Assembly: GCA_963845565.1 (NCBI GenBank) | Contig: CAWJSJ010000002.1 | Coordinates: 480,001 to 544,000, forward strand | Direction of reading: 5' to 3' | Length of the DNA stretch: 64,000 nt | Source of the DNA: an uncultured Methylomirabilota bacterium | GTDB lineage: Bacteria > Methylomirabilota > Methylomirabilia > Methylomirabilales > 2-02-FULL-66-22 | Shown: positions 1 to 64,000 of the stretch, piece after piece | Layout: every line of letters starts with the position of its first letter | Position numbering within the stretch: position 1 is the stretch's first letter | Program-made: the position numbers and the translations under genes | The notes under the pieces: model-generated | Told to the model about the DNA's origin: nothing | Seen by the model: only the letters and a program-made list of their open reading frames with translations | The model's database searches: none

Positions 1-242
1 TCTTGCTCTGTCGCCTCAGCGACCACCACGCCGCCCGCGCGCGACAGGGTTTGGACCAACCCTTCGGTCTCCAGGCGATTGAGGGCGTCGCGAATCGGGG
101 CCCGGGAGACGCCAAGTCGGCGAGCCAAGTCGTCCTGATTGAGTCTGGTCCCCGACTCGAACTCGCCGGAAAAGATCGCATCCCGGATGGCTTGGTAGGC
201 CAGATTGCCCATCCGCGTGAATTCGAGCGTGTTGAGCGCCAT
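1..242 (-). CDS. GntR-family transcriptional regulator (N-terminal part, runs off window)
   Basis: Manual translation from ATG at 242: MALNTLEFTRMGNLAYQAIRDAIFSGEFESGTRLNQDDLARRLGVSRAPIRDALNRLETEGLV, a GntR winged HTH; purine-rich RBS upstream; absent from the ORF track because it is truncated. Confidence 0.9.
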   Translation of the reverse strand, partial: MALNTLEFTRMGNLAYQAIRDAIFSGEFESGTRLNQDDLARRLGVSRAPIRDALNRLETEGLVQTLSRAGGVVVAEATEQ

Positions 243-269
243 CAGGTCCCCTTTAGAGCGTTCTGTCGC

Positions 270-286
270 CCGTATACAGCATACGG
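270..286. promoter_or_regulatory. Candidate GntR operator, CCGTAT-N5-ATACGG inverted repeat
   Basis: Perfect 6-bp arms about 30 bp upstream of the gntR start; GT...AC core typical of GntR boxes. Confidence 0.45.
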
Positions 287-1005
287 TAGGCGTGATTATT
301 CACCAGCCGCCTGCCATCCGTCAAGGAGGAATTGAGCGGTGACCTCTCCGCTGGTCGTGCGCGAAGCCGTGGGCCCCGGAGTCCGAACAGGCAAGCGAGG
401 AACGATTCGGTCGGTCGTGCCGAGTCGGTCCCGTTTCGACTGTGGTCCCTCTTCAGCACGCGACAGGAGAATCCTACCGCTTGACACCGTAGCCTCACGC
501 TGGGCATTCGCTCGCGGCGGTCTCCGTGCCGATGATCTCCCACACGAAACGAGAAGTGAATCGACACAGCGCTTCGCCCCTCCCCGATCAACGCTCACCG
601 CGTCAGGCGGCCGAACCACCACAGGGCGACCGCGCTCAACCGACAGAACGGTCGCCCTGGGACATGGGTGGCGTCGCCCCCGCGGAGGCTCGCGTCCGTC
701 CCCCATGGAAGTCCACGGGCAACGGACCCCTTCGTTGTGGGCGCTGGCCGAATGCGCCTGATTCAAGGTGCGAACAAAGTCTCCGATCCATTATGCCGTG
801 CGCGATTTACGCCTTGACAGCCGGACCTCGTGTGCGACAGGATGGTCGCCGTTACGAAACCTTTGTGGGGCTGTGCGAGGAATCCTTCGGGTGTTCGGGG
901 CCGGATTGTACTGCCTCAACGTGGCGCGACTCCGGCAGGCTTCAAGAACAGATACCCACCTCTCACCCCGCATCGAATGCCGCAAACCCATTTCGAGGAG
1001 GCACC

Positions 1006-2019
1006 ATGAAATTGCGTAACCGCACCATTGGTAGGATGTTGCTGCTTCTCGTACTGGCCCTGGGCGTGGTCGGCGCCGGCCTGCAGGAAGAAGCCGCGGC
1101 CGGCGCGGCCGTGCAGGTCGTGAAGTTCTCCTCCCCCGTGGCGCCCGATCACCCGAACAATATCGCCGCGCTGAAGTTCGCCGAGATCGTCAACAAGGAA
1201 TCGGGCGGGCGACTGAAGGTGGAGGTGTTCCCGGCGAACCAGCTCGGGAACGTCAAGGACGTGATCGAGAACGTCATGACGGGCAGCGTGCACATGTACA
1301 TGGGGGGCACGTCTGAGACGAGCCTGTTCCAGCCGGAATTCGCGGTCATGGACGCCCCCTACCTGTTCCGCGACTACGATCACCTGATGAAGGGCGCCAA
1401 GAGTGATGTGGTGAAAGAGATGGGCGCCAAGCTGGAGAAGAACCGTGGGGTCACGCTCCTGACCGCCGAGATCTACTACGGTGCCCGGCATCTCACCACC
1501 CGCAACAAGCCGATCAAGACCCCGGCCGACCTCAAGGGGATGCTGGTTCGGGCACCGGATCAGCCGATCTATTTGGAGGCCGTGCGCGCGATGGGCGCCA
1601 CACCGACGCCGGTCGCGTTTTCGGACCTGTACATGGCCCTAAAACAGGGTGTGGTCGATGGGCAGGAGAATCCCATTCCGACTATCTACACTTACAAGTA
1701 CTATGAGGCGCAGAAGTACCTGATGCTGACCGGCCACATGCTCCGCGTCAACGTCGTCGGCGCCGACGCATCCTGGTACAACAAGCTCTCCCCCGAGCTC
1801 AAAGGGATCATCCGCAAGGCCCTGGATGAGGCCGTCAAGCTGAACAATGAGCTGACGCTCAAGCAGGAAAAGGACATGTTGGAGGAGCTCAAGAAGCTCG
1901 GCATGGAGGTCGTGCAGCCCGACGTCGAGGCCTTCCGCGAGGCTGCCAAGGGCATTCCGGCCAAGTTCGAGGACAAGTGGGGCAAGGGAACCTTCGACCG
2001 GCTCAAAGCGGCGAAGTAG
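1006..2019 (+). CDS. dctP: TRAP transporter substrate-binding protein (DctP)
   Basis: GAGGAGG RBS before ATG 1006; signal peptide; motifs VFPANQLG, DAPYLF, ALKQGVVDGQEN. Confidence 0.95.
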   Translation: MKLRNRTIGRMLLLLVLALGVVGAGLQEEAAAGAAVQVVKFSSPVAPDHPNNIAALKFAEIVNKESGGRLKVEVFPANQLGNVKDVIENVMTGSVHMYMGGTSETSLFQPEFAVMDAPYLFRDYDHLMKGAKSDVVKEMGAKLEKNRGVTLLTAEIYYGARHLTTRNKPIKTPADLKGMLVRAPDQPIYLEAVRAMGATPTPVAFSDLYMALKQGVVDGQENPIPTIYTYKYYEAQKYLMLTGHMLRVNVVGADASWYNKLSPELKGIIRKALDEAVKLNNELTLKQEKDMLEELKKLGMEVVQPDVEAFREAAKGIPAKFEDKWGKGTFDRLKAAK

Positions 2020-2044
2020 GGCGTTTCCCGACGGATTCACTCGG

Positions 2045-2080
2045 CCGCGGGACGGGAGATGGCTCCCGCCCCGCGGTTTT
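2045..2080 (+). terminator. GC-rich hairpin plus T-tract between dctP and dctQ
   Basis: CCGCGGGACGGGAG-ATGG-CTCCCGCCCCGCGG-TTTT (14-bp stem, one mismatch). Confidence 0.55.
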
Positions 2081-2106
2081 CCGGCTCAGGCCGGCAGGGA
2101 CCCGAC

Positions 2107-2580
2107 GTGAAAAACATCTTGGATGCCACCGACCGGGCGACCGACGTCCTCTGCCTCATCCTCATGAGCGTCGGCTTCGTGATCACCTTTTTCCACATCA
2201 TCGGGCGATACATCCTCAAGGCGCCGATTTTCTACTCCGAGGAGCTGGCTCGCTACTGCTTCATTTGGGCGTGCATGCTCGGGGCGTCGGTCGTCAATCG
2301 AATGGACGAGCACACCAGCGTCAACTACTTCACCACGTTCCTGCCGAAGCGTGCCCAGGGATGGTTGTATATCGGCCGCCAGATTGCCATCCTGCTCCTA
2401 CTGGCGGCGCTGATCTATTACGGCGTCGCCCTCTCGATTAAGATGAACACGGTCCACTCGGCGGCGCTGGACATCTCCTGGTCATACATCTACATGGCGC
2501 TTCCGGTCGGCTCGCTGCTCTTGATCCTCACGACACTCAGGCTCATCGCCGCCAAGGGGCGGGAACTCAAAACGCTGTAA
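2107..2580 (+). CDS. dctQ: TRAP transporter small permease (DctQ)
   Basis: 4-TM protein with RYIL...SEELARYCFIW motif; probable GTG start at 2107. Confidence 0.9.
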   Translation: MKNILDATDRATDVLCLILMSVGFVITFFHIIGRYILKAPIFYSEELARYCFIWACMLGASVVNRMDEHTSVNYFTTFLPKRAQGWLYIGRQIAILLLLAALIYYGVALSIKMNTVHSAALDISWSYIYMALPVGSLLLILTTLRLIAAKGRELKTL

Positions 2581-2593
2581 GAGGGATCTCGCC

Positions 2594-3865
2594 ATGCTGT
2601 TTCTCATCGGAGGATTCCTGCTGTTGGTCGTCCTGGGATTCCCGATCGTGTTTTCGCTCGCCATCACCTCGCTGCTCTATCTGGCCGTGTTCGACATTCC
2701 GGTCATCACCATGGCCCAGAAGATGATCTCCGGCATCGACACGTACGCCCTGCTGGCGGTGCCGTTCTTCATCCTGGCCGGCAATCTGATGAACACGGGG
2801 GGCGTGACCCGGCGGCTCTTCCGTTTCGCCTCGGCCATGGTCGGCCACATCCCGGGCGGCCTGGGGCACGCCAACGTCCTGGCAAGCATGATCTTCGCCG
2901 GCATGTCGGGCGCGGCCATCGCCGACGCGGGCGGCCTGGGAACCATCGAGATCAAGGCCATGCGCGACGAAGGCTTCGACATCGGCTTCTCGGCTGCGGT
3001 CACGGCCGCGTCATCGACAATCGGTCCGATCATTCCGCCCAGCATTCCCATGGTCATCTACGCCTCGATCGCCAGCGTGTCGGTCGGCAAGCTCTTCCTT
3101 GCCGGTGCCGTGCCGGGTATCCTGATGGGCTTGGCGCTCATGATCATGATCTACTTCGTGGCCAAGAAGCGGAGTTATCCGGTACACGCCGCATTCAGCG
3201 TCAAGGAGGCCGTGTTCTCCTTCGTCGACGGTTTCCTGCCGCTGCTCACCCCGGTGATCATCCTGGGCGGCATCCTAGGCGGCGTATTCAGCCCGACTGA
3301 GGCGGCCATCGTGGCTTCGACCTGGGCGCTTGTCCTTGGCATGCTGGTGTACAGGGAGATCAAGTTCCGGGACCTCATCCCCGTTGTCATGGACACCATC
3401 AAGACGACCAGCATGGTGGTCTACATCATCTCGGCCGCCGCCATCTTCGGCTGGCTGCTCGGCCGCGAGCAAGTCCCCCAGAGTGTGGCCCAACTGCTCT
3501 TCTCGATCTCAAAAGACCCCAATGTCATCTTACTTATCATTATCATCTTCCTGCTGATCATCGGCTGTGTCATGGAGACCACGGCGGCACTGATTTTGCT
3601 CACGCCCATCCTGGTTCCGCCCGTGATCCAACTCGGCATCGATCCGGTCCACTTCGGCCTGGTGATGGTCCTCGCTCTGATGATCGGCCTCCTGACCCCG
3701 CCGGTGGGGGTAGTGCTGTATATTACCTCGAGCATCGCCAAGATCTCTTTCGAGGAGATGTCGCGCGTGACCGCGCCGTATCTGATCCCCCTCGTGATCG
3801 TGCTGCTCATCTCGGCCTTTATCCCGGCCGTGACGATGACTCTGCCGAATCTCTTGATCCGGTAA
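2594..3865 (+). CDS. dctM: TRAP transporter large permease (DctM)
   Basis: LLAVPFFILAG, GPIIPPSIP, DPVHFG, TPPVG motifs. Confidence 0.95.
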   Translation: MLFLIGGFLLLVVLGFPIVFSLAITSLLYLAVFDIPVITMAQKMISGIDTYALLAVPFFILAGNLMNTGGVTRRLFRFASAMVGHIPGGLGHANVLASMIFAGMSGAAIADAGGLGTIEIKAMRDEGFDIGFSAAVTAASSTIGPIIPPSIPMVIYASIASVSVGKLFLAGAVPGILMGLALMIMIYFVAKKRSYPVHAAFSVKEAVFSFVDGFLPLLTPVIILGGILGGVFSPTEAAIVASTWALVLGMLVYREIKFRDLIPVVMDTIKTTSMVVYIISAAAIFGWLLGREQVPQSVAQLLFSISKDPNVILLIIIIFLLIIGCVMETTAALILLTPILVPPVIQLGIDPVHFGLVMVLALMIGLLTPPVGVVLYITSSIAKISFEEMSRVTAPYLIPLVIVLLISAFIPAVTMTLPNLLIR

Positions 3866-4131
3866 GGCTGTGGGGCGCTTGTCCGATACCGATTCCCGTG
3901 GGCGAGATCTCCACCAGCCCCAGGAGGGGAATCGCCGACAACGGCAGGAGGATGGCGCAACCCAGGGGTGTGGGCACTGTGGCGGCACGTGAAGTCAGGG
4001 CGTTCCGGGAAATCACGACGAACATCAACGACCGGTCCGATCAATCTTGACCACGAGTGAGCCTGCGGCCTCCTATCTCCTTTGTGGAAGTCCGCTGCCC
4101 TTGTGGCCGGTCGCAGAGCGAGGAGCCGGAC

Positions 4132-5190
4132 ATGAACAGTCGCGAGCGTTACACGCGGGCGATCACCTTCTCCGGACCGGACCGGGTCCCCGTCATGCAT
4201 CGCACGATCCCGGGCGCCTTCCGCCGCCACGGCGGAAGGCTGGAGGCCTTGTACGAGCGGTATCCCAGCGATGTGCTCCTCTCTCCGTCCACGCGTGCCT
4301 GGTTCGCCTTCAAGCGCGGCGTCGTGGAGTCAAGCGGAGCGCTCAAGGGCGTGACCGATGAGTGGGGCTGCGTCTGGGACAGCCTGAACGACGACTACCT
4401 GGGGCAGGTATTCGGTCACCCGTTGGACGACTGGGAGAAGTGGACCGGCTTCAAGTCGCCGGAACCCACGGTGGGCATCGCGGGCGTCCATGAGATGGTG
4501 GAGGCGGTGAAGGCGGACAGGCACCAACACTATTGCCTGATCGAGGTCGGCACCCTGTGGCACCTGACCAACTGGCTGCGCGGTTTCGAGAACTCGCTCG
4601 TGGATGTGGTCGAGGACCGGCCCGAGATGTACGAGCTCCGCGACCGGATCACCGATTTTCTGCTGAAGCGGGTCGAGATCCTGCTGCGCCATCGGGAGCA
4701 TATCGACGGCATCCTGGTGAACGACGACTGGGGAACCCAGGAGACCCTGATGATCCGCCCCGAGTACTGGCGGAAGGTGTACAAACCCGCGTACGCGAAG
4801 ATCGTGGCGGCCATCAAGAGCGGTGGGTGCTTTGCCCACCTCCATTCGGACGGCGTCACGGATGCGATCATGGACGACCTCATCGAGATCGGCTTTGACG
4901 AACTGAATCCACAGATGTCCTGCATGGACGTCGAATCAGTGGGGCGCCGCTTCGGCGGGCGCGTCTGCTTCCGGGCGGACATGGACCGGCAGTATGTGCT
5001 GCCGTTCGGAACGCCTGCCGACGTCTCTGCCTTGGTGGAGCAACTCGCGACCGCCTTTGGCTCCAAACGGGGCGGCTACATCGGCTACGGCCAGATCAAC
5101 ACCGACGTACCCATCGAGAATGCCGAGGCCATGTTGGCGGCGTTTGCAGGCATCCGGTTCCCGGCGGGAGGCGCGCCGGCCTCGAATTAG
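4132..5190 (+). CDS. Uroporphyrinogen decarboxylase/MtaA-CmuA family protein (putative corrinoid-dependent methyltransferase)
   Basis: MNSRER...PDRVP start, DDWGTQ, HLHSDG, ELNPQ, DRQ..LPFGT motifs; AGGAG RBS. Confidence 0.85.
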   Translation: MNSRERYTRAITFSGPDRVPVMHRTIPGAFRRHGGRLEALYERYPSDVLLSPSTRAWFAFKRGVVESSGALKGVTDEWGCVWDSLNDDYLGQVFGHPLDDWEKWTGFKSPEPTVGIAGVHEMVEAVKADRHQHYCLIEVGTLWHLTNWLRGFENSLVDVVEDRPEMYELRDRITDFLLKRVEILLRHREHIDGILVNDDWGTQETLMIRPEYWRKVYKPAYAKIVAAIKSGGCFAHLHSDGVTDAIMDDLIEIGFDELNPQMSCMDVESVGRRFGGRVCFRADMDRQYVLPFGTPADVSALVEQLATAFGSKRGGYIGYGQINTDVPIENAEAMLAAFAGIRFPAGGAPASN

Positions 5191-5339
5191 ACCGGCCCGC
5201 CCACTGAATCGTATTCCGCGCTTGCCGAACGGGTGCTTCCAGACTAGACTTCGCGAACCTGGTCTGCGAAACGCGCGTCATCGGTGCAGATCCCGGCGGC
5301 CTCCGCGGGGAAACACGAGAACCCAGTCGGGGTGTAGGC

Positions 5340-6464
5340 ATGACCAACCGTGAGCGTATCCTCGCCGTCCTCGACAAGAAGAGCCCGGACCGTGTTCCTT
5401 GGATCGCCCGGCTGGACCTGTGGTACCACGCGCGCCTCGCCGAGGGGAACCTGCCGACCCGGTTTCGGGGGATGAATCTCGTTGAGGTTGGACGCGCGCT
5501 TCGCACGGGCAACCCCGCCCGAGACGGCAAGATCTTCAACGTCCGCTACGAGGGCCTGGAGGTCCGCCAAGAGCGGGCGCCCGGCGTGGCGCGCCAGCGC
5601 TTCATCACGCCGCATGGGGAGGTCACCTTCGGGCGCATCCTCAGCGAGACAGTGTCTGGGACGACGGATCAAGGCCTGCCGCTGGAGCACCCGATCCATT
5701 CGGTAGAGGACTACAAGGTCCTGGAGTACATCGCCGAGCACACCTACTACGACCCCTGCTACAACGACTACCTGGCCTACGAGGCCGCGGTGGGAGACGA
5801 GGGATACCCCATGGTCTCGTGCGGGGACGTCCCGTTCCATTACTTCCTCCTGCACCTCGCCGGGTACAATCAGGCCTATTTCGAGATGGTGGATCATGCC
5901 GAGGAATTCGAGCACCTCATCGCCCTGATGGAGCAGGTCGACCGGGAGCGGCTGTGGCCCGTGGTCGCTGACTCGCCGGCGCGCCTCATCTTGCACGGGG
6001 TCCACTTCGACTCGCAAATGACGCCACCCCACATGTTCCGCAAGTACATGACCCCGTACTACAAGGACTTCAGCGCGTTGCTCCATGCGCGGGGGAAATC
6101 GCTGGTCTGGCACGCGGACGATGACTCCAAGGACATCCTGGCCGAGGTCAAGGACGCCGGTTTCGACATGTCCGAGTGCTTCTGCACGGCGCCCATGGTC
6201 GAGGTCACGCTGGAAGAAGCGCGAGCCGCCTGGAAAGGCGACGTCGCCATCTTCGGCGGCGTACCCTCCATCATCTTGGAGCCCACGTTCCCCGAAGTGG
6301 AGTTCGAGGAATACATGCGCGGCGTGTTCCGGACCATTGCGCCGGGTGACGCGTTCATCCTCGGCGTGGCGGATAACGTGATGCCGACCTCGATCATCGA
6401 GCGAGTGGAGCGGATTTCTGACCTCGTGGAACGACACGCAGCGTACCCGATCCAACCATACTGA
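5340..6464 (+). CDS. UroD/MtaA-fold protein (putative methyltransferase)
   Basis: MTNRERILA...PDRVP; WHADD; IFGGVP; FILGVADNVMP, a UroD TIM-barrel pattern. Confidence 0.8.
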   Translation: MTNRERILAVLDKKSPDRVPWIARLDLWYHARLAEGNLPTRFRGMNLVEVGRALRTGNPARDGKIFNVRYEGLEVRQERAPGVARQRFITPHGEVTFGRILSETVSGTTDQGLPLEHPIHSVEDYKVLEYIAEHTYYDPCYNDYLAYEAAVGDEGYPMVSCGDVPFHYFLLHLAGYNQAYFEMVDHAEEFEHLIALMEQVDRERLWPVVADSPARLILHGVHFDSQMTPPHMFRKYMTPYYKDFSALLHARGKSLVWHADDDSKDILAEVKDAGFDMSECFCTAPMVEVTLEEARAAWKGDVAIFGGVPSIILEPTFPEVEFEEYMRGVFRTIAPGDAFILGVADNVMPTSIIERVERISDLVERHAAYPIQPY

Positions 6465-6535
6465 CGCTGCCCGCAGCCGGGCGGACTGACTGAGCGACCG
6501 GTAGTGCAACTCCCCCCAACGTCAAGGAGGATCCC

Positions 6536-7171
6536 ATGGCCGACTACGATGGATTGAAGCAAGCCGTGATCAGCGGGAAGGTGGCCCAGGTCAAGGAGCT
6601 GACCCAGAAGGCCCTCGACGAAGGCCGGAATTGCCAGGAGGTGCTGGACCAGGGCCTGATCCCGGCCATGGATATCGTGGGCGAGAAGTTCTCCTGCCAC
6701 GAGTTCTACATCCCCGAGATGCTGATCGCCGCCCGGGCCATGCAGGCCGGCATCGGTCTCCTGAAGCCCCTCCTCGCCGCCCAGGGCGGGAAGCCCCGCG
6801 GCAAGGTGGTCATCGGGACCGTGAAGGGGGACCTCCACGACATCGGCAAGAACCTGGTCGGCCTCATGCTCCAGGGCAGCGGCTTCGAGGTGGTGGATCT
6901 CGGCGCCGACGTGAAGCCCGAGCGGTTCGTGGAGGCGGTCAAGACCAGCCAGCCCCACTTCGTGATGATGAGCGCGCTGCTCACCACCACCATGCTGTCC
7001 ATGAAGGACACCGTGGAAGCCCTCAAGGCCGCCAACCTGCGCACCGCGGTCAAGGTGGCCGTGGGCGGCGCCCCGGTGACCCAGCGCTTCTGCGACGAGA
7101 TCGGGGCCGACTTCTATGCCGCCAACGCCACCGGCGCCGTCACCAAGGCGAAGGAGCTGCTGCCGGTCTAG
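6536..7171 (+). CDS. Stand-alone corrinoid (B12-binding) methyl-carrier protein, MtaC/MtbC-like
   Basis: Cap domain (GLIPAM..VG.KF...EFYIPEML) plus GDLHDIGKNLV, SALLTTT, VGGAP. Confidence 0.95.
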   Translation: MADYDGLKQAVISGKVAQVKELTQKALDEGRNCQEVLDQGLIPAMDIVGEKFSCHEFYIPEMLIAARAMQAGIGLLKPLLAAQGGKPRGKVVIGTVKGDLHDIGKNLVGLMLQGSGFEVVDLGADVKPERFVEAVKTSQPHFVMMSALLTTTMLSMKDTVEALKAANLRTAVKVAVGGAPVTQRFCDEIGADFYAANATGAVTKAKELLPV

Positions 7172-7311
7172 CAGGCTGCTGAACAAGGCCCATCTGCGGC
7201 GTTGACCCGCCTCGCCGCTCGCTGCGGCGTACCTCGTACGCCTCTCACTCGGCCTCGGGTACATCCGAGGACGGGGTGCCGCCTTGCATCTGGACCTTTT
7301 TGAGCAGCCTG
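7172..7311. repeat. Palindromic MITE/REP-like element, copy 1 (140 bp)
   Basis: Terminal inverted repeats CAGGCTGCTGAACAAGGCCCA / TGGACCTTTTTGAGCAGCCTG; homologous to 26519-26643; starts right after a TAG stop. Confidence 0.8.
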
Positions 7312-7367
7312 AGTAGGAACGAGCTCTCCAGCGGGCGCTAGAGCCGAGCGCTAACAAGGGGACAACC

Positions 7368-8429
7368 ATGATCGAACCGAATTTCGAGCGGTTCCGGACG
7401 ATGCTCCTGCGTCGCGGGGAGCCCGACCGGGTTCCCCTGGGTGATATCAGCGTCCACCCCATGCTGAAGGCCGGGGTGCTGGGCCGTCCGGTCCGCACCC
7501 CGGAGGACGAGGTCGCCTTCTGGGCCACGGCCGGTTTCGACTACGTCCCCATCGAGCAGGGGTTGCAGCTCACGGACGTGATCAAGCGGCAGTCCATGCA
7601 CGAGGTCGAGGCCCAGTACGCCGCGGATACCGCCGACACCCAGGTCCGCTCGTGGGCGACCGAAGGCAAGGGCCTGATCGCCACCCGCGCCGATCTCGAC
7701 GCGTTTCGCTGGCCCGACCCCGATGCCCTCGACTACGGCGCCTTCGAGCGCCTCGCGCCCCTCCTCCCGCCGAAGATGAAGGTCTTTGCTGTGGTGGGGA
7801 AGGTCTTCACCTGCGTGTCGTGGTTGATGGGCCTGGAGGGCCTGAGCTTCGCCCTCGCCGACGATCCCGAGCTGGTCGCCACGATCTGCGAACGAGTGGG
7901 ACGGTTTCAGCACCGGGTCGTCGAGACCCTCTTGCGCTACGACACGGTCGGCGCCCTCTGGCACGCCGACGACATCGCCTTCAAGACCCAACTCCTGGTG
8001 AGTCCTCGGCTCCTCCGAAGCCACGTGTTCCCTTGGTACACGGAAATGAACCGGATGGCGCATGCCAAGGGCGTGCCGGTGGTCTATCACAGCGATGGCG
8101 CGCTCCAGGAAGTGGTGGAGGACATCATTGGCTGCGGCTTCGACGGCCTGAACCCCATCGAGCCGCCGGCCATGGACATCACCGCCGTCAAGCGGCAATT
8201 CGGGAAGCGAATCGCCATCATCGGCAACATCGACCTCGGCTACACGTTGACGCGCGGCACCCCCGCCGAGGTCCGGGCCGAGGTCCGCCAGCGCATCCGC
8301 GACCTCGCCCCGGGCGGCGGCTATGCCGTGTCGTCCAGCAACTCGGTCCCGGAGTACGTCCCGCTGGCAAACTTCAACGCCATGCGCGAGGCAACGTTCG
8401 AATTCGGGCGGTATCCGATCACGGCGTAA
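7368..8429 (+). CDS. UroD/MtaA-fold protein (putative methyltransferase)
   Basis: EPDRVP, HADDIAF, YHSDG, LNPIE, IGNID, GGGYAVSSSNS motifs. Confidence 0.85.
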   Translation: MIEPNFERFRTMLLRRGEPDRVPLGDISVHPMLKAGVLGRPVRTPEDEVAFWATAGFDYVPIEQGLQLTDVIKRQSMHEVEAQYAADTADTQVRSWATEGKGLIATRADLDAFRWPDPDALDYGAFERLAPLLPPKMKVFAVVGKVFTCVSWLMGLEGLSFALADDPELVATICERVGRFQHRVVETLLRYDTVGALWHADDIAFKTQLLVSPRLLRSHVFPWYTEMNRMAHAKGVPVVYHSDGALQEVVEDIIGCGFDGLNPIEPPAMDITAVKRQFGKRIAIIGNIDLGYTLTRGTPAEVRAEVRQRIRDLAPGGGYAVSSSNSVPEYVPLANFNAMREATFEFGRYPITA

Positions 8430-8464
8430 GCGTGCGGATGCGTCCGCACCACGGAGGGAAGGTC

Positions 8465-9466
8465 ATGAGCAGATCGCGGCTGGTATTCGTGGGAGTCCTT
8501 CTTGCGGTCGCCGTCGCAGCGGGCATGATTGCCGTCCCCGCCCCTGCCCCGGCCGCCGAATTCGTCATCAAGCTCGGGCACGTGCTACCCACCAACGAGC
8601 CGATCCATCAGGCGAACGAGCGCATGGCGCAGCGGGTCAAGGAGAAGACCAAGGGCCGAGTCGAGATCCAGGTCTTTCCCGCGTCCCAGATCGGCTCTAA
8701 CCGGGACACCTACGAACAGGCGCGCATGGGCGCCCCCGTGATCTGTCACATCGACCCGGGCTATGCCGCCGAGCTGGGGGATCTCGACATCGCCATCATG
8801 AACGGGCCGTTCCTGTTCGAGAGCTGGGACCAGGCCAAGAAGGTCCTGTCCTCTCCGCTGGTCGGCGCGATGAACCAGAACCTCTTGAAGAATGGGAAGA
8901 TCCGGGTCCTCTCCTGGGGCTACTACTTCGGCCAGCGCCACATCATCAGCGACAAGGGGTATCCGACGCCGGCGGACATCAAGGGCAAGAAGGTCCGCGT
9001 CCCGCCAAACGTGATGTGGGTCGAGACCTTCAAGGCCATGGGTGCCGTCCCCACGCCGCTCCAGTGGGCCGAGGTCTATCAGGGGCTAGGCCAGGGCGTC
9101 GTGGATGCCGCCGAGGCGCCGCTTTCCACCCTGCTGGGGTCGAAGCTCCATGAAGTGAAGAAAGTGATCACCCTGACCGGCCACTTCAAGGCGGTTGTGG
9201 GCCTGGCCATCGGCGAACAGTATTTCCAGAGTCTCCCCAAGGACATCCAGCAACTCCTTATCGAGGAGGCCGAGGAGAACGGCCGCTGGGTGTCGCCCAT
9301 CACGATCCAGAAGGAAGACGAATTCAAGCAGGCCCTCGCCAAGGGCGGCGTGACGTTCGTCCAGGCCGATACCGAGGCCTATCGGAAAGCCACCCTCGCG
9401 ACCTACCAGGCGTTCCCCAAGTGGACCCCTGGGTTGTACGAAAAGGTCCAGGCGGCCATGAAGTAA
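8465..9466 (+). CDS. dctP: TRAP substrate-binding protein (DctP)
   Basis: GGAGG RBS, signal peptide, KLGHV, VFPASQIG, KVRVP, GLGQGVVDAAE. Confidence 0.93.
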   Translation: MSRSRLVFVGVLLAVAVAAGMIAVPAPAPAAEFVIKLGHVLPTNEPIHQANERMAQRVKEKTKGRVEIQVFPASQIGSNRDTYEQARMGAPVICHIDPGYAAELGDLDIAIMNGPFLFESWDQAKKVLSSPLVGAMNQNLLKNGKIRVLSWGYYFGQRHIISDKGYPTPADIKGKKVRVPPNVMWVETFKAMGAVPTPLQWAEVYQGLGQGVVDAAEAPLSTLLGSKLHEVKKVITLTGHFKAVVGLAIGEQYFQSLPKDIQQLLIEEAEENGRWVSPITIQKEDEFKQALAKGGVTFVQADTEAYRKATLATYQAFPKWTPGLYEKVQAAMK

Positions 9467-9467
9467 G

Positions 9468-10037
9468 ATGGCGGCATCCTCAAGTCCCGCCCTTTCCCCC
9501 CAGCACCCCGGGTTTTCCCCGGGGTGCTGGGGGTTTCTTCCGCTGCTCTTCCACCGCTTCGAGGAGATTGTCGGCGGGGCCGCCTTCGTCGCCATGACAG
9601 TGATGGTGTTCGTCAACGTCGTCTGCCGTTATGTCTTCGATAGCCCCATCGCCGGCTCCGACGAACTCGCGACTCTTGCCTTCACCTGGGCCACGTTCCT
9701 GGGCGCGAGCCTCGGCATCAAACGACAGATCCACTTGGGGATCGAGTTCGTCACGCGGCTCTTTCCGCTGCGCCTCCAGGCGCTGTGCGGGGTCATCGTG
9801 TCGGTGCTGGTCGCGGTCTTTGCCATGCTCCTGCTGGTCTATAGCTGGCAGATCATGCGCAGCGCGCATTTGAAAGTCACGCCGGTCCTCCAGTGGCCGT
9901 ATACCATCGTGTATCTCGCGGTTCCCGTCGGCGCCCTGCTCATGCTCCTGCGGCTCGCGCCTGTCGTCCGGGCGCAGGTCCGGCTCCTGTCCGGGCGGGG
10001 CGAGCGCACATCGTCCGCGGAGGCGGTTCCGCTATGA
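9468..10037 (+). CDS. dctQ: TRAP small permease (DctQ); true start may be downstream of the hairpin
   Basis: NVVCRYVF...SDELA..FTW..FLGAS...HLGIE motif. Confidence 0.88.
   Translation: MAASSSPALSPQHPGFSPGCWGFLPLLFHRFEEIVGGAAFVAMTVMVFVNVVCRYVFDSPIAGSDELATLAFTWATFLGASLGIKRQIHLGIEFVTRLFPLRLQALCGVIVSVLVAVFAMLLLVYSWQIMRSAHLKVTPVLQWPYTIVYLAVPVGALLMLLRLAPVVRAQVRLLSGRGERTSSAEAVPL
9497..9540 (+). terminator. 16-bp perfect GC hairpin plus T-rich tail after second dctP
   Basis: CCCCCAGCACCCCGGG-TTTTC-CCCGGGGTGCTGGGGG-TTTCTTC. Confidence 0.55.
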
Positions 10038-11323
10038 CGATGAGCTTGGTCTTTGCCAGCATGGCCGGGCTTCTGGCCTTCGGTTTGCCCATCGCGTTTT
10101 CCCTCGGGTTGGCGGCGTGCGTCTTTTTCCTGAGCGCGCCGGGCGTCTCTCCGGCGTTCATGATTCAGCGCATGGTGGCCACGACCGAATCCTTCCCGCT
10201 GCTCGCCGTCCCGTTTTTTATTTTCGCGGGTGCCGTCATGACCCAGGGCGGGATCACGGAGCGGATCTTCGGCCTGGCGGACGCTCTCGTGGGCCACCGG
10301 GTGGGCGGGCTGGCCCAGGTCAATGTCCTGAACAGCGTCTTCATCGGGGGGATGTCCGGCTCGGGGAACGCCGACGCGGCGATTGACTCGAAGACGCTGG
10401 TCCCCGTGATGGTATCCAAGGGCTACAGCAAGCCCTTCGCGGCTGCCGTGACGGCGGCGTCCGGCGTCATCGCGCCCATCATTCCGCCGGGAATCGGAAT
10501 GTTGATCTACGGCTTCATCGCGGATGTGTCCGTGGGACGGCTTTTCATCGGCGGGATCGTGCCCGGACTCCTGCTCGCGCTTGGTCTCATGATCGTCGTG
10601 CATATCGTTTCGAAGCGCCGCGGGTACGGGCGGCAGCGAGGGCACCGCGTTCCGTTCCGCGAGGTGCTCGGCCATGTGCGGCACGCGGCGTGGGCGCTGA
10701 TGCTGCCCGTGCTGATCCTCGTCGGTCTGCGTTTCGGGGCCTTCACGCCGACCGAGGCCGGCGCCGTGGCCGCCGCCTACGCGGTGTTCGTGGGGATGGT
10801 CGTCTACCGGGAACTCCACTGGCGGGACCTGGGACCGATCGTGGCCGAATCGCTGGCGGCGACCGCAGTCGTCATGCTGATCCTGGCCACCGCCAACGCG
10901 CTCATGTGGGCCCTCACGTGGGAGCGGATCCCCATGCAGATGGCCCAGGCGCTTTTCGCCCTGTCGGACAATCCCTACGTGATCCTGTTGCTGATCAACA
11001 TCCTCCTGCTCTTCCTCGGCTGTGTGATGGAGGGAACGGCGATCCTGATCATCCTCACGCCGATCTTGGTTCCCGTCATCGTCAAGCTTGGCATCGATCC
11101 CGTTCATTTCGGTCTGGTCTTCGTCATCAACCTCACCATAGGCGCGGTCACGCCGCCGGTGGGGACGATTCTCTACACGGTCTGCTCCATCGTCGGGGTC
11201 ACGGTAGAGGAGTTCACTCGAGAGCTCTGGCCGTTCCTGATAGCCTTGGTGGCGGTCCTCTTCCTGGTGACCTACTTCCCGCCCACCGTGCTGTGGCTTC
11301 CGAACCTCGTGATGGGAAAATAG
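10034..11323 (+). CDS. dctM: TRAP large permease (DctM)
   Basis: LLAVPFF, GGMSGS..ADAA, PIIPP, DPVHFG, TPPVG; ATGA overlap with dctQ. Confidence 0.95.
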   Translation: MTMSLVFASMAGLLAFGLPIAFSLGLAACVFFLSAPGVSPAFMIQRMVATTESFPLLAVPFFIFAGAVMTQGGITERIFGLADALVGHRVGGLAQVNVLNSVFIGGMSGSGNADAAIDSKTLVPVMVSKGYSKPFAAAVTAASGVIAPIIPPGIGMLIYGFIADVSVGRLFIGGIVPGLLLALGLMIVVHIVSKRRGYGRQRGHRVPFREVLGHVRHAAWALMLPVLILVGLRFGAFTPTEAGAVAAAYAVFVGMVVYRELHWRDLGPIVAESLAATAVVMLILATANALMWALTWERIPMQMAQALFALSDNPYVILLLINILLLFLGCVMEGTAILIILTPILVPVIVKLGIDPVHFGLVFVINLTIGAVTPPVGTILYTVCSIVGVTVEEFTRELWPFLIALVAVLFLVTYFPPTVLWLPNLVMGK

Positions 11324-11377
11324 AGGCCGCGACGCGCCGCCTTGGCCCCGTTCTGGCCCGGCCGGTCCGGCACAGGT

Positions 11378-11490
11378 ACACCGTCAAGGTGTTCTGGATC
11401 TACGTCCTGGTCCTGCTGTCCGGCCTCCTCGTCGTCGCCTTCTTCCCCGCCATCACGCTGGTTGCCCCGAAACTCGTTCCGGTCAGCTAG
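11378..11490 (+). repeat. 113-bp direct repeat, copy 1 (orphan 3' end of a dctM)
   Basis: Matches 27997-28109 with 3 mismatches; encodes TVKVFWIYVLVLL...KLVPVS*. Confidence 0.9.
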
Positions 11491-11807
11491 CCCCAACCCG
11501 AGACAACAGGGGCGAGGGCGTTTCGGATCGGAGTTGACCAGGTCAGGATTGGGGTGGACGAAATCGCCGGAAGTCGCGTGGCCATCGTTGGTTGCAGAAA
11601 ATGCTGTGAAATTCTTGGTACCTATGTGGACGCTTAAACGAAATGTGTCGCCGTTAGCTCACCCAGCCCGCGTCCCGTGCAGACTCGACCGGCTCGAGCA
11701 TCGCCTCGGCAAGATCATTGCCGAACTCGGGCACCTCCATGACCCCGCAATGTGAGCACAGATTGGCCGGTCAAGTGGAATGTAGCCATTGATCGAGACG
11801 CGGGGTG

Positions 11808-13692
11808 TCATGCCGCAGGCCGGCTCCGGCCCAGTGCGCGCAGGACGGTGGGGAAGTGCGAGGCCTCGGTGTGCGGGAGGAATGTGGCCTGAACGTAGCT
11901 GTCCATGTAGCGAGGGTCCGAGCTGAGGTCGAGGTAGGTCATGCGCGAGGCGATCTCGTCGAGCAGCCGCCGGTGCTCGCGGGACAGGAGCGCGATGTAG
12001 GCGCCGGTGAGCGCCGAGTTTCCGATGTAGCGGAAGTGCGTGCGCGGCAGGTCCGGCAGCATGCCGATCAGCACGGCGTCGGCGACGTCCAGGTAGCGCC
12101 CGAACCCCCCGGCAATGTAGACCCGCGCGATGTCGGCCCAGGACAGCCCGACGTTCTGCAGGATCAGGGCGCAGGCGGCGTAGATCGCCGCCTTGGTGCG
12201 GATGAGGTTGTCGATGTCCGCCTCGGTGAGGATGAGGTCCTCGCCGCTGGCGGTCTGCGCGCCCGTCTCCAGCCGGAAGCCCGGTCCCTGCCCCGTCTCC
12301 ACCAGCCGATCCGCCCCGCACTCCGGCTGCAGGTGGCCCGCAGAATCGACGATGCCGCGCAAGAACAACTCGCCCAGCAGGCAGATCAGGCCGGACCCGC
12401 ACATGCCCGCCGGACGCCGCCCGCCGATCACCTCGTAATCGCACGCGGTGGAGGTCGGGGCCGATCTCGACGTGCTCGATCGCGCCGCGGTGCGGCGCGC
12501 ATGCCGCACTTGATCCCGGAGCCCTCAAACGCCGGGCCGGCGGAGCAGGCGCAGCCCACCATCCAGTCGGCGTTGCCGATGACGATCTCGCCGTTGGTGC
12601 CGATGTCCATGAAGAGAAAGACCTCGTCGCGGGTCCGGGGAAATTCGGTCGCGAGCAGCCCGGCGGTGATGTCGCCGCCCGACGTAGCTGCCCACGCCCG
12701 GTGCGCACTCGCACCGGGGCCTGCGGGCGCGATCTCGAGCCCCACCTCGCCGGCGAGGAGCGGCGGGACGGGGTTCACGGTGGGCACGTACGGCGCCTCG
12801 CGGATGTGGCGCGGCGGCAGCCCCAGCAGCAGATGCATCATGGTGGTGTTGCCGGCCACGAACGCCGCCCGGATCCGCTCGCGCGGACGTCCGCCGCCAC
12901 CTCCCCGATCAGCCCGTTGATCGTCTCGAGCACCAGGCCGCGCAGCTCCTCCTGCCGCTCCGGCGTGCGCGCGTAGTCGATGCGGCTGATGATGTCCGCG
13001 CCGCGCCGGATCTGCTGGTTGTACGCCGGTGGCGGTCGCCAGGATGCGGCCGTCGGCAAGATCCACGAGTTGCGCGGCGACCGTCGTGGTGCCGATGTCG
13101 ATCGCGAGGCCGTAGGCGGGCGCGGACATCGAGGCCGGCCACGAGCTCCGTCACCCGACTGCCCGCCGGACCCTCCTCGATGCCGACCGCGACCCGGCCG
13201 TCTTGCTCCCGCAGCGTCTGCGGCCAGCTCCTGCAGCACGCCGAGGCCTGCCGCGATCGGTGTCGGGCAGCCGGCGCGTTCGAGTCCGCGGACCAGACGC
13301 AGCCAGTCGCTGTAGTGCTCTTCGATGGACGCGGGGGGCACGGTGAGGGACAGGTGGCGGAACAGGGGTGAGAGCGTACTCGCATCCGGCAGCGCCGCGG
13401 GTCCCGTCAGGAAGTGGCTGTCCCCGACCACCTCGCATGGCCAGGTCCTGCCGCTCCGGGATGCGAACCGTCACGTCCTCGCGGACCTTCGTCTGGCATG
13501 CGGGGACCAGGCGGCGCGCATCACCGCCCGACGACGCGACGATCTCGACCAGGCACAGTCCGCACGTCCCCTGCCCGCCGCAGGGCAGTTCGAGGTCCGC
13601 GATGCCCGCCCGGATCGCCGCCTCGTGAATCAGGCGTGCCCGCGGGCACCTCTGCCCGGACGTCCGCGGGCAGGAAGCGTAACCCAGGGCAT
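11808..13692 (-). CDS. acsV: Reductive activator of corrinoid proteins (RACo/AcsV, ASKHA family with N-terminal 2Fe-2S); frameshifted in this consensus
   Basis: Across frames: LPCGGQGTCGLC, AIDIGTTTV, NQQIRRGADIISRI, AGNTTMMHL, DIGTNGE, CSAGPAFEG, GMCGSG, IAGGFG, GNSALTGA. Confidence 0.88.
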
Positions 13693-13695
13693 GGC

Positions 13696-15047
13696 TCACC
13701 GGCGGCGTGCCTCTTCAGGAAGGGGCCGAGGTCCGACGCCTCCTGCGGCCCGACCACCACTTCCCAGCCCGGCAGGCTTCCTCGAGCTCGCCGCTGATCT
13801 GCGCGACGTAGCCGGGGATGATCAGCCGGCGCGTCTGTCACCTGCTCCTCGAGCCCGCTGGCCTTGAGGCAGGCGGCGATCTTCGCGCCGCAGAACTTGC
13901 CCGCCGCCCAGGCGGTCAGCACGCTCATCCCCTCGCATTCGACGATCGACCAGGTGCGCCGGCACGCCGGAGTTCTCGATCTCGCCCGACACCAGGAAGT
14001 AGGTCAGCGAGAAGTTGGTGGTGACCAGCACCGGCGAGTCCGGGCCCGGCTCGCCGATCGGGTAGACCTTCGGCTCCACCTGGATCGGCTTCTGCGGGTC
14101 GGTGTAGATGTTCTGCCGCAGCATCATCAGCGGCAGCAGCACCTGGTACTGCAGCGTGTCGACCACCAGGATCGACGCGTACTTGCAGAGCAGCGTGCGA
14201 CGCGTCCGCCACCAGCGACGGCAGGTCCCGCCCGGTGACGAAGTTGATGATCGGGTAGCCCAGCGGCTCGAAGACTCGCCTTCAGCGCCATCTTGCGGAT
14301 GATGGTGTTGTACTGCAGCGCGGCGGCCGGATTCTCGGCCGGCAGGTCCAGCACGATGTCCTGCACGCCCAGTGCCGGCCAGCTTGGCGGTGAGCGCGGC
14401 CAGGGCGTCCGAGCGTCGCGGCACGCGCCACCAGCGGCGCCTTGTACTTCAGCGCCAGCGCGGCCGATCCGCTCGGCATTCTCGGGCGTGGCGGCGTGGA
14501 TCAGCGGGCGCTGCCCGTCCAGCGCCTGGAGCGCCGCTTCCAACGCCTCGGGGTTGTCGCTCTTCAGGATCATGCCCGGCCCGTCGCGCCGGCCACGGCC
14601 TTCACGGCATCGCACGAACGGCTCCACCGCGCCGCTGGTGTTCTCGACCAGCACCAGATCGAGGCGCAGCTGCTCGCCGACGCGCTCCAGGCAGTACTCG
14701 CGGACCTCGGCCATCTGGTGGCACAGCTCGCTCAGCGGCTGGTCGTCGGAGAAGGCCATCGCGATCGCCGTCGGGTGCACGAAGGTCTTCTCGTGCCGGA
14801 ACATCACCGTCTCGTTCCCGACGGCCACTTCGCGCTCCGGCGGGCCGATCTTCACCAGCCGGATGGGCGGCTTGCTGGCCGCCCCGACTTGGTCTTCTTG
14901 GCCTCCTCGGACGCGTACGGGCAGGCGCGCCAGCTCCGCGTTCTTCGCCGCCAGCTTCATGGCGAACGCCATGCACGTGGGCACGCCGCACTCGCCGCAG
15001 TTGGTCTTCGGCAGCAGCTTGAAGATGTGTAGACCGGTCAGCGCCAT
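13696..15047 (-). CDS. acsC: Corrinoid iron-sulfur protein large (gamma) subunit; frameshifted
   Basis: MALTGLHIFKLLPKTNCGECGVPTCMAFA; ETVMFRHEKTF; RQNIYTDPQKP; VTTNFSLTYF; SVLTAWAAGKF. Confidence 0.93.
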
Positions 15048-15059
15048 GGTCCCGCTCCC

Positions 15060-16010
15060 CTACACCGCCACTGCGGTCATCTCGTCGATCTTGCGCTTCA
15101 CGGTCGTGGCCGCCAGCGGGATGGTACAGGATCAGCAGATCGGCGCCGGCGTTGAGCAGGCTCATCGCCGTGGCGATCTCGAGCAGCGCGCCGCGCTCCT
15201 CCTCCGGGCCCCACAGCGGGAAGGCGCTGTCGCGGCGCCCTGCTCTCCTTGGTCTTGGCCACCTCGTAGCCCGGCGTGCCGAGCATCGGCATGGCCAGCA
15301 TCGGGTCGCCGGTGAAGGCCGACGGTGCGGATGCGCTCCATCACCGAGTAGGTGTACTCCAGCCCGTAGCCGAGCGCGCCGGTCATGGCGTCGATGACGA
15401 TCTTCTCCGGCGCCACCCCCATGTTGGTCAGCAGGATGTTGAGCTGCTTGGCCATGTTGACGTCGATGGGCGTCTGCGCCGACCACGCAGTGGTTGTAGC
15501 CCATGGCGGCGGCGGCGATGGTCTTGTAGTTGTCGGTCTCCACCCAGTTGAGCAGCAGGTTCTCGCCCGGCGAACGCCGCGGCGATCTGCTTCATCACGG
15601 CGTTGTTCTTCTCGAAGTGGCTCGGCCCGGTGACGATGAGCGGCACGCCGACCGCCTTCAGCACCGCACCCACGACCTCGGCCGCCTGCTTCGGGCGAGC
15701 GGTCGCCGTTGTCCGGATGCGTGCCGCCCAGGCGCACGCTGATCAGCTCGGCGCCCAGCTCGCTCGACGCAGTAGCGCGCCATCGCCGCGGGGTCCTCGA
15801 GCAGCGCGCCGTAGGCCTCGCGCAGGCTGTCCGGGTAGCCTCTTCGGCGGCTGGTCGAAGACTTCCATCGCGACGACCGGCGGCCGGCCCGGATCGCCCT
15901 CGAAGTGGCGGAACGGCAGCGCCGCGGCGCCGCCGATGGTGACCGCCGAGGTGCGCGTGCCGCTGCCGCCCAGCGTCACCGTGCGCACGGTGCACATTGA
16001 CCTTCTCCGG
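15060..16010 (-). CDS. acsD: Corrinoid iron-sulfur protein small (delta) subunit domain; frameshifted, apparently fused to AcsB via a linker
   Basis: VTIGGAAALPF.HFEG, VAMEVFD, TPIDVNMAKQLNILL, GALGYGLEYTYSVMERIR, WG.EEERG...EIATA..LL.AGAD; TAG at 15060. Confidence 0.88.
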
Positions 16011-16599
16011 CGGCACGCGTGAAGGTCGTGGGGCACCAGGATCGCGGCGGACACGAGCGGCCGCTCGGCCGCGGCCGGCACGACCGGGGCCGGTGCGGCG
16101 AGCACGGCGCAGCCGGCGGCGCGAGCTGGCTGTCGGCGTCTCGACGCGGAGCGGCGCCACGGCGGCGGCGCTGCGCGACCGGGGCGGCGGCGACCGGCAG
16201 CCTGGCGCCGAGCGCGCCGCTGTACATCAGCAGCATGTTGGCGCCGGCGTGCAGCAGGTTGCAGCGCGGTGGACATCTGCAGCGCCGCCATCTGCTGCTC
16301 CGGCGTCATCGCCGGCTGCGCCGGCGTCGGCACGGCGCGTGCCGCAGCCTGCTCCAGCACCGAGATGACGTACGCCAGCCCGTCGCCGGCGTGCAGGTGC
16401 CGGTCGGCGCCGGTGCGCGGCGGCGCGGCGCACCGGACTGCGGCGTCGGGCGACCGGAACTCGGCGGCTGCCGACCTCGCGGCCGGCTGGCCGCTCCGGC
16501 GGCGCGACCGCGCGCTGCGGGCGCTGCGGCTGCCGCCTCGGCGCTGCGCCGCGCTCGCCGCATCGCCGCCGCGGCTTCGGGCGACGGCTGCGGTGATGT

Positions 16600-18790
16600 C
16601 CCACATCGCCAGCGCCGGGATGACTCACCTTCTCCATGTAGCGCGCGCACCGACGCCGGCATCCGTCCCGACCGTCTCATCGGCGATCATGTCGACGAAG
16701 TCCTCGATGCCCAGCCGCTCGCCGATCGGCTCGCAGCTCCTCCCGCAGCGTCTCCTTCAGCTCGCGCGGCATCCAGACGATGCGCTGGTGGCCGCCCTCG
16801 GCGGAGATGAACTTGCGGCTGGCGATGTACGCCTTGCCGACGCCGATGAAGCCCGGCGTCTGCTGCCCGCCGCCGGTCATGCCCGCCAGCGTCGAGAACT
16901 TCATGCCCGCCGGGCGTCTCGCCGGTGTACTCGCGGTTGACGATCATGACGCCGTTGCACTCCGGCAGCAGCGCGACGATGGCCTCGAAGCAGCCGCAGC
17001 TCGTCATCGGGTGCTCCAGCATCGAGTAGGCGTTGAAGCGCTCGAATGGTCTGCTTGGAGTTCGCGTAGACGTAGTCGTTGATGTTCTTCCCACTGGCCG
17101 CGCACCGGGTCGATGCACTCGCCCTTGACCAGCGGCTGGTTCGGGCCGGTCGGGTCGATCTCGTAGGCGGCCTTGCCGTCCAGCCAGTTGTAGGCGCCGC
17201 ACAGCCCGAGCCGCTCCGGCGTGATCACGCAGACGTGGTTCGGCGCGAAGCTCTGGCACAGCAGGCAGGAGTAGAACGTATCCACGCTCTCGTCGGTCAG
17301 CGATTCCATGCGCTGGTTGCGCTCGCGGTAGACCTGCCGCGCCTCGCCGATGCGCGCTCTCGACTTCCGTCGAGGTCGGTGAAGAGCGTCACCTGCACCT
17401 TGTCCACGATGGCCGGGTACTCGTTCAGGAACTTGGCGTGCAGGATCTCGCCGAGGTGCCGGATGCGTGAAGCCCTTGGCCTTGGCCGCCTTGCTGATGC
17501 GGATCCAGATGATGTCGCGCTGGCCCATGTGCCAGACGCCTTCGGCGCCGTTGATCAGGTGGTGGATCTGGCGCTCGAGGATCGGCTCGAAGTCGGCCTG
17601 CATCTTGCGCCCGGCCACCTCCACCCAGATGCGCCAGCGGCAGCGCGCGTGCCCTCCTCGACATCGTCGACCTCCGGGCCGACCACGGCGATCTTGCCGT
17701 CCTCGACCTCGTCCAGCTCGCGCGTGGTCACGTACTCGAAGGCCGGCGTGCGGTTGCCGCCGAACTCGACGTAGGTCTGCTCCTTGCGGATGCGCTCGCC
17801 CTCGAACGCCGCGCCGTAGGCCACCGGGATCGGCACCTTGGCGATCTTGATCTTGCAGCCGCGCACCTCCAGGCACTTCTCGACGATGCGGTCGAGCGGC
17901 ACGTTGCGAGACCACGTGCTCGTAGGTGCAGATGCCGGTGGGCAGGATCTGCGGGATGTCGGTGTCGGCGATGGTCGGGAAGCCGTAGGAGATCGCGCCC
18001 GCCGCGGCGGCGTACTTCTCCTCGGTCACCTCGCCCAGCGCCATCACGAAGGCGAAGATGCGGTTCTTGTTGTACCGCAGGTTGCGCGCGTAGTCGCCCG
18101 GCTGCACGCCGCCGAAGCTGAGCGCCGCGCGGTTGGCGAAACCGAGCGCGTAGATCGCCGCCGAGATGTCCTTGCCGAAGGGCACCAGCCGCGTCTCCCA
18201 GCCCAGCTCGCACGCCGGCCTCCTGCCAGCTGCTCGGCGAACGAGACGCCGTTGGTGTGGCCGGCCATGAAGACGTAGAGGTTCTTCTCCTGCAGTTCGC
18301 GGGCGATGCGGACGGCCGTCTCCTTGTCCGGGGCGGCGCCCGACCACGGCGGCGAAGCCCGGGGCCGAGCCGTCCACGAACTCGATGCCGCGCTCGCGGA
18401 TGATCACGTCGTCGCCGCGCCCAGCCAGATGCCCGTCCACCGGGTTCGGGCCGATCAGGTACTTGCAGGCCTCGATGATCTCGAAGGCGAACAGCGTGGC
18501 CATGCCGGCGTCGAGCGTGCCGCCCAGATACGGCAGCCAGACGTCGTCGGTCGGGAACCGGCGGCAGCAGCGTGCGGCACTCCTCGAGCACCGGCTGCAT
18601 GTCCGACGAGCTTCTCCACCGTCGGCCCGAGCAGCGAGTAGATCACCGGCAGGTAGTAGGCCGTGTCCGGGAAACCCGACCGGGCAATCGGCGCCCTTGG
18701 CCGCGATGGCCCGCGCCACGCATCTCCTCGGCCTGCCGTCACGATCTCGTGCGCGCCGCGAATGGCGGAGGAGGCGATGATCTTGCTCAT
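16600..18790 (-). CDS. acsB: Acetyl-CoA synthase (bacterial type with N-terminal domain); frameshifted
   Basis: FPDTAYYLPVI; A-cluster ligands CLLCQSFAPNHVC, ERLGLCGAYNW, PMTSCGCFE; GGGQQTPGF; C-terminal HPAL. Confidence 0.95.
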
Positions 18791-20761
18791 TCCAGCTCCC
18801 TCCTCTCCTTCATGTCGAAGAGCTTGCGCTCCTGCTTGCTCGTTGATGCCGCAGCGCGTCGCGCTTCTTCTCGATGTGCTCCAGGATCTTCTCGGCGGCC
18901 TGCACCGGATCGGGCTCCCAGTCGAATCGCCCGCCGGTGATCCCCTCCATCTCCTCGCAGAGCAGCTTGGTCACGTTCTCGCTGCCCTCGACGTAGAGCG
19001 GATGGCCCAGCACGACGTACATGCCCGCTGGCGACGAAGTAGTGGCCGATGGCGACCGCCTTCTCGCTCATCCACTCCGGCGCCGCGCCCGCCACCGGCA
19101 GGTCGGAGAGGTCCTCGCCCAGCCCGCCTTCGCTGCAGCACGTTGGTGGCGGCCATGCAGGATGCGGCTGTTGTCCACGCAGGAGCCCATGTGCAGCACC
19201 GGCGGGATGCCCACCGCCTCGCAGACCTCGCGCAGCGAGGCGCCGGCCTTCTCCAGCGCCGCCTCCGGCACCAGCAGCCCCGCCTTGGCGCAGGCGATGG
19301 CCGCGCAGCCGGTCTGCAGCACCAGCACGTTGCGCTTGATCAGCTCCTCGGCCAGCCGCACGTGCGCGTCGTCCGCCATCACCTTCGGGTTGCTGCAGCC
19401 GACGATGCCCGCCACGCCGCGGATGCGGCCGTCGATGATGGCGTCGTTCAGCGGGCGGAAGGTGCTGCGGAAGCGCCCGCCCAGCATGTGGAAGATGGTC
19501 TCGTTGGAGAAGCCGGCCACCAGCTCCATCGACTCGCTGCGGGATGTGCACCCGCGCCCGGTCGCGGTTGCGCGAAGTTGTCGATGGCCGCGCGGATCAG
19601 GTCGCAGCGCGTGCTCGTAGCCGTGCTGCCACGTCGAAGGTGATCTGCTCGGCGTCGAAGGTCTGCGCGATCTCCGAGGTGCTCACCAGCTTGGTGTGGA
19701 AGCACTTGGCCACCTGCGGCCAAGCGACGGCATCACGCACTGCACGTCGACGATCATCATCTCGACCGCGCCGGTGAGGATGGCCAGCTCCTGCTGCAGG
19801 AAGTTGCCGGCGATCGGCAGGCCGTGGCGCATCAGCACTTCGTTCGCCGTGCAGCAGATGCCGGCGATGTTGATGCCCGCGGCGCCCTTCGACTTGCGCG
19901 TAGGCCAGCAGCTCCGGGTCGCTGCGAGGCCACCGCCAGCATCTCGGAGAGCGTCGGCTCGTGGCCGTGGACGATGATGTTGACCTTGTCCTCGGCCAGC
20001 ACGCCCAGGTTCACCCTGCTGCGGATCGGGCTTGGGCGTGCCGAACAGGATGTCGCGAGACCATGGTCGCGATCATCGAGCCGACCCAGCCGTCCGCCAG
20101 GCTGCACTTCAGCCCGCCCATGATCAGGTGGCGGTAGTCGTGGTCCACGCCCATGTGGGTGCGGTGCATCAGTTCGACGACCGCGGAGTCGATGCCCGTT
20201 CGGCTCGATCTCCAGCTTCTTCCAGAGCGCCTGCCGCTTCTCCGGCGCCAGCCTCAGCGTCGCGTTGGGCTCCTCGGACCAGGCGAACTGGCGCCATGAA
20301 GAAATCCGCCAGGTCGCCGGCGATCTCCAGGTCGCCGCGGCCGTCCGTCGCGATCTCGAAGAACCGCGCCGCCTCCCGCAGCCGGCGCGGATCGGTGATC
20401 TTGTACTCGCCGCCCTTGCCCTCGCGCCACCAGCTTCAGCGTCGCACCAGCATGCGCCCGTGGTCGGAGTGCGCCGCCGTCCCCGCCGCGATCTCGCGCA
20501 GCAGGTTGCGCGCGACGATGGTGTCGGCATCGGCGCCGCAGATGCCCGAGCTTGGCCTTGGGCGTGATGCGGCACGGCCCCATGTGGCACAGCCGGCAGC
20601 AGACGCCCGTCCGTGCCGAACTTGCACTGCGGCTGCTGGCTCTTGTAGCGGTCCCAGACCGTGGGGATCTCCTCGGCTCTGGCGATGTTGCACCATCTCG
20701 TTGATGGCCGGGTCGCGCGAGACCTGCCTTCACGACCGGGCTGTTCGAGCTCGGTTGACAT
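18787..20761 (-). CDS. acsA: Anaerobic Ni-CO dehydrogenase catalytic subunit (CooS/AcsA); frameshifted
   Basis: QCKFG..GVCCRLCHMGPC, GICGA, AAHSDHGR, HGHEP, GICCTANE, DVQC, GCSNPK, TGCAA, GSCVDNSR, EWMSEKAV. Confidence 0.95.
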
Positions 20762-20773
20762 CAGTCCCCTCCC

Positions 20774-21552
20774 CTATCCGACCTGCGCTGTCGCGAATAG
20801 CCTCTCCATCAGCGCGTCCACGGCGCGCCGCGCCGGCGCGTCCTGCGGGATCGTCTGCACGCTCATCCCGCCGGCGTCCATCGCCGCGACGGCCGGGTCC
20901 AGCGGGATCGCCGCCAGCAGCGGCAGCCCGGTCGCCCCGACCTCCGCCGTCAAGCGCCGCCGGCAGGACGCCCTCCGGCACGCGGTTGACGATCAGCCCG
21001 CGCGTCCTCGCCGGCGAGTCCCACCTCATCGGCCAGCGTCGGAGATCCGTCGCGGCCGTGCGCACGCCGCGCACGCGTGCAGTCGGAGACGATCAGCAGG
21101 TAGTCGAGCGCAAGCAGCGTGCGGCGCGAGATGTGCTCCAGCCCGGCCTCGCTGTCGAGCACGATGTGCTTGTAGTTGCCGCGACAGCCGGTCGAGCACG
21201 TCGCGCAGCACGTTGTTGGCGAAGCAGTAGCAGCCCTGGCCCTCCGGGCGCCCCATCACGATCAGGTCGTAGCCGTGCCTGCTCCACCAGCGCCTCCTGC
21301 ACGCGCAGGTCCAGGAACTCCTGCTTGGCGATGCCCGGTCAGCCGCGCCGCGTCGCTCCGGGCACTCTCGCGGATGCCGCCGACGGTGGCCGCGTAGGAG
21401 ACGCCCAGCGCCTCGTGCAGGTTGGCGTTGGAGTCGGCGTCCACGGCCAGCACGGGCGCCTCGCCCCGCGCCACCAGCCAGTCGATGGCCAGCGCCGAGA
21501 GCGTCGTCTTGCCGACGCCGCCCTTGCCGGTCATCGCCATCGTGAATCCCAT
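20774..21552 (-). CDS. cooC: CooC/AcsF nickel-insertion ATPase; frameshifted
   Basis: GKGGVGKTT, VDADSNANL, MGRPEGQGCYCFAN, DSEAGLEHISR. Confidence 0.9.
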
Positions 21553-21662
21553 GCGGTGCCCTCGATTCCAACCGTCAATCCCCAGGCGAGGGGCGGCCAG
21601 GCTCCGGAGCGCCGCACCCTGCGGTCGAGCCGTTCCCGGCACGAGCCCCGGCGGCGGGACAG

Positions 21663-22732
21663 TCAGGCCACTCCCAGCCGCGTCCGCAGGATCCGGCTCG
21701 TCTGGCCGAGCAGCTGGAAGACGCGCTCCGCGTCCGCGACCGGCAGCGAACCGGTGCCGCAGGAGGGCGTGATCACCGCCTGCCGCATGATCAGCTCGCG
21801 GCTCGAGCCCGGTGGCCTTGGCCAGGTTGTCCACCAGCCGCGTCGAACTTCGCCACCAGGCTCTCCGACCGTCTGCGCCTGGATCTTGGCGCTGTTGGTC
21901 GGCACGACGCCCCACGCCAGCGCCTTGCCGGCTTCGAGGTGGCGCTTCACCGCCTCCGGATACAGGGCGATGGTCTCGCCGTAGTCGAACGCGTCGAAGT
22001 TGACGATGATCCACGCCGGCGTCGATCAGGATCGACCACTCGGTGTTGCCGCAGCAGTGGACGCCCGGCCAGCGCGCCCTCGGCGTGCACGGCCTCGATC
22101 ACCTCGCCCAGCTTCGCCACCACGTCGTCGCGCGTGACGCTGACGTAGGTGGAGGAGCCGAAGGCCGACAGGATCGGCTCGTCGATGAAGCAGATGACGC
22201 CGCTCGGCGTACGGGCTGAACTTGCGGATCTGCCAGCGGCACTTCATCGCCAGCGCCTTGACCACCACGTCGACGAACTCCTCGTTGTAGTAGATGGCGC
22301 GCTTGTTCTCGTCGACGATGGTCAGCCCGAAGCTGATCGGCCCGGTGGTCTGCACCTTCACGAACGGGCGCTTGCCGCCCGGCCGCCTTCAGCGCCGCTT
22401 CCATCGCGTAGATGCCCTTGCGAGAACTCCGGCGTGATCGCGGAAGCAGTCGACGTTCTCGGCCAGGAACTTCTCGTAGAAGGTGGCCAGATCCATCGAA
22501 GTGTCGCCGGTGGTGTCGATGTACATGCGCTCCTTCTCGCGGTCGATCACCACGCGCGGCAGGCCCTCGGAGTACTGGATCTCCATCTGCTCGTTCAGCC
22601 CGCTGCGCCGGCAGCTGCGGCCAGATCGGGGCGTCGGGGATGTTGTCGAGGACGACGCGCACGGCGTCTTCGGCCTTGGCGTGCGGCAGGCTGCCGATAG
22701 CCGGTGGCCAGACATCGGGGCTGGAAACTCAT
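21663..22732 (-). CDS. Core (folate-independent) methionine synthase, MesB-like; frameshifted
   Basis: ATG.GSLPH...PIWPQLP; KVQTTGPISFG; FIDEP; GVHCCGN; LAWGVVPT; ITPSCG; MetE C-terminal-like Zn ligands, no folate-binding half. Confidence 0.75.
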
Positions 22733-22744
22733 GGGAGCGCTCCT

Positions 22745-23550
22745 TCTCTGATCCTCGAACCGTTGGGTCAGCATCCGCTGCATCGCGCGGAATGGGGCGA
22801 GCAGATCGTCCTGGCCCGCAGTCCACCAGCGATTGACCGTGCCGGTCGGCCTGCGCGATGCGCGGATCGAACGGGATCGCAGCCGAGCAGCTGCGTCGGC
22901 GCCGAATTCCTCGACCGATCCAGCGCGTGTCCTCCGCGATCGCCGTCGATTTGTTCAGCACGACCGCGAAGCGCCGGATGCCGAGCGCGGCGGCCATCTC
23001 GCGCACGCGGTGCGCCGTCTCGACGCTGCGCCGCCCCGGCTCCACCACCACCAGCATCAGGTCGACGCCCATGGCGGTGCCGCGCCCGAGGTGCTCGATG
23101 CCGGCCTCCATGTCCAGGATCACCACGTCGCTCGCGGCGCAGCACCAGGTGCGCGCACCAGAGCCTTCAGCAGCACGCTCTCCGGGACAGGCGCAGCCGC
23201 CCGCCGCGCGCTGCGCCGCGCCCGAGCACCAGCAGATCGACGTCCCGGCGTGGCGCGTGCCGTACTGCTCGGCGATGCCGCTCACGTCGGGGTTCAGCCT
23301 GAACATCTGCCCGAACTCGCTGCACCTTGGCCCCGGTGCGCTCCTCGATGAGCTGCCGCTCCTCGGAGATGGTGTGGATCGAGCGGCGCAGCTCTGCGGG
23401 CACGCCCAGCGCCGAGGCCAGGTTGGCATCCGGGTCGGCATCGATGGCCAGCACCCGGCGCCCCTCGGCCGCGAACAGCCGCGCCAGCGTCCCGGCCAGG
23501 GTGGACTTCCCCACCCCTCCCTTCCCCGTGATGGCCAGCTTCAGTCCCAC
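22745..23550 (-). CDS. cooC: Second CooC-type Ni-insertion ATPase; frameshifted, 3' end approximate
   Basis: LKLAITGKGGVGKST, IDADPDANLA, GGCACP, DMEAGIEHLGRGT. Confidence 0.9.
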
Positions 23551-23561
23551 CGTTCCCCCAC

Positions 23562-23592
23562 AATCCCCGAATCGCCCAGTCGCCGACTCGCC
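23562..23592. repeat. 8-bp-period tandem motif (A[A/G/C]TC[G/C]CC[G/C]), 4 units
   Basis: aatccccg-aatcgccc-agtcgccg-actcgcc; same family as the nuo-operon octamers. Confidence 0.5.
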
Positions 23593-24509
23593 TACTTCCC
23601 CCGCCGCCCGCGCACCACCCCCGCGATGGCCTTGATGTGCGCGGGCGTGCTGCCGCAGCAGGCCCCCACGATCCGTGCCCCGGCGTCCAGGATCGCCGGG
23701 AACGCGGCCGCCATGCCCTCGGGCGAGAGATCGTAGACCGTTTTGTCCCCGACGATCTTGGGGATGCCGGCGTTGGGGTAGGCCGCCAGGAAGCCGGGAG
23801 TCGCCGTTCGCATCTCCGCCAGGATGGCCGGTACGCGCCCCGGCCCCCCGTCGCCGCAATTGCAGCAGACGATGTCGGCGCCGGCCGCGACCAGCTGCCG
23901 GGCAGCCTCGGCGGGGCTGGTCCCCCACATGGTCCGGTCGGTGCCCTTGGCGGCGTTGTACTGGAAGGTCATGCTGCACATCACCGGCAGCCCGGTCGCC
24001 TCCTTGGCCGCCTTGATGGCCAGCACCGCCTCGTCCGGGATCATCATGGTCTCGATGGCGAACAGATCCACACCGCCCTCGGCCAACGCCACGGCCTGCT
24101 CGCGGAAGCTCTCGTAAAACAGCTCCGCCGGCGTGTCGCCCAGCGGCTCGAAGGTGTCGGGCAGGTGACCCGTCGGGCCGACGGAGCCCGCCACCAAGCC
24201 GCCCGCAGGGCAGACGGCCCGAGCCAGGCGCGCCCCCTTTTCATTCAGCTCCCGACAGCGCTCCGCCAATCCATAGGCCTTCAACTTGAGCTGGGTTCCC
24301 CCGAAGGTGTTGGTCTCGATCATGTCGCTGCCCGCCTCGAGGTAGGCGCGATGGACACCCTGGAGGACCTCCGGCCGCTCCGCGTTCCACAATTCCGGAC
24401 AGGCGCCGGGCGCCAGCCCCGCGGCGAACAGCATCGTTCCCATCGCCCCGTCGAAGACCAGCACCTCGGACTGCAGTCGCTCCAGCAAGCCCTTCCCCCG
24501 AGATTCCAT
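23592..24509 (-). CDS. Homocysteine S-methyltransferase domain protein (stand-alone MetH Hcy domain)
   Basis: VFDGAMGT, ETNTFG, GSVGPTG, IETM, CCNC, YPNAG, GACCGS Zn motif; intact ORF. Confidence 0.9.
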   Translation of the reverse strand: MESRGKGLLERLQSEVLVFDGAMGTMLFAAGLAPGACPELWNAERPEVLQGVHRAYLEAGSDMIETNTFGGTQLKLKAYGLAERCRELNEKGARLARAVCPAGGLVAGSVGPTGHLPDTFEPLGDTPAELFYESFREQAVALAEGGVDLFAIETMMIPDEAVLAIKAAKEATGLPVMCSMTFQYNAAKGTDRTMWGTSPAEAARQLVAAGADIVCCNCGDGGPGRVPAILAEMRTATPGFLAAYPNAGIPKIVGDKTVYDLSPEGMAAAFPAILDAGARIVGACCGSTPAHIKAIAGVVRGRRGK

Positions 24510-24695
24510 GCCCACACACTCCTTCTCATGAGTAGGACGGGAAGACGATCGTTGTCGCAGGCGGTTGTCCCACCGGAAGCACATTATCCGGAGGCGGCCT
24601 GGTTTGGTATAGACGCGGATGGTCGAAAGATGGAACACTCTTGCTGTCATCCGAGCCATGGGGCGGGATTTTTCCACAATTTCGGGCATCGCGGC

Positions 24696-25922
24696 ATGAA
24701 ACATCGATCGTTGTTGCCACCGGGCACCCTCCGGCGGATCCGCGGAGAATACCGTCGGCGCTACGGGCTGGAGGCCCATCCGGTCTCCTGCGACGGCTCG
24801 GTCCTGAACGGACCCTCGTCCGCCGTCCGCAATCTGCCCCTTCTGAAGCGGGCCCGCGCCGACGCCCTGCAAGAGAGCGTGCGCTGGGGGGAGCCCTACT
24901 CGTTTTTCCTGACCCCCGGGATCGTCTCCTGGATCGTGCCGGGGGTGGACGGCGAGGTCGTGCACGGGGGCCTCGGCGGAGGCGAGGTGCGCTCCCACGA
25001 GGACCCGCAGGACCGCAGCGAGGCCGTCAATTATCTCCTGAGCGCGGGCGCGACTCGTCCCGCAGCCGAACGCTATGTGAGCGGCCTACCGATCTGGCCT
25101 CAGTCCCGCACACCTGAGGCGGAGGCCTGGCTGCTCGCGCGCCTCTACATTCTGACAGGCTGGAAGCCCACCCTTCTCGATCGCAATCGCGAGAACGCCC
25201 AGCAGCAAGGACAGATCGCCGAGGAGATCCACCGGCGCAAGACCGCCGATCCGGGCGCCTATCCGCTGGATCAGGAGCGGGAGCTCCTGGCCCTGATCCG
25301 GGTCGGCGATCGGGTTGGCGTGCGCCGCGGCCTGAACCGGCTGATCGCCCACGTCTTCGTCCATTCCACGCGAATCCCCCTGGTGCAGGCCCGCATGATC
25401 GAGCTGCTGGGGTACCTGGTGCGGGCCGCGGTGGAGGACAATCCCGCGCTCGATTCCCTGGTCGAGCGCCACATCCAGTGGATCGAGCGCGTGATCGCCG
25501 CCAAGGACTTCGAGGGCTCCTGCGCCGCCCTGCGCGAGGCGCTGGACGAGTTCATCGACCAGATCGGGCTCCAGGGGTTCAACCGGCACAACCGCCACGT
25601 CAGCCGGATCCTGGAATTCCTCTCGCAGAACTACACGCGCACGATCCGCCTGGACGAGGCCGCCGCGCGGGCCGGCCTGAGCCGGTTTCGCGTGGCCCAC
25701 CTGGTCAAGGAATGCACCGGGAAGACCATCCAGCAGCACATCAAGCGCCTGCGCATCCAGAAGGCGCGGACCTGGCTGGAAGAGACCGACAAGGACTTCG
25801 CCGACATCGCGCACGAATTGGGGTTCTCGGACCAGAGCCACTTCATCCGCCATTTCCGCGACGTGACGGGTCTGACGCCCGCCCGGTACCGGCGCACCGT
25901 CGCCCTCGGGAAGACCTCATGA
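24696..25922 (+). CDS. AraC-family regulator with PocR-like N-terminal sensor
   Basis: C-terminal double HTH (IRLDEAA...IAHELGFSDQSHFIRHF...TPARYR); divergent from the acs cluster. Confidence 0.88.
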   Translation: MKHRSLLPPGTLRRIRGEYRRRYGLEAHPVSCDGSVLNGPSSAVRNLPLLKRARADALQESVRWGEPYSFFLTPGIVSWIVPGVDGEVVHGGLGGGEVRSHEDPQDRSEAVNYLLSAGATRPAAERYVSGLPIWPQSRTPEAEAWLLARLYILTGWKPTLLDRNRENAQQQGQIAEEIHRRKTADPGAYPLDQERELLALIRVGDRVGVRRGLNRLIAHVFVHSTRIPLVQARMIELLGYLVRAAVEDNPALDSLVERHIQWIERVIAAKDFEGSCAALREALDEFIDQIGLQGFNRHNRHVSRILEFLSQNYTRTIRLDEAAARAGLSRFRVAHLVKECTGKTIQQHIKRLRIQKARTWLEETDKDFADIAHELGFSDQSHFIRHFRDVTGLTPARYRRTVALGKTS

Positions 25923-26518
25923 GCCTGCAGGATGCGCAGCGCGAGGCCGTGCGCCGCGCCGCCGCCGATCTTGTCGGGGTCGAGATGGCTTCGCGCTGCC
26001 GGCTGCTCGGGCTGCCCCAGCCGCAGGCGGGCGCGGTTCGCTTCCGGGCCTTCGGCCTGAACCTGGTCCTGCGCCTCCCAGGTTTCGATCTCACGCTGGC
26101 CGAGGGGAGCGCGCCCGCCCGGCTCGGAGATCAACTGCTTGTCTTGCACTACCTGCGGTGCGCCGTGTCGCCGGCGCCGACCGGCGAGCCGATCAACTTC
26201 CGAGATTTGCCGGGCGGCCGGGTCTACTGGCAGCCGTTCCTGTCCCGCAGCATCGCGCCGCTGCTGCGCGCGATCGGCAACGATCTGGAGCGGCTCACGC
26301 GCCACCTGGACCGCTTCGACTGGCAGCCGGTGGCGGCGGGGGACCTGGGGGCCCGTATTCACGCCCTCGGCAGGATCGAGGCCACGCTGGTCTATCGAAA
26401 AGGCGACGAGGAGTTCGGGCCGACCGCAGAGTTGCTCTTCGACGCCTGCATCAGGCGCGTCTACACGACAGAGGACGTGGCGTACCTCGCGGGCCGAATC
26501 TGCCTCGGCTTGCTATGA
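25919..26518 (+). CDS. DUF3786-like protein
   Basis: LLVLHYL...INFRDLPGG..Y...F..R; GDEEF...A.LLFD...TEDV; ATGA overlap. Confidence 0.75.
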   Translation: MSLQDAQREAVRRAAADLVGVEMASRCRLLGLPQPQAGAVRFRAFGLNLVLRLPGFDLTLAEGSAPARLGDQLLVLHYLRCAVSPAPTGEPINFRDLPGGRVYWQPFLSRSIAPLLRAIGNDLERLTRHLDRFDWQPVAAGDLGARIHALGRIEATLVYRKGDEEFGPTAELLFDACIRRVYTTEDVAYLAGRICLGLL

Positions 26519-26643
26519 TGGGTCGCTGAAAAAGGCCCATCTGTGTCGTTGGCACGCCTCGGCACTCGCTGCGGCGTACCTCCAGTACGCCTCGCTCGGC
26601 CTGTGGCGCGCCGCCTTGCATCTGGACCTTTTTGAGCAACCCA
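26519..26643. repeat. Palindromic MITE/REP-like element, copy 2 (125 bp)
   Basis: TGGGTCGCTGAAAAAGGCCCATCTG...CTCGCTGCGGCGTACCTC...GCCGCCTTGCATCTGGACCTTTTTGAGCAACCCA; starts right after a TGA stop. Confidence 0.8.
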
Positions 26644-26690
26644 AGCGTACGCAGATTCGTCAGCAGACTGCAGGGATGAGAGGAGAGTCG

Positions 26691-27290
26691 ATGATGCCGC
26701 GCTGCCCGGGTCAGGATCTGCGCTTCTGGACCCCCAAAGATATCTTCGACGTCGGCTGTCCGCACTGCGGCAGGACGATCGAATTCTGGAAGGACGACCC
26801 CAGCCGCCGCTGCCCCGGCTGCGGCCGCGAGGCGCGCAATCCGCGTCTGGATCTGGGTTGCGCCGAATGGTGCAAGTACGCCGCGGAGTGCCTCGGGCAG
26901 GGCGCGGTGGGCTCAGCCGCGGTGGCGCCGGTGATCGACCGGCTGGAGCTGCTCCTCGACGGCTACTGCGCGACCGATCCGCAGGCCGGGCCCCGCGCCC
27001 GCCGCTGCCTGGGCCGCGCCCAGCAGATCATCCTGGCGGACCAGGTCGACCCGTGCGTCCTGCAGACCGCGGCACTCCTGGTGGGAGCGCTGGCCGAGCG
27101 GGGCGCCCCCGGCCCCGAAGAATCCACAGCCATCCAGGCCATGCTGGAACGGGCCGGCATCGCCGCGGAGGTCGCGCGCCGGATCCGCGACCTGGTGCAG
27201 GCGGTACGCTCCAGCAGGGCCCTCCCCGGCCCGGAATATCGCGCCCTGGCGAAACTCTGGAGCCTGGAGGGGCCCTCCCCCGGCGCCTAA
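26691..27290 (+). CDS. Cys-rich N-terminal domain plus degenerate HD-like domain protein
   Basis: RCPGQD...CPHCG..IEFWKDD...CPGCG...GCAEWCKYAAEC; C-terminal helices look HD-like but read AALLVGA rather than a LHD motif. Confidence 0.65.
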   Translation: MMPRCPGQDLRFWTPKDIFDVGCPHCGRTIEFWKDDPSRRCPGCGREARNPRLDLGCAEWCKYAAECLGQGAVGSAAVAPVIDRLELLLDGYCATDPQAGPRARRCLGRAQQIILADQVDPCVLQTAALLVGALAERGAPGPEESTAIQAMLERAGIAAEVARRIRDLVQAVRSSRALPGPEYRALAKLWSLEGPSPGA

Positions 27291-27400
27291 CCCGGACCAT
27301 TCATGAACACGTAAGGAGCATCTCATCTCATCAGGCTCACGCGCGCGGCGCGGGACGGAACGCGTGTCCGGGCGAGCGCGAGGGCAGCCTCCTTCCGCAA

Positions 27401-28109
27401 TTTGGCCTGATGTTGCTGATCAACATCAAGGCGCGCCGCGGGAACTGGCCGCGGCCAACCGAGCGGGTCGCGGCGGCCGACGTCTGGCGCGCCGGCCGCC
27501 GAGCCATTATTCCCCTGATGACCCCCCAACATCATTTTCGGCGGGATCTTCTCGGGGGCCACGACCATAACCGAGTCGGCCGTCCTGGCCGTCGCCTACG
27601 CCGTGGTCGTGGGAACGATGGTCTTCAAGGAGATGTCCTGGCGGGCGACCTGGCGGATTTTCGTGGCGTCGGCCAGCACCAGCGGTATCGCCATGCTCTT
27701 GGTGGGAACGGCCACCGTGTTCGGCTGGAGCCTTGTCACCCAGCGGCTGCCCCACATGATCGCCGAGTGGATGGGGTCCGTCTCCAGCTACCCCTGGGTC
27801 TTCCTGGCGCTCACCATCCTCCTCTACCTGATCTTCAGCGATCTTTTGGAGGGACTTCCGGCCCTCTTGATCTTCGCGCCCATCCTCTACCCGACCGCCG
27901 AGCAGCTGCACGTGGATCCGGTCCACTTCGGCATCGTCTCGATCGCCGCGCTGGGCCTCTCCCTTTCCTGCAGCCTGGCCGGGGCGAACATGAGCGACAC
28001 CGTCAAGGTGTTCTGGATCTACGTCCTGGTCCTGCTGGCCGGCCTCCTCGTCGTCGCCTTCTTCCCCGCCATCACGCTGGTTGCCCTGAAACTCGTTCCG
28101 GTCAGCTAA
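27401..28109 (+). pseudogene. dctM: Truncated dctM (no 5' half, frameshift near 27525, TPP.G segment deleted)
   Basis: AIIPLMTP / IIFGGIFSGATTITESAVLAVAYA / DPVHFG; the usual TPPVG segment is missing. Confidence 0.8.
27997..28109 (+). repeat. 113-bp direct repeat, copy 2
   Basis: Matches 11378-11490 with 3 mismatches. Confidence 0.9.
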
Positions 28110-29803
28110 TTTCCCCGCTCGACGAAGAGGTTCGCCAAGAGCTGATCCACCGGCGCGAAGTCGTCGGTCAGGGTGAGCGCCCGCCCCGAGGCGAGGTAGG
28201 CCGCCAGTCGCGCCTCGGGCAGGGCCACGGTGCGGAGGGCGGGCTCGGCGGACGTCGCCGCCGCGAGCCTGGCCCGGTCCAGCGGCTGTCGGCCGGCCAG
28301 GATCACGTAGGTGTTCCGGTCGAACGGCAACAGATCGTCGCTGCGGGCCAGGATGTGGACATGGGGGAAGACCCGCCGAAGCGCGTTGGCGTACGCCTTG
28401 AGGAATTCGCCGCCCTCCAGCTTGTCGATCACGTTCGCCAGGTAGATGCCGTCGGGCTTCAGCCGGGTGGCGAGCATCCGGTTGAACTCGACCGTCGTCA
28501 GGTGGTAGGGGATCGACAGGTCGTTGAAGGCGTCCCCGTAGATGATGTCGTACCGCTTCGGGTCGGCCCACTCCAACAGGAACGCGCGGGCGTCGTGGTT
28601 GAACGACCGGATCCGCGTCTCCCGCGAGAGCCCGAGGTGCTCGTGGGTCGCGCGCGTGACGGCGGGGTCGATCTCGATGACGTCCACGGACGCGTGGGGG
28701 TAGACCGCCTCGACGTAGCGCGGGAAGGTGTAGCCGCCCCCGCCGATGAAGAGGGTGTCCAGTCCCGTCCGCCCCGCCGCGTGCATCGCGGTCAGCTCGG
28801 CGTAGACCCGCTCGTAGCCGTAGCCCAGGACCGTCGGATCGTCGAGAACGACGTAGCTGTGGACGAGGCGGTCGAGCATGAGCGAACGCGCGCCGCGACC
28901 CCCCGCCGTCGCCTCCAGGATCTGGATGCAGAAGTAGTCGGATTCGATCCGACAGGGCGCGCGGTAGTGGCCGATGCTCCACCCCAGGCCGACCAGGGCG
29001 GCGATCGCGATCGCAACCCCGCCACTCCCAGTCGCGATCCGGCGCCAGCGCAGGCCGCCGGCAAGGATCAGCGCGGGGCCGAGGAGGACCGCCGGTAGGG
29101 CAAACAGCTCGACCGCCCGCCACGTGATTCCCGAGAGCGCCCCGCGGACCTCCAACAAGAAGGCCGCCGCGACGCCGAGCCCGGTCAGCGCAACAATCCC
29201 CAGGCCGCGACGCGGGCGCAGGAAATCGCCGACGGCCAATCCGATCAGCAGGAGACTCCCGCCCACGCCCCAGACGATCATCCGGGTTCCGAGCCAGGAG
29301 ATGAGCCAGAAGCCGGTGAGGAAGGTGCCGACGATCGAGCCGACCGTCGACACGGCGTAGATAGTGCCCACCGTGCTCCCCGTGCGCCCGAGATCCGCCA
29401 GGACGAGCTTGACGACGACGGGCGACACCATCCCGAGCACCAGGCTGGGGAGGAAGAAGATGGCCGTCGTGTAGAAGACGATCCGCGGCAGGATCGACAA
29501 CGGGAGGCGGGCGGCGACCACCAGGTCCGTCACCACCAGGATGCCGAGGCTGGCGATGCCGGCCGCGAGGAAGATCAAGCCGAGCGTCCGCCGGGACGGG
29601 GCGCGGTCCGCGACCCGGCCGCCCAGGTAGTTGCCGACCGACATGCCGGCCAGGACGATGCCGATGATGCTCGTCCAGGTGTACAGGGAGACCCCGAGGT
29701 AGGGGGCCATGATGCGCCCGGCGATGAGCTCGATGACCAACGTGCACGCGCTGCTCAAGAAGACGATCAGATACGCGATCCAGATTCGCCCGTTCGCAAA
29801 CAT
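28106..29803 (-). CDS. Fused membrane domain / spermidine synthase-like SAM-dependent protein
   Basis: ELIAGRIMAPYLGVSLYTWTSIIG TM block; LFIGGGGY, IEIDP, DAR, DIIYGDAF, HLTTVEF, LTDDFAPVD; GGAGG RBS. Confidence 0.88.
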   Translation of the reverse strand: MFANGRIWIAYLIVFLSSACTLVIELIAGRIMAPYLGVSLYTWTSIIGIVLAGMSVGNYLGGRVADRAPSRRTLGLIFLAAGIASLGILVVTDLVVAARLPLSILPRIVFYTTAIFFLPSLVLGMVSPVVVKLVLADLGRTGSTVGTIYAVSTVGSIVGTFLTGFWLISWLGTRMIVWGVGGSLLLIGLAVGDFLRPRRGLGIVALTGLGVAAAFLLEVRGALSGITWRAVELFALPAVLLGPALILAGGLRWRRIATGSGGVAIAIAALVGLGWSIGHYRAPCRIESDYFCIQILEATAGGRGARSLMLDRLVHSYVVLDDPTVLGYGYERVYAELTAMHAAGRTGLDTLFIGGGGYTFPRYVEAVYPHASVDVIEIDPAVTRATHEHLGLSRETRIRSFNHDARAFLLEWADPKRYDIIYGDAFNDLSIPYHLTTVEFNRMLATRLKPDGIYLANVIDKLEGGEFLKAYANALRRVFPHVHILARSDDLLPFDRNTYVILAGRQPLDRARLAAATSAEPALRTVALPEARLAAYLASGRALTLTDDFAPVDQLLANLFVERGN

Positions 29804-29924
29804 CTGCCTCCTCCCATATTCGAGTTGCGCGGGGCAACATACAGGGGAGAAGGCATCGCTGTCAATCGCGGCGAAGGTGTTCGACCATCCCTGAGGTCGA
29901 GAGCTGGCCGACGGGGCCGGCACA

Positions 29925-30734
29925 TCACGACGGCGACAGGACCATCCCGCCGCAGACGCAGACCACCTGGCCGGTGACGTAGTCGGAGAGGTCGGTCGCG
30001 AGGAATTCCACGACTTTGGCGCAGTCCTCGGGGGTTCCGAGCCGGCGTAGCGGTATCCGCTTCTCTTGCTCAGCGGTCTTGACGGGGTCCACGCCGCGGC
30101 CGAACTGGACCATGGCTCGCGAGGTGATCACTACCCCGGGCGCAATCGCATTGACGGTGACATTATGCGGGCCCAACTCGCCCGCCAGGAGGCGCGTGTA
30201 CTCGGCGACGCCGGCCTTGGACACACAGTAGTGGGCGAGGGCACCCGTATCGTTTCCCCGCAGTCCGGCCTGGGACGAGACGTTGATGATCTTGCCGCTC
30301 TTCTGCGCCTTCATGTGCGGTGCGACCGCCTGGCAGCAGAAGATCGTGCTCATCAGGTTGACGTCCAGGATGAACCGCGCGTCCGCCTCGGGCATCATCG
30401 AGGCGAAGCCCCGCTCGAAGGGCGTCAGCGCGCCCCCGGCGTTGTTGACCAGGATGTCGATCCGCCCGAGTTCGCGCACGATCTGCTCGACCATGACGTC
30501 CACCTGGTCTTTCCGGGTGACGTCGGCCTGAATGCCGAGCGACCGCCCGCCGCAGGCGCGGACCTCGTCCATCACCGTCGGCGCCGAGAGCGGCTCGTTG
30601 AATTCCCGTGCGGCGTCCAGGTTGACGTCGTTGATCACCACGTCGGCGCCGGCCGCCGCCAGGCGCAGGGCGTAGGCCCGCCCAAGACCCCGCCCGCTCC
30701 CCGTCACCAGCGCAACCTTCCCGCGAAGCTTCAT
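29925..30734 (-). CDS. SDR family oxidoreductase
   Basis: TGSGRGLG, NNAG, YCVSK catalytic motif, NAIAPG. Confidence 0.93.
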   Translation of the reverse strand: MKLRGKVALVTGSGRGLGRAYALRLAAAGADVVINDVNLDAAREFNEPLSAPTVMDEVRACGGRSLGIQADVTRKDQVDVMVEQIVRELGRIDILVNNAGGALTPFERGFASMMPEADARFILDVNLMSTIFCCQAVAPHMKAQKSGKIINVSSQAGLRGNDTGALAHYCVSKAGVAEYTRLLAGELGPHNVTVNAIAPGVVITSRAMVQFGRGVDPVKTAEQEKRIPLRRLGTPEDCAKVVEFLATDLSDYVTGQVVCVCGGMVLSPS

Positions 30735-30749
30735 TGAGGCCTCCCCTGG

Positions 30750-30833
30750 AACCACAGATTCCGCAGATTACGCAGATGTCTTCGGACTGGGCCCCGTTTT
30801 GGAGAATCTGTGCAATCTGTGAAATCTGTGGTT
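30750..30833. repeat. Inverted repeat built from 9-bp units (NN[C]NCAGATT / AATCTGTGN)
   Basis: aaccacagatt-ccgcagatt-acgcagat ... atctgtgc-aatctgtga-aatctgtggtt. Confidence 0.75.
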
Positions 30834-30870
30834 TCCGTTGCTCCACCCCCGTCGTCCTCGTCCAATTCGT

Positions 30871-31812
30871 CTATGCCGTGACCCGCTTCAGGTAGGCCAC
30901 GGAGCGCTCGAATTCCGCCAGTTCATACGCCCGAAGCTCCGCAGCCGGCGCGCCCCGCTCGTGGGGGATACGATAGTCTTCACCGACAGGTCGAGCCCTC
31001 GGCAGGACGGCGCGAAGCGCCTCTAGGAGATCGGGCACCCGGCGCGGTGGGTAGTCGGTCCACCAATCCTCAGCGAGCAGCTCCACATGGCGGGCTTGGC
31101 GGGCGCCCAGCTCGATGCTCATCGGGAGATCCGGCTGGTCGGCAAAGAGATCGAACAGGGAAGGGAAATCGACAACGCCGTCGCCGATGGCGCAGGTGGA
31201 GAGCCGATAGCCGGTCGGCGACAGGAAGACGTGATAGTCCTTGAGGTGCACGTTCCGCACCATCGGCTTGACCCGGCGCGCGAATCCGAGCGGGCTTTCG
31301 CCCACGGCGAGCGCGCTGCCCGTGTCGAACGTGATGCCGATGTGGCGACCGCCCACCGCTTCGCAGAGCCAGAGCAGCTCGTCGGAGGCGATGTCCTGGT
31401 GATTCTCGACGGCGATCGTCACGTCGTGCGCCTCGGCCAGCGGCCGGACCGCCGTCAGGGCATCCCGGGCGCGCTCCAGGTGCGCGCGCCAGCCGCCATG
31501 CATCTCCCGGCGGTTCCCACCCAGGATACGGCTGACGATCACGCGGAGCACCGGCGCGCCGAGCGCGGCGGCCTGTGGGATCCAGCGGCGGAGCGCCGCC
31601 TCCTCGATCGGGCCCCCGTCCGCGACGATCCCCAGGCTGCGCTGGCAGGCGTGTGCCCGCGCTCGCCCGCACTCTTCGAGTGTGGCTGCCGGCAGGCTGT
31701 CCTCCGGCGGAAACTCGACGCCGCGAAGCCCCGAGGCCGCGGCCAGGTCCATCAGCGCGTAGGCGTCACCCCGGGCCTCCTTGAAGCTGTAGATCACCAG
31801 GCCAAGTCGCAT
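30871..31812 (-). CDS. Sugar phosphate isomerase/epimerase (xylose-isomerase-like TIM barrel)
   Basis: AVENHQD, ITFDTG, VHLKD, GDGVVDF, SIE motifs. Confidence 0.85.
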   Translation of the reverse strand: MRLGLVIYSFKEARGDAYALMDLAAASGLRGVEFPPEDSLPAATLEECGRARAHACQRSLGIVADGGPIEEAALRRWIPQAAALGAPVLRVIVSRILGGNRREMHGGWRAHLERARDALTAVRPLAEAHDVTIAVENHQDIASDELLWLCEAVGGRHIGITFDTGSALAVGESPLGFARRVKPMVRNVHLKDYHVFLSPTGYRLSTCAIGDGVVDFPSLFDLFADQPDLPMSIELGARQARHVELLAEDWWTDYPPRRVPDLLEALRAVLPRARPVGEDYRIPHERGAPAAELRAYELAEFERSVAYLKRVTA

Positions 31813-31874
31813 CTCCGCGTCTCCTTCGTGCGGCGTGCGGAGCCTCCCGGCGACTCCCGCACGTTCCGGACGTC

Positions 31875-32381
31875 TCAGGAGGTCTGCCCGCACAACTCAG
31901 ATACGGACATCAACTCGTACGGCTCGAAGGGCTGATGGATCCAGGGGCTCTCGGCCAGGAAGTGCACATGGTAATCGGGCGCACAGGTCGAGCAGGCCTT
32001 GTACCACAGCACTGCCGTGCGGATGTCTACGATGGTGGGATAGGTGTCGAGCAGGTGCTGCTTCACCACGTCCAGCGTGGCGCCCGAGTCCACCAGGTCG
32101 TCCACCAGGAGCACCCGGTCGCCGAGCGTGGGCGTAGTCATCGTCATGTGCTTGGCCACCGTGAGCCTCCCACGCTCCTTGCCGGCCTCGCCCCCATACG
32201 ACTGGGTGGAGATGACGGCCAGCGGCAGCTTGAAGATGCGCGACAGCGTGTCGCCGACGCGCAGGCCGCCGCGGGCGATGCAGACGATCTGGTTGAACGG
32301 CCAGCCCGACTGATGGACGGCGATTGCGAGGCGCTCGATCGCGTTGTGGTAGTCGGGCCAGGTGACGTAGAGGTCGGCCAT
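31875..32381 (-). CDS. Type I phosphoribosyltransferase (purine salvage, Gpt-like)
   Basis: IARGG and VLLVDDLVDSGAT PRPP motif; WIHQPFE. Confidence 0.88.
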   Translation of the reverse strand: MADLYVTWPDYHNAIERLAIAVHQSGWPFNQIVCIARGGLRVGDTLSRIFKLPLAVISTQSYGGEAGKERGRLTVAKHMTMTTPTLGDRVLLVDDLVDSGATLDVVKQHLLDTYPTIVDIRTAVLWYKACSTCAPDYHVHFLAESPWIHQPFEPYELMSVSELCGQTS

Positions 32382-32516
32382 GGCTGTCCATTCCTTGTCC
32401 GGGGACGATCCGTGGGGGTCCGGGATAGGGGGAAGGTATGCCATGCAGAGCGCCCACGTGTCAACCGGCGGAACCGGTCTGGAGCCGGGATGTGAGCCGG
32501 ACCGAACGACAGGCGG

Positions 32517-33974
32517 CTAGCCCGCGATCCCGGCCGCGGAGGCCCGGGCGAACTCCAGGATGGGGCCCGGGAAGATGCCGAGGAGCAGTGTTCCAGCCGC
32601 GGCGAGCAGCAGGGCGACCCGCAGCGTGGAGGAGGTGCTCAGGGCCAGGCCCTGCGGCGGCAGATCCCGCATGTACATCGCCACGACCACCCGCATGTAA
32701 AAGAAGAGGGAGATGGCGGAGTTGACGACGGCGATCAGGACCAACCAGATGTATCCCGCCTCGACCGCGGCGGCGAACAGGTAGAACTTGCCCACGAAAC
32801 CCGCCGTCGGCGGGATGCCCGTCAGCGAAAGCAGGAACAGCAACATGACGGCGGCGGACAGGGGGCTCTTCTGCGCCAGACCGGTGAAGTCGTCGATCTG
32901 ATCCCCGCGCACCGTCCCGCGCTGGAGCAGGATGACCATCCCGAAGGCGCCGATGGTCATCAGGGCGTACGTGAGGCTATAGAACAGGACCGCCGCGACG
33001 CCGAGCTGACTCCCCACCACCGGGCCGATCAGCAGGTACCCCATGTGGGCGATGGTGCTGTAGGCCAGCATGCGTTTCAGGTTGGCCTGGGCGATGGCCA
33101 CCAGATTCCCGATGGTCATGGTGAGCACCGCCAGGACCCAGAAGAGCAGGCTCCAGTCCACCTGCAGGGTGGGCATCGCCAGGAGGAAGACCCGCAGGAT
33201 GACGGCCATCCCCGCCAACTCTGCCGCGCCGGCCATGTAGGCCACCACCGGCGTGGGGGCGCCCTCGTACATGTCGGGCAGGTACATGTGGAAGGGAACG
33301 GCCGCGATCTTGAACCCGAACCCTGCCGCCAGAAGCACCATGGCCATGAGCAGCGCCGGGTTGCGGGGGCCGGCCATCGCCGCGGCCCTGGCAATCGTGT
33401 CCAGGCCGGTGCCACCCGCAAAGCCGTAGAGCAGGACCATGCCGTAGAGGAGGACGCCCGTCGAGAACGCGCCCATCAGGAGGTACTTGAGCGCCCCCTC
33501 GTTGCACCGCTGGTCTCTCTTGAGGAAGCCGCAGAGCGCGTACGTGCTGATGGACAGCGTCTCGAGCCCGACGAAGAGCGAGAGGAGGTCATACGCCGAG
33601 GCCATCAGCATGGCCCCCAGCGTGGCAAACAGCAGCAGGGCGTAGAACTCCCCTTCGGGGACCTGCTGGTCCTGCAGAAAGCGGACGGACAGCAGGATGA
33701 CGATCGCCGCGCTCACCAGGAAGACCAGCTTGAAGAAGGTCGCGTACATGTCGACCACGTGAAGCCCGCTGAAGACCACGGCCCGGGGTCCCGGGGCCTG
33801 TCGCAGCGCCAGCGCCGCGGCCACGGCGACCCCCACCAGGCTCACGCCTCCCAGCCAGCCCCGCTTCCCCGCCGGCACGGCGAAGTCCAGCGTCAAAACC
33901 AGGAGCCCCGCCACCGCGATGGCGACCTCGGGAAGAAGCTGGAGGAGGTCGGCGGGATTGAAGACCTGGGTCAT
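32517..33974 (-). CDS. nuoN: Complex I subunit N
   Basis: EGALKYLLMGA, FKIAAVPFHM..PD.YEGAP, NLKRMLAYS, GIPPTAGFVGK. Confidence 0.95.
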   Translation of the reverse strand: MTQVFNPADLLQLLPEVAIAVAGLLVLTLDFAVPAGKRGWLGGVSLVGVAVAAALALRQAPGPRAVVFSGLHVVDMYATFFKLVFLVSAAIVILLSVRFLQDQQVPEGEFYALLLFATLGAMLMASAYDLLSLFVGLETLSISTYALCGFLKRDQRCNEGALKYLLMGAFSTGVLLYGMVLLYGFAGGTGLDTIARAAAMAGPRNPALLMAMVLLAAGFGFKIAAVPFHMYLPDMYEGAPTPVVAYMAGAAELAGMAVILRVFLLAMPTLQVDWSLLFWVLAVLTMTIGNLVAIAQANLKRMLAYSTIAHMGYLLIGPVVGSQLGVAAVLFYSLTYALMTIGAFGMVILLQRGTVRGDQIDDFTGLAQKSPLSAAVMLLFLLSLTGIPPTAGFVGKFYLFAAAVEAGYIWLVLIAVVNSAISLFFYMRVVVAMYMRDLPPQGLALSTSSTLRVALLLAAAGTLLLGIFPGPILEFARASAAGIAG

Positions 33975-35681
33975 CGCCCGCCCTCACGGTCGTGCCATGC
34001 GGCAATGGGGCGATTCGGCAATTCGGCGATTAGGGTTCCGGAGCTGCCGAGTTGCCCAGTTGCCTGATTGCCCAGTCGCCCAGTGGCCGGATTGCCCACT
34101 TGCCCGGCCGCCGCCTTCTTCCCCTGCACCGCCTTGCCGGCCGCCCCCTTCTCCACCGTCTGGATCACGTTGGCAATCGAGACCTCCATCGCCCGGAGGA
34201 AGGGCGCCGGGTACAGGCCGATCCAGAAGCAGAGCGCGATGATGGGGACCAGCGTTGCGATCTCGCGGGCGTCGAGGTCCTTCAGTGTCTTGTTCTCCTC
34301 TTTGGTGATCTCGCCGAACATGGTGCGCTGATACAGCCACAGCATGTAGGCCGCCCCCAGCACGATGCCGGTCACCGCGAAGGCGCCCCACCACCAGCCG
34401 ACCTGGAACGCGCCGATGAGAATCAGGAACTCGCCGATGAAGCCGTTCAGCCCCGGCAGGCCCATGGAGGAGAACATGATGATGGCAAAGAGCGTGGCGT
34501 AGATGGGCATCTGCTTGGACAGGCCCCCGAGCTCCGCGATCTGGCGGGTGTGCCGCCGGTCGTAGATCAGACCCACGATCAGGAACAGCCCGCCGGTGGA
34601 GAGCCCGTGGTTGATCATCTGCAGGAGGCTTCCCTGGACGCCCTGGGCGTTGAAGGCAAACATCCCCAGCATGATGAAGCCCATGTGGCTCACCGAGCTG
34701 TAGGCGATCAGCCGCTTCATGTCGGGCTGGACCATGCACACCATCGCCCCGTAGATGATGGCGATGATGGACAAGACGAAGATCATCGGCACGAAGTGCT
34801 GGCTGGCCTCGGGGAACATGGGCAGGTTGAATCGCAGGAAGCCGTACGTCCCCATCTTCAGGAGGACGCCGGCCAGGATCACGGAGCCGGCCGTCGGGGC
34901 GTCGGTGTGGGCGTCCGGGAGCCAGGTGTGGAACGGGAACATCGGGACCTTGATGGCGAATGACAGGGCGAAGGAGAGCCAGACCAGGTCCTGGAAGCCC
35001 AGCGACACGCCCAGGAAGTCGAACACCGAACCGTTCGGATAGGCCACGCGCATCAGCGCCAGCACGTCGAAGGTGTACGTCCCGGTCTGCGCGCCGGCGT
35101 AGAAGTAGATCGCCAGGATCCCCAGCAGCATGACCACGCTGCCGAAGAGGGTATACAGGAAGAACTTGATGGCCGAGTACAGGCGGCGGTCGCTGCCCCA
35201 GACCCCGATCAGGAAGTACATGGGGACCAGCATGACCTCCCAGAACACGTAGAACAGGAAGAAGTCCAGCGCCAGGAACACGCCCAGCATCCCGGTCTCG
35301 AGGACCAGCATGAAGACGTAGTATTCCTTTGGCCCGGTGCTTGATGGACTCGAAGGAGCAGAGGATGGCGAGAGGGCTCAGGAACGTGGTCAGCATCACC
35401 AGCCACAGGCTGATCCCGTCCAGGCCGACGAAGTACGTCACGCCGAGGCTCGGGATCCAGCCGGCCCGCTCGACGAACTGCATCGCGGGGGTGGTCTGAT
35501 CGTACAGAAAGGGAACCGGCAGGGAGACGGCGAACGTGGCCACCGAGACGAGGAGCGCCAGGTTGCGCAGACTCCGGATCTGCTCCCGCCCCACCATGAG
35601 CAACAGGATCGCCCCCACCAGCGGCAGGAAGGTGATGAGGGACAGGATCGGAAAGCCGAGAACGTTCCCCTGCACGGTCAT
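33971..35681 (-). CDS. nuoM: Complex I subunit M; one frameshift near 35329, C-terminal tail made from a repeat
   Basis: GLDGISLWLV in one frame; FWEVMLVPM, KVPMFPFHTWLPDAH, DMKRLIAYSS in the next; one extra A in GCCAAAGGAATAC. Confidence 0.93.
34001..34106. repeat. Octamer-period inverted repeat (GGC[A/G]ATNN x4 / TGCCNNNT x8) within the nuoM 3' end
   Basis: ggcaatgg-ggcgattc-ggcaattc-ggcgatta ... tgccgagt-tgcccagt-tgcctgat-tgcccagt-cgcccagt-ggccggat-tgcccact. Confidence 0.75.
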
Positions 35682-35715
35682 AAGGCCGCTCCTTGCGCGG
35701 TGCTCGCGGCTCCGG

Positions 35716-37707
35716 CTAGAAGAAGAAGTACAAGGACACGATGACGAAAATCCCCATGGCCATGGCCAGGAGATAGTTTTGAAGCACGCCGGTCTGAATG
35801 CGACGGAAGGCCTGGCTTCCGCCTTGGATCAGGTCGGCGATGGCGTTGACCAGCCCATCCACGCCGCGGAAATCGAACTTCGCCGAGAGATGGCTCAGCG
35901 CCACGGTGAGCCAGCCCGTCCCGTTCACGGCCCCGTCCACCGCCTTGGCATCCACGGTCCACAGCCGGCCGCACAGTCGCTTCCCAAAATCCACGAAGAC
36001 GGCGTCATACAACTCGTCGATCTTGTATTTGTTGAGGAGGATGGCGTAGAGGCCCGAGAACCGGTCCGCCATCCGGGCGGGCGATGGATTGTCGCCCGTC
36101 TTGTACCAGGAGCGCGCCAGGCCCCAAATCGCCACGGCGGCGATGAGGGTGGCGACCGCCGCGAGCCCGACCGTGGTGCCGAGACTGATGGCGTGCACCT
36201 TGGTCCCGGCCGCCGCGAAGACCGGCTCCACGAAGCGGTGATACAGCCCGTGGTCGGGCGGGAAGCCGAAGACGGCCCCAACCAGCACGCTCCCGATGCC
36301 CAGGATCAGGAGGGGGTACGCCATCGCCGGTGGCGATTCATGGACGTGGTGGGCGACATGGTGGTCTACGTTGTCTTTCCCCTCGAACACGGTGTAGTAG
36401 AGGCGGAACATGTAAAATGCCGTCATGAAGGCGCCGGCCGACCCGAGCACCCATAGCAGGTAATGGTGGCCTGCGAACGCGGCGGCCAGAATTTCGTCCT
36501 TCGACCAGAAGCCGGCCAGCGGGATGATTCCGGCGTTGGCTAGGGAGGCCCAGTAGAAGGTCCGGCTCGTAATGGGGAGCTTGTTCTTGAGCTGACCCAT
36601 TTTTCGGATGTCCTGCTCCCCGCCGAGGGCGTGAATCACCGACCCCGATCCAAGAAAGAGCAGCGCCTTGAAGAACGCGTGCGTTGCCAGGTGGAAAATG
36701 GCGCTGGCGTAGGCCCCAACGCCGCACCCGAGGAACATGTACCCGAGCTGGGAGATGGTCGAGTAGGCCACCACCCGTTTGATATCGTTTTGGACCAGGG
36801 CGATGCTCGCCGCGAATACCGCGGTCACGGCCCCGATCACGGCCACCGTGGTCATGCTGAAGGGGGCCAAGTTGAAGAGGGCGCTGGAGCGGGCCACCAT
36901 GTACACGCCTGCCGTCACCATGGTGGCGGCGTGGATCAGGGCGGAGACCGGCGTGGGGCCTTCCATGGCGTCCGGCAGCCAGACGTAGAGGGGAAGCTGG
37001 GCGGACTTGCCGGCGGCCCCGATGAAGAGCAGAAGCGTCATCCAGGTCACCAGCGACAACCCGAAAACCGAGTCCCGCTCCAGGATCTCGCGGATCGCCT
37101 CGGCCTGGGGGAAGATCTCGGCGTACGCGACCGACCCGAAGGTCCGCCAGATCAGGAACAGGCCCAGCAGGAATCCGGCGTCCCCGATCCGGTTGACCAC
37201 GAACGCCTTCTTGCCCGCATCCGCCGCCGATTTCTTCTGGTACCAGAAGCCGATGAGCAGATACGAGCACAGGCCCACGCCTTCCCAGCCCAGGAACATC
37301 AGCAGGTAGTTGTTCGCCAGGACCAGAACCAGCATGGACGTCATGAACAGGTTCATGTAGGTGAAGAAGCGGGCATAGCCGGGGTCGCCGTGCATGTAGC
37401 CGATGGAATAGATGTGGATCAGGAGCCCCACGAAGGTGACGACGAGCATCATCACGGCCGACAGGGGATCCACCAGGAAGCCCACCGTCGCCTGGAACTC
37501 CCCGACCGGGATCCAGACATACACATCCCAGTTGAGCGTCGCTCCGCCGGCGGCCTGGAGGAAGATCCCGAAGGCGATCAGGAACGAGAGCCCCGTGGTG
37601 CCCACGCCCAGGAGGTGGGCGCGGTCCCGAGTCCACCGCCCGAAGATCCCATTGACCGCCACCCCCAAGAGGGGCAATGTTGGCACCAGCCAGACCAGAG
37701 ATAACAT
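35716..37707 (-). CDS. nuoL: Complex I subunit L
   Basis: GWEGVGLCSY, NRIGD, KSAQLPLYVWLPDAMEGPTPVSALIHAATMV, HAFFKALLFL. Confidence 0.96.
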   Translation of the reverse strand: MLSLVWLVPTLPLLGVAVNGIFGRWTRDRAHLLGVGTTGLSFLIAFGIFLQAAGGATLNWDVYVWIPVGEFQATVGFLVDPLSAVMMLVVTFVGLLIHIYSIGYMHGDPGYARFFTYMNLFMTSMLVLVLANNYLLMFLGWEGVGLCSYLLIGFWYQKKSAADAGKKAFVVNRIGDAGFLLGLFLIWRTFGSVAYAEIFPQAEAIREILERDSVFGLSLVTWMTLLLFIGAAGKSAQLPLYVWLPDAMEGPTPVSALIHAATMVTAGVYMVARSSALFNLAPFSMTTVAVIGAVTAVFAASIALVQNDIKRVVAYSTISQLGYMFLGCGVGAYASAIFHLATHAFFKALLFLGSGSVIHALGGEQDIRKMGQLKNKLPITSRTFYWASLANAGIIPLAGFWSKDEILAAAFAGHHYLLWVLGSAGAFMTAFYMFRLYYTVFEGKDNVDHHVAHHVHESPPAMAYPLLILGIGSVLVGAVFGFPPDHGLYHRFVEPVFAAAGTKVHAISLGTTVGLAAVATLIAAVAIWGLARSWYKTGDNPSPARMADRFSGLYAILLNKYKIDELYDAVFVDFGKRLCGRLWTVDAKAVDGAVNGTGWLTVALSHLSAKFDFRGVDGLVNAIADLIQGGSQAFRRIQTGVLQNYLLAMAMGIFVIVSLYFFF

Positions 37708-37792
37708 AGCTCTCAGCTTTCAGCGCTCAGCCGTCAGCATCGCGGCTCACGGCTCGTGGCTCGCCGGCTCCGCGGCTCTAGGCTCTCGACTC
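37708..37792. repeat. 7-bp-period tandem repeats (NNTCAGC x4, GGCTCNN x6-7) between nuoK and nuoL
   Basis: tctcagc-tttcagc-gctcagc-cgtcagc then ggctcac-ggctcgt-ggctcgc-c-ggctccg-c-ggctcta-ggctctc. Confidence 0.7.
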
Positions 37793-37797
37793 TTCAT

Positions 37798-38106
37798 CTA
37801 CCACTTCATCAGGTTGATCTCGTCCACGTTGACCGTCTTGAAGTTGCGATATAGGCCCAGAACGATGGCCAGCCCCACTGCCGCCTCGGCCGCCGCGATG
37901 GTGATGATGAAGATCGCGAACACCTGGCCCTGCAACAGCGTCTGGGGGAGATACCGGGCGAAGGCGATGAAGTTCAGGCTCACGGCATTCAGCATGAGCT
38001 CGATGGACATCAGGATGGCGATGGCGTTCCGCCGGGTCAGCGCCCCGAAGACCCCCAGACTGAAGAGGATCGCCCCCAAGATCAAAAAATGGTTGAGCGG
38101 GATCAT
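37798..38106 (-). CDS. nuoK: Complex I subunit K
   Basis: [25 protein letters not shown]. Confidence 0.96.
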
Positions 38107-38187
38107 GGCGCCCTCACGGATCCGCGCGGCTCGGCCTTCTCGGCTTCCCTGTCGCGCTCCTGTCCCTTGCCCTGTCGCGTCGCCCCA

Positions 38188-38679
38188 TCACTCTTTCCTC
38201 GCCAGAACGATCGCCCCCACCATGGCTGCCAGGAGGAGGATCGAGACCACCTCGAACGGCAGGGCGTAGGTGGTGAGCAGGGCGCGGCCCAGAAACGGCG
38301 TCGTTTCGGGGAGCCGCGGCGGCCCCGAAAGTGCCCCGATGCCCTGCGTGGCGGCGTAGATCAGGCCGACGAGCAGCCCGGCGGCCGCGACGGCGCTCAG
38401 GACCGCCTGGTCGTTGATCACCCGGGCCGTCGCGGACGAGATCCGACTGGTCAGCATGATGGCGAACAGGAGCAGGATCGTGATCCCGCCGACATAGATC
38501 AGCACCTGCACCGCCGCCAGGAATTCGGCGTCCAGCAGGACATAGAGCGCCGCCATCCCACAAAACGTGAAGATCAGCGCCACCGCCGCCCGGACGATGT
38601 TCTTGCCGAGCACCACCACGGCCGCCGCCCAGACGGTGAAGGCCGCCAGCAGGTAGAAGATGCCAAGCTTGAGTGTCAT
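38188..38679 (-). CDS. nuoJ: Complex I subunit J
   Basis: AEFLAAVQVLIYVGGI; LPFEVVSILLL. Confidence 0.95.
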   Translation of the reverse strand: MTLKLGIFYLLAAFTVWAAAVVVLGKNIVRAAVALIFTFCGMAALYVLLDAEFLAAVQVLIYVGGITILLLFAIMLTSRISSATARVINDQAVLSAVAAAGLLVGLIYAATQGIGALSGPPRLPETTPFLGRALLTTYALPFEVVSILLLAAMVGAIVLARKE

Positions 38680-38712
38680 CGCCGCCCCAGCCCTCTCATC
38701 GGCCTGCGCGCC

Positions 38713-38817
38713 TTAGGAGCCGTTACGAAATAACCTATACATCTCCTTCTATTTCGTTACGGCTCCTTATGCCGTTTCGGAATGTCTCCGCTCAACTAAT
38801 TCTTTGACAACGGCTTA
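38713..38817 (-). repeat. 105-bp composite TAA-bounded palindromic element in the nuoI slot
   Basis: Coding strand: TAA-GCCGTTGTCAAAGAAT...CGGCA-TAA-GGAGCCGTAACGAAAT-[19 nt]-ATTTCGTAACGGCTCC-TAA. Confidence 0.9.
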
Positions 38818-39900
38818 CTTCCAGAGCGCCAAGACCAGTCCCGTGACGATCAGGTTGGCGAACGCAATCGGGAGCAGGACTTTCCACGCGAAATCCATGA
38901 GCTGATCGACGCGCATCCGGTTGAGCGTCCAGCGCAGCCACATCATGACGAAGATCAGGAAGTAACACTTGACCTGGAACCAGACCAGCCCGAAGAGGCC
39001 GCGGGCGACCTCCGCGGGGAGCCCCGGTATCGGCAGCCACGGACCGCGCCAGCCGCCCAGGAAGATGGTGGTGGCGATGGCGGCCACGGCGAACATATTG
39101 GCGTACTCGGCAAGGAAAAAGATCGCAAACCGCATCCCGCTGTACTCGACGTGAAAGCCGGCCACCAGCTCCGACTCGGCCTCGGGGATGTCGAAGGGCA
39201 GCCGGTTACATTCGGCCAGCGCGCAGGTGAAGTAGACCAGGAACGCCACGACCTGGGGAAAGACGAACCAGCGCGGCAGGAAGCCGAACCAGGTCCCGCC
39301 CTGCGCTTCCACCAGTTGCCCCATGCTCATGGTGCCGGCCAGCATCACCGGCCCCAGCAGCGAGAGCACCAGGGGCACCTCGTAACTCACCGCCTGGGCG
39401 GCGGAGCGCATGGCGCCCAGCGTCGCGTATTTGTTGTTGGAGGACCAGCCCGCCATGATGATGCCGACGACCGTGAGCGACGAGATGGCCACCATATACA
39501 GGAGGCCGATGTTCAAGTCTTTGACGATCAGGCCGGGGGCCCAGGGGATCGTGACATACCCGGCCAGCGCAGCCGCGAAGACGACCATGGGGGCCAGCAC
39601 AAAGACCACCTTGTCCGCCCGCGCGGGGATGATGTCCTCCTTCAAGAGGAGCTTGATCCCGTCGGCGATGCTCTGCGCCCATCCGTGCCACCCCCCCACC
39701 CGCATGGGGCCGAAGCGCACCTGGATGTGTGCGCTGATCTTCCGCTCCCACCAGATCATGAACATGGAGGCGACGGAGATGTAGGCGATGATGACCCCCA
39801 CCACCACACCCATCACCACCAGCGTGGGGACGAGCCAGGGGAGCCCCCAGGCCGAGGTCACGGCGTACATCTGCTCGCAGAGTTCGGCAAACGTGATCAT
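38815..39900 (-). CDS. nuoH: Complex I subunit H
   Basis: ERKISAHIQVRFGPMR, ADGIKLLLKED, NRLPFDIPEAESELVAGF. Confidence 0.96.
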   Translation of the reverse strand: MITFAELCEQMYAVTSAWGLPWLVPTLVVMGVVVGVIIAYISVASMFMIWWERKISAHIQVRFGPMRVGGWHGWAQSIADGIKLLLKEDIIPARADKVVFVLAPMVVFAAALAGYVTIPWAPGLIVKDLNIGLLYMVAISSLTVVGIIMAGWSSNNKYATLGAMRSAAQAVSYEVPLVLSLLGPVMLAGTMSMGQLVEAQGGTWFGFLPRWFVFPQVVAFLVYFTCALAECNRLPFDIPEAESELVAGFHVEYSGMRFAIFFLAEYANMFAVAAIATTIFLGGWRGPWLPIPGLPAEVARGLFGLVWFQVKCYFLIFVMMWLRWTLNRMRVDQLMDFAWKVLLPIAFANLIVTGLVLALWK

Positions 39901-39945
39901 CGCGATTTCTGCCAATCCTGCGCCGGCCGGGGGGCGCCGCCCCGA

Positions 39946-41100
39946 TTACCGATCGATCTCGCCCAGCACGATGTCGATGCTGCCCAGGATCGCCACCGAA
40001 TCCGCCACCAGGCACCCCTTCATCATCACGGGCAGCGCGCTCAGGTTGCAGAAGGCCGGGGAGCGCACCTTGTACCGGTACGGCTTGGGTGTTCCATCGC
40101 TCACGAGGTAGAAGCCCAGCTCGCCCCGCGGGCTCTCCGTCCGAACGTACACCTGTCCCGCCGGCGGCTTGATCGTCTTGGGCATCTTGGCGGTGATCTC
40201 GCCCGAGGGAAGCTGGTCCAGCGCCTGCTCGATGATCTTGACGCTCTCCAGCATCTCCTGGCGGCGGACCAAGAATCGAGCCCAGACGTCACAGGTGTCG
40301 AAGACCGGGATGGCGAAGTCGAACCGGTCGTAGATCGAGTAGGGGTCGTTCCGGCGCAGGTCCCACTTGAGACCCGACGCCCGCAGCATCGGCCCCGACA
40401 GCCCCCAGTCGACGGCGCTCTTGGCGTCGATGACCCCGATACCCTGGATGCGCTTCTGGAACAGGATGTTGTCGGTGACCAGCGCATCGTACTCGGGAAT
40501 GCGCGGCTTGAACCACTCCAGGAAAGCCCGACAGTTGTCCAGCCATCCGTCCGGAAAGTCGAACGCCATGCCGCCGATGCGGTAGAAGCTGTAGTTCAGC
40601 CGCTGCCCGCTCACCGCCTCGAAGAGATCCAGGATCATCTCCCGCTCGCGGAAGCAGTAGATGAAGATGGTGAAGTTCCCCAGGTCCAGGCCGAACGTCC
40701 CCAGCCACAGGAGGTGGCTGGCGATGCGCTGCAGCTCGGCCAGGATCACCCGCATGTGCTCCGCCCGTGCCGGGACCTGCTGGCCCATGAGCCGCTCGAC
40801 GGTCAGGACGTAGCCGAAGTTCATGGACATGGAGGCCAGGTAGTCAAGCCGGTCGGTGTAGGGGACGACCTGGGGGTAGGTGCGGTTTTCCGCGATCTTC
40901 TCGTGGCAGCGATGCAGGTACCCGACGTATGGGATGCAGTCGGTGATCACCTCGCCGTCCAGCTTCAGCAAGAGGCGCAGCACGCCGTGGGTGGACGGGT
41001 GCTGGGGCCCCATGTTGACGTACATCTCCTCCATCGTCTCCCCGGTGTGCTCCATCATCACCGTGGTGCCGATGGGGGTCGGGAGGTTCGTGGTGTCCAT
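39946..41100 (-). CDS. nuoD: Complex I subunit D
   Basis: GPQHPSTHGVLR, GYLHR, DRLDY, ESPRGE, DIVLGEIDR; no NiFe CxxC motifs. Confidence 0.96.
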   Translation of the reverse strand: MDTTNLPTPIGTTVMMEHTGETMEEMYVNMGPQHPSTHGVLRLLLKLDGEVITDCIPYVGYLHRCHEKIAENRTYPQVVPYTDRLDYLASMSMNFGYVLTVERLMGQQVPARAEHMRVILAELQRIASHLLWLGTFGLDLGNFTIFIYCFREREMILDLFEAVSGQRLNYSFYRIGGMAFDFPDGWLDNCRAFLEWFKPRIPEYDALVTDNILFQKRIQGIGVIDAKSAVDWGLSGPMLRASGLKWDLRRNDPYSIYDRFDFAIPVFDTCDVWARFLVRRQEMLESVKIIEQALDQLPSGEITAKMPKTIKPPAGQVYVRTESPRGELGFYLVSDGTPKPYRYKVRSPAFCNLSALPVMMKGCLVADSVAILGSIDIVLGEIDR

Positions 41101-41161
41101 CAGGATGTCGCTTTCCGCCCCGCGAACCCGCCGCCGGGGCGCGCCCATCGCGTCTCGATCG

Positions 41162-41224
41162 CGTTACGGCTCCTTATGCCGTTCCCGGAATTTCTCCGGT
41201 CACGTTATTCTTTGACAGCGGCTT
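41162..41224 (-). repeat. Partial copy of the 105-bp element; supplies the nuoC C-terminus and stop
   Basis: AAGCCGCTGTCAAAGAATAAC...GGAGAAATTCCGGGAACGGCA-TAA-GGAGCCGTAACG. Confidence 0.85.
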
Positions 41225-41752
41225 GGGGGGTTCGGCTTTGGCCGCCTTGGGCGCACCCTTGGCCGCTTCCGTCTTGGCGACCTTCTCCTCCATCCCGTAG
41301 TCGGTGTACGGGACCAGCCGCTCGTCCGTGTAATCCTTCCGCAGCGGGTAGCCGACCCAGTCCTCGGGGAGCAGGATGCGCCGGTGGTCGGGATGCCCGT
41401 CGAACTGGACGCCGAACAGGTCGAAACATTCCCGCTCGTGCCAGTCCGCCGCTCGCCAGAGGTCCGACACGCTCCGCACCACGGGATGGTCCCGGTCGAC
41501 CCTCACGCGCAGATGCGCCTTGTGCGGATGGCGCAGCGACGAGAGGTTGTACACGACTTCCAGGTGCGTCGTCCAGTCCGCGCCGCTGAGGCAGTTGAGG
41601 TACTCGAAGCCGAGGTCGCGGAGGAACTCGCACACCGGCCGGCCGCTTTCAGCCGCGGTCGTGAGGCGCACCTCGGCGCCCTTGACCTCGGTCTCGCTGA
41701 GGGCGTCACCGAACTTTTGCTTGAGTTGTTCGAGAATCTCGTCCGGTGTCAT
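41174..41752 (-). CDS. nuoC: Complex I subunit C
   Basis: ADWHERECFDLFGVQFDGHPDHRRILLPEDWVGYPLRKDY. Confidence 0.95.
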   Translation of the reverse strand: MTPDEILEQLKQKFGDALSETEVKGAEVRLTTAAESGRPVCEFLRDLGFEYLNCLSGADWTTHLEVVYNLSSLRHPHKAHLRVRVDRDHPVVRSVSDLWRAADWHERECFDLFGVQFDGHPDHRRILLPEDWVGYPLRKDYTDERLVPYTDYGMEEKVAKTEAAKGAPKAAKAEPPKPLSKNNVTGEIPGTA

Positions 41753-41763
41753 GTCTCACGCAC

Positions 41764-41841
41764 GGCAATTGGGCGATTTGGCAACGTGGCAATCAGGAAA
41801 GCCGTCCCCCGATTGCCAAGTTGCCCGGTCGCCGAGTCGCC
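41764..41841. repeat. Octamer-period inverted repeat upstream of nuoC
   Basis: ggcaattg-ggcgattt-ggcaacgt-ggcaatca ... gattgcca-agttgccc-ggtcgccg-agtcgcc. Confidence 0.75.
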
Positions 41842-41843
41842 TC

Positions 41844-41948
41844 TTAGGAGCCGTTACGAAATAATTCGGCCATTGTTGTAATTTCGTTACGGCTCCTTAT
41901 GCCGCTCCCGGAATTTCTCCGATCAAGTTATTTTTTGACAGCGGCTTA
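41844..41948 (-). repeat. 105-bp composite TAA-bounded palindromic element in the nuoB slot
   Basis: TAA-GCCGCTGTCAAAAAAT...CGGCA-TAA-GGAGCCGTAACGAAAT-[18 nt]-ATTTCGTAACGGCTCC-TAA. Confidence 0.9.
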
Positions 41949-42305
41949 GACCCACTCCAACGCCTTCTTCTTCCAGGCGTAGGCCAGCCCCACGAGGAGG
42001 ATGCCGATGAAGATCATCATCTCGACGAAGGCGAACAGCCCCATCTCCCGGAACACGATGGCCCAGGGAAACAGGAACACCGTCTCGACCGCGAAGATGA
42101 TATAGACGAGCGCATAGAGATAGTACCGCACGTGGAACCGGATCCACCCGATGCCGATGGGCTCCTCGCCGCACTCGTAACTCGTGAGCTTGCGAGGGGT
42201 CGGGTTGTCCGGACGGATGATCCGCGAGACGACCTCGATGTTGAGGATGACGAAAAGGGCGCCGACGATCAGGAAAAATCCGGCGTAGGCATAATCCGCT
42301 GCCAT
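41946..42305 (-). CDS. nuoA: Complex I subunit A
   Basis: SYECGEEP, RYYLYAL..IIF.VET.FLFPWA, YAWKKKALEW. Confidence 0.95.
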   Translation of the reverse strand: MAADYAYAGFFLIVGALFVILNIEVVSRIIRPDNPTPRKLTSYECGEEPIGIGWIRFHVRYYLYALVYIIFAVETVFLFPWAIVFREMGLFAFVEMMIFIGILLVGLAYAWKKKALEWV

Positions 42306-42569
42306 GGGGCCTCCCCCTCAGGAGCCAGGGACAGACGGCAAAAGGGACCGTGAGGCGAGAAATCGTGTGACAGGACACCCGGCCATGCGCGATCACGGCG
42401 ATAATGGAGCCCTCGTCCGGGGCCTCGCAACCGTCCAGAAACCGGGCCAAAAGTGTGGTTTTTCTAACACTCTGACCACACCCTGTCAAGGGAAATGCTG
42501 GCGAAAGAGTCGCCGTCCCAGGACCCGTACCGCGCCCGATCGCGACCGACGCGGTGCGGGCGGGCGGCA

Positions 42570-43700
42570 CTAGATTCGGAGCCACTCCCGCTGAAGGGCA
42601 TGCCAGAGCGCGAGGCCGGCGAGGTATCCGGCACCCATGTTCCAGAGCGAGATACCGGCGGTAAGGAGGACGACATAGCGGTCGCCCCGCTGGGACCCGT
42701 TCCCGTGGGCTCCGGCCGCCAGCTCCAACCCTCCGAAAAGGAGTATCACACCCAAGAGCGACCGGGGGAACAGCTTGAAGAGTGTGGCCACCGAGTCCGA
42801 GAGGAACAGCCCGATAAACAGGATCAGGGCGCCCAAGATCACGAGTGCACCGCCAGTTCGTGCCCCGAAGCGCACGTGGCCCGCCATACCGCCGGCCCCG
42901 TGGCACATCGGCACACCCCCCAGACTCGTCCCGACGAGGTTCATGATCCCGTGGTCCACGGCCACGGCTTTCACGGTGATTCGCCGGTCCGGAAAGAGCG
43001 TGTTGTTCTCCTCCACGGTGGCGATGATCGCGTTGCCCAAGGTGAGGGCCACTTGGGGGAGCCCCAGGACCACGATGCCGGTGACTATTTCCGGCCAACT
43101 GATCTTGGTGAGCGCGAGTTCGGGCAGTCGGAAGCGGAGGGAACATTCGGCCAGGCCGGTCAGGAGCGCCGGCTCCCGGAACAGCGCGACCGTCACGCCG
43201 AATCCCAACAAGACCAGCATGGCCGGCACGCGCTCCCGGGACAGCAGAAAAAAGGTGAGCGCCGTGGCGACCGCCGCAAGGATGAAGTCGCCCTCCATCA
43301 TCGTGACCCCCTCGGCGATGAACCCAAGGCCCAAGCTGAGCACCAAGCCCTGCACGATTGGGCGACTGGTGATCTTGGCGATCCAGCTCACGGTGCCCGT
43401 CATCCCCATGACGAGCCAGAAGAGGCCGCTGAACAGCCCGGACGCCCAGATCGCGCCTGGCGTGATTACCCCGGGGTGGGTGATGGCAGTCGTGCCGATG
43501 GCCTTCATCGGCTGGATGGGCACCGGCGTCTTGAAGTACAGCCCCGCGAAGATCTTGAAGAGACCGAACGCGACGAGGATCCCGACCGGATCCATCTTGC
43601 TGATGGTGATATACCCGACCACAAAAGGGATGAGAGTGCCGAGGTCGCCGAAGGCTCCCGCGAATTCCCGCAGATCGTACGTATTTCCGCCGATCCTCAA
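42570..43700 (-). CDS. Putative sulfate/molybdate transporter (MOT-like)
   Basis: EFAGAFGDLGTL, PVPIQPMKAI, PMCHGAGGMAGH..FGAR; TTG start after AAGGAGG. Confidence 0.85.
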   Translation of the reverse strand: MRIGGNTYDLREFAGAFGDLGTLIPFVVGYITISKMDPVGILVAFGLFKIFAGLYFKTPVPIQPMKAIGTTAITHPGVITPGAIWASGLFSGLFWLVMGMTGTVSWIAKITSRPIVQGLVLSLGLGFIAEGVTMMEGDFILAAVATALTFFLLSRERVPAMLVLLGFGVTVALFREPALLTGLAECSLRFRLPELALTKISWPEIVTGIVVLGLPQVALTLGNAIIATVEENNTLFPDRRITVKAVAVDHGIMNLVGTSLGGVPMCHGAGGMAGHVRFGARTGGALVILGALILFIGLFLSDSVATLFKLFPRSLLGVILLFGGLELAAGAHGNGSQRGDRYVVLLTAGISLWNMGAGYLAGLALWHALQREWLRI

Positions 43701-43884
43701 CGCCCCCTCCCCTCCTTGCGGGTGGTTGGACGGGTATGCTAGCATGAGCATAGTGCATCGCCAAGGGCGATGTCGTCCCGCCGGTCCGCACCGCGGGGTG
43801 ATCCAACACACTGGCACACGTTCTCCACCCGCGCCGCCCCAGCGGGGCGTCCTTGATGACTCCGGAGGGATCTCGGCGGTACCG

Positions 43885-44263
43885 ATTGAGCCCCGGCTTC
43901 AAGCGCTCTTCGTCGCCTTTTTCCGGCTCGGCGCCACCGCCTACCGGAAACCGGCCATGATGGCCTACCTCCGGCAGGAGTGCGTCGGGAAGCGGCAATG
44001 GCTCACCAAGCAGGACTTCAAAGAGGGGATGGCGCTCTGCCATACAATCCCCGGGGCCACCATGATGTAGATGGCGACGTACATGGGCTTTGGCGGCCTT
44101 CCTCGGAATGCTGCTCCTGGTGGCGTACTATTTCGCACGAGAAGCGCTGGTTGATTGGAAGACGTGGGCATTGATGGGGGCGGCCTGGCTTGCGCTCTGG
44201 CGGAAAGTGGACCTTCTCCTGATCGTCGGGGTGGGCGCGGCCCTTTCGGTGGTCCTTTTCTGA
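43885..44263 (+). pseudogene. chrA: Chromate transporter ChrA remnant
   Basis: FFRLGATA...AYLRQECV..RQWL...F.EG.ALC..IPG then in-frame TAG; joined to a C-terminal piece (KVDLLLIVGVGA..S..LF*), middle deleted. Confidence 0.7.
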
Positions 44264-44306
44264 CGACTCGGGCGACCGACCGCTCGGTGTCGCGGCGTGG
44301 AAAGGC

Positions 44307-45128
44307 TCAGCGGGCAAGCGCCTGTAAGAGAACCCGCGCGCCGATGAACCCGAGGGCGATCGCGAGTCCGCGCATGATCCAAGCGCCGTGGACCCGGCTG
44401 GACGCGCGCGCGCCAAGCTGCGCGCCGATGAGGACGCCGATGGCCAGAGCGAGCGTCCGCCGCACGCCGTGAGCAAAGACGCCGGTCGCAACGTGGACCA
44501 GCGTCCCCACCAGCGCCATGACCGCCAGGACAAAGTGAGAGGTGGCCGTCGCGACGTGCACCGGGAAGTGCAACAGGTAGGAAAGCGCAGGAACGTGGAT
44601 GATCCCGCCGCCGATTCCGAGCAGGCTTGAGAGAAACCCTACGACCAGGCTGAGTCCCACACCCAACGGCTGATTGTAGGCGTAGGTGTGACAGGTTCCA
44701 TCCGCTTCGACGAGGCTTCGCGTCACGGCCCAAGCCGGGCGGGCGCCCGGTGCGGTCGCGCGGTCGCGGCCGCCTGCCAGCAACACGATCGATCCCACCA
44801 TCAGCAGCAGCCCCAGCACGCCGTCGAACAGACGACGCGGAAGGAGCGGCGTGACGAGCGCCCCGAGGATGGCACCGGGTATGGTGGCGATCGCGAAGAC
44901 GCCGCCGGATCGGTAGTCAATGCGGCCCATGCGCGCGTAGGCCGCAGATCCGGAAAGGGCGTTGAAGAAGACCACCGCGAGCGAGATGCTGGTCAAGAGT
45001 TCCGGGCTGTCGGCGGGATAGAGCAAGGCCAGGATCGGCACCAGGACGAACCCGCCGCCCGCGCCGATCAGGGTGCCGTAGGCGCCGACCACGAATCCCA
45101 GCGGCACCAGCCACCACACAGAGCCCAT
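44307..45128 (-). CDS. TauE/SafE family sulfite exporter
   Basis: Two repeats GTLIGAGGGFVLVP and SSLLGIGGGIIHVP; AQLGA. Confidence 0.9.
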   Translation of the reverse strand: MGSVWWLVPLGFVVGAYGTLIGAGGGFVLVPILALLYPADSPELLTSISLAVVFFNALSGSAAYARMGRIDYRSGGVFAIATIPGAILGALVTPLLPRRLFDGVLGLLLMVGSIVLLAGGRDRATAPGARPAWAVTRSLVEADGTCHTYAYNQPLGVGLSLVVGFLSSLLGIGGGIIHVPALSYLLHFPVHVATATSHFVLAVMALVGTLVHVATGVFAHGVRRTLALAIGVLIGAQLGARASSRVHGAWIMRGLAIALGFIGARVLLQALAR

Positions 45129-45591
45129 CGTGAGGCTCCTCCCGGAGAGCACTTGTTGATCGCGTTCCGGCTCGTCCTCGAGTCTTCGTCCAGACTATAC
45201 CACCAAGACGTGACGCCGGCCACCGCGGCAGCGGGTCAAGACGGACGTGATGGCTTCTCGCGGTCGGTATTGCGCTTGCGTGGTCGCGGTTGTTGGTTCA
45301 CAGTCGGGTACGCTCGGAGTGACGCCGCCGATCGCTCTGGAGGCACTCGGCGCCTCGGTCCGGGCAACGGGTATACTGTGCGGTGTGTAAAATAGGCGAC
45401 ACACCAACCGGGACCGCACAGTCCGGGGGAGAGTCCGAGGAGGGGCGGAGGCCCGCCCCTCGCGGTGGGGTGCGCCGGGAGGGCCGAGAGCTTTCCGCGT
45501 GTCTCTGTAAGAGCGAGGGCCTTCCCCGCGAACGCAGCAGCGCGGGGGCGGTGTAGTCATTCTTCCGCGCTGCGTAGTAAGGGGGTGGGAG

Positions 45592-46209
45592 ATGAGGAAA
45601 GTAACGGGAATCGGTCTGGTTGGACTCGTGCTTGGCCTGATGGCTCCTGGGGCAACCGTTTTCGCCCAGCAGATGCCCATTCCAGGACGCCAGGCGCACC
45701 ATCCACAGTCGGCAGCTCAATCGCTCCCCGGCCAAGGGGCCGCCGTGCCGGCCCTTTCCGGTCAGGATGCTTTCGGGGCCATCCAGGAGGTGGTCCGCAT
45801 CCTGGAAGCCGATCCCGCGACCGACTGGAACAAGGTCAATCTGGAGCGGTTGCGGCAGCACCTCATCGACATGAATGACGTCACGTTGCGCTCGGAGGTC
45901 AAAGCGGTCACGGTTCCAGGTGGGCTGGCCATGGACGTGACCGGGTCCGGCCGAGTCGAGGAGGCGATCCGGGGAATGGTGGTACCGCATTCCAAGGAGC
46001 TGGACTCGATGAAAGAGTGGTCGGCCCGAACGGAGCAGATTCCCGGCGGCCTGCGCCTGACAGTGTTGGCGAAGAACCCGGACGACGCCAGGACCGTCGC
46101 GCGCATCCGGGGCTTGGGCTTCATCGGCCTGCTCGTGCAGGGCGCCCATCACCAACCACACCACCTGGCGATGGCGCGAGGCAACGCGGTCGCCGGTCAC
46201 GGTCACTGA
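45592..46209 (+). CDS. Exported conserved hypothetical protein with His-rich C-terminus
   Basis: Signal peptide; GQDAFGAIQEVV..LEADP.TDW..VNL..LRQHLIDM; GAHHQPHHLAMA. Confidence 0.7.
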   Translation: MRKVTGIGLVGLVLGLMAPGATVFAQQMPIPGRQAHHPQSAAQSLPGQGAAVPALSGQDAFGAIQEVVRILEADPATDWNKVNLERLRQHLIDMNDVTLRSEVKAVTVPGGLAMDVTGSGRVEEAIRGMVVPHSKELDSMKEWSARTEQIPGGLRLTVLAKNPDDARTVARIRGLGFIGLLVQGAHHQPHHLAMARGNAVAGHGH

Positions 46210-46646
46210 GCCTTTTTTGCACAGAGGGAGAAGAGATGCCGATGTGGAGCCACACCACGAGATTCGTGAACTCAAACGTATAGGAGATACGTACGAGGAC
46301 CCACCGAATATGGGGGCCGTTGATTCGCTTCAAGCCGGTCGGCACTAATCCATCACGTGACTTCTCTGCGCCACGTCGGAACTCAAATCCCGACTTCAAT
46401 CCTACGCATTTCAAGAGGACCGGTGCCGGGGACCGGACCCCATGTTGTGTGCATGGTTCAGGTTCGGCGAAAGCATTGAGTTGGCGGGAGGAGCTGCCGC
46501 GGTGTTCGTAGCAGGTGTACTCAGATTTCCGCGCCAGGCGTATCCACGGATAGAAGGAGTCTTTGCAGACCACAGGGATGCCCTAACCCATCGCATCCGG
46601 TGTCCGGGGCGGCCTCCGGCCACCGGTCGCCACGGTGCGCGCACCC

Positions 46647-47339
46647 TCAGTGGGGTTGCTCCTTCCGCAGGGAACGCAACTGCTCGACGAGTCCGACCAC
46701 GGTGCGGACGCCGTCAGAAAGCTCCGTGGCGAGCGTCCTCACGACCGGGGGAATCTGCTCGTGCGCTCGCACCGTCTCCAGCAGTTCTTTGGAATAGATC
46801 GTGAGGGAGATGACGGGCCGCTCGAGGTCGGTGGTGGTTTCCGCGATCGCGGCGGCGGCGGCGAGTTGTCGGTCCGCACCCGCAAGGTCGTGCTGGAGCC
46901 GGTCGCGTTCCGCGCGGGCCTGCTCCACGGCGCGTTGTTTCTCGGCAGCTTCCTGCGCTACCTCAGCAAGGGCTTTCTCGTACACATGCAGTTGCCGCCG
47001 CTCACCAACTAGGAGCGCGGTGGTCACCGCGATCAGGCTAAAGCTGATCCAGTGGGCGATGGCCTCCCAATAGGGATACTTCAGGGCCGCAGTCACCTCG
47101 GGGGACAGGAGCGTCACCCCAACGTAGAGGAGGCTGGCCACCCCGGCGAAGAGCAAACAGAGTCCCACCGGCTCAAAGAGCGCGATGGCGAGCAGCACGG
47201 CAATGTAGAATGGCACCAGGGTGATCAGCGGGGTGGCGTAGTCGAGCCACCCCACCCCGAGTAGGAGAAGCAGGCTCCCCACGCGGCGGACCCGCGGTGC
47301 CGTGCGCAGTGCCTCCTGCACCTTCTCCAGTTCGGCCAT
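46647..47339 (-). CDS. Membrane protein with coiled coil and His-less HisKA-like tail
   Basis: GGAGGGGAG RBS; about 4 TM segments then a coiled coil and TDLERPVISLTIYSKELL. Confidence 0.6.
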   Translation of the reverse strand: MAELEKVQEALRTAPRVRRVGSLLLLLGVGWLDYATPLITLVPFYIAVLLAIALFEPVGLCLLFAGVASLLYVGVTLLSPEVTAALKYPYWEAIAHWISFSLIAVTTALLVGERRQLHVYEKALAEVAQEAAEKQRAVEQARAERDRLQHDLAGADRQLAAAAAIAETTTDLERPVISLTIYSKELLETVRAHEQIPPVVRTLATELSDGVRTVVGLVEQLRSLRKEQPH

Positions 47340-47859
47340 ACTCCCCTCCGCGCCAACCTGCGCCAACCCCGTGCGAGGTTGGCGGCATACCGTAGCATGT
47401 GGTCGTCCGGCGAAGCAATAGACAAGGCCGGCCCGATGGTCGCGCCGACGCGGGGGCGTCGTCGTCGGGCTAAAGACACGGGGCCCGGGCACTGCCCTGA
47501 CGGGCCACGCCGTCGCCCCCAACCCGCCCGCCCCGGGGAGCGGGAGGAGCCTGCGGCGGTGCGCGCCGTCCCTCCGGGATGCGCACGCGGAGAAGATCCC
47601 GCGCGGCCTGCGCCTGGCGGGGGTGGCGCGGTACCCGGGCGACTCCGCCCCCGGCGCCCAAATCCGTCACCCCGGCTTTATCGGCCGTCGGGCGCCGGGG
47701 GTCTCTCGCCAGTCACACCCTGCGACAATGCTTCGAAAAATATGGCATGGCCGTGCGCGGCAAGGACGGTGAACCCGCATGTGGGCGAACCTGAGCCAAC
47801 ACAAGGGCCACCGCGCCCCGACCGAGATCCGCGCGCACCGACAGTCTGAGCTTGTCACG

Positions 47860-48010
47860 AGCTGATTACACAATACATAGCATCTATTGGTTAGTATGTT
47901 ACATAAAGATTAATAGTATATTACTAATAATCTCCTGAGTAATTCTTGGCTCATACGGAATCCTGTGCGTAATGTACGATCCAGTTGCTGGACAGCACCC
48001 TAGAAATCAG
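47860..48010 (+). promoter_or_regulatory. AT-rich regulatory region upstream of small membrane protein
   Basis: Sharp AT island; near-palindrome TAGTATATTACTA; motifs shared with 50165-50230. Confidence 0.55.
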
Positions 48011-48064
48011 AGCGTGCGTCGTCACGGCATTCTCTCTGGACGGACCCACAACAGGAGGAGACCG

Positions 48065-48364
48065 ATGTCGGACCGCAATGAGATCAAGATCGATACCCAG
48101 GGGACCGCAGGCCAGGCAGTGGAGCGCGGGCCCATGACGTGGCGCCAAACGCTGGTGGGCGTCGGCATGTTCTGCCTCGTCATCGCCCTCTTCGCGTCGG
48201 CGGGGTTGAAAGAGTCGGGCGGGTTGGTGGGCAAGATTATCGGGGGGGTCGGCCTGATGCTAATGGCGGTAGGCATCGTCGGCAACCTGATGCATGCCAT
48301 CTCCTCCAGAAAGAACCGAGGGGTTGCGACTGACAGCCCCGTGGGCACGACCTCCCGATCCTGA
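48065..48364 (+). CDS. Small 2-TM hypothetical protein (paralog family member 1)
   Basis: AGGAGG RBS; GVGMFC...SAGLKE...K..GG. Confidence 0.7.
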   Translation: MSDRNEIKIDTQGTAGQAVERGPMTWRQTLVGVGMFCLVIALFASAGLKESGGLVGKIIGGVGLMLMAVGIVGNLMHAISSRKNRGVATDSPVGTTSRS

Positions 48365-48706
48365 CACCGGGGAACGCGAGCCGGTTCGAGGCCGGCGACA
48401 ATCCGGTTCTCGCCGGTACCGAACCGGCCTGCGAGGAGTTCTTCCGGACGCGGCAGGGAACCAGGCGGCCGCACCAGGCGTGACCCGGCCTTACCCCACC
48501 GCGTCTGCGCATACCTGCTGCCGTTCCAGCCCCCCCGCTGCATACCGCCCCTGAAACGCTCGGACGCCTCCGGCGCGCCCGGCCCTTTCCGTCAAGCGGG
48601 CGTCGCCCCTGCTCTTCCGTGCGACCGGCTGCAATTCCAGGCAAGGTCCGCAAGAAACGCGCCCGCGACCCGCGCGAGACGCCGCAGCCCATGACGGGAC
48701 ACTCGG

Positions 48707-50128
48707 TCAGTTGGGCGTACGCCGGGTCCGGGAGCGGCCCGGTTTCCCAGAAGGTCGCCGCCGGGCCCGCCGGCTCGGCACGTCCTGGGGAGTCTGTGCC
48801 ATCGTCCGGAGATAGGACACGAGGTTGATAGGCCGGGCGGTGAGGCCAAGCTTGGCGCGGAGGTTGTTCCGGTGGAACGCGATCGCACTCGGCGAGACAC
48901 GCAGGAGCCCCGCGATTTCCTTCGTCCGTTTTCCCAACCGTACCAGGTCTGCGATCTGGATCTCCGTCGGCGTGAGCTGGAGTTTCCAGGCGTCGAGCTG
49001 CCGAACGAAGGACGCGGCGACGTGGCGCAGGTTAGCCTCGACGACCTCGACGAGGACCCGTTGGTCGGCCGTCAGGGAGGTCCCTTTCAGGGTCTCGACG
49101 TGCGCCAGGACCAGTTGCTCGAGGGTCGTGTGCAGGCCCGCCAGGTGCCGCTGGCTCTCCTGCTCCCGATGCTCCAGGAGCGCGGTCAGCGCCGCGTTCA
49201 ATTTCTCGATTTTGCCGAGTTGGAGTGAGATCTCCCGGTCTTTCTGGAGCAACGCCTCCTCGGCCTGGACCCGCGCGGTGACATCGCGATTGACGCGCAG
49301 CACGCCGGGCTGGCCGTCGAACTGGATCGGCGTCACCGCTGTTTCTACGTGGAGCGCCGACTGGTCCAGTCGTACGACTGTCCGGCGTTCCGCCGGCCCC
49401 GGCATCCCCTCCGAGAGGGCGGCCCGGCTTCTTGCGCGCACCGTGGCATGGATGCTGGGGTGGAAGAGCTCGAAGAGGGAGCGACCCACGAGGACTTCGG
49501 GGCCGGCTGCCCCGATCAACCGGGCTGCCGCGGGGTTGGCGAAGACGATCCGCTCCGTCGCGTCGGAGACGACGACCGCATCCGGCAGGAATTCGATCAA
49601 CCCCCGGTACCGGGCCTCCGCCTCGCGGAGCGCCTGTTCCGCCCGTTTCGCCGCCGTGTTGTCGAAGAGGTAGCCTCGGATCTGCTGAACCTCGCCGCGG
49701 GCATCGGTCACCACGACCGCGTTCTCCACCACATGGATGCGCACGCCGTCGCGCCGCTGCCGCACGCACTCGTACTGTTCGAGTTTCCCGCGCGCGCGGA
49801 GTTCGGCGAGGAACGCGGCGTACTCCGTCTCCTCCGCATGGAGCGTGCGCAGGTTCGTCCGGAGCGCCTCTTTCCGGCTGTGGAACCCCAGGATCGCGAC
49901 GAAGGCGGGATTGCAGTCGAGGATCCGCCCCTCCGGCGTGGCGAGATAGTCCCCCGTCAAGTCGTCTTCGAACAGCCGCCGATACCGCTCCTCACTCTCC
50001 CGGAGCGCCTGATCCACCTTCTGCGCCGTTTCGAGCTGCTTGACCCGCGCGGTCGCCAGGGCCAGCTGCCGCCGCAGCGCGCGGATCTCGACGGCCGACG
50101 GGACGGTGGGGGACGCTGGTGCTGCCAT
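48707..50128 (-). CDS. PAS-PAS-LuxR HTH transcriptional regulator
   Basis: ESEERYRRLFE, two PAS/PAC domains, LTPTEIQIADLVRLGKRTKEIA..L.VS...I.FHRNNLRAKLG. Confidence 0.9.
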   Translation of the reverse strand: MAAPASPTVPSAVEIRALRRQLALATARVKQLETAQKVDQALRESEERYRRLFEDDLTGDYLATPEGRILDCNPAFVAILGFHSRKEALRTNLRTLHAEETEYAAFLAELRARGKLEQYECVRQRRDGVRIHVVENAVVVTDARGEVQQIRGYLFDNTAAKRAEQALREAEARYRGLIEFLPDAVVVSDATERIVFANPAAARLIGAAGPEVLVGRSLFELFHPSIHATVRARSRAALSEGMPGPAERRTVVRLDQSALHVETAVTPIQFDGQPGVLRVNRDVTARVQAEEALLQKDREISLQLGKIEKLNAALTALLEHREQESQRHLAGLHTTLEQLVLAHVETLKGTSLTADQRVLVEVVEANLRHVAASFVRQLDAWKLQLTPTEIQIADLVRLGKRTKEIAGLLRVSPSAIAFHRNNLRAKLGLTARPINLVSYLRTMAQTPQDVPSRRARRRPSGKPGRSRTRRTPN

Positions 50129-50164
50129 AGGTTCTCCTAGGTTGTGCATCACATCCTTGCGTGC

Positions 50165-50230
50165 TGGAAATATATTAGCACGACTTCGCTAGGTACTAAC
50201 TAGTGATCCTCTAGAAATCTATTGGTGCAG
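50165..50230. promoter_or_regulatory. AT-rich divergent promoter region
   Basis: Shares ATCTATTGGT, CTAGAAATC and TACTAA with 47860-48010. Confidence 0.5.
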
Positions 50231-50511
50231 CGAGGTGTCCGATTTGCCGTAGACTCCTTATGAACGCTGACGATTCCGGCTCCGGGGCGCCGGTCTTTCA
50301 GGGTCGCGGTGCGTATCCTGGGAAGTGTGGAGCGACGAGGGGAGCGGCCATGACGCGCCCCAATGGTTGTTGGCGATTGGGTTCGCTCTGTGCGTCGTCG
50401 GGGTCATGGTCGCGACCGTGACGCAAGGCAGCCCGGCGGGGCGTCTATCGCGGCGGGCCCACGTGGCCCCGGCGCCCCGTTGGTCCAAACCCCCACTTAG
50501 GAGATCCAGCC

Positions 50512-50796
50512 ATGGTGACTCCCGGCAATGATCCGCCCGCCATGACCCCGCCGCCGCAGACCTCGCGGAATCTGACGATGGGGCTGGGGCTCTTTTGCGC
50601 CATCAGCGGGTTCTTTCCGGCCGCCGGCCTCAAGGAGGCCCTCTGGCCGAAGGTACTGGCCGTCGGCGGCATTGTCATCATGGTCGTCGGCGGCGTCGCC
50701 AACGCGCTCCGGCGCGCAGGCGCCTCCCACGCGACACCTAATGGGTGGCGCGTGGGAGGCGCTGCCGGACACATCCGGTGTGGAGGTGATCCATGA
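50512..50796 (+). CDS. Small 2-TM hypothetical protein (paralog 2)
   Basis: AGGAG RBS; GLGLFC...AAGLKE...PKVL.VGG...VGGVAN. Confidence 0.65.
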   Translation: MVTPGNDPPAMTPPPQTSRNLTMGLGLFCAISGFFPAAGLKEALWPKVLAVGGIVIMVVGGVANALRRAGASHATPNGWRVGGAAGHIRCGGDP

Positions 50797-51002
50797 GTAG
50801 CCAACCGCAATCCGAGAAAATGTCTCTTCCCCGTCTGTTGATCGGTCTCGGGTTCTTTTTGGTCTTCCTCGCGGTCGGGATCGGCGCGGCGATGAAGGGG
50901 GCGGGGGATTTCCCGAAGTATCTTGCCGGCGCCGCGGTGGTGGTGATCTTCGCCGGCGCAATCGGCGGAGTCCTACAGGGGCGAATGCGCCGGGGGAACT
51001 GA
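50793..51002 (+). CDS. Small 2-TM hypothetical protein (paralog 3)
   Basis: GGAGG RBS, ATGA overlap; GLGFF...GAAMKG...PKYL. Confidence 0.65.
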   Translation: MSSQPQSEKMSLPRLLIGLGFFLVFLAVGIGAAMKGAGDFPKYLAGAAVVVIFAGAIGGVLQGRMRRGN

Positions 51003-51687
51003 GGCACGCGGTACCTGTCGCATACGATCACACGGCTCGGGTCACTCGCGTGCGACCGCGTGCGCCGCGCCGCCGATTGGTTGCGGTGTGATGCGCGCGG
51101 GAGCATCGAGGAGGTACGTTTTCCTCGCGGCTCGACCTTGAACTGCCGGTGTTGGTAATTTCCGCGGCGGTTCGAAGCGCCCGTGATGATCAACTGCCCC
51201 GCTCAGCCTCGCGCGCTCTCGCCACCGTGAAGCATGCGCTGATCAGCACCGTAGATATTCAGCGGTCGAGCGGCCGCCCCAGTTGACCGTCGGAATCAGC
51301 GCCCCCCTTCCATTCCAGCGTTCGTATGGAGCGTATTTCCGTATTACCTACCGGAGGGGAAGTGCGGGAACGACGGGCGGCTTTCTTTGAGGACGACTCG
51401 CGCACCGATGCCCACTTCTGGTCTGGTTCGGGCCGCACCACGGGTTCGAATCGGTACGCGAGAACGACTCGGTGCCGCCGTGTCGTTCTTGCTGTACAAT
51501 CCTCTCACAGCGCCAGGGGGGAACGCGCCCTGCCCGTGCAGCAGGCGAAGGCCCATCCCCGCGGAATCCGTGATCCCGACCCCGATGGGTTGGCGCCTCC
51601 GGGTATGAACCGCGGTGTCAGGGGAGCCGGTTATGGTCTTCTGGTGTCGCTCGTGAGAAGGCGGTGACAACGCCAGGGAGGCAGGAA

Positions 51688-51969
51688 ATGGCCGAGTGTG
51701 CCGATGCGCGACACGCCCTCCCTACCGTGGCACGGGTCTTGATGTGGTGCGTCCTGCTTTCCGGAGCAATCCTGCTCCTCTGGTTCTGCATGCTGGCATT
51801 CGCCGGGGAGTGGGTGTATCGCATGCATTCCCAGTTCATCCCCGTCTCCCGTGAGCACTTTGCCTTCGTGCATTACGGGGGACTGGCACTCTTCAAGGGT
51901 GCCGTGCTCGTGCTCTTTCTCGTCCCTTACCTGGCGATCCGCATCGTGCTCCGGCGAGACTGGCGCTGA
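51688..51969 (+). CDS. DUF6868-like small membrane protein
   Basis: WC......LLLWF...VYRMH..F.......F...HY...A.FK.....LVPYLA. Confidence 0.7.
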   Translation: MAECADARHALPTVARVLMWCVLLSGAILLLWFCMLAFAGEWVYRMHSQFIPVSREHFAFVHYGGLALFKGAVLVLFLVPYLAIRIVLRRDWR

Positions 51970-52183
51970 CCGGCGCACCAGCGGGTGCACCGCTATCTGC
52001 CGTCGAAATGGATCGCGGGCGCCTCCGGTGCCGGGCGGACCGCCTGTTCGAGTTGCGCGATGGCGAGGTCGTACGCCTCCGCTCGGTAAAACTGGGCGCC
52101 GAGGGTATTGAGATTGTTGACCGTTGGTCGCCTGAACCGCATCCGCGAACCCACTGGCCGCGCCGGCTAACCGCCCTTGCCTC

Positions 52184-52897
52184 TCACGACGGCCCCGCTA
52201 ACGAGGTCCCCGTCTTCAGTATAGCAATCAAAGCCTCCGCCGCATCGTTGGCCAATCCCATCTCGCGGATCCCCGCCGCCGTTTGCTCGATGTCGTACTC
52301 CACACGGCGAATCTCAGCCACGCCGTTTCGGATCACCGCGTAACTCACCCGCGGGTCTCCATCCAGGGGCTGGCCGACGCTCCCCGGATTGAGGACCACC
52401 TTGGTCCACGCGCCGCGGCTCATGGGCACATGCGTGTGCCCGAGGAGCACGATGTCCGACCGCACCTCGGCGACTTCCTCTTTCATCTCCTCGTCGTCCA
52501 GGTCGGGCGTGATTCGATAGCTGAACAGGTGATCCTTCGGCGAGGCGTGAAAGGCGTGAAGGGTGTAGTCGTCGCAGCGGAACCTGATGTTCGTCGGCAG
52601 GTCACGCAACCAGGCTATCTCGTCCGCCGAGAGCCGTCGCCGGTGGTCTTCGAGCGTTGCGAGGGCCAGAGCGTGTTTGTGGACGGCAGCACCGGGATCG
52701 CCCCCGTGGCTCAGGGCGGTGTCGTGATTTCCGCGGATCACGTGGGTGGCCCGGTCGCGGACCCATGCGAGACACTCCCGCGGGAATGGGCCATAGGTGA
52801 CGATGTCGCCCAGGCACACCACGGCGTCGGCGTCCTCTTGGATCGCGTGGAGCGCCGGCCAGTTTGCGTGGATGTCGGAGACGACGAGGAGCTTCAT
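52184..52897 (-). CDS. Metallophosphoesterase (calcineurin-like)
   Basis: SDIHAN, LGDIV.YG, RGNHD, FHASP, GHTH, NPGSVGQP. Confidence 0.92.
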   Translation of the reverse strand: MKLLVVSDIHANWPALHAIQEDADAVVCLGDIVTYGPFPRECLAWVRDRATHVIRGNHDTALSHGGDPGAAVHKHALALATLEDHRRRLSADEIAWLRDLPTNIRFRCDDYTLHAFHASPKDHLFSYRITPDLDDEEMKEEVAEVRSDIVLLGHTHVPMSRGAWTKVVLNPGSVGQPLDGDPRVSYAVIRNGVAEIRRVEYDIEQTAAGIREMGLANDAAEALIAILKTGTSLAGPS

Positions 52898-52996
52898 GGG
52901 CCGCGCTCCCTCACGATCAATGGGTTGCAGGGCGGGGGCTGGCGGAGATGCCGGGCAAGGCCGCCCATCACGCGACGGCGATCCGCGCGTCGTCCG

Positions 52997-53761
52997 TCAC
53001 TTCCTTTCGTCAGACGCGGCCCCGCCCGGCGCGTCGGGCGATGTTCCGTTTCGCGCGTCCGGACCGATCGCGCCAGCGCGACCCGCCATGGCGTCCAGCA
53101 CACGCTGCCAGCTATCGCCCTCGCCACCCATGGGTTCGGTCGCGAAGCGGTAATCGTTCTTCCGGATGAACTCCGTCAACTCCCCGACCAGCCCCGACCA
53201 CCTGTCTGCTTGGACCGAGAGCAGAACACGGAGGTTCGGATGATCCCGGCCGATAGTCATCGCGTGACAGAGGTGCTGCAGACAAAGACCCGCAGATGCG
53301 CTGAGACCTTCCAGGAACTCCTCCTCCTGAACAAACCCCAGCATCGCCGCAAGGTGGTCTCGCTCGGATTGTTGGCTCCGCACGCACAACGGGCATTGTG
53401 TCCGCATGTTCCACCAACCGACCAGCGCGAGGGGCTCGGCTCGCGGTGCGATCCGCTCGGATAGGCGTTGCCACCAACTACGCGGCCGAAGGCGCGTCCC
53501 GTCAGCCGTCACGCGCTCCAGCGCGCTCGTGAGGAGGTGGTGATAGATCACGGCCGTTCCGAGCCGGCTGTTCTGAATCCGGGGCAACACCCACGCGTGC
53601 CGGTTGCAGAACCCGCGGGATGCAAGCAGGCGCGCCCGCGTGACAGGATCGGTCACCTGTTCGTACAGCAGTTCGTCCAACGCCCTGAGGGACCCTTGCT
53701 CCAGCCGAGCGCACACCGGGCATCCCGGCTCTTTGAAGGCCGCCAGCAGCTCGTAGTACAT
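52997..53761 (-). CDS. DUF6062-like Cys/His-motif protein (start uncertain)
   Basis: Duplicated CPVC...GFCNRH / CPLC...GLCLQH; EFIRKNDYR. Confidence 0.75.
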   Translation of the reverse strand: MYYELLAAFKEPGCPVCARLEQGSLRALDELLYEQVTDPVTRARLLASRGFCNRHAWVLPRIQNSRLGTAVIYHHLLTSALERVTADGTRLRPRSWWQRLSERIAPRAEPLALVGWWNMRTQCPLCVRSQQSERDHLAAMLGFVQEEEFLEGLSASAGLCLQHLCHAMTIGRDHPNLRVLLSVQADRWSGLVGELTEFIRKNDYRFATEPMGGEGDSWQRVLDAMAGRAGAIGPDARNGTSPDAPGGAASDERK

Positions 53762-54116
53762 GACGAACTTCGCGTCGGAGCGTGCCGGCCGAACCGCGGC
53801 CGTCACTTTTTGCACGATGCGCCCGAACCGCCCCACGCTAGACTCCAAACAAAAACTCCTACCGGGAAACCAGTAGGAGTCATCACCCCGCCGCTGGCGG
53901 GGACCCGCGAACCCCATCGCGACTCGATTAGGTTGTTTATGTCACGCCGTAGCGCCCAGCGTCAAGGGGTTTCCGCGCGGATCGCGGGGTTGCCGCTGGG
54001 GTTATTCTCGGCGTCTCCGCGCCGCCCATCTTCGGCGGAATACGGGCCGTCCCCCGGCAAGCCGACCCGGGTGGCGCCGGGCAACTCGTCGTGTGCTGGG
54101 AATAGGCGCGCGGTCC

Positions 54117-55970
54117 TCACGCCGGATGCTCTGCCAGGAGTGCCTCCAGGCCCTGCCGATCGACGACCTCTTTCTCCAGCAGGAGCTTCGACAGGGCGTC
54201 CAATGCCGCGCGGCGTTTGGTGAGCGTCTCGCGGACCCGCTCCCTGGCAGCGCCGATGATCGCGCGGATCTCGTCGTCGATCGCCTGGGCGGTCTTCTCG
54301 CTGTACTCGCGGCTCCGGCCGGCGCCGGAGACATTCAGGAACGGGTTGGTGCGGGGCTCCTCGAAGGTGACCAGGCCGAGCGTCTCGCTCATGCCGTACT
54401 GGGTGACCATGTGCCGGGCCAGGTCCGTCACCCGTTGCAGATCGTTCTGCGCCCCGGTGGAGATGTCCCCGAAGACGATCTCCTCGGCCACACGGCCGCC
54501 CAGGAGCACGTCGATCCGGTCCAGCAACTCCCCCCGCCGCATCAGGTAGCGGTCTTCCGTGGGTGTCTGGAGGGTGTACCCGAGCGCCGCCACCCCGCGG
54601 GGGATGATGGAGACCTTCGTCACCCGATCCGCGTTGGGCCGCGACTCCGCCACCAGGGCGTGGCCGGCCTCATGGTACGCGACCGTTTCCTTCTCCACCG
54701 GATTCATCACCCGACTCTTCCGCTCCAGCCCGGCGACGATCCGCTCCGCGGCCTCGTCGAAGTCCTGCATCGCCACCGTCTCGCTGCCGCGCCGCGCTGC
54801 GCGCAGCGCGGCCTCGTTGACGAGGTTCGCCAGATCGGCCCCCACGAACCCCGCCGTCCGGGCAGCGATCTCCACCAGGTTCACGTCCGGCCCCATCGAG
54901 ACGTTCTTGGTGTGCACCTGGAGAATCTTCTCGCGCCCCTTGAGGTCGGGCCGATCCAGGACCACCTGACGGTCGAAGCGGCCGGGCCGGAGGAGGGCCG
55001 GGTCCAGGATCTCGGGCCGGTTCGTGGCAGCCATGATGATGATGCCTCGCTGCGTGTCGAAGCCGTCCATCTCAACCAGGAGCTGGTTCAGCGTTTGCTC
55101 CCGCTCGTCGTGCCCGCCCATCGGATTCATGCCGCGCGCCTTGCCCAGGGCGTCCAGTTCGTCGATGAAGATGATGCAGGGGGCCTTCTGCTGGGCCTGC
55201 GCGAAGAGGTCCCGCACCCGGGCGGCGCCCATGCCGACGAACATCTCCACGAACTCCGAGCCGCTCATGCTGAAGAAGGGCACACCCGCCTCGCCGGCCA
55301 CGGCCTTGGCCAGGAGCGTCTTCCCGGTGCCGGGAGCCCCCGCCAGGAGCACCCCCTTGGGGATCTTGCCGCCCAGCCGTTTGTACTTGTCCGGCGTCTT
55401 GAGAAAGTCCACGATCTCCATCAGTTCGGCCCGGGCCTCGTCGATCCCGGCGACGTCCTGGAAGGTGACGCCGGTTTGCTTCTCCATGTAGACCTTGGCC
55501 TTGCTCTTCCCGAGCGAGACCAGGCCGCTGGCTGCCCCCATCCGCTTCATGAAGAACATCCAGATCCCCACGAAGATCAGGGCGGGCAGAATCCAGGAAA
55601 GGAGCGTGGTAAACCAGGTGCTTTCCAGCCGTCCGGCAAACTTGATCTTGGCCTCTTCCAGTTCTTTCACCAGGCCGGGATCCTCGACGCGGATGGCGAC
55701 GAACCGCTGCTCGCCGGTCCCGAACCGCTGAATTTCCGCAATCTTCTCCTTGGGCAGAAGGCCCTCCAGCCCTTCCTGCTTCATCCGACCGGTGATCATT
55801 CGGTCGGTGAGGGTCACCTCGGTGATCTTCCCGGCCCTGAGCAGCGCCTTGAACTCGTTGTACGTGAGGTTCTCGGTGATGGCGCCCATCAGGAAATTCT
55901 CGATGGCCAAAAGAACCAAGAATGCCGCCACGAAATACCAGATGGAGAACCGTCGCTGATTCTGTTCCAT
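54117..55970 (-). CDS. ftsH: ATP-dependent zinc metalloprotease FtsH
   Basis: 2 [43 protein letters not shown]. Confidence 0.97.
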
Positions 55971-56016
55971 GGTGCGCTCCTGGTGAAAAGCTGATCTACG
56001 TCGATCCGCGCCTCGA

Positions 56017-56559
56017 TCAGTCCGTGCGGCCTCGCAGGCCTCCCGGGCCGCTCAGATAAAGGGCCCCTCCGATGAACAGGAGCCCGATGGCCAGGTACAG
56101 AAGGTCAAGGGGGGTCGCGTACGTCAGTTTCAGCGCATACTGAAAGAACTCGATGATCAGGACGAGCAGGATCAGCTTGGCAATACGATCCTTCAGGTCG
56201 TCCAGGCTCGTCACCCGTATCAGGCGCGGCATCGCGCGGGCCGTGGTCTCGGACGGATCGATCTTGTTGATGAACAGCTCGTAGAGTCCCATGGCAAAGA
56301 TCAACAAGATTGCCGCGATCAGGTAGACGTCCACCGCCTTGACAATGCCGGTCACCGTGGCCTCGCGCAGCGCCGCCCGCGCGGCGAATTCGAGGCTCGG
56401 GCTGCCGTACGAAAGGAGGCCCCCCAGGAGAAACAGGACGTCCACCGTGGCCATGTAGAAAGTCCCCGCGGCGAGGATCGTGCTGGCGACGACGGCCACC
56501 AGTACCAGCAATCGACTTTGCCACAGCATCTTTTCGAAGGAATGCCCCAGCGTTTTCAT
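56017..56559 (-). CDS. YqhA/UPF0114 family membrane protein
   Basis: VD.YLIA..L.IF..GLYELFI; SLDDLK..I.K. Confidence 0.85.
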   Translation of the reverse strand: MKTLGHSFEKMLWQSRLLVLVAVVASTILAAGTFYMATVDVLFLLGGLLSYGSPSLEFAARAALREATVTGIVKAVDVYLIAAILLIFAMGLYELFINKIDPSETTARAMPRLIRVTSLDDLKDRIAKLILLVLIIEFFQYALKLTYATPLDLLYLAIGLLFIGGALYLSGPGGLRGRTD

Positions 56560-56641
56560 TCCCGGTCCCCCGTGCGCGCGGCCGTCGGGCGGGACGGCTC
56601 ATCGCCGCATTATCGCTCCCGTGGCCGAGCCAAGCAATCCT

Positions 56642-59410
56642 TCAATGCGAAGCCGAGGCCGGCCGGGGCCCCTCGGGGGATGGATCGGCTCCCGCCGATC
56701 TCCGGTGGCCGTACCGTAGCCACTTCTCCAACCCCACCAGCGGAAAGGCAGCGAGGCCGGCGAGGAACGCCCACCCCCAGGACTCGAGGGACAGTGGCGC
56801 GGAGTGAAACAGCGCATTCATGAACGGCAGATACGTGAATCCGATCTGCAACAGCAGCATGCCCGCCGAGCCGACGAGGGCCCACGGATTGCTGAAGATG
56901 CCGACGCGGAGGACCGATTGTGAGAGTGACCGACAGTTGAAGAGATAGAAGGTCTGGACGACGATGAAGACCGCGACGGCGGCCGTGCGGGCCTCGTCCA
57001 CGCCTCGTCCCTGCCGGAGTTCCCACTCGAACAGACCGAATGCGCCGGCAAGCAGGATGGCGCCGACGGAAAAGATGCGGCCGACGAGTTCGCCGGTAAG
57101 AATCGGCGTCTTGGGGTCCCGCGGCGGACGGGACATGATGTCGGGCTCGGCGGGTTCGAACGCCAGCATGAGGCCGAGCAAGAGGGCCGTGGTCATGTTG
57201 ATCCAGAGTACCTGGACGGGCAGGATCGGCAGCGTCTCCCCGAGGAGCACCGCCACCAGGATCACCAAGCCCTGGCCGACGTTGGTGGGCAGGGTCCAGA
57301 TGATGAATTTGGTCAGGTTGGCGAAGACCGCCCGGCCTTCCTCCACCGCCGCCTCGATGGACGCGAAGTTGTCGTCGGTGAGGACCACGTCCGCGGCGCC
57401 CTTCGCCACGTCGGTTCCCGTGATGCCCATGGCCACACCGATGTCCGCCTGCTTGAGGGCCGGGGCGTCGTTCACGCCGTCCCCGGTCATGGCCACCACG
57501 TGGCCGCGTGCCTGCAGCGCGGCCACCAGCCGGAGCTTCTGTTCCGGGGTCACGCGAGCGAAGACGGCGCGCTCTTCCGAGACGCGGGTGAGCTCCGCGT
57601 CGGAGAATTCCTGCATCGCTCGGCCGGTCACCACGGCGGCCTCCGGAGCGCCCCGCGTCAACGATGCGGGAATCAATCCAAGTTCATGGGCGATGGCTCT
57701 CGCAGTCGAGGGGTGGTCGCCGGTGATCATTTTCACCGCGACGCCGGCAGCGTGGCAGGCCTTGACCGCTGCCAGGGCTTCCGGGCGTGGCGGATCGATC
57801 ATGCCCTGGAGACCCAAGAACGTGAGGTTGGAGGCAACGTCCTCGTGTCCGAGTGTGGTAGCATCGGCGGGGAATTCCTTCCGCGCGAGCGCTAGCACCC
57901 GAAGCCCGCGGGCCGCCAGGGATTCGAGGGCGGCGTGGGCGCCCTCGCCGTCCAACGACCCTGGTGTCCCGTCACCGCCCAGTGCGCTTCCGCAGCGCTC
58001 CAGCACCCGCTCCACCGCGCCCTTCACGTACGCGACGCGGGGGCGGCCCGGCCCCGCATCGTGGAGCGTCGCCATGTACTGGTGCTGCGAATCGAAGGGA
58101 ACCACATCCAGGCGAGGCCACGCCTCCCGTACCTCTTCGGACAGGCCCCCCTTGCGGGCCGCCGTCACGAGCGCTCCCTCGGTGGGATCGCCTTGCACAA
58201 CGAAGCGGCCGTCCGCCTCGGCCAGCGTGGCGTCATTGCAGAGCAGGCCGGCCAGGAGGCATTCGTGGAGGGCGGCTCCCGAGCCAGAATCGACCGCCCG
58301 GCCATCCAGCAGGATCGAGCCGATCGGCGCGTACCCCGCCCCCGTCACCTCATAGCGCGCGTTTCCCGCTACCATCACCTTGACGGTCATCTGGTTCTCG
58401 GTGAGCGTCCCGGTCTTGTCCGAGCAGATGACCGTGGTGCTGCCCAGGGTCTCCACGGCTGGGAGTTTTCGGATGATGGCGTGCCGTCGCGCCATGCGGG
58501 CCACGCCGATGGCTAGCGTGATGGTCACCGCCGCCGGGAGACCCTCGGGGATCACGGCGACCACTAACGCTACGGCGGCCAGGAAGGTGTCTACCAGGGA
58601 CTGCCCGTGCCACGCCCCGACGGCAAAGGTCAGTGCCCCAAAGCCCACGATGATGCCGACCAATGCGTGGCTGAACCTGGCGATCTTGCGGGTGAGCGGC
58701 GTCTCCAGGTCCGCCGCCTCCGCGATCAAGCCCGAGATCCGACCGATCTCGCTCCGGTCGCCGGTGGCCACCACGACACCGAGTCCCTGCCCGTACGTGA
58801 GGAGGGCGGACCCGTAGACCATGTTCTTCCGATCGGCGAGGACGACGTCGTGGGGGAGGACCTCGGCCATTTTGGCCACCGGGACCGACTCGCCGGTCAG
58901 GGCGGACTCATCCGCTTGCAGGTCCTTGGCCTGGATGAGCCGGACGTCGGCAGGAGCCTTGTCGCCAGCCTGCAGGAACAGGAGATCGCCCAGCACGAGA
59001 TCCGCTGACGAGACGCGCCGCTTCTCGCCCGCCCGCACGACAGTGGCCTCGGTGGTGAGTCGGCGCGAAAGCGCTTCGATGGCCTGCTCCGCCTTGGCCT
59101 CCTGGAGAAAGCCCACAACGGCGTTGATCAGCACCACGCCCAGGATGACCGCGGCGTCCACGGGGCCCTTGAGCACGGCCGTGACGAGACCGGATGCAAT
59201 CAGGATATATACCAGCGGCTGGTGAAACTGCAGAAGGAACCTGAGGACGGGTCCGCGGGCCTTCTTTGCGCTGACGACGTTGGGACCAAAGTGCCGCTGA
59301 CGACGCTGGACCTCGAATTGATCCAGGCCGCGCAACCCGTCAGTATCCAGGAGGTCGAGGACCTCTTCGGCAGGGAGATGGTGCCAGTGGTGCCCCAGGA
59401 GGCTTTCCAC
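56642..59410 (-). CDS. Cation-transporting P-type ATPase (P2A-like, Ca2+/Mn2+)
   Basis: LTGES, IPEGLP, DKTGT, KGA, TGD, TGDGVNDAP. Confidence 0.95.
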   Translation of the reverse strand: MESLLGHHWHHLPAEEVLDLLDTDGLRGLDQFEVQRRQRHFGPNVVSAKKARGPVLRFLLQFHQPLVYILIASGLVTAVLKGPVDAAVILGVVLINAVVGFLQEAKAEQAIEALSRRLTTEATVVRAGEKRRVSSADLVLGDLLFLQAGDKAPADVRLIQAKDLQADESALTGESVPVAKMAEVLPHDVVLADRKNMVYGSALLTYGQGLGVVVATGDRSEIGRISGLIAEAADLETPLTRKIARFSHALVGIIVGFGALTFAVGAWHGQSLVDTFLAAVALVVAVIPEGLPAAVTITLAIGVARMARRHAIIRKLPAVETLGSTTVICSDKTGTLTENQMTVKVMVAGNARYEVTGAGYAPIGSILLDGRAVDSGSGAALHECLLAGLLCNDATLAEADGRFVVQGDPTEGALVTAARKGGLSEEVREAWPRLDVVPFDSQHQYMATLHDAGPGRPRVAYVKGAVERVLERCGSALGGDGTPGSLDGEGAHAALESLAARGLRVLALARKEFPADATTLGHEDVASNLTFLGLQGMIDPPRPEALAAVKACHAAGVAVKMITGDHPSTARAIAHELGLIPASLTRGAPEAAVVTGRAMQEFSDAELTRVSEERAVFARVTPEQKLRLVAALQARGHVVAMTGDGVNDAPALKQADIGVAMGITGTDVAKGAADVVLTDDNFASIEAAVEEGRAVFANLTKFIIWTLPTNVGQGLVILVAVLLGETLPILPVQVLWINMTTALLLGLMLAFEPAEPDIMSRPPRDPKTPILTGELVGRIFSVGAILLAGAFGLFEWELRQGRGVDEARTAAVAVFIVVQTFYLFNCRSLSQSVLRVGIFSNPWALVGSAGMLLLQIGFTYLPFMNALFHSAPLSLESWGWAFLAGLAAFPLVGLEKWLRYGHRRSAGADPSPEGPRPASASH

Positions 59411-59503
59411 GTCTTACCCCGTCCTGGCAACAAAGACAGTGACTCGCGCCAAGCGTGCATCATACTACCGAACGATGCGTCATTCCAAGGGGGAAGTCCC
59501 GAT

Positions 59504-60547
59504 TTAGTGGACACCCGGGCCCGCAGGGGCGCCTGCGGCCTCGCGGACCTTGGGGAACAGCAGCGAGGCGATGACGGAGATGATGATGACCGCGGCGATG
59601 ATGCCGAGCGAGATGGTGATGGGGAATTTGCCGCCGTACAGGTCATTGAGCCACGCGATCTTCAGCCCCACGAACATCAGCACCACCGCGAGGCCGTACT
59701 TCAGCATGTAGAACCGATCCATCATCCCGGCAAGTAGAAAGTAGAGCGCGCGGAGGCCGAGGATCGCAAAGACGTTGGAGACGAAGACGATCAGGGGCTC
59801 TCCCGTGAGGGCGTAGATGGCTGGGACCGAGTCCACCGCGAAGATGATGTCGGTCACCTCCACGAAGAGCAGGGTCACAAACAGGGGCGTCGCGTGCAGG
59901 ACCCCGTTCAGCCTCACGAAAAACTGTTGCCCGTGAAGCGCAGACGTCACGGGAACGAACCGTCGGAAGAGCCGGATGAGGGGGTTCTTCTCCGGATCGA
60001 TCCCCTTCTCCGGTGCAAACATGATCTTGAGTCCAGAGGCGACCAGGAAGATTCCAAAAACCCAAACCACCCAGTGGAACTGGAGCAGCGCCGAACCGAG
60101 GACGATGAAGACGGCCCGGAACACGAGCGCCCCCAGGATGCCGAAGAACAGGACACGATGCTGGTATTTCGCCGGCAGGGCGAAGAATTTGAAGATGAGG
60201 ATGAAGACGAAGATGTTATCAACCGACAGGGACTTCTCCACGATGAAGCCCGTCAGGAACTCCAGCGCGGTCTCCTTGGCCGCCGCCGCAGCGTCGAACC
60301 CCGGAAGGGCGAGGAGTCGCGGGTCCTGGGGAAACGTCCAGAGCGCAAAGCGGTAGAGGCCGTAATTGAACGCGAGTGCCAGGCTTACCCACACCGCGCT
60401 CCAGGTGGCCGCCTCCCGGAACGACACTTCGTGGGCCTCCCGGTGGAACACGCCGAGGTCGAGCGCCAGAAGGACCAGGACACCCGCCAGGAAGGCCAGG
60501 TAGAACCACCAATATTGGTCAAAGGGAAAGAGCGTGATCTCGGTCAC
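59504..60547 (-). CDS. TerC/Alx family Mn-related membrane protein
   Basis: EKSLSVDNIFVF, QHRVLFFG, DIIFAVDSVPAI, SNVFAILGLRALYF. Confidence 0.93.
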   Translation of the reverse strand: MTEITLFPFDQYWWFYLAFLAGVLVLLALDLGVFHREAHEVSFREAATWSAVWVSLALAFNYGLYRFALWTFPQDPRLLALPGFDAAAAAKETALEFLTGFIVEKSLSVDNIFVFILIFKFFALPAKYQHRVLFFGILGALVFRAVFIVLGSALLQFHWVVWVFGIFLVASGLKIMFAPEKGIDPEKNPLIRLFRRFVPVTSALHGQQFFVRLNGVLHATPLFVTLLFVEVTDIIFAVDSVPAIYALTGEPLIVFVSNVFAILGLRALYFLLAGMMDRFYMLKYGLAVVLMFVGLKIAWLNDLYGGKFPITISLGIIAAVIIISVIASLLFPKVREAAGAPAGPGVH

Positions 60548-60680
60548 CGAGTGTCTCCTCGCTCCCCCGAGAGGGAGTTGTCAACGGTGGTGCGCCGGGG
60601 AGACCGGCGAGGGGAGCCGATCGCCCCGGCGCGTTTTGTGTTCGTCAGATGTTTCGCCTCACCCAGGCCACTGGGCTCGA

Positions 60681-61544
60681 CTAGGCCGTGAGGCCGAGCC
60701 GCTGGCGCGCGAAAGCGCGCAGGCGGGCCACCCGCTTGTCCGTCGGCGGATGCGTGCTGAAGAGCTTCAGCATCCCGCCGCCGGCGAACGGATTCACGAT
60801 GAAGAGGTGGGCGGTCGCCGGCGTTGCGGCTTCCATGGGCACTTCCCGGCTCCAACCCTCGATCTTGCGGAGCGCGCTCGCCAGCGCCATGGGGTCGGCG
60901 CAGATCTCTGCGCCTCCCTCGTCCGCAACGAACTCGCGCGCCCGGGAGATGGCCATCTGGATCAGCATGGCGGCGATCGGCGCCACGATGATCCCCGCCA
61001 GGCCCGCCAGAGGGTTTCCGCCCTCCTCGTCCTCGGAGGAGCGGCCGAAGAGAAGCGCCCATTGCGCCATGTTGGCCAGCATGCTAATCGCGCCGGCCAG
61101 CGTGGCGGCGACGGTCATGACCAGCGTGTCGCGGTGCTTGATGTGCGCCAGCTCGTGGGCGATCACCCCGGCAAGCTCCTCTCGATCGAGGATGCGGACC
61201 AACCCGTGAGTCACCGCCACGGCGCCGTGCGCGGGGTTGCGGCCGGTGGCAAACGCATTGGGGGCTTCTTCAGAAATCATGTACACCCGGGGCGTTGGCA
61301 ACTTGGCGCGCTGGGCCAATCGGCGCACCAGCCCATAGAGTTCGGGCGCCTCGCGCTCCGTGACCTCCTGCGCGCCGTGCATGCGGAGGACGATGCGATC
61401 GGACCACCAGTAGGATGCGAAGTTCATCCCGCCGGCCAGGAGCAGGGCGAGGACGAATCCTTGCTGGCCACCCAGGGACTGTCCGATCCAAAGAAACAGC
61501 GCAGTCAGGGCTGCAAGCAGCATCGTGGCTTTCATGCGATTCAT
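60681..61544 (-). CDS. htpX: Zinc metalloprotease HtpX
   Basis: [28 protein letters not shown]...R. Confidence 0.95.
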
Positions 61545-61560
61545 GGCTTCCTCCTCTGAA

Positions 61561-61593
61561 CAGAAAAACCCCTCGCGCCGAGAGCACGAAGGG
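61561..61593 (-). terminator. Intrinsic terminator of the riboswitch expression platform
   Basis: Minus strand CCCTTCGTGC-TCTCG-GCGCGAGGGG-TTTTTCT; 5' arm overlaps the aptamer P1 3' strand. Confidence 0.75.
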
Positions 61594-61700
61594 TCTTGAT
61601 CCGCTGGCCATGCGGCCACCGCCGGGAAACCGGACCTCCCGCGCGCGGAAGATCGTGGTGACGGCTTCACCGGACCGATTGGGCGACCTACTCCCCCTTG
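61589..61700 (-). ncRNA. yybP-ykoY (Mn2+) riboswitch
   Basis: AAGGGGGAGTAG ... CGTCACCACG ... CCGGT ... CAAGACCCTT, fitting the family as I know it; upstream of terC and a P-type ATPase, typical targets. Confidence 0.8.
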
Positions 61701-61708
61701 TCGATGGC

Positions 61709-61737
61709 AGCATACCCGCCGAAAACACTCATGTCAA
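61709..61737 (-). promoter_or_regulatory. Sigma70 promoter for the riboswitch/htpX transcript
   Basis: TTGACA-17 nt-TATGCT about 8 nt before the aptamer. Confidence 0.75.
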
Positions 61738-61744
61738 GAAGAAC

Positions 61745-61758
61745 TTCGCATATGCGAA
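61745..61758. promoter_or_regulatory. Perfect 14-bp palindrome TTCGCATATGCGAA, candidate ArsR operator
   Basis: Between two divergent -35 boxes next to an ArsR gene. Confidence 0.55.
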
Positions 61759-61775
61759 TATACAGAACAATCTGC

Positions 61776-61804
61776 TTGACGCATTGACGCGGGCGGACTA
61801 TTGT
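61776..61804 (+). promoter_or_regulatory. Sigma70 promoter for arsR
   Basis: TTGACG-17 nt-TATTGT. Confidence 0.55.
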
Positions 61805-61855
61805 TTTGGGGTGGCGTCGGCCATGGCCTTTCCCTCACACAAGGAGATATGACCC

Positions 61856-62200
61856 ATGCCGCTCCGACAGCGCGTCGTCGAGGATGTGGCCCGACTTTTC
61901 GGGGTTCTCGCCCATCCCACCCGGTTGCGTATCTTGACTCTGCTGCACCAGGGGGCACAGGACGTCTCAAGTCTGCGCGATGCGCTCGGCGTTCCGGCGG
62001 CGAACGTCTCCCAGCACCTCGCCCTGCTCCGCTCTCACCATGTCGTCAGCATGCAGCGCAAGGGAACCCATATCTTCTACACGCTCCGCGACCCCCGGGT
62101 CGCCGACATCATCAACCGTTCTCTGGACATTCTGGACGACGACGCCTCCCAGGGGCGGGCGGTGCACAAGGCGATCGAACTGTTGCGGCTCAGAACGTGA
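61856..62200 (+). CDS. ArsR/SmtB family regulator
   Basis: F.VLAHPTRLRIL..L...VS.L......NVSQHLALLR....V...R.G...Y; AAGGAG RBS. Confidence 0.92.
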   Translation: MPLRQRVVEDVARLFGVLAHPTRLRILTLLHQGAQDVSSLRDALGVPAANVSQHLALLRSHHVVSMQRKGTHIFYTLRDPRVADIINRSLDILDDDASQGRAVHKAIELLRLRT

Positions 62201-62289
62201 CCGTCCCCGCCCAAAGGGCAGGGCTGTCGCGAACGGGGACGCTTTGGGCCGCATCAAGACAGCCCGGGCCAGGGGCCCTGGGGGTGAGC

Positions 62290-62690
62290 TTGGACCCGAT
62301 GAGTCAGGCAGTCGTCGGCGCCACGGCCGCCCAGGTCTTTCTGACCGACCGCTTGGGCAAGCAGGCGTTCGCGTGCGGCGCGGTGGGTGGGCTGCTGCCG
62401 GATTTGGACGTGCTCATCTGCTCCACCTCCGACCCGCTGCTGGCGGTCGAAATGCGCCGCTCGACGTGCTCACCTCCTACGGCACGCTGTGGCTGTGGCC
62501 GTTCAGTCGGGCGCGTCTCGAGCTCGACTGGATGGCAATCGTGGACCCGCTCTTCACCATTCCCTTGCTGATCCTGACGCTGATGGGGCGGGCGTGGTCG
62601 AAGCGGGGTCCCGCACTGCTCGCGGCGGCCTTCGCGCTCGCCTACGTCGCGCTCGGGGGCGCGCTCCACGCCGGCATTCGCGCGACAAGG
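62290..62690 (+). pseudogene. Membrane metal-dependent hydrolase (YdjM-like) remnant
   Basis: MDPMSQ..VGA...LPDLDV...DPL then frame change to LDVLTSYGT..LWPFS...IVDPLFT; HRGxTHS segment deleted; 3' end lost. Confidence 0.7.
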
Positions 62691-62708
62691 TCGGGTGTCG
62701 CGGGGCGG

Positions 62709-63686
62709 TCAGGTATGCGAGGATGGGGGCACGGGGCCGGGCGTTTTTCGGGTGATCCAGAGACTGGCGACCATCGACAGCGCCAGGACAATACCCACCA
62801 CCGAGAGCGCGAAACCCACGGGGATCTTGTAGATGTCGATCAGCAGCATCTTGATGCCGATGAACACCAAGATGAAGGCGATGCCGTACTTCAGGAGGTG
62901 GAAGCGGTCCGCGAGATCGACCAACATGAAGTAGAGGGCTCGCAGCCCCAGGACCGCGAACACGTTCGAGGTCAGCACGACGAAAGGATCGAGGGTCACC
63001 GCGAAGATCGCCGGAATGCTGTCCACGGCGAAGATCACGTCGGTGATGCCGATCATCGCCACCACCACGAAGAGCGGCGTGAACCAGCGCTGGCCATTCT
63101 GGACGATCGAGAATCGCTCGCCGTGATACTCGCTCGTGACGCGCAGATGCCCGCGTATCCACTTGAGGAGTGGATTGGAGTTTAAATCCGTTTCGGCCTC
63201 GGCGAACATCAGCATCTTCACGCCGGTGAACAGGAGGAACGCGCCGAACAGATAGAGGATCCAGTGGAACTTGGCGATCAGGATGGCGCCGATGAAGATC
63301 ATGATGCCGCGCAAGACGATCGCCCCGATCACGCCGATGATGAGCACGCGCCGCTGCATAGCCGGGGCCACGCCAAAGAACGTGAACAGCATCAGGAACA
63401 CGAAGAGGTTGTCGACGGCCAGCGCCTTTTCCAGCAGGTAGCCGGTGAAGAACTCTGCCGCGGTTTCGTTGGCCACCTCTCGCCCAAACCTGCCGTCGAG
63501 ATACCACCAGAGCGCAGCATTAAAGATCAGCGCCAGCGCGACCCACAGGATCGACCAGAGCAGTGCCTGGCGGAACGAGACCTGCTCGTCCTTCTTGCCG
63601 CCCAAGACCAGCAAGTCCACGACGACCGCCAGGCTCACCAGGAGCGCGAATCCTGCGTACCAGTACCAGGTGCCTACGGACTCCAT
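62709..63686 (-). CDS. Second TerC/Alx family protein
   Basis: EKALAVDNLFVF, QRRVL, DVIFAVDSIPAIF, TSNVFAVLGLRALYF. Confidence 0.93.
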   Translation of the reverse strand: MESVGTWYWYAGFALLVSLAVVVDLLVLGGKKDEQVSFRQALLWSILWVALALIFNAALWWYLDGRFGREVANETAAEFFTGYLLEKALAVDNLFVFLMLFTFFGVAPAMQRRVLIIGVIGAIVLRGIMIFIGAILIAKFHWILYLFGAFLLFTGVKMLMFAEAETDLNSNPLLKWIRGHLRVTSEYHGERFSIVQNGQRWFTPLFVVVAMIGITDVIFAVDSIPAIFAVTLDPFVVLTSNVFAVLGLRALYFMLVDLADRFHLLKYGIAFILVFIGIKMLLIDIYKIPVGFALSVVGIVLALSMVASLWITRKTPGPVPPSSHT

Positions 63687-63845
63687 GGCGTCTCCCCTCT
63701 ATACCGAGACACAGCGGTGAATCGATGCGTTTCGCGCGTCGGGCCTGGGCACTCGGAGAGCTCCCAGGCCGCACACGCAGTCGCGGCGGGACGGATCCGC
63801 GGGTCAAGCTTATCCCATTGGATGGATGAAAGGCAATCGCACGAA

Positions 63846-64000
63846 TCGCGACATCTAGAATGTTACCGAGAGATCCATCGTCGCGCCATTTGAGATGTTA
63901 CCCCCCCCAGGCAGCCATGGAAGGAGGGTAACGACCATGAGTCGACAAGGGAGATGGGAATACTTGAAAGCGATCTACCCGCGCTACCGGCCGTCCGGGC
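63846..64000 (+). mobile_element. Probable left end of an IS (ISNCY/integrase-core type) with transposase start at 63937
   Basis: Two direct repeats TCGCG.CAT.T...ATGTTACC (63846, 63881); AAGGAGG RBS; MSRQGRWEYLKAIYPRY resembles such transposase N-termini from memory. Confidence 0.55.

Follow-up and report, generated by a model that had tools for sequence, protein, structure and literature searches.

A CODH/ACS cassette with a MesB-like methionine synthase and without acsE, probably linking acetyl-CoA to methionine, in a Methylomirabilota genome

The window, i.e. the whole stretch of 64,000 nucleotides analysed here, belongs to the genome of an uncultured bacterium of the Methylomirabilales (G000; completeness 98.7%, contamination 6.4%). 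It contains a TRAP-UroD-corrinoid module, a CODH/ACS cassette and the nuo genes C, D, H, J, K, L, M and N. The module, the cassette and their borders comprise the following features:

1006..3865, + strand: TRAP system 1 (dctP, dctQ, dctM; Pfam DctP/DctQ/DctM)
4132..5190, + strand: UroD-superfamily protein 1, candidate substrate:corrinoid methyltransferase (URO-D 38 bits; TIGR01463 31 bits)
5340..6464, + strand: UroD-superfamily protein 2 (URO-D 38 bits; TIGR01463 19 bits)
6536..7171, + strand: stand-alone corrinoid protein with cap and B12-binding domain (Pfam; DxHxxG motif, DLHDIG at 99)
7368..8429, + strand: UroD-superfamily protein 3 (URO-D 74 bits; MtaA models 38-51 bits, far under cut-off)
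8465..11323, + strand: TRAP system 2 (dctP, dctQ, dctM; Pfam)
11378..11489, + strand: left copy of a 112-bp direct repeat, the 3' end of a dctM (98% identical to 27997-28108)
11808..13692, - strand: RACo/AcsV corrinoid reductive activase (Pfam pieces; 88% DNA identity to sister genome G012; 3' third intact, remainder frameshifted as assembled)
13701..15047, - strand: acsC, large subunit of the CFeSP (frameshifted as assembled; four Fe-S cysteines kept)
15060..18790, - strand: acsB::acsD fusion of acetyl-CoA synthase, Ala/Pro linker and bacterial-type CFeSP small subunit (frameshifted as assembled; six A-cluster cysteines kept)
18787..20763, - strand: acsA/cooS, Ni-CODH (frameshifted as assembled; cluster ligands kept)
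20770..21552, - strand: cooC-type Ni-insertion ATPase 2 (3' end approximate; frameshifted as assembled)
21667..22732, - strand: MesB-like core methionine synthase (frameshifted as assembled; S14, D181, H222, C224, D243 and C320 kept)
22735..23550, - strand: cooC-type ATPase 1 (3' end approximate; frameshifted as assembled)
23592..24509, - strand: stand-alone MetH-type homocysteine (Hcy) S-methyltransferase domain (PF02574 238 bits; intact; Zn cysteines kept)
24681..25922, + strand: divergent AraC-family regulator (start approximate; adjoins the cassette in G012 and G002 too)
25919..26518, + strand: DUF3786 protein (PF12654 113 bits; adjoins the cassette in locus L087 too)
26691..27290, + strand: protein with a Cys-rich, zinc-ribbon-like N-terminus (no Pfam or NCBIfam match)
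27404..28109, + strand: remnant 3' part of an ancestral dctM, with the right copy of the 112-bp repeat at its end

Pfam searches of the window gave Prismane CODH, ACS, CdhD-family, RACo, two CooC-type ATPases, S-methyl_trans, B12-binding, three URO-D and two DctPQM matches. The genes named in an earlier sequence-only reading of this DNA (acsA, B, C and D, two cooC, RACo, a MesB-like gene, an Hcy methyltransferase, a corrinoid protein, three UroD proteins and two TRAP systems) are all present, but the first TRAP system lies to the left of position 4132, where that reading began, and acsB and acsD are not separate. In G012, which carries an intact cassette copy, the fusion is a single open reading frame (ORF) of 1213 residues, matching NF040764 (1029 bits, residues 10-724) and PRK04452 (373 bits, residues 898-1209), and window ORF 15743-16606 runs from the end of AcsB into the start of AcsD without a stop; acsB and acsD are therefore one gene. 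The G012 copies of AcsA, AcsB, AcsC and AcsD pass the curated models TIGR01702 (671 bits against a cut-off of 478), NF040764, PRK04165 and PRK04452, and the AcsD part is of the bacterial type, being closest to Moorella 4djd_D (282 bits). The cassette RACo is the sole one detected in the host genome. The Hcy methyltransferase has an 88% identical second copy elsewhere in it.

The MesB-like gene has no Pfam match and shows 82% DNA identity to the intact G012 gene. The protein of 351 residues is predicted to form a single MetE-type barrel without a folate half (pLDDT 94; top Foldseek matches are MetE), and its ESM Atlas label is 'methionine synthase family' (0.97). In MesB the zinc ligands H, C, D and C are residues 214, 216, 235 and 311, and the homocysteine-binding S and D are residues 15 and 177 (PMC7857596); H222, C224, D243 and C320, together with S14 and D181, match the spacing of Dehalococcoides MesB, and none of them varies across the 46 aligned rows. 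A comparison of the sequence with PDB chains yielded spurious repeat matches only, and the Meth_synt_2 family has no match in G000, G012 or G002. MesB would pair with the CFeSP; a predicted complex of MesB with AcsC residues 60-446, from 46-row alignments of both, scored 0.00, which is without bearing either way. Among 251 genomes of the phylum, mesB is present in exactly the three with ACS (ACS presence was tested in 61 genomes of the order and 21 of the genus).

The reported absence of acsE, fhs, folD and metF from the window was borne out by Pfam and profile searches. In the genomes G000, G012 and G002 neither acsE nor Fhs was found, and in the host the canonical bacterial Wood-Ljungdahl methyl branch (Fhs, FolD, MetF) is incomplete, with FolD and MetF encoded elsewhere on the same contig (C2). 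A hidden acsE was sought in the host by tblastn and with a profile of six sequences, applied with --max to all six-frame pieces of at least 25 residues, and only MetH and FolP were returned; the Pterin_bind matches in the genome likewise correspond to a FolP-sized ORF and a MetH of 1154 residues. A frameshifted or hidden acsE was rejected on these results, and the cassette has no gap that could hold the gene. Since metF, folD and full-length MetH are present, the cell is not folate-free, so that the folate-independent network envisaged earlier holds for the cassette but not for the cell.

The cassette recurs in many phyla, in the order cooC-mesB-cooC-acsA-acsB::acsD-acsC-RACo and often with a stand-alone Hcy methyltransferase. 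Its conservation was analysed in the best 80 of 578 related loci, which were retrieved with the fusion as query and are not independent of each other. A fusion-length ORF is present in 60 of these 80; acsE is near the fused acsB in none of the 60, and mesB occurs in 49 of the 51 that have enough upstream DNA. The six acsE loci in this sample are all unfused and all without mesB, the two genes being mutually exclusive near acsB. Two different Hcy methyltransferases share one operon in 27 of the 36 fully flanked loci, and homologues of the Cys-rich protein, which recurs by the cassette in other phyla, are found in about 17 of the 80. At the genome level, 35 of 44 cassette genomes but 1 of 6 acsE genomes encode a closely similar stand-alone corrinoid protein (44-59% identity, E<=1e-48), counts that carry no background control; a long MetH-type ORF is present in 25 of the 44, Fhs in 23, and a short pterin-type methyltransferase somewhere in 11-12. 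The host genome has heme-copper oxidase subunit matches, and within the phylum the cassette is rare (3 of 251 genomes), but soil Acidobacteriota and others carry it as well. No published description of this cassette or of an AcsB-AcsD fusion was found in a search outside which most subscription papers and supplements lay.

The UroD proteins fall outside the MtaA/CmuA (MT2) group, with 19-38 bits on TIGR01463 against a cut-off of 235, and carry HSDG (in protein 1) or HADD at the site of the MtaA-type zinc motif HxC. The corrinoid protein scores 205.5 on TIGR02370 (cut-off 215), and the nearest solved relatives of the DctP of TRAP system 1 are binders of the sialic-acid and sugar-acid type, at about 175 bits too distant for naming a ligand. 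The module is genus-wide, adjoins nuo genes and is present in at least 9 of the 18 genus members without ACS; Hcy methyltransferase and RACo, too, occur in such members. The proposed linkage between cassette and module did not survive comparison: they are on different contigs in both other ACS-positive members, leaving them adjacent in one of the three cassette-bearing genomes of the genus, and no DctP or DctM match lies beside acsB in the best 80 of 578 loci. The 112-bp repeat has only two copies in the host genome, the left of which marks one end of the inserted block, and the dctM remnant at the other side is 80% identical at the DNA level to a dctM of ACS-negative G013, where this gene connects the module with PRT-nuo genes. 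The adjacency in the window stems from one insertion of the cassette into an older module-nuo locus. A functional tie between the two is possible, with the Hcy methyltransferase, RACo and the free corrinoid protein as the connecting parts.

The block at about 11.8-27.3 kb is probably a horizontally spread cassette, used under anoxia, that connects acetyl-CoA with methionine independently of folate, with no methyl group from the module entering ACS. In the best reading, by analogy with the route proposed for Dehalococcoides, acetyl-CoA would be cleaved by ACS, the methyl group would pass to the tethered CFeSP (AcsC and the fused AcsD), and MesB would transfer it from the CFeSP to Zn-bound homocysteine, while CODH would convert the CO to CO2. 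RACo would rescue Co(II) and the two CooC proteins would insert nickel. The stand-alone Hcy methyltransferase may form a second entry to methionine, taking over methyl groups that UroD-like enzymes, and in G012 MttB-like ones as well, could load onto the free corrinoid protein from imported methylated solutes; both routes would meet at methionine and may share RACo. Of the two directions put forward earlier, reverse ACS supplying methyl for methionine fits the evidence and is the already published Dehalococcoides model, whereas corrinoid-to-CFeSP-to-ACS transfer finds no direct support. A counterpoint to the methionine route is its redundancy on paper, G000 having MetH, MetF and FolD. That a 12-kb Ni/Fe/Co system is kept for methionine alone calls for explanation.

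Methylotrophic acetyl-CoA synthesis without folate is unlikely. Imported methyl groups would here pass through a UroD or MttB enzyme and the corrinoid protein to the CFeSP, either directly or by a homocysteine/methionine shuttle (Hcy methyltransferase forward, MesB backward), and ACS would join them to CO made from CO2. The paired Hcy methyltransferases, the frequent corrinoid protein and the single RACo of G000 are compatible with such a route, as are seven Acidobacteriota loci with a corrinoid gene downstream of the cassette and G012 itself, which at a distance of 4-8 kb from its cassette encodes two MttB, a betaine ABC transporter and a corrinoid protein of 86% identity. The UroD module is, however, unlinked to the cassette in G012 and G002 and present in at least nine ACS-negative genomes, its UroD proteins score far under the MtaA cut-offs, the G002 cassette has no Hcy methyltransferase between araC and cooC, and no corrinoid-to-CFeSP transfer enzyme was found; moreover, returning the methyl group of methionine to Co(I) is uphill. 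The same low probability is given to the cassette as a folate-free methyl hub, in which a large UroD-like family would charge a free corrinoid protein with methyl groups of imported methylated solutes. This protein would feed the AcsB-tethered CFeSP, either directly or by the homocysteine/methionine shuttle of the two methyltransferases, and heterotrophs living in soil and sediment, spread over many phyla and including Methylomirabilales that bear oxidases, would build acetyl-CoA from CO2 and methyl groups with neither AcsE nor tetrahydrofolate. An ordinary folate link is quite improbable: the CFeSP would exchange methyl groups with CH3-THF through the MetH pterin domain in trans, an unrecognised methyltransferase or the CFeSP itself as in archaea, with MesB on a side branch. 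MetF, FolD and MetH in the host, and short pterin-type proteins and Fhs in some cassette genomes, are in its favour, but the exclusion between acsE and mesB, the lack of Fhs matches in the three Methylomirabilales genomes and the six-frame AcsE search argue against it. Archaeal CFeSP works without AcsE, according to PMC13370988; an archaeal-type, AcsE-independent CFeSP is unlikely here, given the bacterial affinity of AcsD.

It is also improbable that the window copy is not a working host locus, be it a decayed island or a foreign block joined at assembly. The cassette interior (about 12.4-23.3 kb) is dense with one-base insertions, about one frameshift per 100 bp, the best DNA matches of its segments differ among taxa, and its AcsB row sits on a very short basal branch, not as the sister of G012; in addition, the genome is partly contaminated, the direct repeat lies at both block ends, and the left junction is bridged by none of the contigs listed. 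Nevertheless, eight genes compared with the G012 copy, over which 112 single-base insertions were counted (four of them in the Hcy methyltransferase gene, whose frame is still open), contain no stop in 3962 codons, their codon changes are biased to the third position, and every metal ligand checked is kept, one codon being unreadable. Pseudogene decay is unlikely because stops are absent and ligands are kept. Contigs of four other runs lack the inserted bases listed for the window, and both block ends have their best match in G012. The Hcy methyltransferase paralogue in G000 and a 176-copy genome repeat within the block further tie it to the host, as does run X2, possibly the source sample, with similar depth over cassette and flanks (about 6-11). 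The insertions look like a probable assembly error, and the true cassette genes of the host would be intact. A genome-wide frameshift proxy (0.64-0.65 in the cassette-region bins, median 0.73) does not single out the region. Related contigs in RNA run X19 are about 90% identical, which does not imply transcription of the window copy, and the sequencing-run search gave small shares only (at most 0.15); therefore no habitat is claimed.

For D. mccartyi, which has no acsE, a route from acetyl-CoA via the CFeSP to homocysteine has been proposed (Deobald 2020, PMC7005905; Price 2021, PMC7857596), and mesB is clustered with acsC/acsD in some methanogens (Price 2021, PMC7857596). Like D. mccartyi with its core-MetE/MesB, the cassette combines the absence of acsE with a MesB-type Zn enzyme (H-x-C...D...C). 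Unlike D. mccartyi, which has no CODH and releases CO, it carries mesB inside an operon with CODH, together with the AcsB::AcsD fusion and a second, MetH-type Hcy methyltransferase, and the genome around it retains MetH and MetF along with heme-copper oxidase matches. The acetogens Moorella, Carboxydothermus and Clostridium share with it AcsA, AcsB and AcsC that pass curated cut-offs, the kept ligands, the cooC pair, RACo and an AcsD closest to solved bacterial subunits; the cassette differs from their CODH/ACS in the absence of AcsE and Fhs, the fusion and mesB in the operon. In Ruegeria pomeroyi MtgBCD, whose domains are separate, substrate demethylation and methionine synthesis both rely on one free corrinoid protein (Mausz 2025, PMC12478193). 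A free corrinoid protein and a stand-alone Hcy domain are present in our host too, and G012 has MttB, corrinoid and betaine-type transporter genes by the cassette. Unlike that system, G000 has no stand-alone pterin (MtgD-like) protein and no tblastn match to the G012 MttB at E<=1e-8, its first-step candidates are UroD-like proteins fed by TRAP, and RACo is present. The criterion for MtaA-like proteins (Mlps) is an identity of >25% to CoM methyltransferases (Kountz and Balskus, PMC10418091); the module resembles their clusters in combining UroD-superfamily proteins with a corrinoid protein in a non-methanogenic bacterium, but its three UroD proteins reach 19-51 bits on MtaA models (cut-offs 235-400) and have no HxC at the site.

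If the acetyl-CoA-to-methionine reading is true, acsA/acsB matches in many soil, wetland and sediment genomes of Acidobacteriota, Verrucomicrobiota, Planctomycetota, Methylomirabilota and others would denote a methionine-supply cassette rather than CO2 fixation or acetogenesis, and Wood-Ljungdahl counts in metagenome surveys would change; were the methylotrophic alternative true, acetyl-CoA would be made from methylated solutes by a new route. The operon is a compact natural test system for the open prediction that MesB takes its methyl group from the CFeSP, and the tethered ACS-CFeSP is an object for structural work.

The gene content that the sequence-only reading had assigned to the window is borne out by Pfam matches:

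1006-3865, plus strand: first TRAP system
up to 11323, plus strand: two UroD-fold genes, a corrinoid protein gene, a third UroD-fold gene and a second TRAP system, which ends at 11323
minus strand, in this order: homocysteine methyltransferase domain gene (Hcy-MT), cooC, a MetE-like gene (mesB), cooC, acsA, acsB, acsD, acsC, RACo
up to 27290: divergent AraC gene, then a DUF3786 gene, then a Cys-rich protein gene, which ends at 27290

Within this cassette acsB and acsD are fused into one gene. The window ORF at 15743-16606 runs from the end of AcsB through a linker into AcsD with no stop in between, and the corresponding protein of G012, a genome of the same genus, contains in its 1213 residues a full AcsB (NF040764, 1029 bits) and an AcsD (PRK04452, 373 bits); the AcsD part is bacterial-type. 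The two genes are joined likewise in a second genus member, G002. No description of the cassette was found in the literature searched, and the accessible part of PMC13370988, which states that archaeal CFeSP works without AcsE, contains no mention of an AcsB-AcsD fusion.

All genes between ∼12.4 and 23.3 kb are fragmented as assembled, while G012 carries a syntenic intact copy. Comparison of eight genes with this copy reveals 112 single-base insertions and very few deletions in the window; substitutions are mostly at third codon positions, and none of 3962 codons is a stop codon. The cysteines of CODH, the A-cluster, the AcsC Fe-S site, RACo and Hcy-MT are retained, as are the MesB ligands. 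The inserted bases listed for the window are absent from the contigs of four public sequencing runs. In one of these runs, X2, possibly the source sample, the flanks differ at 0–3 positions and the interior by ∼10%, at similar depth. The best matches of interior segments vary by taxon, with G012 the best match of both ends, and the window AcsB forms a very short basal branch in a quick tree of 76 rows. We read the broken interior as a mixed or poorly polished consensus of a real locus, and do not favour decay. A misjoin might still have occurred at the left junction, since none of the listed contigs spans it, but a non-working or misjoined window copy is unlikely.

The cassette is rare among relatives of the host. 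ACS is present in 3 of 21 genomes of the genus and in 3 of 61 in a sample of the order, and a MesB-like gene occurs in 3 of 251 genomes of the phylum, the same three as ACS. With the fusion as query, the best 80 of 578 relatives were taken as a locus sample, with labels from many phyla; in this sample, which is skewed by the choice of query and by kinship, 60 of the 80 loci contain a single ORF of at least 1090 aa. No acsE was found near the fusion-length ORF in the fetched flanks of these 60 loci, and mesB is present in 49 of the 51 fused loci with 5 kb upstream. Where both flanks are available (36 fused loci), mesB occurs in 35, Hcy-MT in 27 and a corrinoid gene in four. The acsE-bearing loci (6/80) are all unfused and devoid of mesB. 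For tracing where the cassette came from, L045 and L048 offer an informative comparison: these two loci, from Acidobacteriaceae and sister to the fused clade, have acsB and acsD as separate genes, carry acsE and lack mesB.

The source genome (G000, in which the window is positions 480001-544000 of contig C2; 5.36 Mb, 6 contigs, 98.7% complete, 6.4% contaminated) has only two Pterin_bind matches, a FolP-sized ORF and a 1154-aa MetH, and a six-sequence AcsE profile yields nothing in it beyond these two. Thus acsE, reported missing from the window, was not found elsewhere in the genome either, and a search for Fhs gave no match, so that no complete methyl branch was found; stand-alone AcsE and Fhs were likewise not found in G012 and G002. 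The suggested bypass of folate agrees with the absence of both genes, but only in part, because the cell retains a normal folate route to methionine through MetH, MetF and FolD. Whole-genome checks of 44 of the 60 fused-locus genomes reveal Fhs in 23, a long MetH-type ORF in 25 and a short pterin-type ORF in 11–12, one of which scores above 200 bits. A hidden folate link to the cassette is nevertheless improbable, slightly more so than a defective window copy. A close stand-alone corrinoid protein is present in 35 of the 44 genomes versus 1 of 6 acsE genomes, as raw counts uncorrected for genome completeness or background.

The MesB-like protein (351 aa) has a predicted fold with a pLDDT of 94 and MetE as best match. 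Residues S14, D181, H222, C224, D243 and C320 are invariant in 46 rows and follow the published spacing of Dehalococcoides MesB. MesB was defined and linked to AcsC/D in PMC7857596, which left the methyl donor untested; for D. mccartyi, an organism with neither acsE nor CODH, methyl transfer from CFeSP to core MetE was proposed (PMC7005905). The cassette is a real and widespread variant of this already published idea, in a rare host lineage and with a poorly assembled window copy. It probably functions in acetyl-CoA cleavage: the methyl group would pass to the tethered CFeSP (AcsC plus AcsD), from there to MesB and on to homocysteine, and the CO released would be oxidised. Hcy-MT would accept methyl groups from the free corrinoid protein, and the two routes would meet at methionine. 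The main weakness of this reading is that MetH and MetF make such a route redundant. Possible electron sinks for CODH are several partial matches to the NiFe-hydrogenase large subunit and two genes for heme-copper oxidase subunit I (source genome, C1 534000-625000 and C2).

The linkage of the cassette to the TRAP-UroD module, noticed in the sequence, is not conserved, and a TRAP-fed network as a conserved genetic unit is not supported. The module is found throughout the genus: of the 18 genus genomes that lack ACS, at least 9 have two or more of its UroD/corrinoid genes grouped. Module and cassette lie on different contigs in G012 and G002, and no DctP or DctM match was found beside acsB in the 80 loci. 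In G013, another genus member, the module continues through dctM into the PRT-nuo genes without a break, and the distance from module to PRT-nuo genes is ∼4.5 kb in G012 and ∼9 kb in G004. A 3′ portion of this dctM survives in the window at 27404-28109, and its final 112 bp recur at 11378-11489, on the other side of the block; the cassette was thus inserted into an older module-nuo locus.

Softer ties between cassette and module exist. A corrinoid protein (86% identical), two MttB and a betaine-type ABC transporter lie 4–8 kb from the G012 cassette (L013:1858-9313). In seven Acidobacteriota loci the cassette continues into a corrinoid gene, which in the three annotated ones, L033, L036 and L040 (∼18000-23400), follows cobamide salvage genes (cbiZ, cbiB, adenosyltransferase, in some cobQ). 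No RACo other than that of the cassette was found in the source genome, although 18 of 20 relatives possess one. The Hcy-MT of the cassette has a stand-alone paralogue with 88% identity at G000:C2:67559-68446 (L129:9554-10468), near a cobalamin adenosyltransferase; stand-alone proteins of this kind also occur in ACS-negative relatives. A single corrinoid protein serves both betaine demethylation and methionine synthesis in the system of PMC12478193. A folate-free route that builds acetyl-CoA from imported methyl groups, for which such ties might speak, is about as unlikely as a non-working window copy. The three window UroD proteins fall outside the MtaA family by score (MtaA-like clusters are described in PMC10418091). 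The source genome has 23 URO-D matches, one HemE-like and ∼20 distant, the latter a large uncharacterised family in the genus, but only two free corrinoid proteins and one RACo. Downstream of the second corrinoid protein lie a UroD-like gene and DUF1638 (L130:9317-11916; C2 ∼1272300-1274900).

To the right of the cassette, the nuo run at 32517-41752 comprises C, D, H, J, K, L, M and N only; no nuoE, F, G or I fits between nuoD, H and J. A frameshift near 35311 splits nuoM, and a 706-aa candidate ORF at 41923-44043, upstream of nuoC, has no Pfam or NCBIfam match. An MFS/spermidine-synthase fusion gene (NF037959) is located at 28106-29923, and genus member G009 has one at a different site. An intergenic repeat of ∼115 bp at 26525-26641, also at 7178-7309, occurs 176 times in the source genome, and many copies lie in G009 and in further members of the genus.

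What the first reader, a model, noticed from the sequence alone, without database searches (positions are those of the whole stretch)
38713..41948. The nuoB and nuoI slots of the complex I operon each hold the same 105-bp palindromic element
Seen: the gene order is nuoA-[element]-nuoC-[partial element]-nuoD-nuoH-[element]-nuoJKLMN. Both full copies begin at the upstream gene's TAA stop and have the form TAA-[45-46 bp self-complementary unit]-TAA-[16-bp inverted repeat GGAGCCGTAACGAAAT around a variable 18-19-nt spacer]-TAA. Known: nuoB (cluster N2) normally follows nuoA and nuoI (2x4Fe-4S) follows nuoH; these are the Fe-S subunits of the core. Inference: the element may be the scar or att site of a system that excises or swaps Fe-S subunit genes, or a TAA-targeting MITE whose copies recombined out these genes. 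Duller options are that nuoB/I sit elsewhere in this lineage or that the assembly collapsed across the repeat.
Basis: partly seen in the sequence, partly recalled or inferred. Interest (0 to 1): 0.85.

Follow-up and report, generated by a model that had tools for sequence, protein, structure and literature searches.

The report
Miniature transposons in split complex I
The palindromes in this respiratory complex I operon are three of about 220 copies of a small non-coding repeat, likely a miniature transposon moved by an ISAzo13-family transposase, and the two 'missing' genes lie intact elsewhere in the genome just as in relatives without the repeat, so this is ordinary selfish DNA and not a gene-excision scar.

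Summary
The 105-bp element has 221 copies in this genome, 190 of them full length. nuoB and nuoI lie intact as a pair on another contig. All 27 of 27 relatives whose locus held both nuoA and nuoC lack nuoB there, and 22 of 27 lack nuoI between nuoH and nuoJ; none has the element in either slot. The genome's second complex I operon also lacks both genes and holds no element. The two slot copies are only 81% alike and belong to different subfamilies. The element's right end closes ISAzo13 transposase genes in two metagenome contigs, and autonomous ISAzo13 elements have similar ends with TAA/TTA flanks. So it is most likely an ISAzo13-type MITE. No ISAzo13 transposase was found in this genome. 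One oddity remains: the right TAA is nearly fixed while the left triplet varies, even in young copies. This scan had already noted this repeat family in this genome, ISAzo13-type MITEs elsewhere, and the split nuo layout in other Methylomirabilis genomes.

The parts
41946..42305 (-). nuoA; its TAA stop is the left triplet of the element copy
   Evidence: NF005839 E 1.5e-40, below its cut-off
41844..41948 (-). Full MITE copy between nuoA and nuoC, of the more diverged subfamily (20 differences from the commonest sequence); absent at this site in G009
41174..41752 (-). nuoC; its last 16 codons and TAA stop come from the partial element
   Evidence: (TIGR01961 over cut-off)
41162..41224 (-). Partial MITE copy (left unit, inner TAA, start of the arm). 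G009 has a full copy at the same site, so the right half was likely lost later by a deletion
39946..41148 (-). nuoD (start codon uncertain); ends in TAA, with no element after it
38815..39915 (-). nuoH; its TAA stop is the left triplet of the element copy
38713..38817 (-). Full MITE copy between nuoH and nuoJ, of the young subfamily (1 difference from the commonest sequence); absent in G009 and in a close relative's contig in run X16
38770..38814 (-). Left 45-nt unit: starts with a degenerate ISAzo13-like terminal repeat, folds as a branched hairpin
38716..38766 (-). Right hairpin unit: two 16-nt arms around a 19-nt spacer. The outer arm is the right terminal repeat, the same 20-mer that ends ISAzo13 elements L326 and L332
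38188..38679 (-). nuoJ, followed by nuoK (37798-38106), nuoL (35716-37707), nuoM (33971-35681, one frameshift near 35328) and nuoN (32517-33974)

Best explanation
The three repeats are copies of a genome-wide 105-bp non-coding element, likely a MITE mobilised in trans by an ISAzo13-family DDE transposase, which likely inserted independently at or near the ends of nuoA, nuoC and nuoH long after nuoB and nuoI had left this operon. SHOWN: copy number, the location of nuoB-nuoI, the same gene layout in element-free relatives, presence/absence of single copies, and end identity with ISAzo13 elements. INFERRED: a transposase supplied in trans binds the roughly 25-bp terminal repeats, excises the element and inserts it at a TAA-like triplet. 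In a 66% GC genome, gene ends are where such triplets occur and where insertion is harmless. The two-hairpin body likely arose when one mini-element inserted at the TAA flank of another. Finding copies in both Fe-S slots is likely a coincidence.
For: 221 copies, 190 full length. 81 of 186 copies with resolved ends follow the stop of a co-oriented gene; 60 of 671 TAA-ending genes carry one (home-made gene caller). nuoB (178 aa, TIGR01957 over cut-off) and nuoI (172 aa, TIGR01971 E 1e-29, below cut-off, two CxxCxxCxxxCP motifs) are adjacent at C1:677340-678425. Relatives: nuoA-nuoC adjacent without nuoB in 27 of 27 loci that held both genes (29 loci examined; gap as short as 2 bp in family f7). 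nuoH-nuoJ adjacent without nuoI in 22 of 27 (29 examined; the other 5 keep nuoI in place). nuoB followed by nuoI in 19 of 29 nuoB loci, none with the element in front. The element's end motif occurs in 5 of 251 genomes of the phylum, all in one genus, whereas the nuoB gap spans five families. The second operon (C2:650038-662929) lacks B and I and has no element. Empty alleles: G009 at both slots, and a 553-nt contig of run X16 joining nuoH to nuoJ with neither element nor nuoI. A triplet of copies within 3.3 kb arises in 72% of 1000 random placements at gene ends. ISAzo13 link: of 126 matches to the right-end 20-mer in 124 metagenome loci, 2 directly follow a PF07592 gene (L326, L332; E 7e-76 and 4e-15), and L326 has a matching left repeat, 22 of 24 bases. 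24 of 37 ISAzo13 loci gave resolvable ends: 13 TAA/TAA, 9 TTA/TTA, 2 mixed. Tandem copies sharing one TAA occur (L315, L394, L408).
Against: No PF07592 match in this genome (98.7% complete) or in G004, G012 and G013; G009 has only a fragment with a different right end. The enzyme that moved the young copies was therefore not found. A plain 3-bp duplication does not fit fully. Among 56 young copies the left triplet is TAA in 42 and the right in 55 (Fisher p = 0.0004). Only 3 of 186 copies have a left TTA, whereas autonomous ISAzo13 elements use both orientations. The end-finding script gave a bonus to TAA/TTA flanks. A fourth copy sits 16 bp upstream of the nuoB start, so both slots and nuoB itself are marked. 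Copies are mildly clustered (71 of 221 have a neighbour within 3.3 kb, against 49 expected; p = 0.006). Transposition was not observed.
Confidence: 0.9

Rival explanations
1. The elements are att sites or scars of a system that excises or swaps the nuoB and nuoI genes, or MITE copies recombined these genes out.
For: Copies lie in both canonical slots, and one lies just upstream of the relocated nuoB.
Against: Element-free relatives in five families already lack nuoB here, and those in four families lack nuoI. No copy follows nuoI. The slot copies are 81% alike and of different subfamilies. G009 has the same layout with both slots empty. The second operon lacks B and I without elements. By hand calculation, three copies over the operon's eight junctions hit both slots with probability 6/56 = 0.11.
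Confidence: 0.01
2. The element is a PATE/REP-like derivative of an HUH (IS200/IS605 or RAYT) transposon that inserts 3' of a TAA-like target without duplicating it.
For: Two hairpins, a fixed orientation relative to TAA, and a variable left but fixed right triplet. In 2 of 8 clean sites with a non-TAA left triplet, the G009 empty site equals the left triplet exactly. The genome has four Y1 transposase genes.
Against: The four Y1 genes have unrelated flanks and no copy within 3 kb. The exact right-end 20-mer terminates ISAzo13 transposase genes, and the left end is in register with ISAzo13 terminal repeats. In 3 of the same 8 sites the empty allele is TAA, as a plain duplication with later mutation predicts.
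Confidence: 0.06
3. The assembly collapsed across the repeat and dropped nuoB and nuoI.
For: The repeat is high-copy, and the assembly has frameshifts that look like indel errors (nuoM near 35328).
Against: Other contigs bridge both full copies. nuoB and nuoI are assembled elsewhere. Relatives share the layout.
Confidence: 0.01
4. The hairpins have been retained as regulatory elements (mRNA stability or processing) tuning complex I subunit levels.
For: Strong folding; three copies in one respiratory operon, with copies also beside other respiratory and ATP synthase clusters.
Against: Not conserved at these sites even in the closest relative. No terminator-like match in the elements. Copies lie next to unrelated genes genome-wide.
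Confidence: 0.02

Closest known systems
ISAzo13-family insertion sequences (transposase Pfam PF07592 DDE_Tnp_ISAZ013; eukaryotic relative Zator)
   Same: The right-end 20-mer is identical to that of L326 and L332. The left end is in register with family terminal repeats (G, then 14 nt, then TAA[C/A]T). TAA flanks. PMC10045372 (passage read) says ISAzo13 and Zator make 3-bp target duplications.
   Different: No transposase gene. 105 bp instead of about 1.3 kb. An internal third repeat. Almost only one orientation relative to TAA, and a right triplet more fixed than the left.
Bacterial MITEs (Correia/NEMIS, RUP, ERIC; names recalled or taken from earlier scan notes)
   Same: Short, non-coding, high-copy, end repeats shared with an IS family, patchy between close relatives, sometimes adds codons to a gene end.
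   Different: Different parent family and sequence. No Rfam match and no real plasmid match.
PATEs / REP elements (HUH Y1 transposase derivatives)
   Same: Hairpin-rich, oriented insertion, asymmetric flanks.
   Different: Ends match a DDE family; resident Y1 genes have unrelated flanks.
Canonical nuoA-N operon, and split layouts such as Nitrospina gracilis NUO-2 (PMC3578206, passages read)
   Same: All 11 core subunits of the window's complex are encoded in the genome. In Nitrospina, nuoB2 is likewise outside the nuoACHIJKLMN cluster.
   Different: Here nuoB and nuoI form their own pair in families f1, f6 and f7. Family f4 keeps nuoI in place with nuoB alone elsewhere, and most f5 genomes examined keep both in the operon.

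Membership tests
MITE | Short, non-coding, many dispersed copies | tested here: met
   105 bp; 221 copies on all 6 contigs
MITE | Evidence of mobility (filled and empty orthologous sites) | tested here: met
   36 of 186 sites aligned as empty alleles in the 2.3 Mb held of G009's roughly 5.9 Mb, 24 cleanly; X16 contig
MITE | Terminal inverted repeats | tested here: met
   Imperfect: 16 of 25 positions by hand comparison of the older-subfamily ends; internally deleted forms keep only the two ends
ISAzo13-derived element | Ends shared with an autonomous element encoding a PF07592 transposase | tested here: met
   L326 and L332; family ends
ISAzo13-derived element | 3-bp target duplication (TAA/TTA) | tested here: inconclusive
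   112 of 186 copies are TAA/TAA and empty sites hold one triplet, but left and right often differ with the right staying TAA
ISAzo13-derived element | Cognate transposase available in the host | tested here: inconclusive
   None in G000, G004, G012 or G013; a fragment in G009; PF07592 matches in 7 of 21 genomes of the genus. These are MAGs and the enzyme may have been lost.
ISAzo13-derived element | Mobilised by that transposase | not testable with these tools
   Needs a transposition assay
PATE / IS200-IS605 derivative | Ends shared with a Y1 transposase element | tested here: not met
   Four Y1 genes, unrelated flanks; only this genome's Y1 genes were examined
Site-specific gene excision system (att scars) | Gene present in place where the site is unrecombined, and excised gene bounded by the sites | tested here: not met
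   Empty alleles also lack nuoB/nuoI; no copy after nuoI
Complex I with complete core gene set | nuoB and nuoI present with Fe-S ligands | tested here: met
   NuoB Cys38, 39, 104, 135; NuoI two CxxCxxCxxxCP motifs

The most novel reading that the evidence does not exclude
ISAzo13 transposases do not simply duplicate the target: the element's right end carries its donor TAA into the new site, in the manner recalled for piggyBac's TTAA overhangs. This would fix the family's orientation and overwrite imperfect targets such as TAG, TGA or CAA, so that about 190 natural insertions in one genome record the chemistry of this IS family.
Probability: 0.25. Interest if true: 0.5.

Novelty: new member of a known kind. 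Interest (0 to 1): 0.15.

Why it matters
As proposed (programmed removal of Fe-S subunit genes) it would have mattered a great deal, but that reading fails. What remains is modest: an unnamed ISAzo13-type MITE that has expanded in one genus of Methylomirabilota and can rewrite protein ends (NuoC); a stepwise-looking relocation of nuoB and nuoI across an order, which annotators should not read as gene loss; and a junction asymmetry that could make the insertion chemistry of ISAzo13 testable.

Tried and rejected
Rfam: only two chance MIR7486 hits (E 0.26 and 0.41), outside the element. Plasmid blastn: only five partial E = 0.9 hits. Viral contigs: 0 matches to the end 20-mer. IS4/IS5-type DDE_Tnp_1 (PF01609): 0 matches in this genome. 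Y1 transposases as movers: rejected. I looked for an autonomous element in G000 by pairing 38 stray left ends with 33 stray right ends. Most pairs were short deleted forms; the two long pairings (4.2 and 4.8 kb) end in right ends that appear to belong to short deleted copies and were not translated. Promoter/terminator scan: nothing in the elements. Joints between element copies in run contigs (for example 41223 back to 38711 in X8) were rejected as circles: short sides, unknown letters between, expected from other copies of a repeat. No long or raw reads were offered. The test for overwriting of targets was weak: TAA/TAA copies have a non-TAA empty allele in 10 of 15 sites, against 31 of 99 control stops (p = 0.018) and 116 of 302 intergenic TAA (p = 0.055). 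The orientation of further copies within single ISAzo13 families (G238, G240, G241) stayed unchecked. Literature: searches for Methylomirabilis with complex I/nuo terms, split nuoB/nuoI, MITE/stop codon, ISAzo13 and Zator listed no paper on this element or this layout; only listings were seen. PMC7190074 and PMC3624274 are not held.
Full report
OBSERVATION. The description is accurate. On the minus strand the window holds nuoA, C, D, H, J, K, L, M, N. A 105-nt element begins at the TAA stop of nuoA (41844-41948) and another at that of nuoH (38713-38817). Each has the form TAA, a 45/46-nt unit, TAA, a 16-nt arm, an 18/19-nt spacer, the inverted arm, TAA, and folds far better than shuffles (z -8.3 and -6.5). 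The two copies share only 87 of 107 aligned columns. The partial copy (41162-41224) overlaps nuoC and supplies its last 16 codons and stop. Other contigs bridge both full copies (L379, L380; X1; X15), so this is not a collapse. Their independence from the source sample is unknown.

THE ELEMENT IS A GENOME-WIDE REPEAT. A profile finds 221 copies on all six contigs, 190 full length. Of 186 copies with resolved ends, 81 directly follow the stop of a co-oriented gene, and 60 of 671 TAA-ending genes carry one (home-made gene caller, 4512 genes). There is a young subfamily (56 copies within 2 differences of the commonest sequence) and a more diverged one. The nuoH copy is young (1 difference) and the nuoA copy is diverged (20). 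The end motif occurs in 5 of 251 genomes of the phylum, all in the window's genus. The lineage is Methylomirabilota by the titles of the best NuoC relatives. Metagenome contigs show the family is common elsewhere, also in AT-rich surroundings; their hosts were not identified.

nuoB AND nuoI WERE NOT CUT OUT BY IT. An intact nuoB-nuoI pair lies at C1:677340-678425, with the expected cysteine ligands. Of 29 relatives' nuoC loci, 27 held nuoA too; all 27 have nuoA next to nuoC with gaps of 2-277 bp, and none has the element there. Of 29 nuoJ loci, 27 held nuoH: 22 lack nuoI and 5 (families f2, f4, f5) keep it; none has the element. Of 29 nuoB loci, 19 have nuoI directly behind and none has the element in front. 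Three f5 genomes keep nuoB in the operon, while G028 of f5 showed no nuoA within 1.5 kb of its nuoB. The in-operon NuoB of G035 is 81% and the in-operon NuoI of G024 67% identical to the relocated proteins, which suggests these are the genes of this operon (inferred; no tree was built). The genome's second complex I operon (A-C-D-E-F-G-H-J-N, C2:650038-662929) lacks B and I too and has no element inside. The closest relative, G009, has both slots empty but a full copy at the nuoC site, and a contig of run X16 joins nuoH to nuoJ with neither element nor nuoI. The relocation is thus far more widespread than the element. Against a pure coincidence: a fourth, young copy sits 16 bp before the nuoB start, and copies cluster mildly (71 of 221 with a neighbour within 3.3 kb, against 49 expected; p = 0.006). 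But no copy follows nuoI, and at least one triplet within 3.3 kb appears in 72% of 1000 random placements.

WHAT MOVES IT. A metagenome scan with the right-end 20-mer gave 126 matches in 124 loci. Most are copies of the same short element, but in L326 and L332 the motif directly closes a transposase gene of Pfam PF07592 DDE_Tnp_ISAZ013. L326 is a 1283-bp element with a matching left repeat and TAA on both sides; its transposase reads as two ORFs. L344 is a different short element with the same repeats. Of 37 ISAzo13 loci examined, 24 gave resolvable ends with similar repeats and TAA/TAA (13), TTA/TTA (9) or mixed (2) flanks. The script favoured such flanks, and 13 loci were unresolved or cut. 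PMC10045372 (one passage read) states that ISAzo13 and Zator generate 3-bp duplications. The MITE's left end aligns in register with these repeats. Internally deleted forms keep only the two ends, and tandem copies share one TAA, which suggests how the two-hairpin body arose (inferred). No PF07592 match exists in this genome or in three of the four other carriers; G009 has a fragment with a different end. The mover itself is therefore inferred. Four Y1 transposases have unrelated flanks.

UNEXPLAINED. The flanks are asymmetric. The left triplet is TAA in 120 of 186 copies (TGA 21, CAA 15, TAG 8, TAC 8, TTA 3) and the right in 167. Among young copies the figures are 42 and 55 of 56 (p = 0.0004). 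In G009 (2.3 of about 5.9 Mb held), 24 clean empty sites gave mixed signals. Of 8 with a non-TAA left triplet and a right TAA, the empty allele equals the left in 2, shares its first C in 2, is TAA in 3 and differs otherwise in 1. Of 15 TAA/TAA copies only 5 have a TAA empty allele, against 68 of 99 control stops and 186 of 302 intergenic TAA. This may mean the donor TAA travels with the right end. The piggyBac parallel is recalled; I saw only the titles of Mitra 2008 and Li 2013 in a reference list. The numbers are small and G009 is about 10% diverged.

KNOWN AND NEW. MITEs are a known kind and ISAzo13 a known family. My searches (listings only) showed no paper on this element or on this layout in Methylomirabilota, but many relevant journals are not held. 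Nitrospina gracilis has a nuoB outside its nuoACHIJKLMN cluster (PMC3578206, passages read). PMC9208149 (passages) gives only ISAzo13 distribution. Earlier scan notes describe this family in this genome as PATE-like (e1-9895724; my data point to ISAzo13 instead), ISAzo13-type MITEs in other genomes, and the split nuo layout in Methylomirabilis. The ISAzo13 notes were looked up after the link was found here.

VERDICT. Observation confirmed; excision reading refuted. An ISAzo13-type MITE in an operon that lost nuoB and nuoI earlier. New member of a known kind; interest 0.15.

Noticed in passing
window 35328 (nuoM, 33971-35681): nuoM has one frameshift: an extra T relative to G009 in a short T run, likely an assembly indel. 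Similar breaks occur in the second nuoI (C1:718343) and second nuoM (C2:660455).
   Followed up: partly
G000 C2:650038-662929; C1:709703; C1:718125: Second complex I operon with nuoEFG, also lacking nuoB and nuoI. A second nuoB lies behind an IscA/HesB-like gene (name recalled) and a second nuoI 8 kb further on. In many relatives this operon lies about 11 kb from the first.
   Followed up: partly
window 41764-41841 and 34052-34110: Inverted arrays of a 7-9-nt word between the element and nuoC and at the end of nuoM; relatives have related arrays of varying length in the nuoA-nuoC gap.
   Followed up: no
window 7178-7255 and 26525-26602; L029; G000 C2:345599-345796: A second MITE-like family with other ends. 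It sits at the nuoA stop in G019 and at a stop in G000 where G009 has the 105-bp element, so the same stop codons attract different elements.
   Followed up: no
window 11378-11489 and 27997-28108: 112-nt direct repeat, 98% identical, 16.6 kb apart.
   Followed up: no
G000 C3:54130, C1:43672, C2:1922155, C2:558266: Four Y1 (HUH) transposase genes in open frames of about 350 aa; three of them are bracketed by short inverted repeats unrelated to this element.
   Followed up: partly
L298, L308, L334: Longer (126-130 bp) variants of the element with an extra insert before the inner TAA, in AT-rich contigs.
   Followed up: no
window 38106-38181: The nuoJ-nuoK spacer is replaced or skipped in contigs of runs X3 and X4, another variable intergenic site in this operon.
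   Followed up: no
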